Below, piece after piece: positions 1 through 64,000 of a DNA stretch of 64,000 nucleotides. Location: the NCBI GenBank assembly GCA_051362555.1, contig CM120645.1, forward strand, positions 9,858,001 to 9,922,000. Reading direction: 5' to 3'. The notes below the pieces were generated by a model. The model was not told the DNA's origin, ran no database searches, and was given only the letters and a program-made list of their open reading frames with translations. Positions within the stretch are counted from its first letter, which is position 1; each line of letters opens with the position of its first letter. Origin of the DNA: Lingula anatina (Eukaryota > Animalia > Brachiopoda). The position numbers were made by a program, and so were the translations under genes.

Positions 1-669
1 AAGTTGGACAGCTGAGGCGTCATTTTTATTTTTGCTACTCGGCGGAGAGGGAACCAGCGTTTTCTTTTGCGCCATCTTTTCCACCTTGCCTCTAGGGTTT
101 ACCTTTTGAAAACGCGAGGAGTCAGTTCGTTTGAACTTCTTTTGGTGAATGTTGGGAATTTTGCAAGTCTGAACAGAGTCACTTGATATCGATAACCTGT
201 TAATTGGAGGAGCCAAAAGTTGGCGATTCGACGCTGGGCTCAGGATTTCCTCCACATCAGACGCCGAATAAGGTCTTTCAGGACGACAAGGAGTTAACTC
301 AGACACGTCTTCAATGTTGGCAAATTTCACTGTGCGCTGGAATACAGGCGGGCAACTTAAAGTGCCGTCATTTTCGCACCCAGTCGATTTTGTGATGACG
401 ACTTTGGGGCGACGAGGTCTTTTCGGCAACAGAACTTCGTTGTCCGGAAAGCTACGAGCACGCGCAACTTGCGGTCTCTTAGTTTTACCTGTATGTGAGG
501 AGGCTGAATTCTTCCTAACTTTGTGCTGTTCGTTGACGCAATTCTCCGTCTTTTTCTTGCGACTAGCTTCAAGAGTTTGTGCTTTGTTCGACAGCATGTT
601 TGTACGCACTCTGGAGGCAGATGATAATTTGTGCCTTGTCTGTTTTTCCAAAGTTTTTGTGCTTGCCAT
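1..669 (-). CDS. 5' part of an unidentified basic, Ser/Lys/Arg/Pro-rich protein (>=223 aa, runs off window edge)
   Basis: ATG at 669-667, then 223 stop-free codons to position 1 (MASTKTLEKQTRHKLSSASRVRTNMLSNKAQ...KKTLVPSPPSSKNKNDASAVQL). In-frame TGA upstream at 745-747. Missing from the ORF track because no stop lies in the window. No recognisable domain. Confidence 0.6.
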   Translation of the reverse strand, partial: MASTKTLEKQTRHKLSSASRVRTNMLSNKAQTLEASRKKKTENCVNEQHKVRKNSASSHTGKTKRPQVARARSFPDNEVLLPKRPRRPKVVITKSTGCENDGTLSCPPVFQRTVKFANIEDVSELTPCRPERPYSASDVEEILSPASNRQLLAPPINRLSISSDSVQTCKIPNIHQKKFKRTDSSRFQKVNPRGKVEKMAQKKTLVPSPPSSKNKNDASAVQL

Positions 670-3225
670 TACACCAGAAAGCAAAAACCTTTTTCTTTTA
701 CTCTGTAAATTCGTCACCGGTACGTTTACTGGAAGAATTTCATGTCACTGCGCTATAATTCAGTATCTCATAACGCAAAATGGCTCGTTAAAAGTCCACT
801 GGCGAGTATGGTATATTTCGGATATTTCACTGCTGCTGTATGTTAAATTCAACGTCTTCACCCTGATAAGGTCGCTGCATAATGTATGGAAAATGCCACT
901 TTTTGTTCTTTTAACGCATAAAATACACGGCTGAGTTTATGCATATAAATGGTTCATTATAAGGCTTGAGCTGCCAGAATCGCTGCATGTTCGCTCTTTA
1001 AGGCCGTGATGACGCATTCCTTACATTATCACGCTTTATCAAAACAAATCAAGCACTTTAATTTTCTCGTCTTTATAGGCACCAAGAGGTTTTTATGTCC
1101 ATTTTCTGCAACTCTAGCGCGCAGTCACTCCTGAGTATAACTCTAGGACCTGGCCAGGGTTGGCTTAAAGTACAAGGTTTTAACTCTTCTTTGGCCACCT
1201 TTTCTGGACACCGTCCGCCCTTATTTATTTGGGCCCATAATCGACTTGTCGCCGATGGCCAAGGCCTCGAGTTTGAATTGGAATTCACATTGTTCTTTAA
1301 GCTGCTGCGAGATTTATAACCAGAAATGTATGACGCATTTACACTGCACGTTTTTGTTCCTGCCTGGTCCTAACGCGCGCTGTGCTCTAGATCTGGCGTT
1401 GCCTGTCCACAGTGGCTCCCTGACGACTGCACTAGTAGACCTTGTTTTGAGGGCATGGTTGATCTTTAATTAACTTGTTTGTCTTTTCACACTACGTGGT
1501 ATTTATTTGGACGCGTTATTGTTGTTTACGATGCTACTTTTGACCTTTTCTGAAAATTGTGCTGAAATAGCAAAGGTTAATTTGGAACTGTTCTAAGAAA
1601 CTTTACCATTAAAGAAAACAAACCGTTACATCAAAGTTAGATGTTAAAACGTATGTAGATGTAAAAATAGTAGGTAGTCTTTGTTTGTCATTGCGGTTGC
1701 TATGCAACACATCAATGTTGTTCTTAGTGGCGATTGCGTTTTCTTAGAACGCACTGTTTGCCATTTTAAAACTGTGCCCGTTGTATCCATTTTACTTCTA
1801 TTGAAAATCTTTTATATAATTACTGAAATTTTAAAAACTGCCGACCATGTAAGAAAAATAAAATCCGTATTTTTATTTAATCAGTAGAGTTCACTGTATA
1901 TTACTTAAAATACAGGCCAGGTTCTATGGGATTTTACCACCAGTATGAAAGAAATGCACCTAACTGTCTTGGACTTGTTTTTACAGCTTTGAATACTTCA
2001 TTATATACTTCTTTATTCAAATGTGACCAGAGGCCGTATTCTTGAAAGGTTGTAACTTACAGATTCTTGTAACTTTTCACGTATATCCGATTGTTGTCGT
2101 AAGCTGGTATTCTGGAAGGTTTGTAAGCTACAAAGTTTCGAGAATAAGTCCCCAGGAGTCGATGGTTTTTTGTGACGTACACAGTTCAAATGTTTAGCAT
2201 TGATCTGACTACTGTATTGAAGGTGAAACCAATTTATTGATATACCTATTTTATCAGGAGAGAAAGAAGTCATTTAAATAAATAATAAAATTAAAAACGA
2301 GTTATTTGTTTCATGTGCCATCTATGAATCTAGCAAAGATCAATAATCAATATCAACAGAAAATTCTCTAAAAAACTGTACTTGTGGTTAACTTTCGCCA
2401 AACCTGTGTATAAAGCAAGTGCTAAACACCTTTTTTAGGTCCTAGGTCCCAAGAACCCATTATACTCCGAAACTACCTTATCAGGACACGTGTTACGGGT
2501 AATTACGACTGGAAGTCCGAAGGGCAATGGCTCCCCTGGCAGTTTTGGTCAACCGCACAAAGGTCGTCTGCTGCGAAAACGCGTCACTCGATTTGAGAAT
2601 TAAGCCGGCTAGTTAGACGAAGCATGCGCTGTGAGATGGAATAAATAACTGACGCAGGGGTGGCTGGGATAGTGTAATTTCTTTGAAAGCAATGAACCAA
2701 TTTCGACAGTTTTGGTTCGGTTTTTAGATTGACTAGGAGACACATTGCATGAGTCCAGTAATAAGTAGTGATAGCACATTCAGCTAATGTATGTAAAACA
2801 TGTCAGAATTTTTTTAACACTTTCTTCAGCTGTTTTCAATAATCCAATCACTACGGACAAATGAATTTTTTTACCTCAGGAATTGGTTTCTGTCGCTACT
2901 CTTAAAAGTGACACATAAAAGCCATTAAAGTTTAACATAGCACGAAGAGGTACAACTACGTTGGCATGTACTTAAGACTGATACGTTAAATAGTTGATGT
3001 ACATTACCGCTGTTGCATTTAATTAAACCACTGAAACAAATTGCAAGGTCTCTGCAAAATAAGGGGGCGTAGGCCGAGTCTGGATTTACTGAAGCACGTT
3101 AAGAAGATTTACTTATACACTGATCAATTCCGCAAAATGTCCTAATCTGAAGCGTATTTATAACTAGGCTACATAGAACGGTATAATGATATAGATTTCA
3201 CAACTCAAATGTACCCCCAAATGCC

Positions 3226-5192
3226 TTAAAAACCGACTTGAGAGGTTGTTGAATCAGACGCCATCCAGATAATATTTGAAGGGGGCGTCCCGCAAAACGA
3301 GGTGGCAAGGACTGTCGTGTATGCCCCCATGTTGGGCACGTACAACCAGTCTCCGATGTCCAATTCGGGCAGTTGGATGTTCTGTGCAAGGCGATCGTCG
3401 GGGTTGAGTGTTGAACCCCAGACGTTGCTCTTATGGAACGGCACCAAGGGTTTGTCCTGCAAAATCAAACCTTAACAATAACATATCATTATTATTATTT
3501 CTTTTTTTCTTAATTTTTATTTTGAATTCATTTAGTTCAGGGTAGATTTGGAATTCATTACAGGTTAATTTTTTATCACATAGGTTCAAGTAGTGGAGGG
3601 TTTCTAAAAACTATATGAACTTAAATGGTAAATGGTAAGGATCTGGATAGAGAAAAAAGCTAAGGTGATCGCGAGGGAAAGGTTTTGGTCACAGATATTT
3701 TTATTCATTTGGTGAAAAATGCCGCAAAGTTGCCTGCTGAAAACATAAATAGTGCCAACATTTTCCCAATCTTTTTGTCTGATCTACGTAGGTACCTCAA
3801 GCAGGTGGAAGTCTGGAACTTTCTTATCATATGTCACTGTCTTACTGAATGCGCCATGAACCCCATCGTTAAGGTAGTAATCGTATACATCATTTGAGAC
3901 CTGAAAGGAAATAGACATGTATGGCCGCATCCAGAACAGATGATCCGCGATCTAACTGAGTTGGCCTGAAGGCGGGGTGACCATCAGGGGATAAGGCGGC
4001 TTGTTTATACGTGGGGTCAGCCGTATTTAGTCTTATTTAGTTAGTCAGCGGATAATTTGTTCTGAATGCGACCAATGGTAAACAAAAAAATCCAAACATG
4101 TATAATAAAGACGCACCTAATATAAGGTTACATTAATGTGTAGTGACATGTAAAAAGTGAAAATATTGTTTTAAAAAGAAGAAAACGCAAGATTAATTTA
4201 TTGTTCCCGGATAATGTTAGAGTACATTTAAAGGGTCTTACCCGTTTACCAATCACTCTTAGTACATAAGTGAAAGCCGACTGCACGTAGTACGTCCCGG
4301 GTTCCGCAATGACAACAACATTTTCTTCAGTTGGAAAATATTCATCCAGAGTTTTATTGATTCTTTTTGCCCCATCGGCGAATGTCGGGTTGCCTTCGGT
4401 TGAATAACCGGGGAATCCACCACCGATGTCCAGGAAGTTGAAGTTGAAGCCGATGGTTTTAGCTAAATCGAAGACACGACGACAAAAGATTATGGTGTCC
4501 AAGTGGGAAACGACATCGAAACCGGAGCGACCTATTTGAAAACTAAATAAAGGTTAAAGTTACAATTTGAGTATTCCTCATTTGTCTATGTTTGCTTATG
4601 CAATACGAGTCTGCAATGAGAGCGAAATGAGACATGACCGATATAAATCCATTTGAAAAACAGAAAGAATAAAAAATTGCTAAAAAAATTGCTATCCAAG
4701 TGCTTTCCCTGTTTATGCTTTATCAGTTTGTGTGCAGACGACAAACGGACTTTTTGTTTGGTGCCAAAACTAGACTTCCATTATCATCCAAAATGGAGCT
4801 TCGTTTTGACATCAAACACACGTACATTTTGTCATTGAGTTAGTGCCAAAACGAAGCAATCGTATGCCACGGTTCTATGTCTATCGGTTTACACGGACGT
4901 TAGCGTTGTACATTCCAAATGAACAGATAACGCGGAAGTATACCAGAGTGTTTTAAACCAATCAAATTACAGACTTTTCGTTGACTGAACAGTAATTCTG
5001 ATTGTATTTAGTTACTGCATTTATCATGAACATCTAAAGCCTTTATTTCATTAAGCACGCCTAGCCTCAGTAGGAATAAAACGCACATTTCCTAGCTTAC
5101 GCCATATAGCATTATTGGATAAATATTCAACTAAAATATTAACGCAGAAAATAACGTGAATCAAATAAAATCAATCATATTAACGTTTCTGG

Positions 5193-5228
<36 letters not shown>

Positions 5229-6189
5229 TCCAGAATATAGAATAGTGCCAATGGTACAGCGATTAAAGATAACCAAAGAACTGGTTCAGAAGCTGCAGGG
5301 TTACCTGACACCAACCACATTGAGATCCATTTTTTTGGCCTTCACTAGGAGGTCTTCGCATCGATCGGCCAGGCACCCGTACTTTTCATCAATTACGTCA
5401 CCAGAGCCCCTTTCAAATGGTAAAATCCTTAAAACAAGGCTAGTCGTAGGGTTTATACTCTTAATCTTGACTAATTCATGCTCATTGTCAAACACCATCA
5501 AATTAATTCCAAATTCAGATGCTGATTTGATATCGTCTGGATCTTTGACTGGGTGGCCATATATAATCCTATCAGTTTCTACCCCAAGCTTCAAAATCTG
5601 TTCAATGTCTGAAATGTTGCAGCAGTCAAATCCCGCCCCGAGTGCCGCAATGGTCTTCACGACTGGTTCAGTGTTGTTACATTTCACGGCGTAGAAGGGT
5701 TTGACACGTGGCATCAGTTCCACCCAGCGCTTGTGTTTGTTAACGATGTCATCCAAGTTGGCAATATAGTAAGGGCGCTGCAATCAAATTGTTGTTATTG
5801 AATTGGTTAAACCTCTGTTTATGAAAACGATACATCTTACTAGCACCTAAAGAACAGGCCTTGTAATCGGTAACAATAATAATAATAGTAATAGTGGAGC
5901 ATTAGAATGAATATAGGCCTACGCTTAATGTTTTTGCATAAACACCATCTTTATGATATTTAAAATATCAATACTTAATAATATCATTTGATTGTTATAC
6001 TTTATCATGAATGACAGACACTTTTGAGGGTATTTACTATTGCTTTTAGACCGACTATGGCTGTTTTCAAAGTACCATTCCTACCCTGTTAGCCCCTTCA
6101 CTTATTTTGTCTTTGATAAGTTGCTGTATTGCCTTGCTGTTACAGTTTCCATGAAGATTTTCCGTGCAATGGGTCTGAATTGTTGTCAT
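3226..6189 (-). CDS. Ornithine decarboxylase-like protein A (fold-type III PLP enzyme family), intact, 5 coding exons, ~404 aa
   Basis: Exons 6189-6085, 5777-5305, 4542-4242, 3900-3796, 3456-3226; all GT-AG and in frame. Motifs PFYAVKCN, GFDC, LVLRI, LDIGGGFPG, AEPGTYY, YYLNDGVHG, WGSTLNPDD, NMGAYT. Confidence 0.93.
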
Positions 6190-6613
6190 TTTTCTTTCTT
6201 TCCAAGAATGTTCAGAGAAACTGAAATTAATGGTATATTTAGAACAAAGACCTATAAGTCATAGAAAATGCCGAAACCATTTGAATAATTTGTAATTTTT
6301 TTGACGTTTGGTTATTTTGTATCATATTTTTATTCTACCTCTGTTGTTTGGCAACGAATCGCTTGTTAGACAATACGTGAAATGATAAGACGTCTAAAGT
6401 CCACAATGGCAATAGCATATTTAGTAAAAATGTTTGTAGTGACATGTAACAGAGATTTAGCTACTAAGTTCAATTTCTTCTACTGCGGTCGGATAAACAA
6501 TGTAATTAGCCCTGCATTCTAGGGTGCGAATATCTCTAGATTGTGTATAAAATATGAGTTAAAGTATAAGTGTCAGTGCTCTTTCGGTACAAACAGGCCT
6601 TTTGCAGGTGGCT

Positions 6614-6720
6614 GTCACGTGACTAGATACCGCGTGACATCGCCATTCTGGAGAGCAAGCTCCTCTGTAAACAAAACAAGTCAATAAGGCGGCATATAGC
6701 CACAAAATGCCTATTGGTTT
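6614..6720 (-). promoter_or_regulatory. Candidate proximal promoter of ODC-like A: palindromic E-box GTCACGTGAC and a CCAAT box
   Basis: GTCACGTGAC at 6614-6623 and ATTGG (CCAAT on minus) at ~6713-6717, 0.4-0.5 kb upstream of the ATG. Motif match only. Confidence 0.3.
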
Positions 6721-9700
6721 TAAACACCCTGCTTTCATTAAGGGGCACAAGTCAGTCTAAAACCAGGAGAGTGGCACCGTGGCATTTTCTCTGGGTGAAA
6801 GTGATATTTTTCTCCACCTCGAACATCGAGGAATTTAACTCTCGGATGACGACCCCAGAATCTTAGCCTACTGCAGTGTGGGACATACATTTGTTGTCGC
6901 AAGGGAAAGTGAAACAGACCAAAACTCACAATTTGGCCCTTACAGGACACTGTGTTATGTGTAACTGATCACAAAAGCATAGCCAGTAACATGAATTTTC
7001 GATACATTGTGCTGGGTACATCTCATTAGGATAAGATATTGACGTAAAAGTTAGGCCTACCAGTAATTTATTTCAGATAGCCTCCCGGAAGATCCCACCA
7101 CCTGACCCTCCAAGTGAACGCAAAATCATTGACAGCATAAACTCAAAGTATGGCTTTTTTATCATAAAAGGTGATTTCAAGAAAGCATCTAAACTGATTT
7201 GATGAACCACCTTCATGATATGTAAGCCTATACCTTCAGTTTTGATGATACTTATGTAGCTCGCTTTATGTGAAATTGCCATTTAACTTACCCTGGGCAT
7301 TGTCACTTGTAATACTGTCAGTCTTGGAAGAGGTTTGTTAATCAATCAAAAGAGCGGGGGTAAGCATCTATCTACCACAGGCCGGCTGAATGATGACGTC
7401 AGTTTTATGGGAAGATTCCCACAGTATGGCAAAGTGCATAGAATTAATTAGCTACAGAAATGACAGCGAATATCTTGTAAAGAGTCAGACTGTGACCCTG
7501 ATGTGTAGTGAATACGTCTAGCTCATTAAACGGTTTAACGTGCATATACCGGCATCGCCAGCATGGTAATGTGGCGCAAATGTTTGACAAAAGGTAGCTA
7601 CCATTTAAAGTGTATAATTATTTAAAAGTAACACCCTACTTGTCATGGTATAATAGGAACGTTTGTAGGGCTTATGTTTACAAGGTGTGATGCAAATTAT
7701 TTTAGTGATATGAGCAGTTATTTTGAATGTCAAATGCGATAGGTACTGGTATACAGTCTTGTGTTTTCTTTGGTATACCCAACTGCGTAAATGATTCTGT
7801 TTAAATATGTAAGCAGTACAGGACAGCTTGTTTACCTCTGTATTTGTTGAATCTTCTTGTTACAATTCTTATTTTTGCAATTACATGTACTTCGTGCGGG
7901 AAGCATTTCAATAAAAAAATTATAAAGGGGATTCACAATTTCGGTGAAAATATTCAAGTTCTGTTGCGTTACATACACCGTTATCTTGGTGAACAGTAGC
8001 AATTGAAATGTATAACATATATTATGTCTTTCGCATTATTACGCGATTTCCAATTGTGTTTGTTGTGATACCGATAAGGGTGCGCCGCAGCATTGCTTCT
8101 CCAAAATACCCTAGCTGTACATGTGCAACGGCATAAGACGCCTCCATACAGGTACATGCCTTAACCAATAAACACATTAAAAAATCAAAAAGCAATTCAA
8201 TATAGCCCACACGATATCGTTAGACAGTATGAACAACTGTTTGTGTTGCAATTACAGATTTGTGAAATAGCAGGAAGTGGAAAGAGGCTTCTTAGTCCAC
8301 AAAACGATGTCTCTTGAAACAGTATCACAAAGAAAGACAGAGACACTTGTAAATGAAAATTAAGCGCCCATCACACTACTTTTAGTGTAGCTAAGTACTC
8401 AAAGAACATAATTACCTGTTCAATCCCGTCCTTGTAAAATATTGATCACCATAGCATTATCTTGCTCGTAAGAGTAACAATTTAATTTATATAGTGAATA
8501 TATGTAATTTGATAATTTCTTAATTGATATTTTGTTCACTTCTTGTTACATAAGCATACAGTATTTTTATAAGTAGCATAACCAAACAATGTAACACGTA
8601 GCATTAAATTCTGAATGAATAATGATCAATTATAATTCCAACAGTCGTCAGTGCTGTAATTTGTGCAGAACATCAGCTACTAAACTTATAAGATACTTGG
8701 ACGGCACATTGCTAGTAGTCTAGTTGCTGCTTTTATTCCTGTCTTCAACCAATACTATATATATGAACTCCTTGTGAGGCAAGGCAGATAATGACAAAAT
8801 GCACTCTGATATCGCAGGGGTGCAGCCTGTTGTAAAATTGAAGAAGAGGCGGTTCAGCATTTATGCAACAGGCTAGAAGCGACCCCTGTGGTCCGAGAGA
8901 AAAGATAAACCGTTTTGAAATGTGATGATATATAATGGGATGATGGCAACTTTGGTGAAAGGTTGAATACTCTAACGACCGCGAATGCCACTTGCGCAAT
9001 TGCGTTTTTGGTGAAACGGGTTGTACAAGCTCCCTTTGAATAACACATAAAGCGACTTTAACACAAAAACTCACTTTTAGATCCTCAAACAGTCTAAATA
9101 AACAAGATCCATGTCATAATATGAATGTTACAGATCATCTAGCCGTATTTCACAGTTAGGGACTAATTTTTAGAAATCTAATCCTGGACTTACAATTTAG
9201 TCTAGCTTTCGAGGCTGCGTCTCCCTCTCGGAGCCTTCAGCTGCTGTACTAATCCTGATCAATTCCTACCCCTATAGTTGGCGAATCTATAATATCCTAC
9301 GTGGCGATATCCAGGCATTTGATGCGATGTCCGTCATAAAGAATATGCCAGTGGTGAACAGTTGGGTTATTTTACCCCCCACTGCAATTATTTGAGTTAA
9401 GTTCTTTTTATGCACAACATCAAAACTATAATATGTATATAGTCTGTCACATCAATAAGAAGTAAAAATACTATATGATGGTGGCGTTTGCAGGTCACAA
9501 GGTAAAACATGACATGTCGAAAATAAACTACATACGATGTTTATCTATGGAACAAGTAATAGTATGATGTCCCATGACTACCCCAAAGAAGCTGTAAATG
9601 GGTTGGAATGATCTAATATTTCATAAAGAATTAAAATATGCCCCAGATGAAAAGTTGGAGACACACGTACATGTAGGCCTTTATTAGTTTCATCGCAGTT

Positions 9701-10251
9701 ATTTGTTGCAAAAACCAACAGCTTGGAATTCGATTTTGAGGTTAATTTTTCTTGCACTACAGCAAAATTGCTAGGCCTATGATGGTACATGTAGTAGGAC
9801 ATGAGTTAACGCATGGCATGTGATATGAAATATGGCACAAAGTGTCACATGGACTGGTGCGCCTTTACAGGTTCAGTCATACGAAACGTTCACTCAACGT
9901 CAGGGTTAAAGGAGAAATAAAGGCCGCACGTACACTGAACATCTGTTAAAAATAATATATAAAACTAATAACACCAGATTAACTGTTACATTTACACTCT
10001 CACACTGTATGAATCGCATGTCTACATAATAATCGTATTATACAAATGACACCATATTAGACTCTGAACAATGAATCACAACAAACACAATGAATATCAA
10101 GCACCAAAACCCACATTTTATCAGAAACCCCTCTTCCACTTTTACTAAGGATCCACTGGTAGTGCCCGTCTCTGAATCGGGAGGATGTGGGTTCTATCCC
10201 GCCCGGTGACGTCCCAGTCCTTCATAGCCAGTGCCTGCTGTCTCCCCGCTC

Positions 10252-11020
10252 CAGGGGCGGATCCAGGATTATTTGAAGGAGGAGGTAAGGGGGGTCCGCG
10301 GATGTGTAGCCGTCCTCAACCGAACCCCTTATCTCCCAGAATTTTGGTGTTTTAGACGACGAACGGTGCCATTTGATACGCTTTAGAACCAGAATATGTT
10401 TTAATACGATGGCATTAGGATGCTCCTGATTGTGGCGGGCTGACCCCGCTCATGCACGCCATCTATCGGGGAAGACTGGGAATAGTGAATTTTTTCACCA
10501 AACGTGCGCTTTCAATGAAAAGTGGGTCTGTGTATTTAAGAATTTGGGCAACGAAAAGATTTGCTTATGTTAATTGTTTCTGCGTAAAAGATCGTGTTTA
10601 GCAATAACTATTCATATCATTTCGTCTTCCCTTTCCATTTATAATTTACAAAATTCTGGGCGACTCCCGTTTACGCCACACCGTAAAACATAATATGTTA
10701 AATATAGCATTTTTTTCAAAATTCGATATATGCGTGAAAATTATAAATAAAATAACTTTAATATGTTTTCTTTTCTATTGTAAAGTTACCATTAGCTGCA
10801 CTTTCAGGAAGGTGTGACCTTGAAATACTTGATAACGAGGCTTTCAGAGCGTTAAGGCACTATAAAAAAAATCAACTTGCATGATGTTTTTTTAATTGTG
10901 CGTGCTATTTGTAATATATGCAGCCTTTGTGAGAAACTGACAGTGGCAAATCTGTTCTGGGTGCGATGGAAATTACTGGTATATATAAGTAATATCAGAA
11001 CTCGATCAAAAATAAGATGG
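10252..11020 (+). mobile_element. Repeat beginning CAGGGGCGGATCCAGG (DNA-transposon/MITE-like end) with an ankyrin-like fragment; left edge of duplicated block 1
   Basis: Near-identical to 40348-41090; similar CAGGGGTGGATAC ends at ~27600 and ~61914. Confidence 0.5.
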
Positions 11021-13917
11021 AGCAGAAAGGAAGCTTCATAAATGTCAATGACTACACAGTTGACAATGACTTTAGAATCCCATCTAAGATTATGTATTAC
11101 TTAATTGATTAAGTTAAAAATAAATTTTCTGAGTGAAATCTGTTTTATACAGGCAGCAACCTTTAAAAGCCCTCTCCATTCAAGCCCATAACGGTTCAGT
11201 ACGTGTACATTGAACCAAAGTTTAATTTTTATGTAGAATTAAGATCCAATCCAGGTATGGTTTTGAAACGTGTATTTAAAATTGAAACAAGCTTACATAT
11301 ATGATCAGTCATGCACTTAATGAAATGTTTATAAATAATTGTTCCAAGTAATACATGCTGTTGATTTACTATAACTTTACTAAATATTACCTATATAAAA
11401 GACTGTCCTAAATATTAACGATGTATTCAATATTTCTTTCATTTTGCCAATTTTCATTGATTTTTGCCACCATTATCTGTTTATCTGCCCGCACGCGGAG
11501 TTGAGCTCAGTTTTTCGTTGATCTTGTTCTAGTAATTGATATCTCCTCTATGCAAATATATGCATACAAACACATAAACTGTTGCCCTAAATTCCACGTC
11601 CTGCTTTAATTTCATCAGACACCAGGCAGAATAATTCCGGTCGAGCAATTCCGTTAAAGGAGGTTGCAAGCACAGTAGTGTATGCCCCCATGTTAGGCAC
11701 GTACAACTAGTCTCCGATGTCCAGCTCGGGCAATAGGATGTTCTGTACCAGGAGATCAGTAGGGCTGAGTGTTGGACCCCACAATGTGCTTTGATAGACC
11801 GGCATTTTGTCTTTTTCCTACAATATTACACAAATGTTTTTTTTAAACCTAAACACTATATACCAGCAAAGACGAAATATACAAAACGTTGCAATCTGCA
11901 AGGACTTCTGCAAACTGAAAAGACAGCATGCAGAAATGGATATATAGAAGTATAAATTATGGAAACATGGTAGGAGACAAAAAGGAGAGTGGGTCTTATA
12001 CAGAGTTATTGGATTATTACACGTCACTATCACGTCAAAGCAACCGCGGATATTCTTGAATGAGGGAGGTCCATAAAAACACGCCTTGTAGTGAAGTTTT
12101 TAGTGGGCTTTTTTTTCCAAAAAATATTTACCCAATCAATTATATTTCTAGTAAGCATACTAAAACTATAAAGGTTGAGGCGTTACGTTGACGCTCATCT
12201 TGCGGTGTAGATCCTGTTTACTCGATACATACCTTGAAAACGTAAAACTCTGCATTAAGCCTTTCGACATATGATGGCATTGTGAAAAGGAATGCCCCAT
12301 GCATTCCATCATTGAGATAGTACACGTATGACTGTTCAGGGTCCTTAAAGTGGCAGGAAAAAAGAAACCAACATGAAAATAGGTTGAAATATATATATGA
12401 CAGAAAGACTGATACACTTATGTCAAAATTAAAAAAATAGCATGTACCTTGTCTGAGGGCGCCGAGCGTTGAACTCGTTTACCGATAACTCTAAGTGCCA
12501 AGGTGAAGGCCGACTGAACGTAGTATGTTCCAGGTTCAGCAATGACAACAACATTTTCTTCCTTGGGGGAAATATTCGTCCAGAGCCGTGTTTATGTCTT
12601 TGGCAACATCAGCAAATGTTGGTTTGCCTTTGACTGCATAACCGGGGAACCCTCCACCAATGTCCAGTAAGCTGAAGTTGTAGCCAATGGCTTTGGCTTC
12701 ATCAAAGATTTCACGGCACAAGCGTATGGTGTTTTGGTAGGCCATGGAATCGAAACAGAATCCACCAATATGAAAACTAAGCGAAACATTACTTTTGTGT
12801 AACACTCTGAAATGTCACACTATAACAAACAAAATATTTTTGAATATCACAGCATTGTAATTACTTTAGTAAGTTTTATATTAAATATTGCACATAACAA
12901 CTAATCGCGGCTGAATTTCAATTAAATTTAAAAATCAAAAAAGCAAAGGGAAACATTAAACAAAAACTGAAAAAAGGTCGAGGTCTGATAACAATTTACG
13001 AAAAACAACATCAATTTAGATATGTGTTTTAACCTACGTTAAACTGCAGAAGTACAAGAGGTGTAATTTAAAACTATTCGAGTTTAGTAAAGATTGTGGA
13101 ATACCTGACCCCTACGACCACCAGTGTCATTTCTTTTGCTTTCTCAAGAAGTTCTTTGCATTGGTCGACGGCGCAACCATACATTTCGCCGTATTCATAA
13201 ACACCCTTGTTTACTTGTGGGCAAATCCGCAACACAAGCCTGGCGTCAGGAAAGAGACTCTATATCTTGATTAATTCATACTCGTTGTCAAAGGTCATAA
13301 GGTCGACTCCTTGTTCTGAGGCACGTTTGATGTCTTGGGGATCTTTGCAGGGATGGGCATATATAATCCGATCTGTTCCCACCCCCTGGTTTAGAACCTG
13401 TTGGAATTCAGCGCTGCTAGCGCAGTCAAACCCCGCCCCAAGTGCCGCAATGGTCTTCACGACAGGCTCAGTGTTGTTACATTTCACGGCGTAGAAGGGT
13501 TTGACACGAGGCATCAGTTTCACCCAGTGCTTGTGCTTGTTAACGATGTCATCCAAGTTGACAATATAGAAGGGACGCTGCAATAAATTTTATAGAGCCT
13601 CAAAATGACCACAAGTATAACGTAATGTTCCACGTTTTTTGCTTAAACCTACATTGCTCGTTTACATTTGCTTCCATGTCCATTATCAAGTTGGTGCAAG
13701 TATTTTATCACTACGCCTATGGATCTGCTTAAATAGTTATGCAATTGCCATAAAAAAGAATGTCACGAATTGAACGTTGTTGACAAACGGGTGTTAATTA
13801 TTCTTACGTTGATATTTCCTATTTCGCCCTTTATGACACAGAATTACGTAAATAGAAAATCAGAAAGTTTGCAACGTATGTTTAGAATCCCTTAAAGAAT
13901 AATAGGTCTACTTCGTT

Positions 13918-14192
13918 TTTAGCACTAACCAGTGTTTAAGTCGAACCAGTGGATAAATTCTCCTAACACCCATTAACTGAACAACGGTTGAAATTGTGTT
14001 TTATAAACAGAGTTTAAACAGCCGATTAGTTTATCCATTTAAACACTGGACAGTTAACTAACCGGCTGTATAAACACTGTTTATGAAACACAATTTTAAC
14101 CAACTTTCAGTTAACGGGTGTTAGGAGATTTTATCCACTGGTTAGACTAATACACTGGTTAGTGCTAAACGTCCTTTATGAAATTGGGCCCC
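13918..14192. mobile_element. ~250-bp near-perfect palindrome (foldback MITE, Harbinger-like right end)
   Basis: TTTAGCACTAACCAGTGT...GGATAAATTCTCCTAACACCC pairs with GGGTGTTAGGAGATTTTATCC...ACACTGGTTAGTGCTAAA; ends CTTTATGAAATTGGGCCCC. Confidence 0.75.
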
Positions 14193-14278
14193 GGTGTTTT
14201 ACTTTACCCGTGTGCCATGTAATGTCGACCGTCAATCAAAGTTTTTTAATCATTTCAATCCTCATACTGGCAAGGGTA

Positions 14279-17050
14279 AACTAGAGGATCAGAGAGGCGA
14301 TACCGCCTCCGAATATTGTACCACCAGCTGGAGCAAGCGCATTCGTATAGACCCCCACATACACAAAATAAGGGACACAGCCACCAGTTTTGTGCTTGAC
14401 AAGCTGTAAAAATGCAATCAACAAGAATTTTTAAACTATTGCAAAAAATATATATGGTACAATCAAATTTAAGTTCTTCATAAGGTAGGTCAAGGGTCAA
14501 TTTCAAGGTCACAATAAATTGCCAGTATATGACTTCCTATTCAAGTTCAAGAGTAACTATGGACCTATCTCTGTCAAGTTTGAAGTTAAAAGAGAAAGAA
14601 ATTAGCAGAGTTCAGTTCATGATAAAAAGTAGGTCAAAGGTCAATTTCAAGGTCACACTTAGATTGCCAGTATAGGACTTCCTATTCAACTTCAATAGTA
14701 ACTATGGACCTATCTCAGCCAGTTTTGGAGATAAAAGGGAAGCAAAATTTGCAAAATTCAGTTCATGGTGAAAAGTAGGTCAAAGGTCAATTTCAAGGTC
14801 ACATTTAGATTGCCAGTATATGACTTTCTATTCAAGTTCAATAGTAACTATGGACCTATCTCTGCCAGTTTTGGAGATAAAAGGGAAGCAAAATTTGCAA
14901 AGTTCAGTTCATGGTGAAAAGTAGGTCAAAGGTCAATTTCAAGGTCACATATAGATTGCCAGTATATGACTTCCTATTCAAGTTCAATAGTAACTATGGA
15001 CCTATCTCAGCCAGTTTTGGAGATAAAAGGGAAGCAAAATTTGCAAAATTCAGTTCATGGTGAAAAGTAGGTCAAAGGTCAATTTCAAGGTCACATTTAG
15101 ATTGCCAGTATATGACTTCCTATTCAAGTTCAATAGTAACTATGGACCTATCTCTGCCAGTTTTGGAGATAAAAGGGAAGCAAAATTTGCAAAGTTCAGT
15201 TTATGGTGAAAAGTAGGTCAAAGGTCAATTTTGAGGTCACATTTAGATTGCCAGTATATGACTTCCTATTCAAGTTCAATAGTAACTACGGACCTATCTC
15301 AGCCAGTTTTGGAGATAAAAGGAAAGCAAAATTTGCAAAATTCAGTTCATGGTGTAAAGTAGGTCAAAGGTCAATTTTAAGGTCACATTTAGATTGCCAG
15401 TATATGACTTCCTTTTCAAGTTCAATAGTAACTATGGACCTATCTCTGCCAGTTTTGGAGATAAAAGGGAAGAAAAGTTTGCAAAGTTCAGTTCATGGTG
15501 AAAAGTAGGTCAAAGGTCAATTTCAAGGTCACATTTAGATTGCCAGTATAGGACTTCCTATTCAACTTCGATAGTAACTATGGACCTATCTCTGCCAGTT
15601 TTGGAGATAAAAGGGAACCAAAATTTGCAAAGTTCAGTTCATGGTGAAAAGTAGGTCAAAGGTCAATTTTAAGGTCACATTTAGATTGCCAGTATATGAC
15701 TTCCTATTCAACTTCAATAGTAACTATGGACCTATCTCAGCCAGTTTTGGAGATAAAAGGAAAGCAAAATTTGCAAAATTCAGTTCATGGTGTAAAGTAG
15801 GTCAAAGGTCAATTTTAAGGTCACATTTAGATTGCCAGTATATGACTTCCTATTCAACTTCAATAGTAACTATGGACCTATCTCTGCCAGTTTTGGAGAT
15901 AAAAGGGAAGAAAAATTTGCAAAGTTCAGTTCATGGTGAAAAGTAGGTCAAAGGTCAATTTCAAGGTCATAGTAAGATTGCCAGTATATGACTTCCTATT
16001 CAACTTCAATAGTAACTATGGACCTATCTCTGCCAGTTTTGGAGATATAAGGGACTAAATGTTATAATTTTGGAGTTACCATAATGTGCCTTAAATTTCG
16101 TACAGAAAAAATTAATTAAAATAAAGAAAAGGTCATTTTGGTCAAAATTCTTGAAATAGGAGGTGCTCTGAAGTTTCAGAAGTTCAAATTTGATGAAATA
16201 ATGTCATTTTTGAACACAAGTTGTCTGCTTTGCCAAGCCTTATGTTTTATTTTTCCAGAGTTCAAAATTTATTATCCATTACCGTACTGCACATTTTGCT
16301 TTTACCACCAATATGTGCTTTTTGATACAGCGTAACTCGAAAACCGTATGGAATACAAAAAAACCGAGACCACTTCCAGTGTTGGGCTTTACATGCTCTA
16401 CAAAATGCAAAAAAGAATGGGTTTCTAGCATTAACGGTTCCCGAATTAGAGACAGTTTTCAGTTTCGGTATCTTATGGCCGCTACTCCCGTGAAAATGCA
16501 CCGATTGACCCCAAATTCATGGAGATGAAAGATGACCTGAAGGGTAACACTTTCCAATAATATTATTGGTTAAGTCTGTGTGGTGTCTGAATAACAGGGC
16601 AAAAAAAATTTTTTTCGTAAAAAATTTCATTTTTTTGAAAATTTTGGCCCATTTGACCTTGAAGTAAAGGTCAAAGGTCAAATCCAAGGGTATATTTGAA
16701 ATCTACACATATGACTTTTGGAAAGCCGTCTATAGAAATTTTTCCCATAACCCCTTCCGTAGGGTAGATAATTAGCATTTAATTTTGCCATTTTTAGACA
16801 AGGGTGCATTGCAATGAGTGCCACACCCAGACCCCAATACCGACAAAGCCCAAATTTTACGTGGAACGAGTTGAGATTATAGGTGACCTAAATCCATGAG
16901 ATGGGTACGGGGGCCCTTACCGTCTAGGAGGAGAAGCGGTAACGGTAGCCATCCGGCGGAGCCAACGGAGCCGGCGGAGCCGGCGGAACGATCCGGACGG
17001 GACCGAAACCATGTGTACCGCCAGCGCTAACGCTGGTGGTACAATGAAAA
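14279..17050 (+). mobile_element. Non-autonomous Helentron/HINE-like element with internal satellite, in intron 1 of B
   Basis: 5' subterminal ATTGTACCACCAGC (14315-14328) is the reverse complement of GCTGGTGGTACAAT (17032-17045). 3' hairpin TGTACCGCCAGCG-CTAA-CGCTGGTGGTACA is preceded by short CGGAGCCGG repeats. Absent from intron 1 of E. Confidence 0.65.
14480..16050. repeat. Tandem satellite, 146-bp unit, ~10-11 copies
   Basis: AAAAGTAGGTCAAAGGTCAATTTCAAGGTCAC recurs at 14771, 14917 and onward; near-identical ORFs at 15203 and 15641 are 438 bp (3x146) apart. Confidence 0.95.
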
Positions 17051-18030
17051 GTTAAATCTATTAGAAAACGATTCACTTTTTCACCATCACTAAATGTATG
17101 AAAGCCACAACCAAAAAAATTGACAACAAAGACAGGACGCTTCAATAAATTCAATAGCGCCTCATAACGGTATTTTAGGTTACCATTAAAGATTTGGCAA
17201 CGACTCCAATGTGACCAAGACAACACAAACTCCTAAAGTAACTTTTGAAGGAATAAACCTTGAAACCATTGGGATACATTTATCACAGTGATGCTTGCGT
17301 ACTCAAACAAACCTTAGACCTCGACATTATGTCAATGCCATGCTAAATATCTCTTAATTCTCAAATGTCATAATTACCCTGTCTTTCTCTTCCATAATCT
17401 TTTCTTGGATAACTTTCAGTATTGCCTGGTTATTGTGACGCCCAGGATGTCGCTCAATATCTTGCGTAATTCGAGGGCGCGCTGTTGTCATTTTGTTGTG
17501 GTATCTTTTCTTCTAAATAAAATCAAAGACGCATTCTAAACATCTTGTAATATCTGATTCCACAACGAAGCAAAATAAAAAAATGACACGCTGAATACGA
17601 CAGGTGCAACAATTATATATAATTTTGAGTAACCGTGTAGTTAAACAGAAGACAAGACAGTTCCTCTCAACTACTGGTACATGTTTTTGTATCAGTTGCC
17701 CTCTTATTTTAAATGAATTACACATTTCAGCTAAATCTGTTAGGACAGACCATAGAGTCATTTATCATCTTCACGTCTATATATATTCATATCTGCCTGT
17801 CACACCACCTCTGGTCGCTGATCTCATGTCACGCTTGACGATTTTATGTTCGTGTTGCGCGTTAATTTGCCATGCGGTGGAGTTGAAGAGAAACTCGTCG
17901 CGCTGGTGGCGCGCGGGTTGGCAGTGCTTGATGCCCCTTTGCTCAAGCATCAGGTATATGCGGCTCGTTACTTATAACTCGTGGCAGGCTAAATGTGCTG
18001 TACAAACATCTTTACATAACGTAGACTTAA

Positions 18031-18250
18031 AGGGATAACAACTGCTCATTTTGGCCAAAAAATGGATTTTCCTTGGGTAAAGGACAATTTTCTCATCCTT
18101 ATTATTGGTTAATGAATCCATTCTGACATTCTAAGTTAGTCCCCGTTTTTTTCTAAAAAGTTTGGGTTGTTTGTAAAATTTCCTCAAGAGATCATTACAG
18201 AGTTAAGCCATCTGTGGAGGACAAGTGATGTGATGGCAATCACAAATTCA
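18031..18250 (+). mobile_element. Truncated Kolobok-like MITE (left end only), counterpart of 49949-50276
   Basis: TTAA|AGGGATAACAACT left end matches the complete copy in block 2; right TIR missing. Confidence 0.55.
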
Positions 18251-18593
18251 AAAAATTCTACTGGTCTGCGTGAAATTTTTCTGGCCTCTGAAGTACGCGC
18301 AAATAAATACAGAGTCTGAAAGATACTGTATTGTTATGCAGAGTTAAACTGCTAAATGACTCACCTGTTAGGCTACACTAACTTGGTAAAAACTATCTGC
18401 TACAACTTTCATCTAGAGAGATGAAGAACTTTTCTAATAAACGGCTGTCCTCAGAGGGGTTTATATTCACCTGCACTGTAATGAATATATATATCTGACG
18501 CTTTTTTAGATACGAGTCATGAAATTGACTGAATGTTGCCATACACTGCATTAATTCAAATTTATGTTTTACCTAGGTATGTAATGCGTCTAA

Positions 18594-18922
18594 CTTGACC
18601 TAGGTTACGAAAAACTCGTTTACCGATAACTCTAAGTGCCAAGGTGAAGGCCGACTGCACGTAGTATGTTCCAGGTTCAGCAATGACGTCATTTTCTTCC
18701 TCGGGGAAATATTCGTCCAGAGCCATGTTAATGATTTTGGCAGCATCAGCAAATGTTGGGTTGTCTGGGAATGCATAACCAGGACCCCCCCCCCCCCACA
18801 CACACACACCAATGTGTACTAAATTTGTAGGTAATGGATATGGCTTCATCAAAGATGTGGAGCCCAACGATATGGTGAAGGGGTAAGTGATGGAATCGAA
18901 ACAGAAGAGATCGATATGAAAA
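18594..18922 (-). pseudogene. ODC-like C relic (exon 3 only)
   Basis: SFHID...PGYAFPDNPTFADAAKIINMALDEYFPEEENDVIAEPGTYYVQSAFTLALRVIGKRV. Frameshifted, GGG loop replaced by a (C)n(CA)n tract, donor site mutated; no other exons found nearby. Confidence 0.85.
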
Positions 18923-21005
18923 CTAAAGAAAATTCAGGATCACTTTATGAAATGAATACAAACAAGACATTGATTAATTCCACATATTAGTTATTATTCT
19001 TTTATAAACAAGGTTGCAGAAAGGATTTCAAAGAGGGAAAATAATAATATACAAATAACCTATATTCATTAGAACGATTTAGAAAAGAATCACGTTTTAA
19101 AGGTACACATGAACCGACGTCGGTGGCCATGGAGCGTGGATTCCCAGTAACATATATAAACCACTTCTCCTAGTTTCTTGTACAACTCAAATAAATTCAA
19201 CATGCCAAGGAATAAACTGAATAAATCACTCAATCATCCAGAAAAGAGCTTTAGACTGCTCCTCTCTTTAAATTTGTGGTCAGAAATATAACCTACTTAT
19301 CTGACCTACTTTTCTGCCCCATGAACAGCATGTATGAACAGCATAGAAAGCTAGCAGAAAAACCTGTTTAAATATAATTATTCGGGTAATATTAAACAAT
19401 GTCCTTTGGTAATTCTCTTAGCTATACTATTTGAAACTATATGCTGGCATTTGGTTGGCTTTTGTGGCAAAAATGACTTCATATGGATACTTAACATGAT
19501 TTGTAAAGATGTGCGCCTTAAACTAATGCAGCCTTAAAACCTTGAACAATATGTAATGAATGAAAACTTCATGAAAGATCATAAAAAATGAATTGTTTGA
19601 GCCCAACATAATTATTTGAGCAAAATTAAATATGGATTGGAAATCCAATTACCAACCCTACAAGGAATATTTCAAAACTGTCATTGTCAATTTTCCAGTC
19701 TGACCTTAAAAATGGGCCAAAGACCATGTTCAGTGTCAGAATCAACTTCTTTACTAATGAGTTTCTGTGAAACTTCAGTTTTACTTATGTCTATCTTTTA
19801 TGGTTAAAGAGATATCATGCTTAATGCCTACAAGGCTTTCTATGTTACTTTGGTACTTTGTATGTGAAGTGTAGTAAACACGTAGCAGTGTTTAAGAACG
19901 TATATTCTTTACATGGGAAGATAAAAATACTACAGTCTGAAATAATAATAATATCTACTTCCATATGTAAGACGCGGTATTAGATTTTTTATTTTCCTGA
20001 AACAAACAAGCAAGGAAAATTTTCAAGTTTCCCCAAAACTTCATAACTTATGGAGAAAGTAACCAATCAGCCCGGAATTCAAAGTCAAGATGTATTCAAA
20101 TCCATAAAATCATTCTTGTAAGTTTTCGTACAATTAATATCATGGGTTTTTGTTAATGGTGTTAATAATAATTAAAGTGCAATAAATAGGGTTTCTGTCG
20201 TTTCTGTCAATTTTGATACAATATTACATTATCCTGAACAGCATAACTACCATTAATTTTAATTATATACAGGGTATTCAAAAATGTGTTAGCACTCGGT
20301 TTCAATTCCATGGGTCTTCAAAGTAACATTTTGAAAATGCCAATGAATAAATGATACATTCACAAAAACTGCACTTTAAGGAAATCATCGATCAATTAAG
20401 CTGCTATTCAACCTTGGCCTGTATTTTGGTGCTATGGATAAGTTTGGTAATAATACGTTACACCCTTATCTATTTATTGCATTAACAATGAAAAGTGCAC
20501 GACGACGACAAACGCCGTAGATGGCTGTTTGTGCAGTCATCTGAAATCACGTTGAAAATAACCAAGAATACCAAAACTAACATGGTGACAGACTTATATC
20601 AATAAAAGCATAGATTCTAAAACCTTAAAAACACGAAGGTAATGTGCGAATTTGTGACCTCTCATGAATTAACGACATCTAAAAAGCGAAATATGTTTAA
20701 CCAAATCTTTTCCCACTTTAATACTTAAACATAACTAAGAACATAATTGTGTTATTTACAATTATCATTTATCTGAAATTGAAAAATAAAATGGATTCTT
20801 GTGGCTATGTCAAAGCATGGGCAAGATTATCCTTTTTCATTCAGACGTACTCTTTGGGTTCAAGGGTGATTCGTAAAAACATGCCCTTGGACATTTGTCA
20901 ACTATTATTTACTATATATTTACCCAATGAAACCATACTTAAACCTAAAAAAGTGAAACCTCATATTAAAGCTTTTTATTAACTGTCTAAATACTAACTA
21001 CATAC

Positions 21006-22364
21006 CTTAATAACACGAAAACCTGGAATCGCTTTGTCAACCAGCACTGTGAAAAAGAATGACCCATGAATACCATCATTGAGGTAGTACAAGAACGACT
21101 GTTCGTGGTCCTGTTCTGGTTGCAGGAAAAATGAGAACTAAAATTATATTATATGTAATGAAGCAGCCACAGACACACAGACAAATTGATAGATGCATCA
21201 TTTACACACACATATACATGTAAATTGTATAAAAACAAAGAATAAACAGATTTAAATACACGTACCATGTCCGAGGCTGCCGAGCGTAGTATGTTCCAGG
21301 TTCAGCAATGACAACAACATTTTCTTCCTTGGGGAAATATTCGTCCAGAGCAGTGTTTATGTCTTTGGCAACATCAGCAAATGTTGGTTTGCCTTTGACT
21401 GCATGACCGGGGAACCCTCCACCGATGTCCAGTAAGCTGAAGTTGTAGCCAATGTCTTTGGCTTCATCGAAGATCTCATGGCACAAGCGTATGGTGTTTT
21501 GGTAGGCCATGGAATCAAAACAGGTGTCACCGATATGGAAACTTAAGAAAAAGTTGAGTATTCTGTTAAATATTGTGAGGTACCAAAGCACAGCAAATGA
21601 AATACCGCATCAAGTATAGAAATTTACACAGTTGATTTTAGTCTCTTTGTTTATCAAAGTGGCAGCGCGGATAAATTTTCAAACTGAAGCAATTCTAAAT
21701 AAGATAAAAGAGTAATAATTTATAAACAAAGTGTGCCTACCAACAATATTCACCAATATTTACAAAAAAGCGGATAAAGATGTTCAAATTAAATAAGAAT
21801 TAAACACGTTCGTCTTCATCAAATATGTACCGGGTTAATTTTTTTAGTGTAAAGGTAGAAGCTATAAATAATAGAATGCTATAACAACTACCTGACACCC
21901 ACGACCGTCAGTTTCATTTCTTTTGCCCTCACAATTAGTTCATTGCATTGGTCGAGGGCACAACCATACATCTTACCAAATGTATACCTAGTCTTGTCAA
22001 CTCGTGGGTGAATCCGTAACACAAGTCTTGCGTCTGGATAGAGATTCTTTATCTTGACTAACTCATACTCGTTGCCAAAGGTCATAAGGTCGACTCCTTG
22101 TTCTGAGGCACGTTTGATGTCTTGGGGATCTTTGCAGGGATGGGCATATATAATCCGATCTGTTCCCACCCCATGGGTTAGAACCTGCTGGAATTCAGCG
22201 CTATTGGAGCAGTCAAACCCTGCCCCAAGTGCCGCAATGGTCTTCACGACTGGCTCAGTGTTGTTACATTTCACGGCGTAGAAGGGTTTGACACGAGGCA
22301 TCAGTTCCACCCAGTGCTTGTGCTTGTTAACGATGTCATCCAAGTTGACAATATAGAAGGGACG
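21006..22364 (-). pseudogene. ODC-like D pseudogene (counterpart of G), exons 2-4 only
   Basis: Exons 22364-21892, 21541-21266, 21110-21006. 52-bp frameshifting deletion in exon 3 (junction 21285-21288); exon 5 deleted (junction ~19520); exon 1 absent; TFD>TFG. Confidence 0.92.
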
Positions 22365-23682
22365 CTGCAATATTTATAATATAATATGCATATTAATGTG
22401 TATGTTTGATTAATGCAGATGACACCAGCCCAAATTTAACCAAAAAGGAATGTGTTTCATATTCTTTGCTTTAATCCACATATACATTTACATGCTTTTC
22501 CATAACCAGGTCAATTAATCTGATGGAAAAGAGATACGATTGTCATTCAAATGAAAAAATCTAATGGTGCCTTCAAAAGCATGTTAGTAATTGAAGCCCG
22601 TCAATATGGGCAACTTATATAGGTGATTCTAGCATGAAACACTAAGTTTCGCCTTTGATCACACGCATGAAAAGGAAAATCAAAATATCTACAACGCATG
22701 TTTTAAAAGCCAGTACTTGTTTCAGTTCATATACCAGATGGTAAAATGGTTACCGTTTCAAAAGAAACCATTTATATTTTACCTACTGTTTGTATGAAAA
22801 CTGCCCTTTCGACCCATTATCAACGAGCATTATTACATGACTGCCTCGTGAACGTGACTTCCAGGTGTAGCTGCACTCAGTCAAAAAAGGGAAGTCTCCT
22901 TTACTGATTGAATTTATTGAATTCAAACGTAAAACTGAAAAAAAAATTAAATAAAACAAAATAAATAACAGAACAAAAAATGTAGCGAAAAATACTGAAA
23001 ACAAATTAAAATACAAAATTACCTAAAAATTGATAACAAATTTACATGAAGTACATACGAAAGTGTAAGAAAAAGGATAGACGGAAACGTTGCAAAGACC
23101 CAAAGCCGGAGAAGTTTACTTTACTTTAGCGTTGAAATAATATGACTAATCCCCGACCAAGTGTGCTAATATCGTTATAAAGGATAGATAGACACGTTGA
23201 AAGACCCAAAGCCAGAGAAATGTACGTTATCGTTGAAATAGTTACCTTTTCCTCCGACTGGGTGAGCTAAAATGGTGTCGTTAGAGTACCCGCACCGTTC
23301 TGTGTAAGAAAGTGACGTGAGCAAAAAGAAATAGGGAGGAGGCCTTATATACGCTGTGAAGTGAAAACTATTCAGTGCAGGGTGTGGTACAGGCATGTTA
23401 CGGTGCGGTTAGGTAAGTGCGATGGCCTGTAACGTTATAATTAGTAGAGCGAGAGAGAGAGAGAAAGAGAAAACAGAGAAAGAACGGAAAATGTACTTCG
23501 CATAAGTAAACACAGAAACTCAAATAAAAATAAATAAATAAAAATATCGCGGGCAGTTACACCAGGCTTATTATACATGTAACGGCAATAGCACGGTTAG
23601 TCACTTTGAAACGATTCACCTTTTCACCATCACTGCCAAAAGAAGACAAACCATAGGATTGTCCAAGAGATTCAGTGGCTGA

Positions 23683-23857
23683 GGACCCATTCAGAATAGA
23701 GGACTAACTAGTCCGAGGGTCAAATATGGCCGACCCACTTGAATACTTCCCCGAGGAATATCTATTCAGTGTATAATAGTGGATTGGACTACAAGCTTTG
23801 TAGTGGGTCGCCATATTTGACCCTCGGACTAGTAAGTCCCCTATTCTGAATGGGGCC
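23683..23857. mobile_element. Palindromic MITE (Harbinger-like, GG.CCC..TTCAGAATAG TIRs); truncated counterpart at 55874-56014
   Basis: GGACCCATTCAGAATAGAGGACTAACTAGTCCGAGGGTCAAATATGG pairs with CCATATTTGACCCTCGGACTAGTAAGTCCCCTATTCTGAATGGGGCC. Confidence 0.75.
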
Positions 23858-23860
23858 TAA

Positions 23861-24797
23861 AGCCTCGGTCACAACCGGACACACGAATTTCAGGATCGTA
23901 TGTCCTCTGCGATTTTTGGGTGTTGCGGAGGCCGTGGAGGTCGTAGAGGTAGAGGAAAGTCTGCCTTGCGAGTCGCAAGGGCCACATGAGATGTCCTTTC
24001 AAGCAGGGACGCTAATTGAAAGAAGCGATGGTCGTGGAAATTGTACTCATTTCTTGAGTTTGTCTTGCATCCTGTATACGTGGCACACACTCACCACTTA
24101 CGAAATGAATGCAACGCACGGCGAAAGTAGTGCCCTTTTGCGTCAGTTTTGCTTCACACTTGCCTCACACGTTTGTGGTTCAAGTACTGACGGCATACGT
24201 CAGTTTTGCTTCCTGTTCCCCTCTTCTTTCTTCTTCCTCCTCCCTTTTTTCTACTATGTAAGTTTCTTTCTTTAGCCTTTTGGAGGCATATTAAAAACTA
24301 AATTGAGCAAAATTTTGAAAATTTTGGAAATTGCTGTACACGTTACAAAAACGACGTTCATTGTAAAGACACGAGCGTGCGTCGTGAGCACGCCTTTTAT
24401 ACACCAGGCGTTGGGGTGACGCACGTGCGACGCATACCCGGTGTGCTCTCGACAGGCAACGAAATACAAGTTTCTCATTGGACATAATTCTGGACTTCAC
24501 CAATCAGCGTTTTCGCCAAACTTTGGTGAAAAATTTTGAAATATGGATTCGTTTGGCTTATATAAACTAGGTCAAACTATTTTCGTCAGAGGTAACTTGA
24601 CACGATGAAGATAGGCTATAGTGAAGAGGTTAGTGTCAAGTTCTCTGAAGCTCAGGGTGAGCGACTGTTGATCATGTCTGCGACCTCCAAAAGTTGCACG
24701 ATGGACTGCTCTTCACACACGAAATCCCACGTTTTCCCCAATTTTTTTGGCCATAGACCAGACGTAGAAGCCCGTACGTTGGGTTGGGACCCAGATT
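23861..24797. mobile_element. Harbinger-like non-autonomous element, apparently a hybrid
   Basis: Ends AGCCTCGGTCACAA... and ...TTGGGACCCAGATT; flanks TAA and TTA are non-identical. Only the right ~110 bp match the block-2 element at 56998-57926. Confidence 0.5.
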
Positions 24798-26834
24798 TTA
24801 GTCATCAAAACGCTGCTGTTACTCATAATAACGTACATGTAAATTAGGTATTTTAAATTCAAATATTGAACATCAACATGCCGTAGTTTTAGTGTTTTTA
24901 TACCCCAACATATATAGGCTAACTGAGAGGTAAATCTGTGTACGTTTGTATCTCTTTAAGTTATCACAGTTAATAAAATATCACACACACACACACACAT
25001 CTTGTATACAAAAAAAAAAATAAACAAATTTGAAATATACTTTATTATTTTGCTTAGGTAAGTGTTAATTGACTTACCGGTTAGATTATACTTGTCTTGG
25101 TTAAATTGCGTCTGTTGATAATGAATATCTCTATCCAACAGATAATGCTAAGATTTGCAGAAATTTTCCATTAATGGCCGTCCTCAGGTACAGTGGTGCT
25201 TTACCTTTATGTTTACCCAAACTAAAACACACGACTACAATGTATAAAATGGAGGTGCCTTTTTGCTTTACTAAATAAAGTGCTCGCAGGTGACGCCGGG
25301 TGTCATGCCTGCTTTTTTGTCATGATAATGCATGCAATCCAACCTAAGTAGATAAAAACACGGATATACGACACCAACAATTCTCTCCTGATTACATTTG
25401 ATTATACCAGTATTGCATCATGAGTTCTGGATGGTTGCTAGTATATTGTAGCACCATACTTGATTTCCAGTTTTTTTAACCGGAATTCAGGCATAAAAAT
25501 TCTGATTGCAGTAGAAAGGTGTTGTTGCGGGAAAGGGTTTCTAAATCCATGTATATCAGGGTTTCTTTGACGGATTTGTGCACGCGTGGGAAGTACATGT
25601 ATTTGATATTGTCAGTCAAAAGATTTGTTTTTAATTTTGTTAAAATCTTACTTTTTATATATACCAAACGGCTAATTCACGTTTCGGTCTCAACTTGAGC
25701 TCTTTTGCAAAGTGATGACTTCAAAAGTTCGTTTCGAATCCTACCGGATAACATACTCATTCTTTTGAAAATTATTCGAATTACAAAATCAGCCTTCAAT
25801 CACTCCCCCCCCCCCCCCACACACACACACACGCACACACACACACACACACACACAGACACCGCCTTCTGTCATTCTCATCTACTGCGCTTGATATAGA
25901 GATCGGGGTCCCTTGGCAACGTATGAAATTTGAAAGTCATATTATTATGGCAACCAGGCAAACCAGCAAATCTGTACATTTACAATGTATCAAGAATGCC
26001 CTTTGTGCATTTTAACTAATATCTAAAGATTTGATTTTAAAGAAAATATGAAATAACTGAACATAAGTCTCGCAATTTTAGATTTATTAATACTGAAATG
26101 TAAACCAAACACCAATACATAGAATTGTGTAGAGGTCTATAAAACACAAAAATAGAGTAAAACATATCGAAAACGTGTAAGAAAAGGTAGAAATGTGTTA
26201 TTAAATAAATAATAAAGCTAAAAATGTTATAGGCCTACAGTTTCAAAATAATAATGAATCACTGAATATCATATTGACGGCTTCGTTTCATGTAATTTAG
26301 CAATACTATAATGTTTATTAATTATCACGGCCACAAAAATATCAAAGCGTCTTTAAAATAAAAGAAAGTATAGAAAAATATATATATACTTTTGTAGTAA
26401 ATATATGAATAAGTATTTGTTAATATCATAAATGTTATTATTAATATTATAATAGTATATAAACTAAGATATTAAAATCATTTCAAATAAATGCATGATA
26501 AAAAAGTGCGTTGTTAAAATTGACATTAGATAAATTAAAGATACCATCAAAAAATTATACAAATTCAAAATATGATTAATAAATGAATTATGCCTCGTAA
26601 AGTTGGCGCCATAAGGCGGAATTTGTAAGGTAAATACCAGGCGATATCATATGCAGTTTTTTCAATTTTTAAATGCTAGAGAAACACACTCATTACATTC
26701 AGTCGTTGTTGTAGTTGTTCCTTTTTTTCACACGATCTTCGGATTCCAGAATATTGCTGCTGCTTGTTCCACAAACTCAGATTCCAGGTGACCTACAACT
26801 TTGGCCTTTACCGCCTGGACATCCGTCATTACGT

Positions 26835-29800
26835 CTACCGAGAGGGCGCCAAAGCGCAGCCCGCTTCTATTCTCTCCCACTTGCTGTCTACTCGGACCTT
26901 GTATTTAACGTACTGGCAACTGTTGCGTTTGTCAAGCGGGTATCCAGATAGACAACGTGCCCTCGGTAGAATTTCGGGTTGCCTGTATAAATTCAAACAC
27001 ACGTGTCAACAATTATTGAAGGCAATGCTTATATATTTTAGGCTGTGGCCAAAAGGATTATGTTGGATTCAAGACCTAGGTTTTTAATTATTGATGAGTA
27101 TAGAACTACAGGGAATACAATATTGTTTGAATATCATTTCTAGAATTCACTATGTTGTGATTTTCAAGTTCTATGTTTGAAAATAAGGCAAAGGGTGTGT
27201 TCACAATGAACTTGGTAGTTCGAACTCACATCACAGGGATTTTTGCTGAATGCAATCAAATTGAGAGATTAACACTTCCCCTGGCGTTGAGCAGAATACA
27301 GAGAAGCGGGTAAGTACTCGAGTACGTTGAAAACGAGAGGAGCGTTAATCTGTTGATCTAATTGCATTCAGCAAGAATCCCTGATTGCACTCAGCGAGAG
27401 TCCCCGTGGAGTTACAGTGTAGTGCCAATGCGAATTACCTATATAAGTCCAACAGAAATGAAGAACTCAAATTTTATAACTCTTCCGAAGAAAGTCCGAC
27501 ATTGAATTTAAAGCAATTAGCCTAATAAGTCATATTGCAAAGATATTGAAAGTAGTACAACAGAGAATATATATATATATGTATGTATGTATGTATGTAC
27601 AGGGGTGGATACATGATTATTATTTGAGTGTGTTTTCGCAAATAAGACGCCGACCCCCCCCCCCCCCATTGGTGTGATTTTTTTCAAAGTCGAAGAGGGG
27701 GGGTCAGGTATGTACGTACATGTATGTACAGACAGACAGTGTGTGTGTGTGTGTGTGTGTGTGTGCTCTTGTGCACGCATTCTAACCGAGGACACACACC
27801 CGCCCGAAACCCACTAACCGAGGACACACCTCCAACCGAGGACGTCCTCGGTTGACATAAGCAGTGGAATGCATAAAGGGGCCCATTTCAAGTTAGGTGG
27901 TGAAATTTGACGCTATTCTGAGCCAGTCCTCGGTTATGCTGTATAGCGCGGGCCAAATTCCCGCCACGAGTGTATCAGAAATACTGTCCAACTTTTTGTC
28001 TGAAATCGGGCTATACACACGCGTCCTCGGTTGTGCTGTAAAGGGCGAACCAAATTCCGCGTCCTCGGTTGTGCTGTAAAGGGCAGACTAAACTGAAACT
28101 AATGTTATATCTCAGATGTCTATATATTCAGTAAGTTCATATTTTTAAACTAAAGGTCTTTTTTTATCAAATTAAGCTCTCCTAGGCCGTTACGTAACTA
28201 CATAACTATCATCGCACTGTACATATTACGGCACGCTTCTTTATTAGTACAACTGACTTGGAGTGGTTTAAATAAAGAAGAACTGTCTGAATTTGTGGCT
28301 CACTCGGTAGATCTTAGGACCGACAATCTTTTGAGGGTGCAAGAATTACTCTGAAGTATCAAATAAACGTACCGGTACGTTAATTAATTTTCCAAATTTC
28401 TTCCCGCCGGTACGCTCCATTTTCACCCAGTACGCTTATTAATTTTTCAAAAATCTTCCACCCGGTATGTTTATTAAATACATATTGTACCGGTGGGAAA
28501 TTACACAAGTACAAGTCACGCTTTTTATTTTCTTAAATTGAAGTATAATGAGAAGAAAATTGAGATCTCAACTCATTACCGACTGTTCTACCAACAGCAC
28601 TGGAAAGTAGGTCAAGCGGAAGTCGCTCTCTGAACACAATAGTACATGCGTCACCTGATTTCAGTTCCAATAAATAGACGTGCTTTCCCTTCAACAGTGA
28701 CAACTACTCATGTACATCGATCGAATGATGCAATGTCACAAGGTGATAGGATCATATTTATAGCTAAGGAGGTCATTTCAAGTGCAGCAAAGAAGTTGTG
28801 CCTGTTTTCAAACGTCAATTATTTCATGCCGATTTATGATTTAAACGATGTTAAATCACATTTCTATGTAAGATAAACCCTTAGGAGTTTACAGGTATGC
28901 AAAACGAACCTTATATCTGAGAATAAATTTACTATGAATAACGTCTCGGTATGGCTCTCGGAGGCGGCTTAGGTGCGACATATCTGGGTCTTCGGCCCCT
29001 GACGATTATGAAATTTAACTCATGGCAAATATATATATATATATATACTGTATATATATATATTTTTTAATAAATTAGATATCCCGTTTTTAAGATAAAT
29101 TATAATACTGAGTGAATTTTACCTGGTGAATTTTATTTTTTTTTACAATGATCAATAGCTAGCTTTTTTCTTTCTCTTCTTCTTCTTTACTTTTATTTAT
29201 TTATTTCATTTTTTTCTTTGGGGGGGGAGTGGTGCAAAGGTTTTTTACACCCAGTACTTTTATTCCATCAGTTCTTTTATTCGATACTTCAGAGTAAATG
29301 AAAAGGGTAAATGGATCGTCCGTAAACCCCCTTTACACTGGGGCGGCGTCCTTTGTGCGACCAAGAAACTGGCATCACTGTGGTCGTAGAAAGGAGGTAC
29401 AAGCATTGCGTTGGTTGAAAAAAAATGAATATTTGGTGATTGGCCAGTTGTCAGAAAGTTAAGTATTATAATTTTGTACTCTCAAATGGATCCGTACTAC
29501 AGGACGCAGAAAGGACGCCGTCCAGTGTAAAGGGCCCCTTAGCTAACTATGAATTAATCTACCCCTGACAGTTTGAAGAAGGCTATGACATTATGAAACA
29601 TTTATTATTACATAATGGCTCTGCGAACTACAGTCACTTCTTTTCACCTGTAGATCTGACCTGTTTGTTATACACCTGGCTGCTAGAATAAATACTAAAT
29701 CTAACAACTGAAGTGAAATTATATTTTGAATGGGCCCCTGTCGGTCCATGTCGCTAACACAGAGCACACATATTCATAAACACCGCATTTGCAAGAACCG

Positions 29801-32800
29801 CTTTGTGAAATAAAAAAAGAAAAAAAAAGACGCCCCGACAATTACGCGTCCTGATATATAGGCCTACAGTTCGGATATGCACACGGCAAAAACGATTAAG
29901 GGACCGTTCCCAGATCCTATCGTACTAACTATGGATCGATCTCTCCCAGAAGGAATGCTATATAAATTGCAATCAACGTAATCAGTGTGATCTGGCCAAT
30001 TTTACAAAGTTGCTGTTTTTCCCTTTTCTCAGCATAATATTATATGCGATGCAACATTTTAAAGAGAACCGATAGGTCTATTTTCATGAAACTCACAGAA
30101 CTGATGAATATTAGTTAAACGCAGGTCAAGTTTGAAAATCTTCATAATGGGCTGCTTTTTTTTTTCAGAAAATTTGCTGTTGTTTTTGCTTTTTTCAGCA
30201 TACATGCAACACTGTAAACACAGTTCAAGGAGAAGCAATAGGTCTATTGTCATGAAACTCACAGAACTGATGATTATTAGTAAAAGGGTTGTCAAGATCA
30301 AAAATCGGCATATCTGGGCCATTTTTTGTCAAAAGTTATGCTGTTTTTTTTTCTGCCATTTTCAGCATATAAGTAACACTGTAAGCACATTTCAGGGAGA
30401 ACCGATAGGCCTGTTGTCATTAAACTCACAGGAGTGATCAGTGTTACCAATATACAAATCAAGTTTGAAAATAGGATTGATTGGTTGAGTTCTGAGGGAC
30501 TTCAGCTTTTATTTGTATATAAGTGGTTTTCCTCAGATTTGATTGTCAGGCATGTTGACAGTTTCGTTATTGAATTAACTAGATATGTAAATATGTTAGT
30601 GTTTGTCTGAAATTTTCTGCATCTTTACAACATTGCTAGTTGATTATATAAATATGACGGTAAACATGTTATCATGTACTGTGTAATACAGTGTCTCAAA
30701 ATGGAGGCAATTGGGTGATTATTTTCAAAAGTTTTGCATTTTTTCTCCTTTTTTCATTGTACATGCAACACTGTAAACACATTTCAAGGAGAACCAATAG
30801 GCCTCTTTTCATGAAACTCACAGAACTGATTATTATAAGTAAAAGAATGGTCAAGATTGAAAATCAGCATGACCAGGCCCTTTTCTTTCAAATGTTATGC
30901 TGTTTTTTTTTTCAGCATATAAGTAACACTGTAAGCACATTTCAGGGAGAACCAATAAGCCTGTTTTCATGAAACTCACAGGAGTAATCAATGTTATCTA
31001 TATACAAATCAAGTTTAAAAATAAGATTGATTGGTTGAGTTTTGAGGGACTTCAGCTTTTATTTGTATATAAGTGGTTTTCCTCAGATTTGATTTTCAGG
31101 CATGTTGACAGTTTCGTTATTGAACTAACTAGATATGTAAATATGTTAGTGTTTGTCTGAAATTTTCTGCATCTTTACAACATTGCTAGTTGATTATATA
31201 AATATGACGGTAAACATGTTATCATGTACTGTGTATTACAGTGTCTCAAAATGGAGGAAATGGGGTGATTATTTTCAAAAGTTTTGCATTTTTTTCTCCT
31301 TTTTTCAGTGTACATGCAACACTGTAAACACACTTCAAGGAGAACCAATAGGCCTGTTTTCATGAAACTCACAGAACTGATGATTATTAGTAAATTAAAA
31401 AGAATGATCAAGATTGAAAATCAGCATGACCAGGCCCTTTTCTTTCAAATGTTATGCTGGTTTTTTTTAAGCATATATGTAACACTGTAAGCACATTTCA
31501 AGGAGAACCAATAAGCCTGTTTTCATGAAACTCACAGAACTGATGATTGTTAGTAAAAGAATGGTCAAGATTGAAAATCAGCATGACCAGGCCCTTTTCT
31601 TTCAAATGTTATGCTGGTTTTTTTTCAGCATATATGTAACACTGTAAGCACATTTCAAGGAGAACCAATAAGCCTGTTTTCATGAAACTCACAAAACTGA
31701 TGATTATTAGTAAAAGAATGGTCAAGATTGAAAATCAGCATGACCAGGCCCTTTTCTTTCAAATGTTATGCTGTTTTTTTTAAGCATATAAGTAACACTG
31801 TAAACACATTTCAGGAAGAACCAATAACTTAAAGCCTGTTTTCATGAAACTCACAGAACTGATTATTATGAGTAAAAGAATGGTCAAGATTGAAAATCAG
31901 CATGACCAGGCCCTTTTCTTTCAAATTTTATGCTGTTTTTTTTTCATCATATAAGTAACACTGTAAGCACATTTCAGGGAGAACCAATAACTTAAAGCCT
32001 GTTTTCATGAAACTCACAGAACTGATGATTATTAGTAAAAGCATATTAGTAACACTGTAAGCACATTTCCGGGAGAACCGATAGGCCTGTTGTCATTAAA
32101 CTCACAAGAGTGATCAATGTTATCTATATACAAATCAAGTTTAAAAATAAGATTGATTGGTTGAGTTTTGAGGGACTTAAGCTTTTATTTGTATATAAGT
32201 GGTTTTCCTCAGATTTGATTGTCAGGCATGTTGACAGTTTCGTTATTGAACTAACTAGATATGTAAATATGTTAGTGTTTGTCTGAAATTTTCTGCATCC
32301 TTACAACATTGCTAGTTGATAAAATAAATATGACGGTAAACATGTTATCATGTACTGTGTAATACAGTGTCTCAAAATGGAGGAAATGGGGTGATTATTT
32401 TCAAAAGTTTTGCATTTTTTTTCTCCTTTTTTCAGTGTACATGCAACACTGTAAACACACTTCAAGGAGAACCAATAGGCCTGTTTTCATGAAACTCAGA
32501 GAACTGATGATTATTAGTAAATTAAAAAGAATGATCAAGATTGAAAATCAGCATGACCAGGCCCTTTTCTTTCAAATGTTATGCTGGTTTTTTTCAGCAT
32601 ATATGTAACACTGTAAGCACATTTCAAGGAGAACCAATAAGCCTGTTTTCATGAAACTCACAGAACTGATGATTATTAGTAAAAGAATGGTCAACATTGA
32701 AAATCAGCATTACCAGGCCCTTTTCTTTCAAATGTTATGCTGTTTTTTTAAGCATATAAGTAACACTGTAAGCACATTTCAGGAAGAACCAATAACTTAA

Positions 32801-34970
32801 AGCCTGTTTTCATGAAACTCACAGAACTGATTATTATGAGTAAAAGAATGGTCAAGATTGAAAATCAGCATGACCAGGCCCTTTTCTTTCAAATGTTATG
32901 CTGTTTTTTTTTCAGCATATAAGTAACACTGTAAGCACATTTCTGGGAGAACCGATAGGCCTGTTGTCATTAAACTCACAAGAGTGATCAATGTTATCTA
33001 TATACAAATCAAATTTAAAAATAAGATAGATTGGTTGAGTTCTGAGGGACTTCAGCTTTTATTTGTATATAAGTGGTTTTCCTCAGATTTGATTGTCAGG
33101 CATGTTGACAGTTTCGTTATTGAATTAACTAGATATGTAAATATGTTAGTGTTTCTCTGAAATTGTCTGCATCTTTACAACATTGCTAGTTGATTATATA
33201 AATATGACGGTAAACATGTTATCATGTACTGTGTAATACAGTGTCTCAAAATGGAGGAAATGGGGTGATTATTTTCAAAAGTTTTGCATTTTTTCTCCTT
33301 TTTTTCAGTGTACATGCAACACTGTTAACATATTTCAAGGAGAACCAATAAGCCTGTTTTCATGAAACTCAGAGAACTGATGATTATTAGTAAATTAAAA
33401 AGAATGATCAAGATTGAAAATCAGCATGACCAGGCCCTTTTCTTTCAAATGTTATGCTGTTTTTTTTTATTTTTTTTTTTTTTCAGCATATATGTAACAC
33501 TGTAAGCACATTTCAGGGAGAACCAATAACTTAAAGCCTGTTTTCATGAAACTCACAGAACTGATGATTATTAGTAAAAGCATATTAGTAACACTGTAAG
33601 CACATTTCAGGGAGAACCGATAGGCCTGTTGTCATTAAACTCACAAGAGTGATCAATGTTATCTATATACAAATCAAATTTAAAAATAAGATTGATTGGT
33701 TGAGTTTTGAGGGACTTCAGCTTTTATTTGTATATAAGTGGTTTTCCTCAGATTTGATTGTCAGGCATGTAAACAGTCTCATTATTGAATTTACTAGATA
33801 TGTAAAATGGGTTGTTTGACAATTTCTGCGTCTTGACAATATTGCTAGTTGATTATATAAAAATGGTGGTAAACCTGTTATCTTGTATTATGTAAAAAAA
33901 GTGCCAAAATGGAAATGAACTCGTATCATTGTAGTTTGTCAGATTCAATCATTCACAATGTTCGGAATGGAGGAAATTGGACATTTAAACTTGTTATATT
34001 GATATTTTTGCCATCTCAACAATTTTCTTAGTTGATCATGTGAAATGGCAGTAAACTGTATTATTTTATGTAAAAAAGTTAAAAATGGAAAGAAACCCAT
34101 TTCAGTACAGTGCTCTCTTGTATACATTTAGCATTTTCAAAGTATGACTTTGGAGTTCCATGAACCTGAAAACCTTTGCTAGTCACATTTTCTGAATATT
34201 CATGATACTAATATTTTATTATAAAAAATTGATGACCATTATGCTGTTAAGCATTATATAATATTGCATCAAATTGGAAGAAAGCACAATTTTGGGTGCT
34301 GCTGGCATGATGTCCTCAATTGTAAGATTGTGTACTGTTCAAGTCTGTATCCAATGGACGACACTTTGTGTTATCAAAATACAAAATTCATGATAATAAA
34401 AGAGTGCTAAATAGAAAATAAGCATTATGAAAATAAAATGTTTGAAAACGAATTTCTTTGGTCTTTTATTTTATTTCATCAGTATCCTTTCTTTTCCTAA
34501 ATTAATTGATGTTTTATCTCATAATCTTCAATTCTAAAAAAGTGGCAAAGCCCAGCATTAAATATTGTATAACTGTTCATTTAATCATCACCTCTGGTGT
34601 TATTTTGGAATTTACCTTAAATATGAAAGAATTTCATAAAAATGTGAATTGCTGCAAAGTAACGCTATATAAAATTTGCTTTGCATTAAAAGTACAATCA
34701 TTATTACATGTAGATGCATGCATGTCCTCTGTTGTAATGTGTAGTGTCTGTCCGTGTGTGTGTCCGTGTGTGTCCTCGGTTAGAATGTAAAATTCTTGTC
34801 AGCAAAAAATTAGTTTTTATAAAAAATTAATTTATAACATTCATACTCAAATAGATTTTACCCTAAATTGAATGTTTTTATTTTGATTTAACCAAGGAAT
34901 AAGATGTCCTCGGTTGTATGGTGTTGTGCTGATGTCCTCGGTTGGTACACATAGACAAGTATGTGTGTGC

Positions 34971-35007
<37 letters not shown>

Positions 35008-35333
35008 TGAGAATGAGATCGATCGAGAGATAGTAAACATACCTGCCAGGTTTTTCATCATAGATCATATACCATGGGCAGTATGTCTCCGTGGTGTTGG
35101 CAAGATTGTCTCTAGGATTTATTGGCACATAAAATCCACCCTCCTTTTTGTATGCGCCCAAAATTCCACATTCACCTCTGTGCGTGTGTCGTCGCATGGG
35201 TGACGCTATGGCTACTGCGACAACTAGTACGGCAAAGAGGTACAATCCCTGTAAAAGCAAAATGTGAAAATGGTCCGACTTTAAGATTCAGTGGTCAAGG
35301 TGTTTGTAAATGTATTCATGATTGATATTCAAC

Positions 35334-35379
<46 letters not shown>

Positions 35380-35690
35380 AATACAACTTAATAAACTTAT
35401 TTGATCTTATTTCAATACTTAAAGTCATATTTCCCGTCTACATAAAGTGACAAACACTCATTCAACGTCAAGCAACATAACATAAACCACTTCTTGATTT
35501 AAAAGTCAAAATATTTGTTAAACTGTTCGTGATTAATATAGAGAGTTATTTGAAATACGCCTTGTTTGAGGGAGAGCAATACTTTTTGATCATATCTTTA
35601 CAGATTTATATGTCATGAATTAATGACGCAAAAATTATTCAAATTTACTCCGACGACTTCTGACGAACATCGTCGCCTGTGACTCGCCAT
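26835..35690 (-). CDS. Secreted IL-17-like / cystine-knot protein, copy 1 (~131 aa, 3 coding exons)
   Basis: Exons 35690-35649 (MASHRRRCSSEVVG, candidate), 35248-35043, 26982-26835. Signal peptide GLYLFAVLVVAVAIA-SP; core TYCPWYMIYDEKPGRQPEILPRARCLSGYPLDKRNSCQYVKYKVRVDSKWERIEAGCALAPSR* fits the IL-17 pattern CPW..D...R.P..L..A.C...C..V.Y...V...E.I..GC. The phase-2 intron is conserved in both copies. Confidence 0.78.
27234..27383. mobile_element. 150-bp MITE-like inverted repeat in IL-17-like intron (counterpart at 61497-61646)
   Basis: CAGGGATTTTTGCTGAATGCAAT pairs with ATTGCATTCAGCAAGAATCCCTG. Confidence 0.65.
28349..29294. mobile_element. Nested non-autonomous DNA transposon with TA target duplication (Tc1/mariner/pogo-like)
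   Basis: TA|CTCTGAAGTATCAAATAAA ... TTTATTCGATACTTCAGAG|TA. Confidence 0.75.
29326..29538. mobile_element. Nested Harbinger-like MITE
   Basis: CCCTTTACACTGGGGCGGCGTCCTTTGTGCG pairs with CGCAGAAAGGACGCCGTCCAGTGTAAAGGG; TAA/TTA flanks. Confidence 0.7.
29985..33900. repeat. Composite satellite of ~157-bp (A) and ~390-bp (B) units with higher-order structure
   Basis: GGAGAACCAATAAGCCTGTTTTCATGAAACTCACAGAAC recurs (31501 and 31658, 157 bp apart). Long units start near 30397, 30946, 32072, 32946 and 33611. Confidence 0.93.
35336..35377. repeat. (TA)n microsatellite (others: (TA)n ~5196-5226 and ~60647-60677; (CA)n ~25819-25856; (TATG)n ~27580 and ~61850-61900)
   Basis: Directly visible simple repeats. 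Confidence 0.9.
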
Positions 35691-38347
35691 GCCAGTTTTA
35701 AATTGCCGCGGGGTACGGGAGTCAGTGTGAAAACTGAGCTCGAAGTGATGGCAGAATTTGAAAGAAAATCATTTAAATTTTGGGTAAGGACTTAATTGTC
35801 CCAAAAATAACGTTTACCCTAGAAAATTCGTTAAGTAAAAGATTTTCAAGGGAACAACATGTGCATTTCAAAAATTTTAAGATAACGCCGCCGATCACAA
35901 GTATTCTGTATTTATGCAGGGCTTTACTTGCTGGGCTATTGGAGCATTCACAGTTACCTGTCTTGATATCTCCATTATTTTAAACTGAACAATTTATAAG
36001 AACAAATACACAAATACTCACTTTGACTTCCATGTAAGTGCATTTGACTTTTCCAACTTCGAGGAAAATACGATAAACCAGCCGCCTTGCTAAAAGGGAC
36101 GGCGTTTTAAGAACCAACAAGAATCGAAGCCCAACGAGTCCGATATGGATAGGACAGGATAGCTGCATTTTTATAAGATCTAGAACAATAGAAAATAACG
36201 ACTTCCTCTTGTTGATTCTGTTAGTCACAGGAAGACATTTATAAAAAAAGAATTAGAACATTGTATAAGACCTGACCGCTATAATCAGGAACCAAAGCAC
36301 CGAATCTTGGACACCCTGTGTAATTTTTTTCAAAGGCTGGTTTTCTCGCCCACCCCGTGGTATAATAATATCATAATGCCCTTTTACCCAGAGCGAATAC
36401 AGTCGCTGACGGGTTATACAGGGCGTTTAGGCGGGTTATACAGGGCGTTATAGGTCAAATTTTACCAGAGTGGACCTTTTCCCAGCAAAAAGGGTGGTTC
36501 TTTCGAACCCCCCGAACCCCCCCTGGCTACGGGCCTGAAGACATTTGGTTACTTGGTTCACATATTATTTTGAGTGTACTGTCTGAAAGAGATGACAACG
36601 AATCCACTGTACATTCTTTTGTGGGACTTAATCCCTTGAAAAATGCTCATTCCTGTATTCAGTCTGTTACGTGCATACGTATAATATATGTAGAAAATTC
36701 TAGCGTTGGGGCCATCTCGTGAAAAGTTTATTTCATTCTCGTCATAGTCATTAGAATTATTCCAATTAATAACTTAAGTCGTATACATGTAGTGTACATA
36801 TGTCTTTTTTTTCATACAGGATTAGGTCGAAAATAGTCAAAAGAAAGCCTGCCCCCAGCGCTATTGCTTCAGTTGATCCTGTTTCTTCTTCTTCATGACT
36901 CGTTCCACTTCATTTATTGCCGATTTTGTTTGACAGGAAGGGTGTGACAGGGCTAGAAGGAAAAAGGAAATTAATGTGATATTCGTCATATTTGAACTTG
37001 ATGCATGATTGTACAGTATTTGGTTCTATTTTCGTTCTTTAATAGTTAAGTAATTACTTTTCAGGACACTCATATTCTCAAACCCACCCTGGGGTCTGGA
37101 CAACAATTTATCATCAAGATTGAGGTAATTATCTGTTCACCTTTACCTGACCAGGTAATTTTGTTGTAACCAAGTCTGTCAGAGTGAACAGACGAAACAG
37201 TCAACAGGTAGATCAAATATGTGGATCTACTATAAATGAAAACATTTCGACTGATAATATAGAATAATAAGACAATATTGCAGTTCTTGGATCACATAAA
37301 AGATGCTAGAAAAATAGGCGAGCGCGTGATCAGTAGAGAGAGATTAGAGTATTGGCACCCTTGTATATGTACAAAAAAGAAAGAGATGGTTCATATACGT
37401 TTGAAACTGCAAATCGCCGCCGTCATAACAAGAATGCTTTAGCCTAGGCGCGTGCGTTGGATGCGTTGTGATCAGCTCAGATCGTCGTCTTGATCAGACC
37501 GTAGTAAGAAAATTGAATTGTACTCGAAATTCATCATTATGTTTTGCAGTCGACTTTTTAAATCAATCGTAATATATGACTTTAATTTATCAGTTTCGTT
37601 TAAAAGCAACTATAGCGAAGTTGAATTTAGAATAAATGAAGACAACTTGGTCATGACCATTTCTGCATAATCGTGCGTCTCACGTCTTTGTTTGTCCTCC
37701 CGAAAAACATTTTCCTCCACTTTTTTATAATCACCATGTTCCCTCAAGAAATTCAAAACAAATAAAAATATTTAAAAAAAAAAGCCCCTACCCTAAACTA
37801 CATACCACTGAGTATCATGTGTCTCTGTAACGTGAACCACCACTACATTTTAACCCATTCCTTTTGGGTGGCATATTCCCTACATTTTCTTTAGTGAGGC
37901 ATGCTTCGGATGTTTGATGCCCCACTTTTATAAATATTTTTTGCGGACGACTTTAAAATACACCAACAATGTATTAAGCGAACCTCGCAGTTTTGGCGAA
38001 CATACCAGAGCCGTGTTGAAGAAAATACCTGAGGCTGGGATATCTGTTTAAGATCTACAAATATAAGCCGTTCTGTACACATCTCTCTTTTTAATTTGCG
38101 AAAAAAATTGATATGATGAAGTGTAGAAGAGACCGAGGGCGTCTTAAAGCTTTCAATATCACCGTAGTGGAATATACCTTTAATAAACACACTGAAATTT
38201 TTGTGGCGGTATTTTAATACACCCGACAATATCATGCACTGCCTTAGACTGATGAATGAAGGGATCAACATGGATACCGGGTAAGGATGCTGTCAGCCTC
38301 TACAGGGAATGCGACGCAGTTTATTAATTTATTTATTTATACTTATT

Positions 38348-39730
38348 GACGTAAGTGACGAAACTTAACCCTGACTTCAAATTGAAATAAAGAGGCAGAG
38401 CAGTTCTGTGGAAATAAAGCTGACAATAGCTGGGTCAAAGACCAAATCATGCAAATAAATCAGTTCTTTAGTGTGGAAGAAAACGCGTTCTATTTAAAGG
38501 TTTAACTGTAAACCAATATCAGGCATAGAAACTATTTCACCTACCACGTCATAAAGGACGAGAGTCAAAAACGTCAGTTAATCCAGACCGTGACAATTTG
38601 CAGGGGCGGATTGAGATCGTCTTCTGGGTCTTCAAGTTTACATTGACGGGTATCTAATATTTTTCTGTCGGATGACAGACAAAAATGAATAATCGTTCAA
38701 CAAAGATAATTTGGAAGACTGTCAGGAAACATATCGTGATCCGCCTCTGATTTGAAAAAAAAAATCAACTCAGTATCTATTCGTTCAAAGCATATAGAAT
38801 GACTATGTGTATACGTAACTTACGTCTTTTGAATGTGTAAGGATTAAACGCGATAGGATGAAACCCCGCCCCCCTTTGAAAAAACCTTCTTCCCTAAACA
38901 AGATACACCCCCAAAGTGTGGAATACCTTACCACATTTTATTAAAACAGCAGAAGACTTTGACAGTTTTAAATCCCTTCTAAAGACCTACATTTTTAAAT
39001 CTGTCTATTGCTTTTAGATTTTTAAATATATTTTAATAAGATTGAGTTTTTAGTAGTGTTAATTTTAAATGGTTTCCAATGAGTGTTTTAGATTAAAATA
39101 TTGAAGTCATTTTAATGATTTTAGTTAAATTATCCATTATTGTAAGGCGCCTTGAGGTAGCATGTAAGGCGACATATAAGAAGCTTATTATTATTATTAT
39201 TATAATTATTATTATTATTATACCCTTGGGTATCATGCGTCTTCGTGTGGTGGACAGCCACCACACCTTATTACCGGGTATGCGGGTGACACATTCTCTA
39301 CGCTTCCTTTAAAGTGAAGCGTGACTCGGATGTTTGAGGTCGTTTTCTGATAAACATCCATCTTGTGGCTAAAAATACATGATTAACTAAACTTCTACGA
39401 AAAAGGGGGGACGTAAGTGACGAAACTTAAGCCTGGATTCAAATTGAAATAAAGAGGCAGTGCAGTTGATCTGTGGAAATAAAGCACGAGCTGACAATAG
39501 CCGGGTCAAAATCCAAACCATGCAAATAAATCAGTTCTTCAGTGTGCAAGAAAACATGTTCTATTTATAGCTAAAAACTTTAAGATTTAACAATACACCA
39601 TAGAAACTATTTCACCAACCATGTCATTAACTTATGCTTTTTGAATGTGCAAAGATTTAACGCGACAGGATGAAATCCGTCTGCCCTTTGAAAAAATCTT
39701 TTCTAAACAAGATACTCTTGGGTATCATGT
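38348..39730. repeat. Diverged local direct duplication (~38348-38905 vs ~39410-39730)
   Basis: Shared GACGTAAGTGACGAAACTTAA...AAATTGAAATAAAGAGGCAG...CATGCAAATAAATCAGTTCT...TAGAAACTATTTCACC...AAACAAGATAC. Confidence 0.8.
38907..39219 (+). mobile_element. 3' end of an L2/CR1-type LINE with (ATT)n tail
   Basis: Translates PKVWNTLPHFIKTAEDFDSFKSLLKTYIFKSVYCF*, a typical ORF2 C-terminus, followed by a 3' UTR and (ATT)n. Absent from the second copy of the local duplication. Confidence 0.75.
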
Positions 39731-41138
39731 GTAAGGGACGCGGTGGCGCCCCTTAGCATGTCCCACGCCCCTAGGATGTCGCGGCGCCTTCGCCTAGACT
39801 AGAAAGATTTATTATAAGGTCATATTTAAATTAGACATTAAGGCAGATGTAAATAGAACAGATGGTGGGTAGAGGGAGAACTAAGGCAGTGGGAATAAAG
39901 CTGTTTGGAAATCCACGACTCTTGTTGCTCACTTCTTCTCGATCTGTGAACCTAAAATTGAACCTTACAGGATTTACAATGTCTCATTAATGTGGACAGG
40001 CACCACACCTTGAACCACTTCCTAAAAGAAGTATGTCTGTGGGTGGAGATATCTGTTAGAGACCTACAAATACAATGAACCAGGTTATTTTATCGACTGT
40101 GGACTGACATTCTAGACATTGAGTGACAAAAAGTAAGAGAATTCTAAAACATAAGAAAATGAAAATTAAAAGTAAAAAGAAAGAAAGACAAATTGAAAGT
40201 TTTGAGGTGATGGGTGCTCTGTAATATCCCCGTTACACTAGAGGCGAAATGAGCAAGAACGCCGTCGGAATTCTTTGTGCGTTCCTGGAAATTCGAAGAA
40301 CATTCTAAAAAATTCCGAGTGCATTCCAAATATTTTAACCCATTCTTGGATCCAGGATTATTTGAAGGAGGGAGGGGGGTCCACGGATGTGAAGCCGGCC
40401 TCCACCCCCCCCCTTGTCTCCCAAAATTTTGGTATTTTAGAGGGCGAACGGTGCCATTTGATACGCTTTAGAACCCGATTATGTTTTAATACGGTGGCAT
40501 TTGGATGCTCCTGATCGTGGCGGACTGACCCCGCTAATGCATGCCATCTATCGGGGAAGACTGGGAATAGTGAATTTTTTCACTAAACGTGCGTTTTCAA
40601 TGAATAGTAGATCTGTGTATTTAAGAATTTGGGCAACGAAAAGATTTGCTTATGCTAATTGTTTCTGCGGAAAAGATCGTGTTTACCAATAACTATTCAT
40701 ATCATTTCGTCTTCCCTTTCCATTTATAATTGATAAAATTCGGGGTGACGACCGTTTACGCCACACCGTAAAACATAATATGTTAAATATAGCAATTTTT
40801 TCAAAATTCGATATATGCACGAAAATTATAAATAAAATAACTTTAATATGTTTTCATTTCTGCTGTAAAGTCACCAGGAAGGTGTGACCTTGAAATAGTT
40901 GATAACAAGGCTCTCAGAGCGTTATTGCACTATAAAAACAATCAACTTGCATGATAATTTTAAATTGTGCATGCAAACTGTAGATATATGCAGCCTTTGT
41001 GAGAAACTGACAGAGGCAAATCTGCTCTGGGTGCGATGGAAATTACTGGTATATATAAGTAATATCAGAACCCGATCAAGAAGGAGATGGAGAGGACACG
41101 CATGAGTTACTGCTACATGTAATGTATATCAATGACTA

Positions 41139-44100
41139 TAGTCCCTTGCCTACACTGGTCTATCGTTTCATTGTGTGAAAAGCTTCAGTGGCCAGACAAT
41201 TTTCACGGTGCATGTAAGATAAACAGTTAAAAAATACCCACAATAAATTCGGCAACCGTAGGATGCGCCAACATATAGATAATTGCGATAGTATTTATGC
41301 TGAAACATCAAAATGAATAGCCCTGCCGTTCCAATCGGCAATCCTCGACTGTCGAGTGCGGGGACATCCGAGTAGTTCCAAGTGCTGCCGTTCTACCCTT
41401 TAAACCAATCAAAGCAACGGAAAGGGGTCACGTGATAACTTGACCTACATCTGATCGATGTAAACAATGAATTTTCATGCGAAGCTTGCACATTTAATAG
41501 ATGATTCCCATGCGTTGTTTAAATAAAAAAATACGTCCTAGGATTTTAAAATCGATGTCAATATTGAGAGAAAGATTTAAATAGTTGGAGAATACGTGTA
41601 TTTATATAATTGGCTAAATGTTGACGTGAATTCACAGCAAGAAGGTATGTAGTATATAGCCCGTAGACTGCACTGTACCACTTCTACTACAATCGCACAC
41701 AGGTCACACTATTACCCTATATAGTGATCATATAATCACTTACATGTATGTTCAGTAATGTTACATTGAATTAAAGCGCATATAATCACTGAAAATTATT
41801 TGACTCAATATTTTACACTGATAAATAGTATAAATCCATGTGTAGAGTTACAAACTAGGTATCATGAGGGCTGTCTGTTTATGAAGCTGGCAAGTGCTCA
41901 AAAAATTATTTCAAAAACATCTAAGTGCTTCATTAGGTAGAATAATTGAGGTTTTTATGTTCAAGTTTATCTTAAAATTGCAAAGGTACTATTTTTAAAG
42001 AAGTTTGATTTTTGCAATTAATTGCAGCATTGTCTAGTAACAACAGCATATTAAAAGAAATAATAGCTCACATTTAACAAGGCTTTTATGATATATATAA
42101 TATATTTTTTCCAACTTAATTATTTCAACTGTGAAATTATAACTTTATACATTTCCTGTGCATATCAGAAAAAAAGATTAATAAAATGCCATTTGAACAG
42201 GTACACTTAAAGTTTTGCAAATGGATTGTAGGTCTAAGAAAGCAGGCTAGCAATACCATTTTTAGAGCTGAGCTCGGCAGTTACCCTATTATTTCAACTA
42301 TAACTAAACCTGTCTAAAGATTAGTCTTAGACTGAAACAACTACCAGTAGATAATAGAACTGTAAATCAGGTGCACAATCTTGAGCAAGATACAAAGGGA
42401 AACACAAGGACAGAATCTATCCGAAGATAACAACCCACCAAAGAAATTATATCAAATAGAAAACCTTGTAGAAATATTTAACATAAAAATCGAAAAACTA
42501 TTCTGGCAGGAATTAAATAGCTCAATCTCAAACAAATTAAGGACATACAAAACAATAAAAAAATATTATGAATGTTAAAATTACATCAAAATGAGTGTGT
42601 CCCCATTAAATATCAAAACACTTGCAAAAATTAGGCGACCACAACTTTTTTTTTTTTACAAATAATGCAGATAGCTGGCAGCACTGGTGACTTTGATATA
42701 CCAAACCCTGAGACTGATCTCAATTTCTTGGGAGATGGACCTTGTATTTTGGGAAGAGTACAACTGGTTGATGGTTCTGTAAAAGAAGCAAAATAACATT
42801 TTACTTTTCATACCATATATATTAGTGAATTATAATGTGCAGATACTGACTACTACAGAAACAACCTTAAATTAAGTTGGATAAATATATATATATATGT
42901 ATATACAATCACTATGATTTCACTATAAAATAAATAAATAATAATGAAATAAGATAAGACAGTAGCATGTGAGTTTATCAAATGATTGACACCAAGTGAT
43001 ATTGACAAGTATAATTACATATATCCTCATGATTCAAAGGGCATAGGGTAGGTATAGGATTCAATGTATTAGTGGCTCAGCATGTTCCTTTTATGAGGAA
43101 CTAAGCTGTAACAAACTACAGGCAAATGAGACCCACTGTTTAATATTTGTTGCAACAAAGACAAATTAATCAAGCTTAAAGATCTAATAATTAATAGGGA
43201 GCCCACTAGAATTCTGCTGCCCAGATTAATATAAGATGCCTTGAATAAAAGTGCCTCTTCTCTTTAACTGAACTACATCTACCAGTCACCCTACTCATTA
43301 TCATTATTCCTTTATTGATACTGTTTGTCAACGTAATTCTTTATTGATACTATTTATGTATACCTTTACTGATTCTATTCATAAGGGAAAGTTACAAGGA
43401 TTATTCCTAACAGTCCTAATTAAATTAATCACATTGCAGCTTGTTCTGTGAAAAGCTATCCTACTTTTTCTGGCTCACAAGATACAATAGATAATCCCTA
43501 AAATACATTCTCATTGAAGTTGGGCTTAGCCTATACACATTTATATTCACTAATGGTTGCACATGTGCAGCAATGTATTGGGGGGGAGGACCACTCCACA
43601 AATAACATAAAATATTCTACCATGATACTTAAGCCTCTGTCTCATAAAATCCCACCACAATATTTGTTTGTATATCTTGTTGTGTGAAGCCTTACATTAT
43701 TTTGTGTAAATGCAATGCTAAAATGGATGAACTAATAATGAGATGTTAATCATGGCAAGAACATCCAGCTAGCTTAGACTGTATTCCCAGAGCTTTTAGA
43801 TTGATCTGTCCCCGTGGGGAGTCTCACTAGATTACTGTCAGATAACCTGGCTTAAATGTCCGTCCCGCCTACTACAAGCTGTAAGGGGGTAATTAACTTT
43901 CGTGTCCACCCCACTGACAGCTGTTTAGCGTGAACCCCTAAAGTAGATCGATCTAATCTCTGGAAATGGGGTCTTTTACTATCTTATTCAACAGAGAATG
44001 AGTTGTTTCAAATCTTAAAACCTCTAAGTATTTACAAATAAAATAATAATAACACTAATAAACTTGTTTTTATCATTTTCTTTTTTTTCTTTCTTTCATA

Positions 44101-44843
44101 TCACTTTTATCAGTCACATATTGTCATGTAACATCAGCCACGTACGATGTAAACATCACACGATCGGGGCTGACTTAAAAACAAATTACAATATGTTGAC
44201 ATACCTTCTTCAGCAAGACTGCCTTGTTTCTCAGCTTTCTCATACTTCTTTGCCGCCTGAGATAACCCCTTCTTGTTAGTTAGCTTTCTGTAGCAAGAGT
44301 AGTGACATCGTGGTTTGGCTTCCAAATCGTCGAATCCTCTATCTAAATCCGTACGGATCCACTGAACAGCAGCGGCTTCTCTGCTGCCAAATTTCAGCCA
44401 TTGTTTCGCTGCGACTCTAAAAGTTTCCCAGCGAAAACGTGTGATAGTATCTAGAGTCTCTTAATTAGCTACCTTCTACTATGTGCATGCAACACGAAAG
44501 ATGAGAATTTGGCGAAGATTTCGCGTCTCCCTCCTCAGACTCTTCACTACAGCCAACCATGCTGCTTTGTTTACATGGCATGGCCTGGTGGGAAGGTGAC
44601 GTGACCCCCTTTCCGTTGCTTTGATTGGTTAAAAGGCTCGAACGGCGGGGCTATTCATTTTGATATTTTGACATAAATACTATCGCAATTATCTATATGT
44701 TGGCGCTTCTCTCGGTTGCCGAATTTTATTGTGGATATTCTTTAACTGTTTATCTTCATGCACCGTAAAAATTGTTTGGCCACATCACATATTGAAGGAA
44801 AGAGCTTTTCTAAACGCTTTTATTCGTATCAGGTGGGGGACTA
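41139..44843. mobile_element. Academ-like DNA transposon derivative (3.7 kb, long TIRs, 3-bp TSD)
   Basis: CTA|TAGTCCC ... GGGACTA|CTA. Imperfect TIRs of ~250-300 bp (41139-41435 vs 44600-44843). Degraded minus-strand reading RWETFRVAAKQW...CHYSCYRKLTNKK at ~44200-44560. Absent in block 1. Confidence 0.7.
42185..42640 (+). mobile_element. Degraded L2/CR1-clade LINE ORF2 fragment nested in the Academ-like element
   Basis: MPFEQVHLKFCKWIVGLRKQASNTIFRAELGSYPI ... NKLRTYKTIK, typical post-RT motifs, broken by stops and frameshifts. Confidence 0.7.
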
Positions 44844-45371
44844 CTACAGATAAATGCCAATGACTACACAGTTGACAATGATTTTAAAATCCCATCTAAG
44901 ATGAAGTATTACTTAATTAAGTAATAAAGAAATTTTCTGGGTGAAATCTGTTTTATTCATGCAGTAACCAAGCCCTCTCCATTCAAGCCCATAACGGTTC
45001 AATGTACATTGAATCAAGGTTTAATTTTAATGTTGAGTTAACCTCCAATCCATGTTTGATTTTGCAAAGTATATTTAACAATGAAACAAGCTTATATAGT
45101 CAGTCATGCACTTAATGAAATGTTTCAAAACAATTGTTCCAAGTAATACATGTAACTGGTTTACTATAACTTTACTCAATATTACCTATATTAAAGATTG
45201 TCCTAAATACTCTGTTAGAGATAATGGTGTCATGTTAACGAGTTTTCAATCTTTCCTGATCTGTTGATCTGCACGAACGCAGAGTTGAGCTCACTTTTTC
45301 GTTGATTTTGTTCTAGTAATTGATATCTCTTCTATGCAAATACATACATACATACACCTAAACTGTTTGCC

Positions 45372-48300
45372 CTAGACACCAAGTTCGGCTTCGATTTCAT
45401 CAGACGCAAGGTAGAATAATTCCGGTCGAGCAATCCCGTTAAAGGAGGTTGCAAGCACAGTAGTGTATGCCCCCATGTTAGGCACGTACAACCAGTCTCC
45501 GATGTCCAGCTCGGGCAGTTGGATGTTCTGTGCCAGGCGATCAGGAGGATTGAGTGTTGGACCCCACAATGTGCATTGATAGACCGGCATTTTGTCTTTT
45601 TCCTACAATATCACAAAAATGTGGTTTCTTTACCTATACACAGCAAAGACGAAATATATAAAACGTTGCAATGTAAAAGGAGTGCTGAAACTGAAATGAC
45701 ATGAAAACACGTCCTTAAGTAAACTTTTGCCAACAACATTTAAGTGGGCTTTTGCCAAAAATATTTATTCAGTCAGTTATTTTTCTAGTAAGCATACCAA
45801 AACCACGAAGACTGAGGCGTCATGTTCACGCTCATCTTGCGGGGTAGATCCTGTATCCTCTATACGTACCTTTAAAACGTAAAACTCTACATTAAGCCTT
45901 TCGACCAATGATGGCATTGTGAAAAAGAACGACCCATGAATTCCGTCACTGAGGTAGTACACGTATGACTGTTCAGAGTCCTTAAAGTGACAGGAAAAAA
46001 GAAACCAGCATGAAAATAGTTTCAAAAATGCGTGACGGAAAGACTGATACACTGAAAATCAAAAGTTAAAAAATACCATAAATATTCTACAAAAGTTAAG
46101 AAAAGTTAAGAGAGCGCACCTTGGCCGAAGGTCCCGAGCGTTGAACTCGTTTACCGATAACTCTAAGTGCCAAGGTGAAGGCCGACTGAACGTAGTATGT
46201 TCCAGGTTCAGCAATGACAACAACATTTTCTTCCTTGGGGAAATATTCGTCCAGAGCCGTGTTTATGTCTTTGGCAACATCAGCAAATGTTGGTTTGCCT
46301 TTGACTGCATGACCGGGGAACCCTCCACCGATGTCCAGTAAGCTGAAGTTGTAGCCAATGGCTTTGGCTTCATCAAAGATCTCACGGCACAAGCGTATGG
46401 TGTTTTGGTAGGCCATGGAATCGAAGCAGACTCCACCAATATGAAAACTAAGGAAAATATTACTTTTGTGTAACACTCTGAAATGTCACACTATACCAAA
46501 CAAAATACTGTTGAATTTCACGGAATTGTTATTCATTTTAATATGATTTATATTCAAAATTGCACGTATCAACCAAATAACAGGAGAATTTGAAAAATAA
46601 AAAAAGAAAAATAATATTCAAAAACTGAAAAAAAAGATCGAGGTACAAAAACAATTTACAAACAACACTATTAAGTGAGGTATATGTTTCCAAATGCGTT
46701 AAACTGCAAAAGTGCAAGATGTGTTAAGTTAAAACTATTCAAATTTAGTAACGATCGATTGTTGAATACCTGACACCTACGACCGCCAGTGTCATTTCTT
46801 TTGCTTTCTCGAGAAGTTCTTTGCATTGGTCGGCGGCGCAACCATACATCTCGCCGTAGTCATATTCACCCTTGTGTACTTGTGGGCAAATTCGCAACAC
46901 AAGCCTCGTGCCAGGAAAGAGACTCTTTATCTTGACTAACTCATACTCGTTGTCAAAGGTCATAAGGTCGACTCCTTCTTCTGAGGCACGTTTGATGTCT
47001 TGGGGATCCTTGCAGGGATGGGCATATATAATCCGATCTGTTCCCACGCCATGGTGTAGAACCTGCTGGAATTCAGCGTTGCTGGCGCAGTCAAAACCCG
47101 CCCCGAGTGCCGCAATGGTCTTCACGACTGGTTCAGAGTTATTACATTTCACGGCGTAGAAGGGTTTAACACGAGGCATCAGTTCCACCCAGCGCTTGTG
47201 CTTGTTAACGATGTCATCCAAATTGACAATATAGAAAGGACGCTGCAATAAATTTTATAGCGTCTAATAACGGTATGTTAGGTTAACTTTATAGATTTGG
47301 CAACAACCTCAGTGTGACCAAAGAAAAAAATGTGTACACTGTTTTTGTTTAAGCCTACATTGTACGCATACATTTGCATTCATTCCCATTACAAACTGTC
47401 TAAGCTGCAAAACGACTTTCATTTTTAATTAAAAAAAAAAAGAAAAGTTCAGTTCCTTTAAAGGCATGCCATGCTAATCGGAGTAAAGTCAATATCGACG
47501 ACTTAAATATATATAGGAGATAGATAAATGTATTAGGAGCACCTATTTCGACGATGATTAAAATTAAGTTGTTTGCAACGCATGCATTAAAACTTCCAGA
47601 TCCGTGCATGTTCCAGGCCTTGCTGGAAGAACATAGTCAGGTGATAAAAAGGTAAACCGTTTAAGAATAAACGATATTTCATTTATGGTAAATACCGTTT
47701 CGACACTTTATCAACAAGCATTAATCACATGACTATCTCGCCGAAGCTCTGGAAGTTCCAGGCTTTATACTTATGGACACAAACTCGATTACATTAGTCT
47801 CTTAAACCAATGAAAAGCGACCTTTGTATGTCCCTTCTACGACCAAAAATGTGACCTGGACGATCAATATTGGCTAAAGCTAGAAAATCGTGTCTCTGTG
47901 TAAACCGTGTTCCCTGCGATACTTGTGCCTCCTTTGAACGACTAAATCTGGATATTACTTGTAGACAAACGAGCAACATGTGCGTCCACTGAGCGACTTG
48001 TCTGCCTCCCCTGCTGTGCGTCCTCTGTACAACCTACAACATCCAATGCGATTACAGACGATGCAGGCTATCCTTGAGCGATGTTTGAGCAACCATTAAA
48101 CGCCCTCATTGCATTCTCTGTACCATCTCAGGCAACCAATGGCGATCAGTGGCAACCATTTTACAATCTTTCTGCCTCCTGATGAATGTTGTTTGGGCGA
48201 CCTGGAGTGCTTGAATATGTTCTGGGTCTTTTTTCATCAGTTCTAACCGGTCTGAACATCTCCAGAAATTAAATAATTAGTATTAAACCTTTTTTGCAAA

Positions 48301-49321
48301 CTATTGTAATACAAGATCTGCATGCATGCACTGACAATACGCCAGATAAGCCAGATGGTCATTGTTGTCCTTTTAAGAAGAGTGGACAGGCGCCAAGGAA
48401 GCCAAGAACTTGGTGCTGACACAACACAAATTTTCAAATCCGTTTAGAACTGGCAAACTCTGCAGAAAACGGCGACAAGAACTGAATTTTGAAAAACAGC
48501 ATAATATTGGTATCATAATTTCCTTTGAGAACTGGCTGGTTCAAGCATTTTGAAACCAAGTAACAATTGGAGGCTGTTATGAGGATACAAGTAGCTTTAA
48601 CGCTTAGATTTCTTACCTCTGTTGAAAAAATACTCTAGCACGGCCATGGTTGTGAGTGAAAAGTAACAGCTATTACGCTCCGACCACTGGCCTACCAATG
48701 AGTATCCATTCTGCAACAAAAGCGACGCTAGTGCTTCCTTTCTACTTCTCTTGAGCGACCTTGAAGCTACCAACCTCCACCGTGACCTTTGTGCAATTGT
48801 TTAAGCATGTTTAAAACCTTGCAACGGCAACGCCTAAAAATCCTGTTCACCTCTTAGCGATCACTGTGCCCCCCTTTGAGCCTCCAACGGCGACCTGGCC
48901 AGTTTCATGGTCGAACAAAGATAGTTTTCTAGTGTAAAGGAGGTTTTACGAAACAATTCTTTTAACCACTACAATAAAGGCAATGAAAAATATACAGTAA
49001 GATAATTTGATTCTGTTTGTGTTCACGCTGCCCAGAAAATAGTTGTTTCAAAAAGCTTTTGGCCCAGCACATTCTTATATAGGCCTATAGAGCTTTCAAC
49101 AGCGACGTTCATAACACAAACTCTGCTTGCGTACTAAAACAAGTCTTAGACCACGATATTATGTCAATGCCATGCTAAGAATCTTGATTCTCAAATACCA
49201 TAATTACCCTGTCTTTATCCTCCATAATCTTTTCTTGAATAACTTTCAGTACCGCCTGGTTATTGTAATGTCCAGGATGTCCCTCAATATCCTGCTCGAT
49301 TAGAGGGCGCGCTGTTGTCAT
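45372..49321 (-). CDS. Ornithine decarboxylase-like protein E, intact, 5 coding exons, ~418 aa
   Basis: Exons 49321-49208, 47242-46770, 46447-46120, 45980-45870, 45602-45372; in frame with no stops. Motifs YAVKCN, GFDCAS, SFHIGGV, LDIGGGFPG, AEPGTYY, SDGIHGSF, WGPTLNPPD, NMGAYT, SFNG. Confidence 0.93.
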
Positions 49322-49948
49322 TTTGTTTTCTTATAAAAGATGGTGGAGTATCTTTTCCTTAAAATAAAATCAAAGAATCTGAAAATTAATTTTAAATGCA
49401 ATTTAAAGATTCTGGAAATAGGTAGATATGTTTTACTTTAGCAGACATAAAACGCATTCTTAACATCTTGTTTTTATCTGATTCCACAACGAAGCAAAAA
49501 GAAAAAAAAGACGCTGAATGCGACAGATGCAACAATTATATATAATTTTCAGTTACCGTGTAGTTAAACAGATGATAAGACAGTTCCCCTCAACTACTGG
49601 TACATGTTTTTGTATCAGTTGCCCTTTTTCCAAAATGAATTACACATTTAAGCTAAATCATAGAACAGATTGTTAGGACAGACCATGGAGTCATTCCTCA
49701 TTATTACTTCTATGCATTTATCTCTGCCTGTCACACCACCGCTGGTGGATGATCTCATGAGGCTTTCTCCACGCTTGACGATTTTATGTTCGTGTTGCGT
49801 GTTAATTTGCCATGCCAGCGCTGGTGGCGTGCGGGTTGGCAGTGCCTGATGCCCCTTTGCTCAAGCATCAGGAATATGCGGCTTGTTACATATTACTCGT
49901 GGCAGCCTAAATGAGCTGTACAGACATCTTTACATTACGTAGACTTAA

Positions 49949-50276
49949 AGGGATAACAACTGTTCATTTTGGCCCAAAAATGGATTTTTCTGAGTCAAAG
50001 GACAATTCTCCCATACTCACTTATGGTTACTGAATCCATTCTGACATATTCTAACTAAGTCCCTGTTTTTTTCTATAATGTCTTTTTTTTTGTTGTAATA
50101 TTCTCTTAAGAGAGTATAACAGATGGAGGTCACGTGATGTGATGGCAAGCACAAATTCCAGAATAATTGCGTTAAATGCCGTTTTAGTGGTAAAATAGAA
50201 TTTATTATATTTTTATGAGTTGTTTACAATGTACTTATTGTGACATATAGATATCATACGAATAGTTGTTATCCCT
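49949..50276. mobile_element. Kolobok-like MITE with TTAA TSD, ~0.6 kb upstream of the E start codon
   Basis: TTAA|AGGGATAACAACT ... AGTTGTTATCCCT|TTAA. Confidence 0.75.
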
Positions 50277-51052
50277 TTAATGGAATCTCGCTGTGGACTG
50301 AATGGGCAAACAGTGGAAATTTATATTAAGCCCAAACAACACATCACAACGATTAAATACAATTCAAAATTAAAATTATTCGGAATCTGGGGATCTTTAC
50401 TCTATCTAAAATGGTTTTGGGATTGTGAACTTGGGATTGTCACATTGTGCTGACCAAGAACAATACATGTCAGTATATATATATATATATATATAAAGAC
50501 CACCTTACTTCCCATGAGCCTTAAATTGACATCATCCAACATACAGTGCCAATTGTTGAAGACAGTCTCCTGATTTTTTGGCTTGTTTGGGAGAATGTGA
50601 TGTTGTTTTTCTTTGTTAGGTGGCAAGAAAGCAGCACTCAAAATGTTTTAGGAAAGTTTTTCGAAAAAAATAATCTACAGTACATGCCATCTCGAACCAC
50701 TTAATTCACACATTCTGAAATTTACTGGTCTGCATGAATTCTTACTGGCCGCTGCAGTCAGACCAGTGGCTAAAGTAGCAGGCAGTAGTACATACAAATA
50801 AATACAGGGTCCAAAAGTAACTGTATTGTTTTACAGAGCTAAACTGCTAAATGACTTACCTGTTAGCTACTTTAACTTGGTATAAAAATGCTCTGATACA
50901 TCTGAGAGGTAAGTTTATATTCGCCTGCACTGTAATGAATGAATACCTGACAGCCGCTTTTTAGATACAATTAATTCATGACGTTGACTGAATGTTGCCA
51001 CACACTGCATTAATTCAAAACTATGTTTTGCCTAGGTACGTGATGCGTCTAC

Positions 51053-51222
51053 CTTGACCTAGGTTACGTAAAACTCGTTTACCGATTACTGTAAGTGCCA
51101 AGGTTCAGCAATGACAACAACATTTTTTACCTTGGGGAAATATTCCTCCAGAGCCATGTGGCAAAAATATTCCTCCAGAGCCATGTTAATGATTTGGGCA
51201 GCATCAGCAAATGTTGGGTTGG
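51053..51222 (-). pseudogene. ODC-like F relic (part of exon 3), counterpart of C
   Basis: PTFADAAQIINMALEEYF...VIGKRVLRNLGQ remnant with an internal deletion and a short tandem duplication (AAATATTCCTCCAGAGCCATGT x2). Confidence 0.8.
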
Positions 51223-52166
51223 TATAACGAAATGAAAACCAAAAGACAACAATAATTCAACGAAACACAATCACAAAGTAAAAAAAAAATAATAAGTAAA
51301 ATAAGCCATCTATGCTCAGGACTTATTTCCCGCGTAGGTAAACAAACGTTAACAAAAAATGCATACAGCCGTTGGAATCTTGCGAGAACATCTACCGCAA
51401 TCACTATACAAATATTATTGTTGCTCGCTATGCCTGCAGTAACAATTTAGGTTCACTTTATGAAATAAGTACAAACAAAACGTTGATTAATTCCACATAT
51501 TAATCATTATTCTTTTATAATCAAGGTTACAGAAAGGATTTCAAAGAGGGGAAATAATATATACAAACTACAGAGACCCATATGCATTAGAACGATTTAG
51601 GAAAAAATCACGTTTTAAAGGTACACATGAACGATGGAGCGTGGATTCCCAGTACAGTTGTTACACATATAAACCACTTTTACTAGTTTCTTGTACAACT
51701 CAAATAAATTCAACATGCCAAGGGATAAACTGAATAAATCACCCAATCATCCAGAAAAGAGCTTTAGACTGCTCCTCTCTTTAAATTTTTGGTCAGAAAT
51801 TTAACCTACTTATCTGACCTACTTTTATGCCCCATATATACAGCATAGAAATCTAGCAGACAAATCTGTTTAAATATCATTTTTTTTTTGGGTAATATTA
51901 AACAATGTCCTTTGGTAATTCTCTTAGCTATACTATTTGAAACTATATACTGGCATTTGGTTGGCTTTTGTGGCAAAAATGACTTCACATGGATCTTTAA
52001 CATGATTTGTAAAGATGTGCGCCTTCCAAATATGTAAAACTGCAGGAAAAAAATATTTGAGTGAATGGTTTGAGTGTTAAACTTGAATGTAGCCATAAGC
52101 GATTTTTGCTAATGTGAACTTATTGTTTCCATGTAAATATGATGATATCATTTAAGCTGCCTAGTC

Positions 52167-55100
52167 TTAAACGCCAATTTCAGAGGGGATTTCACCAGAT
52201 GCAAGGTAAAATAAATCCGGTCGGGCTGTCCCGTTGAAGGAGGTTACTGCTACGATAGTGTACGCCCCCATGTTAGGCACGTACAACCAGTCTCCGATGT
52301 CCAGTTCGGGCAGTTGGATGTCGTTTGCCAGGCAGTCAATGGGGTCGAGTGTTGGACCCCACACGGTGCATTGATAGACCGGCATTTGTTTTTGGTCCTG
52401 CAATATTACACAATTGATTATACGTATGTCGTGAATTAACTCGTTTATATCTATATATCCATCGCCACTGAACAATTTTGTAGGACTTTTGTAGCCTATA
52501 TATGTATAGCAAAGGGTGTAGATGAACAGGGCAGCAAAGCTGTCAAATGTACAAAAGTTTAGGAGAAATTCATGCAGCCTTAAAACCTTGAACATTTGTA
52601 ACGAATGAAAAATTCATAAAAAATGATAAAAAAAGAAGATGGTTTTTTAAAAAGAGCCACTATTATAGCCCAACATAATTATTTGAGCAAATATAAAGAA
52701 AAAAATTTAATATGAATTGGAAATCCAATTACCAATCCCTACAAGGAATTTTTCAAAACTGTCATTGTCAAATTTCCAGTCTGACCTTGAAAATGGGCCA
52801 AAGACCATGTTCAGTGTCAGAATCAACTTCTTTACTAATGAGTTTCTGTGCAACTTGAGCCTTGCTTATATGTCTATCTTTTATGATTTAAGAAATATCC
52901 AGCCCCAAACCCTGCTAATTGCCTACAAGGCTTTGTATGTTTAAACAATTAGCAGTGTTTAAGAATGTATATTCTTTACCGTCTGAAATAATAATATCTA
53001 CTTCCATAAGTAAGACGCGGTATTAGAATTTTTATTTTCCTGAAACAAACAAGCAATGAAAATTTCATAACTTATGGAGAAAATAACCCATCAGACCGGA
53101 TTTCAAAGTCAAGATGTATTCCTATCCTTGAAATCGTTCTTGTAAGTTTGCGTACAATAAATATCATGGATTTTTCTTTATGGTGTTAATAATAATTATA
53201 GTGCAATGAATAGGGTTTCTGTCAATTTTGATGCACTATTACATAATGCTGAACAGAATAATTACCATTAAATTTAATTATATGTACTACAGAATATTCA
53301 AAAATGCATTAACACTCGTTTTCAAGTTGATGGGCCTTCAAAGTAATACTTTGAAAATACCAATGAATAAATGAAACATTCACAAAAACTGCATAACTTT
53401 AAGGAAATCATCGATCAATAAAGCCGCTATTCAACCTTGGCCTGTACTTTGGTACTATGAATAAGTTTGATATATAATAATACGTTATGTACACGCTTAT
53501 CTATTTATTGCGTTAACAATGAAAAGTGCACGGCAACGACAAACGACGTTGATGGCTGTTTGTACAGGATCATCTGAAATCACGTTGAAAACAACCAAGA
53601 ATGCCAAAACTAACATGGCGACAGATTTATATCAGTAAAGCATAGATGCTAAAACCTTAAAAATACAGAGGTACATGTAATGAGCGACTTTATAACCTCT
53701 CATGAATGAACGAGATAAAAGATCTGAAAAGCGAAATGTGTATAACCAAATCTCTTTCCACTTCAATACTTGAACATAATAGAAGAACATAAAAACATAA
53801 TAGTTTTGATTATTTACAATTATTATTCCTCTGAAATTGAAAGAAATTGGATTCTTGTGGCTATGTCTAAGCATTGGCAAGACTATCCTTTTTTATTCAG
53901 ACGTACTCTTTGGGTGGATGATATGTTAAAACATGCCCTTTGACATTTGTTAACTAAATATTTACCCAATGAAACCATACTTAAACCTAAAAAAGTGAAA
54001 CCCCATACTAAGGCTGTTTATTAACTGTCTAAAAACTTACTACATACCTTAATAACACGAAAACCTGGAATCGCTTTGTCAACCAGCACTGTGAAAAAGA
54101 ATGACCCATGAATCCCGTCATTGAGGTAGTACAAGAACGACTGTTCGTGGTCCTGTTCGGGTTGCAGGAAAAATGAGAACTCAAATTATATTATATGAAA
54201 TGAAGCAGCCACAGACACACAGACAGATTGATAGATGCATCATGTACATACACATAAACATGTAAATTGTATAAAAACAAAGAATAAACAGATTTAAATA
54301 CACGTACCATGTCCGAGGCTGCCGAGCGTAAAACTCGTTTACCGATAACTCTAAGTGCCAAGGTGAAGGCCGACTGCACGTAGTATGTTCCAGGTTCAGC
54401 AATGACAACAACATTTTCTTCCTTGGGGAAATATTCGTCCAGAGCAGTGTTTATGTCTTTGGCAACATCAGCAAATGTTGGTTTTCCTTTGACTGCATAA
54501 CCGGGGAACCCTCCACCGATGTCCAGTAAACTGAAGTTGTAGCCAATGGCTTTGGCTTCATCAAAGATCTCATGGCACAATCGTATGGTGTTTTGGTAGG
54601 CCATGGAATCAAAACAGGTGTCACCGATATGGAAACTTAAGAAAAAGTTAAGTATTCTGTTAATATTGTGAGGTACCAAAGCACAGCAAATGAAATACCG
54701 CATCAAGTATAGAAATTTACACAGTTGATTTTAGTCTCTTTGTTTATCAAAGTGGCAGCGCGGATAAATTTTCAAGCTGTAGCAATTCTAAATAAGATAA
54801 AAGAGTAATAATTTATAAACAAAGTGTGCCTACCATCAAGATTCACCTATACAAAAAAGCGGATAAAGATGTTCAAATTAAATAAGAATTAAACACGTTC
54901 GTCTTCATCAAATATGTACCGGGTTAAATTTTTAGTGTAAAGGTAGAAGCTATAAATAATAGAATGCTATAACAACTACCTGACACCCACGACCGTCAGT
55001 TTCATTTCTTTTGCCCTCACAATTAGTTCATTGCACTGGTCGAGGGCACAACCATACATCTTGCCAAATGTATACCTAGTCTTGTCAACTCGCGGGTGAA

Positions 55101-56302
55101 TGCGTAACACAAGTCTTGCGTCTGGATAGAGATTCTTTATCTTGACTAACTCATACTCGTTGTCAAAGGTCATAAGGTCGACTCCTTGTTCTGAGGCACG
55201 TTTAATGTCTTGGGGATCTTTGCAGGGATGGGCATATATAATCCGATCTGTTCCCACCCCATGGGTTAGAACCTGCTGGAATTCAGCGCTATTGGAGCAG
55301 TCAAACCCCGCCCCAAGTGCCGCAATGGTCTTCACGACTGGCTCAGTGTTGTTACATTTCACGGCGTAGAAGGGTTTGACACGTGGCATCAGTTCCACCC
55401 AGTGCCTGTGCTTGTTAACGATGTCATTCAAATTGACAATATAGAAGGGACGCTGCAATATTTATAATATAATATGAATATTAATGTGTATGTTTGATTA
55501 CTGCAGATGACACCAGCCCAAATTTAACCAAAAAGGAATGTGTTTCATATTCTTTGCTTTAATCCACGTATACATTTACATAACCAAGTCAATTAATCTG
55601 ATGGAATAGAGATACGATTGTCATTCAAATAAAAAAATCTAATGGTGCCTTCAAAAGCATGTTAGTAATTGAAGCTCGTCAATATGGGCAACTTATATTG
55701 GTGATTCTAACATGAAACACTAGTTTCGCCTTTGATCACATGAAACACTAGTTTCGCCTTTATCATATGTATTACGGCAATAGCACGGTTAGTCACTTTG
55801 AAACGATTCACTTTTTTACCATCAATGCCAAAAGAAGACAAACCAAAGAGTTGTCCAAGAGATTCAGTGGCTGAGGCCCGATTCAGAATAGGGGACTAAC
55901 TAGTCCGAGGGTCAAATATGGCCGACCCACTTGAATACTTCCCTGAGGTAGTGGATTGGACGACAAGCTTTGTAATGGGTCGCCATATTTGACCCTCGGA
56001 CTAGTAAGTCCCCTAATTTAAAGCTATTTAAGTTTCTTTCACGATCGGACCAATGAATCTTGAAAGCCTTAAACCACAACCATTTTCAACCTAAAACATA
56101 TTGATTTCATATTTAAACATGCCTTACACCACAATATTATGTTAATGCCATGTTAAAAAATCTCATGATTCTCAATTGCCGTAATTACCCTGTCTGTCTT
56201 TTCTAATATTTTTTCGTTTATAACTTGCAGTATTGCCTGGTTATTGTGACGTCCAGGAATTGGCTCAATATTTTGCGTGGTTTCAGGGCGTACTGTCGTC
56301 AT
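52167..56302 (-). CDS. Ornithine decarboxylase-like protein G, intact, 5 coding exons, ~416 aa
   Basis: Exons 56302-56189, 55452-54980, 54635-54308, 54152-54048, 52397-52167; in frame. Motifs YAVKCN, GFDCSN, SFHIGDT, LDIGGGFPG, AEPGTYY, NDGIHGSF, WGPTLDPID, NMGAYT, SFNG. Confidence 0.93.
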
Positions 56303-56997
56303 TTTGTTTTCTTAAAGATGAGCTGTTGTGGTATCTTTATCCAAATTATATTTTTAAAATCTGAAAATTAATTATAAATACAATCTTAAGATTGTTAAAA
56401 TAGATAGGCATAAAACTTACATGTAAAGTATATTAAAAACTGATTTCACAACGTAGCAAATACAATTATGTGAGGCACACCGAATGTAACACTTGCAACA
56501 ATTAATTGGAGCATGTAAATGTGAAGTGTAGTAATACATCAACAAGTAGCAATAAAAATTTTCTAGCAAACTACTGAAAATTTGTTGCCTCAAACTTTTG
56601 GTTTGCAGCAATATTGCTGCAAATTATTTATATTGCTAAGAATAAGTATTCACGCTCTTGCAAATTTGCAGCATTGTCTGTTGATAACCGAAGAGTGTGC
56701 GGCAGGCCTGATGTTTTGCTATAGGATGTGCTGACGCCTATGTATGAAAACCGGGCATAATCGTAACTGAGCGAATCATTAAGTAAAATGAAACGAAAAA
56801 TGATAAATGTACATGTATTTAAAAAACGATACCTCGTTATGATAACGTGCGACAAGATTTGTCCATGTTGAGTTGTATTATATTCTACAAGAAAAGGAAT
56901 ACACGGAAAAATAGTGTAAATATGGTTATGTATGCAGTGTGTGTATGACACCTTTTGCTTGCGTGGTCACAGTTCTGAGCACTCTTTACATGCATTA

Positions 56998-57926
56998 AGC
57001 CTGGGTCCCAAATCCACGCACGATTTTCAGGTCTTACTTTCTTAGGTTCCTCTCGTCTGGCTGGGCCGTAGCTAGATTGCAGGGAAGGAATCTAGTAATT
57101 GGTGGTTGCAATGAGTGCGCAAGGAGAAAGTGCGTCGAAAGTACGTGAGAAGCACAGCCTCCGCACGCCAGAAGTGCCTATTGCGCCTGACGGGCTTTCG
57201 CACGTATTCCGCGCGCCCCGTGAATGCAAAGTACAAGCATCGTGCACTACGTACGTTATGCGCACAAGGAGTAACGCAAATGGACGTAGGGTAGTCTTGT
57301 TGACTTCCTACGGTTGTTGCTCGTCCTGTGCACGCGAGTCTTGCGTATTGAGATGTTCTATTATTTGGGAGGGCATAAAACAGTGCATGTTTGAGGAGAT
57401 TATTATATCCGCAGCAGTGTTCAAAGATTCCTGACTTGTCCCCGATCCCTTTCTCCCCCTCTTGCTCTTTGTTGTCTTTTAAGGCATTTTTAAAACTTGA
57501 CATCAGAGGCAGAAATAACGCTTTTTCGTTCATGCCCCTCCTTTAAAACTCACGGTCCTTGCGCATATATATAGAGTGACCACTACTCGCACAACATGCA
57601 CGAAACCCGTGCGATCCACACGGTGGGCGCGTGGAAGTGAGGAGTGAGAACGTAGTGAGCAAGAAATAAGTACGTGTATCATGGGTCTTAACCACGTGCA
57701 TCGCACGCACCGTAGCCACCCAAGCGCAGTGTTGTACTTTTTCCTTTTTTTGAGAATTTGTAGACCGCACGCAGCAACTGTTGATCATGTCGAAAAATTT
57801 CTACGTGCTGTCTGTGATCTCCAAAAGTTGCACGATGACGTGCTCTTCACACACGAAATCCAACGTTTTCCCCAATTTTTTGGCCATAGACGTAGAAGCC
57901 CTTATGTTGGGTTGGGACCCCAGGTT
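56998..57926. mobile_element. Harbinger-like non-autonomous element with TTA TSD, upstream of G
   Basis: TTA|AGCCTGGGTCCCAA ... TTGGGACCCCAGGTT|TTA. Confidence 0.65.
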
Positions 57927-60639
57927 TTAGTCATTAAAACGCTGCTGTTACTCATAATAATGTACGTGTAAATAAGGTTTGTTAAGTTCAAATATTGAAC
58001 ATCAACATGCCGTAGTTTTAGTGTTTTTATACCCCAACATATATAGGCTAACTGAGAGGTCAATCTGTGTACGTTTGTATCTCTTTAAGCCATCACAGTG
58101 AATAAAATAACACACACACACACACATCTAGTATACAAAAAATAATAATAAACAAATCTGAAATATACTTTATTATTTTGCTTAGGTAAGTGTTAATTGA
58201 CTTACCGGTTAGATTATACTTGTCTTGGTTAAATTGCGTCTGTTGATAATGAATGTCTCTATCCAACAGATAATGCTAAGCTCTGCAGAAATTTTCCATT
58301 AATGGCTGTCCTCAGGCACAGTGGTGCTTTTTACCTGTATGTTTACCCGCACTGTAAAACACACGACTACAATGTATAAAATGGAGGTGCCTTTTTGCTT
58401 TACTAAATATAGAGCTCGCAGGTGACGCCGGGTGTCATGCCTGCTTTGTTGTCATAATAATGCATGCAATCCAACCTAAGTAGATATAAACACAGATACA
58501 CGATACCTATAATTCTCTCCTGATTACATTTGATTATGCCAGTATTGCATCATGAGTTCTGGGTGGCTGCTAGTAAATTGTAACACCTGTTACGGGACTA
58601 CGTTCACCGCGCGTGGACCACTGCTGATGACGTCCGACTGAGAGCAGACTATATATATATTGGGTGGAACGGATCAGTTTACTTCTCAAGTGATGGACAG
58701 AAATGCTTTAGTTTATTCGAAATTGCATAGCTGATATTCTCACTATATTTAGACAGCATTAACGATATTCCTAATGTGTTCCAACTACATTCGAGCTGCA
58801 TTTGAGAGCTAATACAATACAACCGAAAAGTGCACGAATCATTCCAGGTGGGTTCGAAGCGCATTCTGAGGTATTCTTACAGGAATTAAGGTCAATTTGA
58901 TATATTGCCCAACGAATGTGGCACGAGTTTTGAAAATTCTTCATTACGGCTCATTCTGCTTGATTTCTTCCGATTCCAAATAAGTGTGACAGGGGGCTTT
59001 ACAGTGCCTTTTGGTCTCAGTGTATTTCTTGTTGATGCTTTCATGGTGGGGGTGAGATAGTACTCTTAAACTACGCAACTGAAACTAAGAGCTATTCCAA
59101 GGTCAAGAGCTTAGAGGTTGTAAGAGGTTGACGTCACCTAACAAAGTTTTACCTGTTCTGAAGAAAAGGAAAATTATACAGCATAACATTTTTTGGTACA
59201 CATCCATGAAGGTATTTTCAGCATTGTTGTTATACCAAACTGCTATCCATGAATTCAGTATGTACATAATGGCCATTATTTGTATTTATCTTAGGCTCGA
59301 AGTCTGTATTGTATGTATATGTTTGTTTTAAATAAGATATTTTTTACAGATGTCACCCTACCAATATTGCCAATGTCTTGAATATGCTAATATTTGAACT
59401 CAGCAAGCCTCAAAACATAGAAAGACATATATTACACATCATTTTTATGTACTTTACTGTGAAAATATGGCCAAAAAGCCATTTCCCACCTTTTTTTCAC
59501 AAACAAATAGCAGGTACCAATATAAATCTTTAGCTTTGGTAAAAAATATTGTCAGATTTGTGTTCAGCAGCACAAATGGCCATTGAATCCACCTGTTTTA
59601 AAAAAAATTGTCATTTGCCCACCCGTTATGAGTGGAGTGGGTGAAAATGCCTATACGTTTAATTAAAAACATTGACGGTAAATTATGACAATCTATGTAT
59701 CATATAGTGATAGAATAAAACCACTGCAATGGAGAGGAATTGTTCCTTTGATTGATGAATTGCTCCTATGATTGATTAAGTATAAAAAAACGTTTGGAGT
59801 TGTTACAAAAAATGATATTATTAAGAAAATTATAGTAACATTGAAAGCAATTACCATGTGTCTAGTTTTCGACTTTTTAAAATCTATTTAGCAAATGTTG
59901 TAAACATAACAAATGTTGTAAAACAGCAAGTTTTTTTAAATGAAAAGTAACATCAGCTGTAGCTCGCAGGGGCCACAGAAAATGACGAGGCAAATGACAA
60001 CAGGCATATTACTTGAGCTTTATTTGAAATAGTCTCACGTTGAAACAGTCGTGTAGCTAAAACAAAGAAAATACAATTGTTACTTATTTGTCTAGTTGGT
60101 ATCACCACTTACTTCTCACATAACATCTGAGTTTATGAAAATACAATTATCAACTTGGTTATTAATTAAGAAAACTATATAATGTAAACAGAGAAATACT
60201 GGTAATATACATTATGTACAAAATTGACATAAACATCTTACCATTATGCCTCTACTGGGTAAATACATAAATAATGCCACTGCATTTCTGCACCTCTGCA
60301 CTTCTGCACTCCTCTGCAGCACACACCTAACTGACCCACACTCTCCTGGGTGTGACAACTAGGACTGTTCACTTATGCTAATGAGGTCCTTTTATTAAAG
60401 GAATGTGATAGATGTGCTTGCTCAGCATATCTGATGCAATAAACCATAAACTTTGATACAATCATTTTTTTTATTGGCTTTTTTTTGGCTTTTAAATTAG
60501 TAGAGGTTTCAAAATAATAATAATTCACTGTTTTTTTCATGTTGACAGCTTCGTTTCATATAATTTAGTAATACTATAATGTTAATTATCACGGCCACAA
60601 AAATATCAAAGCGTCTTTCAGATATAAGAACGTATAGAA

Positions 60640-60680
<41 letters not shown>

Positions 60681-61088
60681 AGTAAATATATTGTAGTATA
60701 TATAATATTAATATTATAATAGTATATAAACTAAGATATTAAAATCATTTCAAATAAATGTATGATAATAGAGTGCGTTGTTAAAAATTGACATTAGATA
60801 AATCAAAGATATCATCAAAAAATTATACAAATTCAAAATATGATTAAGAAATGAATTATGCCTCGTAAAGGCAAAATTTGCAAGGTAAATACCAGGCGCT
60901 ATCATATGGAGTTTTTTTCAATTTTAATCTGCTAGAGAAACACATTCATTACATTCAGTCGTTGTTGTAGTTCCTTTATTTTCACACGATCTTCGGATTC
61001 CAGAATATTGCTGCTGCTTGTCCCACGAACTCAGATTCCAGTTGACCTACAACTTTGTTCTTTACCGCCTGGACATCCGTCATTACGT

Positions 61089-61844
61089 CTACCAAAAGGG
61101 AATCCTTGGCGCGAACGCGCAGCCCGCTTCTATGCTCTCCCACTTGCTGTCTACACGGACCTTGTATTTAACGTACTGGCAACTGCTGCGTCCATCAAGC
61201 GAGTATTCAGAGAGACATCGTGCCCTCGGTAGTATGTAGGGTTGCCTGTATAAATTCAAACACACGTGTCAACAATTATTGAAGGCAAAACGTATATATT
61301 TTAGGCTGTGATCAAGAGGATTATGTTGGATCCAAGACCTAGGTTTGTAATTGTTGATGAGTATAGAACTACAGGGAATAAAATATTATTTAAATATCAT
61401 TTCTAGAATTCACTATGTCGTGATTTTCAAATTCTATGTTTGAAAATAAGGCAAAGGGTGTGTTCACAATGAACTTGGTAGTTCGAACTCACATCACAGG
61501 GATTTTTGCTGAATGCAATCAAATTGAGAGATTAACACTTCCCCTGGCGTTGAGCAGAATACAGAGAAGGGGGTAAGTACTCGAGTTCGTTGAAAACGAG
61601 AGGAGTGTTAATCTGTTGATCTGATTGCATTCAGCAAGAATCCCTGATTGCACTCAGCGAGAGTCCCCGTGGAGTTACAGTGTAGTGCCAATGCGAACTA
61701 CCTATATAAGTCCAACAGAAATGAAGAGCTCAAAATTTATAACTCTTCCGAAGAAACCGAAAGTCCAACATTGAATTGAAAGCAATTAGCCTAATAAGTC
61801 ATATTGCAAAGATATTGAAAGTAGTACAACAGGGAATATATATT

Positions 61845-61881
<37 letters not shown>

Positions 61882-62594
61882 TGTATGTATGTATGTATGT
61901 ATGTTTGTGTGTACAGGGGTGGATACAGGATTATTTGAGTGGGTTTTGGCTAATGCAATGCCGAACCATAATTCAGCTGGGACAATCAAGTGTACCGGAG
62001 AAGATCAGCATTGGTCAGAATTGTACCGGAAGTGACGTGTAGTGGCGTAAGACGTAAAGCTGAGTGGTCATTTTTAGCTGGAGGTGAATGGGAATGAAGA
62101 CGTGGGCTTGGAGAAAAAAGCAGTTATTCTAACAACACGGTAAGATAACATTTTATCTTTATGCTTTGGGGAAGAGAATACTTGTTGAAACAATAGCTAG
62201 CACATGATATGAAAACGTGTCACGGAACTTGAAGGTGCAAAATCATGGTTAATTTGCAGACAACTTGTTTTGAAATACATGCTGCATAAAAAAAGATACA
62301 TCTTTGCACAGCAGTCGTAGATCGGTACGATTCAGTTGTCAATTACGAACTACTTCCTGGTTTTCACAAGGTCCTTCAAAACCTCTAAAACATCATTATA
62401 ATTGCAGCACATACCATAAAACACCCAAAAATACTTAGATATGGACATATCAGATTATATAAATGTCAAAATTCTAAATGACAACGATTTATAGCCTCCC
62501 GGGAATTTTTTTTAGAAGTTGAAGGGGGGGTGGTCAGGATCCCCCTATCATCCCCTAAATCCGCCACTGATGTATGTATGTATGTATAGACAGA

Positions 62595-62648
<54 letters not shown>

Positions 62649-63940
62649 CATGGTAAACATACCTGCCAGGTTTTTCATCATAGATCATAAACCATGGGCA
62701 GTATGTCTCCGTGGTGTTGGCAAGATTGTCTCTAGGATTTATTGGCACACAAAATCCACCCTCCTTTTTGTATGTGCCCCGTCGCCCCCAAAAACCACCT
62801 TCACATCTGTGCGTGTGTCGTCGCATGGGTGACGCTATGGCTACTGCGACAACTAGTACGGCAAAGAGGTACAATCCCTGTAAAAGCAAAATGTGACAAT
62901 TGTCCGATTTTAAGATTCAGTGGTCAAGGTGTTTGTAAATTTATTCATGATTGATATTCAACGTTTTAATATATATATATATATTTTTTTTCTAATACAA
63001 CTAAATAAACTTATTTGATCTTAATTTAATACTTTAAAGCAATAATAGCTCTTCCTTTGAGATTCAAAATTCCGCATGAAATACATTGTAAACAATGCAT
63101 GGAAATATATTCTATTGTATTTTACCACTAAAACGGCCGTTATTGTAGTAAAACTAAAATCTGTGCTTGTCAATAGGGCTTTCGATGCCAATTTCCCGGT
63201 CATCAAGGCATTCGTTGCTAATAACGTAATGGTGTCACGCGGATTCTCGCGTTCATTCGAGACCAAAATAACATATGGCGCCAAACGCATTAATGCAGAC
63301 GCAGACGTAAGTTGCAAGTTTTTGTACAGTGCGTCGGATAACGAAAAGACCAGAATGGCACACATTGTGGATATTAATGTATTTTTAACAAAAAGACGAA
63401 TATATCTCATGAATCTTATATAGTGTTGTTGTTGTCTGCTTTTCCCGCGGTTTTAAGTAGGTCAACAGTGACTATGCGATGTCAGAGAGAGCTCCGTCAG
63501 TTAAAATCTCTTAAGAGATTTTAACAAAAAAACTGACGTTTAGGAAAAAAACCCTGGATTAACTTTGAATGCAGGAATGGGGTCGTTGACCATTGGTAAG
63601 TACGGGAAAATTGCCGTTTTTTTCCGGGAAAATCCAATTTTTGGCCAAAACGAAGAGTTATTATGACTTTAAGTCGTTTTTCCAGCCGACTTAAAGTGAC
63701 AAACACTCATTCAACGTCAAGTAACATAACATACACCACTTCTTGATTTAAAAGTCAAAATAATTGTTAAACTGTTCATGGTTGATATACAGCGTTATTT
63801 GAAATACGCCTTGTTTGAGGGAGAGCAACACTTTTTGATCATATCTTCACAGATTTATATGTCATGAATTAATGTCGAGAAAAATTATTCAAATTTACTC
63901 CGACGACTTCTGACGAACATCGTCGCCTGTGACCCGCCAT
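61089..63940 (-). CDS. Secreted IL-17-like / cystine-knot protein, copy 2 (~137 aa, 3 coding exons)
   Basis: Exons 63940-63899 (MAGHRRRCSSEVVG, candidate), 62877-62663, 61245-61089. Core TYCPWFMIYDEKPGRQPYILPRARCLSEYSLDGRSSCQYVKYKVRVDSKWESIEAGCAFAPRIPFW*. Both coding length differences from copy 1 are +9 bp. Confidence 0.78.
63038..63668. mobile_element. Kolobok-like non-autonomous element with TTAA TSD in intron 1 of IL-17-like copy 2
   Basis: TTAA|AGCAATAATAGCTCTTC ... GAAGAGTTATTATGACT|TTAA; block 1 has a single TTAA at the empty site (35419-35422). Confidence 0.75.
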
Positions 63941-64000
63941 GCCAGTTTTAAATTGCCGCGGGGTACGGGAGTCGGTGCGAAAACTGAGCTCGAAGTGATG

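What the first reader, a model, noticed from the sequence alone, without database searches (positions are those of the whole stretch)
3226..56302. Expanded family of ODC-like PLP proteins that all lack the catalytic cysteine (C360L)
Seen: every copy with exon 5 reads WG(S/P)TL(N/S/D)P.D where ODC has WGPTCDG.D. All copies also have EPGT for EPGR, and those with exon 4 have DG(V/I/M)HG for DGVYG. The Schiff-base Lys (YAVKCN), GFDC, LRI, GGG loop, E of AEPG and MGAY are kept, and three copies have intact frames and splice sites. Established: in mammalian ODC numbering C360 directs protonation after decarboxylation and is the DFMO adduct site; C360 mutants shift toward decarboxylation-dependent transamination; R277 binds the PLP phosphate; D361 and D332 bind the substrate's distal amine; inactive ODC homologs act as antizyme inhibitors. 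Inference: these are not ordinary ODCs. They could be a lineage-specific PLP enzyme family with new chemistry or substrates (e.g. amino-aldehyde formation or specialised amine metabolites), or independently evolved antizyme inhibitors.
Basis: partly seen in the sequence, partly recalled or inferred. Interest (0 to 1): 0.85.

Follow-up and report, generated by a model that had tools for sequence, protein, structure and literature searches.

The report
Brachiopod decarboxylase copies lacking catalytic cysteine
The lamp shell Lingula keeps a conserved cluster of ornithine-decarboxylase-like genes whose catalytic cysteine is replaced by leucine; they likely no longer make putrescine and may instead bind vitamin B6 and turn other amino acids into aldehydes, which is untested.

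Summary
Observation confirmed. The window (Lingula anatina by 99% protein matches) holds three intact five-exon ODC-like genes (A, B, F), two broken copies and two remnants. All four copies with exon 5 have Leu360; Thr277 and His323 are as described. The Schiff-base and ring contacts that AZIN1 lost are kept, the antizyme-binding surface is acidic (AZIN1 is basic), and the substrate pocket differs between copies far more than between true ODCs. Best reading (0.40): PLP-binding enzymes for non-ornithine amino acids, most likely giving aldehyde plus PMP. Rivals: dead regulator or binder (0.28), antizyme inhibitor (0.17). The kind is known: Cys360-less ODC paralogs recur (planarian ODC5, 11 of 123 cluster representatives; this scan noted one in Trichoplax), and Lingula duplicates genes unusually fast. 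No activity was shown, and a canonical Lingula ODC was not found.

The parts
52167..56302 (-). Copy A, intact ODC-like gene, 416 aa; exons 56302-56189, 55452-54980, 54635-54308, 54152-54048, 52397-52167; K169M, S200D, R277T, Y323H, C360L (codon 52349-52347), D361 kept
   Evidence: 4 differences from RefSeq XP_013391340; residues
45372..49321 (-). Copy B, intact, 418 aa; exons 49321-49208, 47242-46770, 46447-46120, 45980-45870, 45602-45372; K169M, S200G, R277T, Y323H, C360L (45554-45552), D361N
   Evidence: 6 differences from XP_013391342; introns 3 and 4 crossed by reads of close paralogs
3226..6189 (-). Copy F, intact, 404 aa, most divergent; exons 6189-6085, 5777-5305, 4542-4242, 3900-3796, 3456-3226; H197Q, S200R, R277T, Y323H, C360L (3408-3406), D361N; K169 kept
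   Evidence: 348 of 348 residues identical to XP_013391344; not covered by either read lay
11587..17491 (-). Copy E, duplicate of B, broken in this window (stop in exon 2, frameshift in exon 3, stop in exon 5); C360L, D361S. Intact in RefSeq (second half of P0122)
   Evidence: E-type variants in spliced reads of other samples
21006..22364 (-). Copy C, duplicate of A, broken: exon 3 is 52 nt shorter (frameshift); no exon 1 or exon 5 found in the window
18604..18924 (-). Remnant D: decayed exon 3 only, still reads EPGT
51063..51217 (-). Remnant D': fragment of exon 3 with deletions
10259..27599 (.). One unit of a segmental duplication (C, D, E); the other unit spans about 40348-61868 (A, D', B); blocks 80-92% identical
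   Evidence: self-BLAST

Best explanation
These are a Lingula clade of ornithine decarboxylase paralogs, kept by purifying selection, that likely still dimerise and bind PLP but likely act on amino acids other than ornithine, most likely decarboxylating them and, lacking the Cys360 that steers the proton to C-alpha, releasing an aldehyde plus PMP instead of an amine. Shown: the substitutions, the tree, selection, splicing of close paralogs. Inferred order of events: (1) on the stem of the Lingula clade the diamine pocket was rebuilt (Y323H, D361N, G362P, N327 and H333 lost) and the antizyme surface turned acidic while Cys360 stayed (P0004, P0005: likely amine-forming decarboxylases of a new substrate); (2) one branch then lost Cys360 and both phosphate side chains (S200, R277) and expanded in tandem, each copy with a different lid and specificity helix. 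Inferred mechanism: Lys69 Schiff base, substrate aldimine, CO2 loss, protonation at C4', hydrolysis to aldehyde and PMP; the loosened phosphate cup would let PMP exchange for PLP or be recycled by a keto acid. A variant of the same reading is that the invariant His323 replaces Cys360 as proton donor and the product is an amine. Within the 0.40, about half is on the aldehyde route.
For: Cofactor contacts K69, D88, R154, D233, G235-237, E274, G276, Y389 are kept in A, B and F; among six Leu-clade proteins the only losses are H197Q (F) and D88Y (P0125), whereas primate AZIN1 lost D88, R154, Y389, turtle AZIN2 R154 and E274, and an unnamed paralog P0426 six of six. In human ODC the changes that abolish activity (Y389D, D134A, V322D) are at sites kept here; those at sites changed here leave 9-18% of kcat (R277S 21, K169A 27, Y331S 40 against 225 per min; PMC4139326 Table 1). 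dN/dS A-B 0.37 (0.26-0.51), A-F 0.29 (0.21-0.38), B-F 0.29 (0.21-0.40). Pocket identity between copies is 0.53 (A-B) and 0.27 (A-F, B-F) at 0.85 and 0.67-0.69 identity elsewhere; 0 of 371, 0 of 1860 and 0 of 1479 canonical ODC pairs are as low. Lingula clade 100/100, Leu clade 99/94 with the diagnostic motif positions masked. Fold intact (pLDDT 90.6, TM 0.91 to human ODC). Homodimer model 0.79 against best control 0.00, runs agree in at least 81% of contacts, pLDDT 86; mark reached by 21 of 30 solved pairs and 0 of 23 single chains (eukaryotes 17 of 29 and 0 of 30), but ODC dimers are solved so the pass may be from memory. 8 of 11 Cys360-less representatives keep all six core cofactor residues. 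Precedents: loss of the proton donor turns fold-I decarboxylases into aldehyde synthases (PMC7497351); an ODC paralog became a leucine decarboxylase (PMC6313458). That C360A/S mutants of T. brucei ODC give aldehyde plus PMP is recalled (Jackson 2000), not read here.
Against: No activity, cofactor binding or substrate was tested. No characterised fold-III decarboxylase that works without this cysteine was found in my searches; those described as lacking it are antizyme inhibitors (PMC6738921) or untested (planarian ODC5). Four or five key substitutions together would normally mean near-zero activity, and abortive transamination inactivates the cofactor after one turnover (PMC7497351). Loss of S200 and R277 together may simply abolish PLP binding; S200D in A puts an acid near the phosphate, and F also lost H197. 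Across representatives, C360 loss co-occurs with loss of core residues more than chance (3 of 11 against 6 of 112, p 0.034), as general decay would give. Lid and specificity helix are loops, so fast change may be relaxation; dN/dS there is not reliably above 1, and I chose the pocket positions from recall after seeing the alignment. Expression is low, and A, B and F themselves were not shown to be transcribed. Two of five gene copies in the window are broken.
Confidence: 0.4

Rival explanations
1. Catalytically dead but useful proteins that are not antizyme inhibitors: small-molecule or PLP binders, or partner subunits that form heterodimers with the Cys-bearing paralogs and change their output (the Leu subunit spoils one site and lends its barrel to the other).
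For: 4-5 of 18 key residues changed, including the proton donor and both phosphate ligands. Selection at dN/dS 0.3 fits a folded binder as well as an enzyme. Planarian ODC5 (C360V, R277A) has an essential role that putrescine did not rescue and that the authors argue is not AZI-like (PMC5574924 Table 2 and Discussion). Cys-type transcripts are about ten times more abundant in two runs.
Against: Dead paralogs usually also lose the ring contacts (planarian ODC6, P0426, AZIN1), which this clade kept over long branches. Several tandem copies with different pockets are more than a simple inhibitor subunit needs.
Confidence: 0.28
2. Independently evolved antizyme inhibitors: monomeric, inactive ODC look-alikes that sequester antizyme and so raise polyamine levels.
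For: T277 with V331 and E332 in B resembles AZIN1's S277, S331, E332 (PMC6313458). K115, A123, E138, L139, K141 of the antizyme-binding element are kept. Repeated origin of such proteins was proposed by Ivanov 2010 (seen only as cited in PMC5574924). RefSeq labels some copies 'antizyme inhibitor 2-like' (automatic names).
Against: Net charge of residues 115-144 is -2, -3, -3 in A, B, F against +1.06 (SD 1.15) in 263 canonical ODCs (6 of 263 at -2 or lower) and +3 in mammalian AZIN1. AZIN1's high affinity rests on K125 and K140 (PMC3084279 abstract); here E125 and V140, with D119 and mostly D129, and acids in this stretch lower binding (PMC3207831 section 10). K92 (253 of 263 canonical) is lost. 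Y389, whose loss marks AZIN1, is kept. Caveats: P0002 and P0125 have K125 and charge 0, D129 is common in canonical ODCs, the rules come from human antizyme, and Lingula antizyme was not obtained.
Confidence: 0.17
3. Redundant duplicates on the way out: a birth-and-death array whose members are dispensable and whose apparent selection is left over from earlier function.
For: C, D, D' and E are broken in this window; Lingula has the highest gene-family turnover among the bilaterians compared (PMC4595640); low read depth.
Against: dN/dS is well under 1 even between young duplicates (A-C 0.10, B-E 0.31) and at dS near 1 between F and A/B; A, B, F are intact in two assemblies; E is intact in RefSeq and E-type reads are spliced.
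Confidence: 0.1
4. They are still ornithine or lysine decarboxylases, with compensating changes.
For: No canonical ODC named from Lingula appeared among the listed hits; A keeps D332 and D361.
Against: Cys360 is kept in 292 of 294 other homologues; only the best 120 hits per search were listed, so a canonical gene may well exist; P0004 (only D361N among the 18) is a better candidate for residual ODC activity.
Confidence: 0.05

Closest known systems
Eukaryotic ornithine decarboxylase (fold-type III; PF02784 + PF00278; human 1d7k, 7u6p; mouse 7odc)
   Same: Both Pfam domains, 41-43% identity, TM 0.91, rmsd 1.6 A, K69, D88, R154, E274, Y389, F397, predicted two-fold dimer.
   Different: C360L, R277T, S200D/G/R, Y323H, G362P, mostly D361N and K169M, K92 lost, rebuilt lid and specificity helix, acidic antizyme element, short C-terminus.
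Planarian ODC5 (C360V, R277A) and ODC3 (S200N, R277T), PMC5574924
   Same: Invertebrate ODC paralogs that lose C360 and/or R277 but keep K69, D88, R154, H197, E274; biochemistry untested.
   Different: Separate lineage; single genes rather than a tandem clade with diverging pockets; D361 and S200 kept in ODC5.
Vertebrate antizyme inhibitors AZIN1 and AZIN2
   Same: ODC fold with key residues lost; small residue at 277 (Ser in AZIN1).
   Different: AZIN1 keeps C360 but loses D88, R154, Y389 and has a basic antizyme element (+3); the Lingula proteins show the opposite pattern and do not group with vertebrate proteins.
Mouse Gm853 leucine decarboxylase and Xenopus AZIN2/ODC2 lysine decarboxylase
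   Same: ODC paralogs that became enzymes for another amino acid and are not antizyme inhibitors (PMC6313458, PMC6738921).
   Different: They keep all catalytic residues including the cysteine (PMC7671201 section 3.3); closer in kind to Lingula P0004/P0005 than to the Leu clade.
Plant aromatic aldehyde synthases and insect DHPAA synthase (fold-type I)
   Same: Analogy only: loss of the C-alpha proton donor switches a decarboxylase to aldehyde formation (PMC7497351).
   Different: [quoted passage not shown]
Other uncharacterised Cys360-less ODC-like proteins (Trichoplax TRIADDRAFT_19621 C360V; Sinanodonta C360G; Lytechinus C360T; Neoconidiobolus C360L; unnamed P0340 C360L + R277T)
   Same: Same general pattern; P0340 shares WGPTLDP and EPGT.
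   Different: None falls inside the Lingula clade; whether P0340 shares an origin with the Leu clade is open (AU p 0.38).

Membership tests
Eukaryotic ODC (active enzyme) | Fold-III barrel plus sheet domain | tested here: met
   Pfam; model and Foldseek
Eukaryotic ODC (active enzyme) | All 18 key catalytic residues, including C360, D361, R277, S200 | tested here: not met
   A 14 of 18, B 13 of 18, F 13 of 18 (list from PMC5574924 Table 2)
Eukaryotic ODC (active enzyme) | Homodimer with shared active sites | tested here: inconclusive
   Model passes (0.79 against 0.00) but may be from memory of solved ODC dimers
Eukaryotic ODC (active enzyme) | Ornithine to putrescine activity | not testable with these tools
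   Needs an assay
Antizyme inhibitor (AZIN1/AZIN2 type) | Loss of PLP ring and phosphate contacts (D88, R154, R277, Y389) and of PLP binding | tested here: inconclusive
   R277 and S200 lost; D88, R154, Y389 kept in A, B, F; binding not measurable here
Antizyme inhibitor (AZIN1/AZIN2 type) | Basic, high-affinity antizyme-binding element (K125, K140 in human AZI) | tested here: not met
   E125, V140, net charge -2 to -3 in A, B, F against +3 in AZIN1; rule from human proteins
Antizyme inhibitor (AZIN1/AZIN2 type) | Binds antizyme and rescues ODC; monomer in solution | not testable with these tools
Antizyme inhibitor (AZIN1/AZIN2 type) | Orthology to vertebrate AZIN1/AZIN2 | tested here: not met
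   Vertebrate ODC, AZIN1, AZIN2 form their own clade 100/99
Antizyme inhibitor (AZIN1/AZIN2 type) | Leader uORF ending in a PPW-type motif (feature recalled) | tested here: inconclusive
   No PPW on the minus strand of the window, but leader exons were not mapped
Recurrent non-canonical ODC paralogs (Ivanov 2010 sense) | ODC homologue with substitutions among the 18 key residues, arisen within one lineage | tested here: met
Recurrent non-canonical ODC paralogs (Ivanov 2010 sense) | A canonical ODC present in the same genome | tested here: inconclusive
   None named Lingula among best 120 of 234, 4585 and 7935 hits; no genome held
PLP aldehyde synthase / decarboxylating transaminase (works-like) | C-alpha proton donor removed with cofactor lysine and ring contacts kept | tested here: met
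   role of C360 recalled
PLP aldehyde synthase / decarboxylating transaminase (works-like) | Multiple-turnover aldehyde formation | not testable with these tools
   Needs an assay

The most novel reading that the evidence does not exclude
The Leu360 clade is the first natural family of fold-type III decarboxylating transaminases or aldehyde synthases: the ODC side reaction made the main reaction, each copy turning a different (probably hydrophobic or aromatic) amino acid into an aldehyde, for example to cross-link the chitin-protein shell, setae or pedicle cuticle as insect DHPAA synthase does, with the Cys-bearing sister genes as the amine-forming ancestors. The recurrent C360-less, R277T paralogs of other invertebrates would then be enzymes too, not antizyme inhibitors.
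Probability: 0.2. Interest if true: 0.8.

Novelty: new variant of a known kind. Interest (0 to 1): 0.47.

Why it matters
ODC paralogs with lost key residues recur across animals and are usually labelled antizyme inhibitors without a test. Lingula offers a graded natural series in one genome (Cys+Arg: P0004; Cys without Arg: P0005; Leu+Thr: A, B, F), so one round of expression and assays can decide whether such proteins are dead regulators or enzymes with new chemistry. An aldehyde-forming fold-III enzyme would be new enzymology. The expansion as such is ordinary for Lingula. The family was not found described in print: searches for Lingula or brachiopod with ornithine decarboxylase listed nothing relevant, and the 2015 genome paper and its one held supplement never mention it; most subscription papers, Ivanov 2010 among them, are not in the library.

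Tried and rejected
Whole genome not held, so no genome-wide copy count and no direct search for a canonical ODC or antizyme. Run search listed no RNA holder; nine raw-read runs with the same species label were offered, eight were laid (X6 not). First lay at 93% likeness was mostly repeats and conserved patches from paralogs. First structure model from a 7-sequence alignment was poor (pLDDT 58) and was not used. My first exon boundaries were off by one base and one script failed; corrected. A grouping of the Lingula clade with divergent mollusc proteins and P0340 appeared at SH-aLRT 95 under LG+G4 but fell to 81 or dissolved under the mixture model: not accepted. Careful tree of 69 rows did not finish (one search is the quick tree). 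Horizontal transfer considered and set aside: the genes have introns and the nearest named relatives are animal ODCs, though the clade's sister is unresolved. ESM Atlas returned only ODC clusters. Literature searches for K92/K141 contacts, C360 transamination and mollusc ODC expansions gave nothing specific. Ivanov 2010 not held. PMC4066113 had no passage on C360. Positive selection on the pocket could not be shown (too few codons). No look-alike earlier finding by sequence.


Full report
WHAT IS THERE. A six-frame scan, self-BLAST, exon models and tblastn give seven ODC-like pieces on the minus strand: intact A, B and F; E with two stops and a frameshift; C with a 52-nt deletion and no first or last exon; and exon-3 remnants D and D'. 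A-D'-B and C-D-E are two units of a segmental duplication; F lies beyond. All 12 introns of A, B and F are GT..AG with the same phases. A differs from RefSeq Lingula anatina XP_013391340 at 4 of 416 residues, B from XP_013391342 at 6 of 418, and F is identical to XP_013391344 over 348 residues, so the window is the brachiopod L. anatina or a very close relative.

RESIDUES. Numbering was taken from a turtle ODC that matches human numbering at 23 of 23 checked sites. Against the 18 key residues listed in PMC5574924 Table 2, A has K169M, S200D, R277T, C360L; B has K169M, S200G, R277T, C360L, D361N; F has H197Q, S200R, R277T, C360L, D361N. All have Y323H, G362P, loss of K92 and a changed F400. In 294 non-Lingula homologues of 340-560 aa, C360 is kept in 292 and K69, D88, K169, H197, Y389 in all 294. 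Other L. anatina proteins fill in a series: P0002 and P0125 (Leu360; A or V at 277), P0005 (Cys360, R277C, D361N), P0004 (Cys360, R277, only D361N), P0003 (aberrant C-terminus).

ORIGIN. The 12 Lingula rows form one long-stemmed clade (SH-aLRT 100) with the nine Leu rows together (97) (69 rows, quick). With the diagnostic motif positions masked, a careful tree of 25 rows gives 100/100 and 99/94, with P0004 + P0005 as sister at 94/90. The simplest reading is that the pocket was rebuilt first and Cys360 lost once afterwards. The clade's sister is unresolved. A profile search of 1.84 billion representatives (13,519 hits, best 150 listed) found one representative for the whole family at 830 bits and the next single-domain protein at 442; three word-indexed searches found only L. 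anatina above about 54% identity. So the family is Lingula-restricted in these collections, where brachiopods may be thinly sampled. No canonical ODC named from Lingula was among the 120 hits listed per search; this is not evidence of absence.

SELECTION AND EXPRESSION. Nei-Gojobori dN/dS is 0.37 (A-B), 0.29 (A-F), 0.29 (B-F), with bootstrap intervals all under 0.52; young pairs give 0.10 (A-C) and 0.31 (B-E). Reads from four RNA runs laid on exons 3-5 of B at 84% likeness cover exons only, come from the minus strand in the two stranded runs, and cross intron 4 (5 reads in two runs) and intron 3 (6 reads in two runs). Their variants match the E type and the P0125 type (9 of 11 reads over the motif in X2), and no change in the Leu codon is among the 40 rows shown (55 rows not shown). 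Some 81-99 reads in X2 and X3 run off into sequence that translates like P0004/P0005, so the Cys-type sisters are about ten times more abundant there; the Cys codon itself lies outside the 30 letters shown.

HOW COMMON IS THE PATTERN. Among 123 full-length domains from the 150 representatives, C360 is changed in 11 (Leu 4, Gly 2, Thr, Arg, Asn, Ala, Val), R277 in 16 (Thr 8), K69 in 1. Loss of C360 goes with change at 277 (5 of 11, p 0.006), 200 (p 0.004), 361 (p 0.0002) and 332 (p 5e-6) (representatives are not fully independent). Named cases include Trichoplax, Sinanodonta, Lytechinus, a firefly and a fungus. An unnamed protein, P0340, shares WGPTLDP and EPGT; holding it with the Leu clade is not rejected (AU p 0.38), so convergence is likely but not shown. 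PMC5574924 (passages, sections 5 and 13 part 1 read) reports planarian ODC5 with C360V and R277A, essential in wound response and not rescued by putrescine, and summarises Ivanov 2010 (not held) on the repeated rise of such paralogs. PMC4595640 (passages; one supplement searched) says Lingula has the highest gene-family turnover among the bilaterians compared. The kind is therefore known and the expansion unremarkable; the particular residue set and the graded series are what is new.

ENZYME, INHIBITOR OR DEAD BINDER. Three sequence tests lean away from antizyme inhibitor. First, AZIN1 lost D88, R154 and Y389 and kept C360; the Lingula proteins did the reverse. Second, the antizyme-binding stretch 115-144 has net charge -2 to -3 in A, B, F against +1.06 in 263 canonical ODCs and +3 in AZIN1; basic residues at 125 and 140 raise affinity (PMC3084279, abstract) and acids lower it (PMC3207831, abstract and section 10). 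The acid surface is already in P0004/P0005, while P0002/P0125 are neutral. Third, 16 pocket and lid positions differ between copies far more than between canonical ODCs at equal overall identity (positions recalled, chosen after seeing the alignment; P0002-P0125, B-E and P0004-P0005 pairs are not outliers). In human ODC, R277S, K169A and Y331S keep 9-18% of kcat while Y389D is dead (PMC4139326, passages and Table 1). The model of P0123 is an intact ODC fold, and the dimer model passes its controls and puts the 355-360 loop, with the Leu, against Lys70 and His113 of the other chain, though this may be memory of solved ODCs and PLP was not scored. Against an enzyme: both phosphate side chains and the proton donor are gone, abortive transamination consumes the cofactor, PMC7497351 (passages) states that no oxygen-dependent reaction is known in fold-III decarboxylases, and core-residue loss is enriched among C360-less proteins. 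I put 0.40 on an active enzyme for a non-ornithine amino acid (about half of that on aldehyde plus PMP, from the recalled behaviour of C360A/S mutants), 0.28 on a dead non-AZIN binder or partner subunit, 0.17 on antizyme inhibitor, 0.10 on dispensable duplicates, 0.05 on retained ODC activity.

OTHER PAPERS SEEN. PMC6313458 (passages: AZIN1 residues, Gm853), PMC7671201 (passages: leucine decarboxylase keeps the cysteine), PMC6738921 (passages), PMC6411801 and PMC4066113 (passages, nothing used). Supplements of these were not read.

VERDICT. A real, selected, lineage-specific clade of non-canonical ODC paralogs: a new variant of a known kind. Interest 0.47; 0.8 if it proves to be an aldehyde-forming fold-III enzyme (probability about 0.2).

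Noticed in passing
window 21006 (end of C exon 4) and 17512 (acceptor of E exon 1); RefSeq P0122, P0121, P0001: RefSeq models four isoforms of a 728-765 aa protein in which copy C, lacking exon 5, splices in frame through E's leader into a whole copy E: a two-barrel read-through fusion. In this window both halves are broken. Real transcript or annotation artefact is unknown.
   Followed up: partly
window 11587-17491: Copy E has two nonsense substitutions and a one-base frameshift here but is intact in RefSeq and E-type reads are spliced in other samples: probably a null allele or haplotype, so copy number and integrity vary within the species.
   Followed up: partly
window 35039-35251 (-) and 62669-62880 (-): Duplicated exon with a signal-peptide-like start and a Cys-Pro-Trp-Tyr motif near its end, reminiscent (recalled) of IL-17 or other cystine-knot secreted proteins; no Pfam or Atlas hit, next exon not found.
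   Followed up: partly
window 1-744 (-): Open frame of 248 codons, Lys/Ser/Arg/Pro-rich, running off the window start; no Pfam hit. Probably a large exon of a neighbouring gene.
   Followed up: partly
window 14464-16063 and 29980-33913: Tandem repeat arrays with units of about 146 and about 160 bases; the first lies in intron 1 of copy E.
   Followed up: no
exon 3 of A, B, C, E (54635-54308, 46447-46120): Exon 3 is about 94% identical between A and B types while exons 2 and 5 are 83-87%: possible gene conversion of the barrel's second half.
   Followed up: no
proteins P0426, P0340, P0343, P0388: Other non-canonical ODC paralogs: P0426 (unnamed, sister to leech ODC) has lost all six core cofactor residues and has a basic antizyme element, a good invertebrate antizyme-inhibitor candidate; P0340, P0343, P0388 lack C360 with the core intact.
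   Followed up: partly
R277 column across 123 representatives: When R277 is replaced it is Thr in 8 of 16 cases and Lys in only 1, and the change goes with loss of the acid at 332 (12 of 16): a recurrent remodelling of the phosphate and specificity-helix site across animals.
   Followed up: partly
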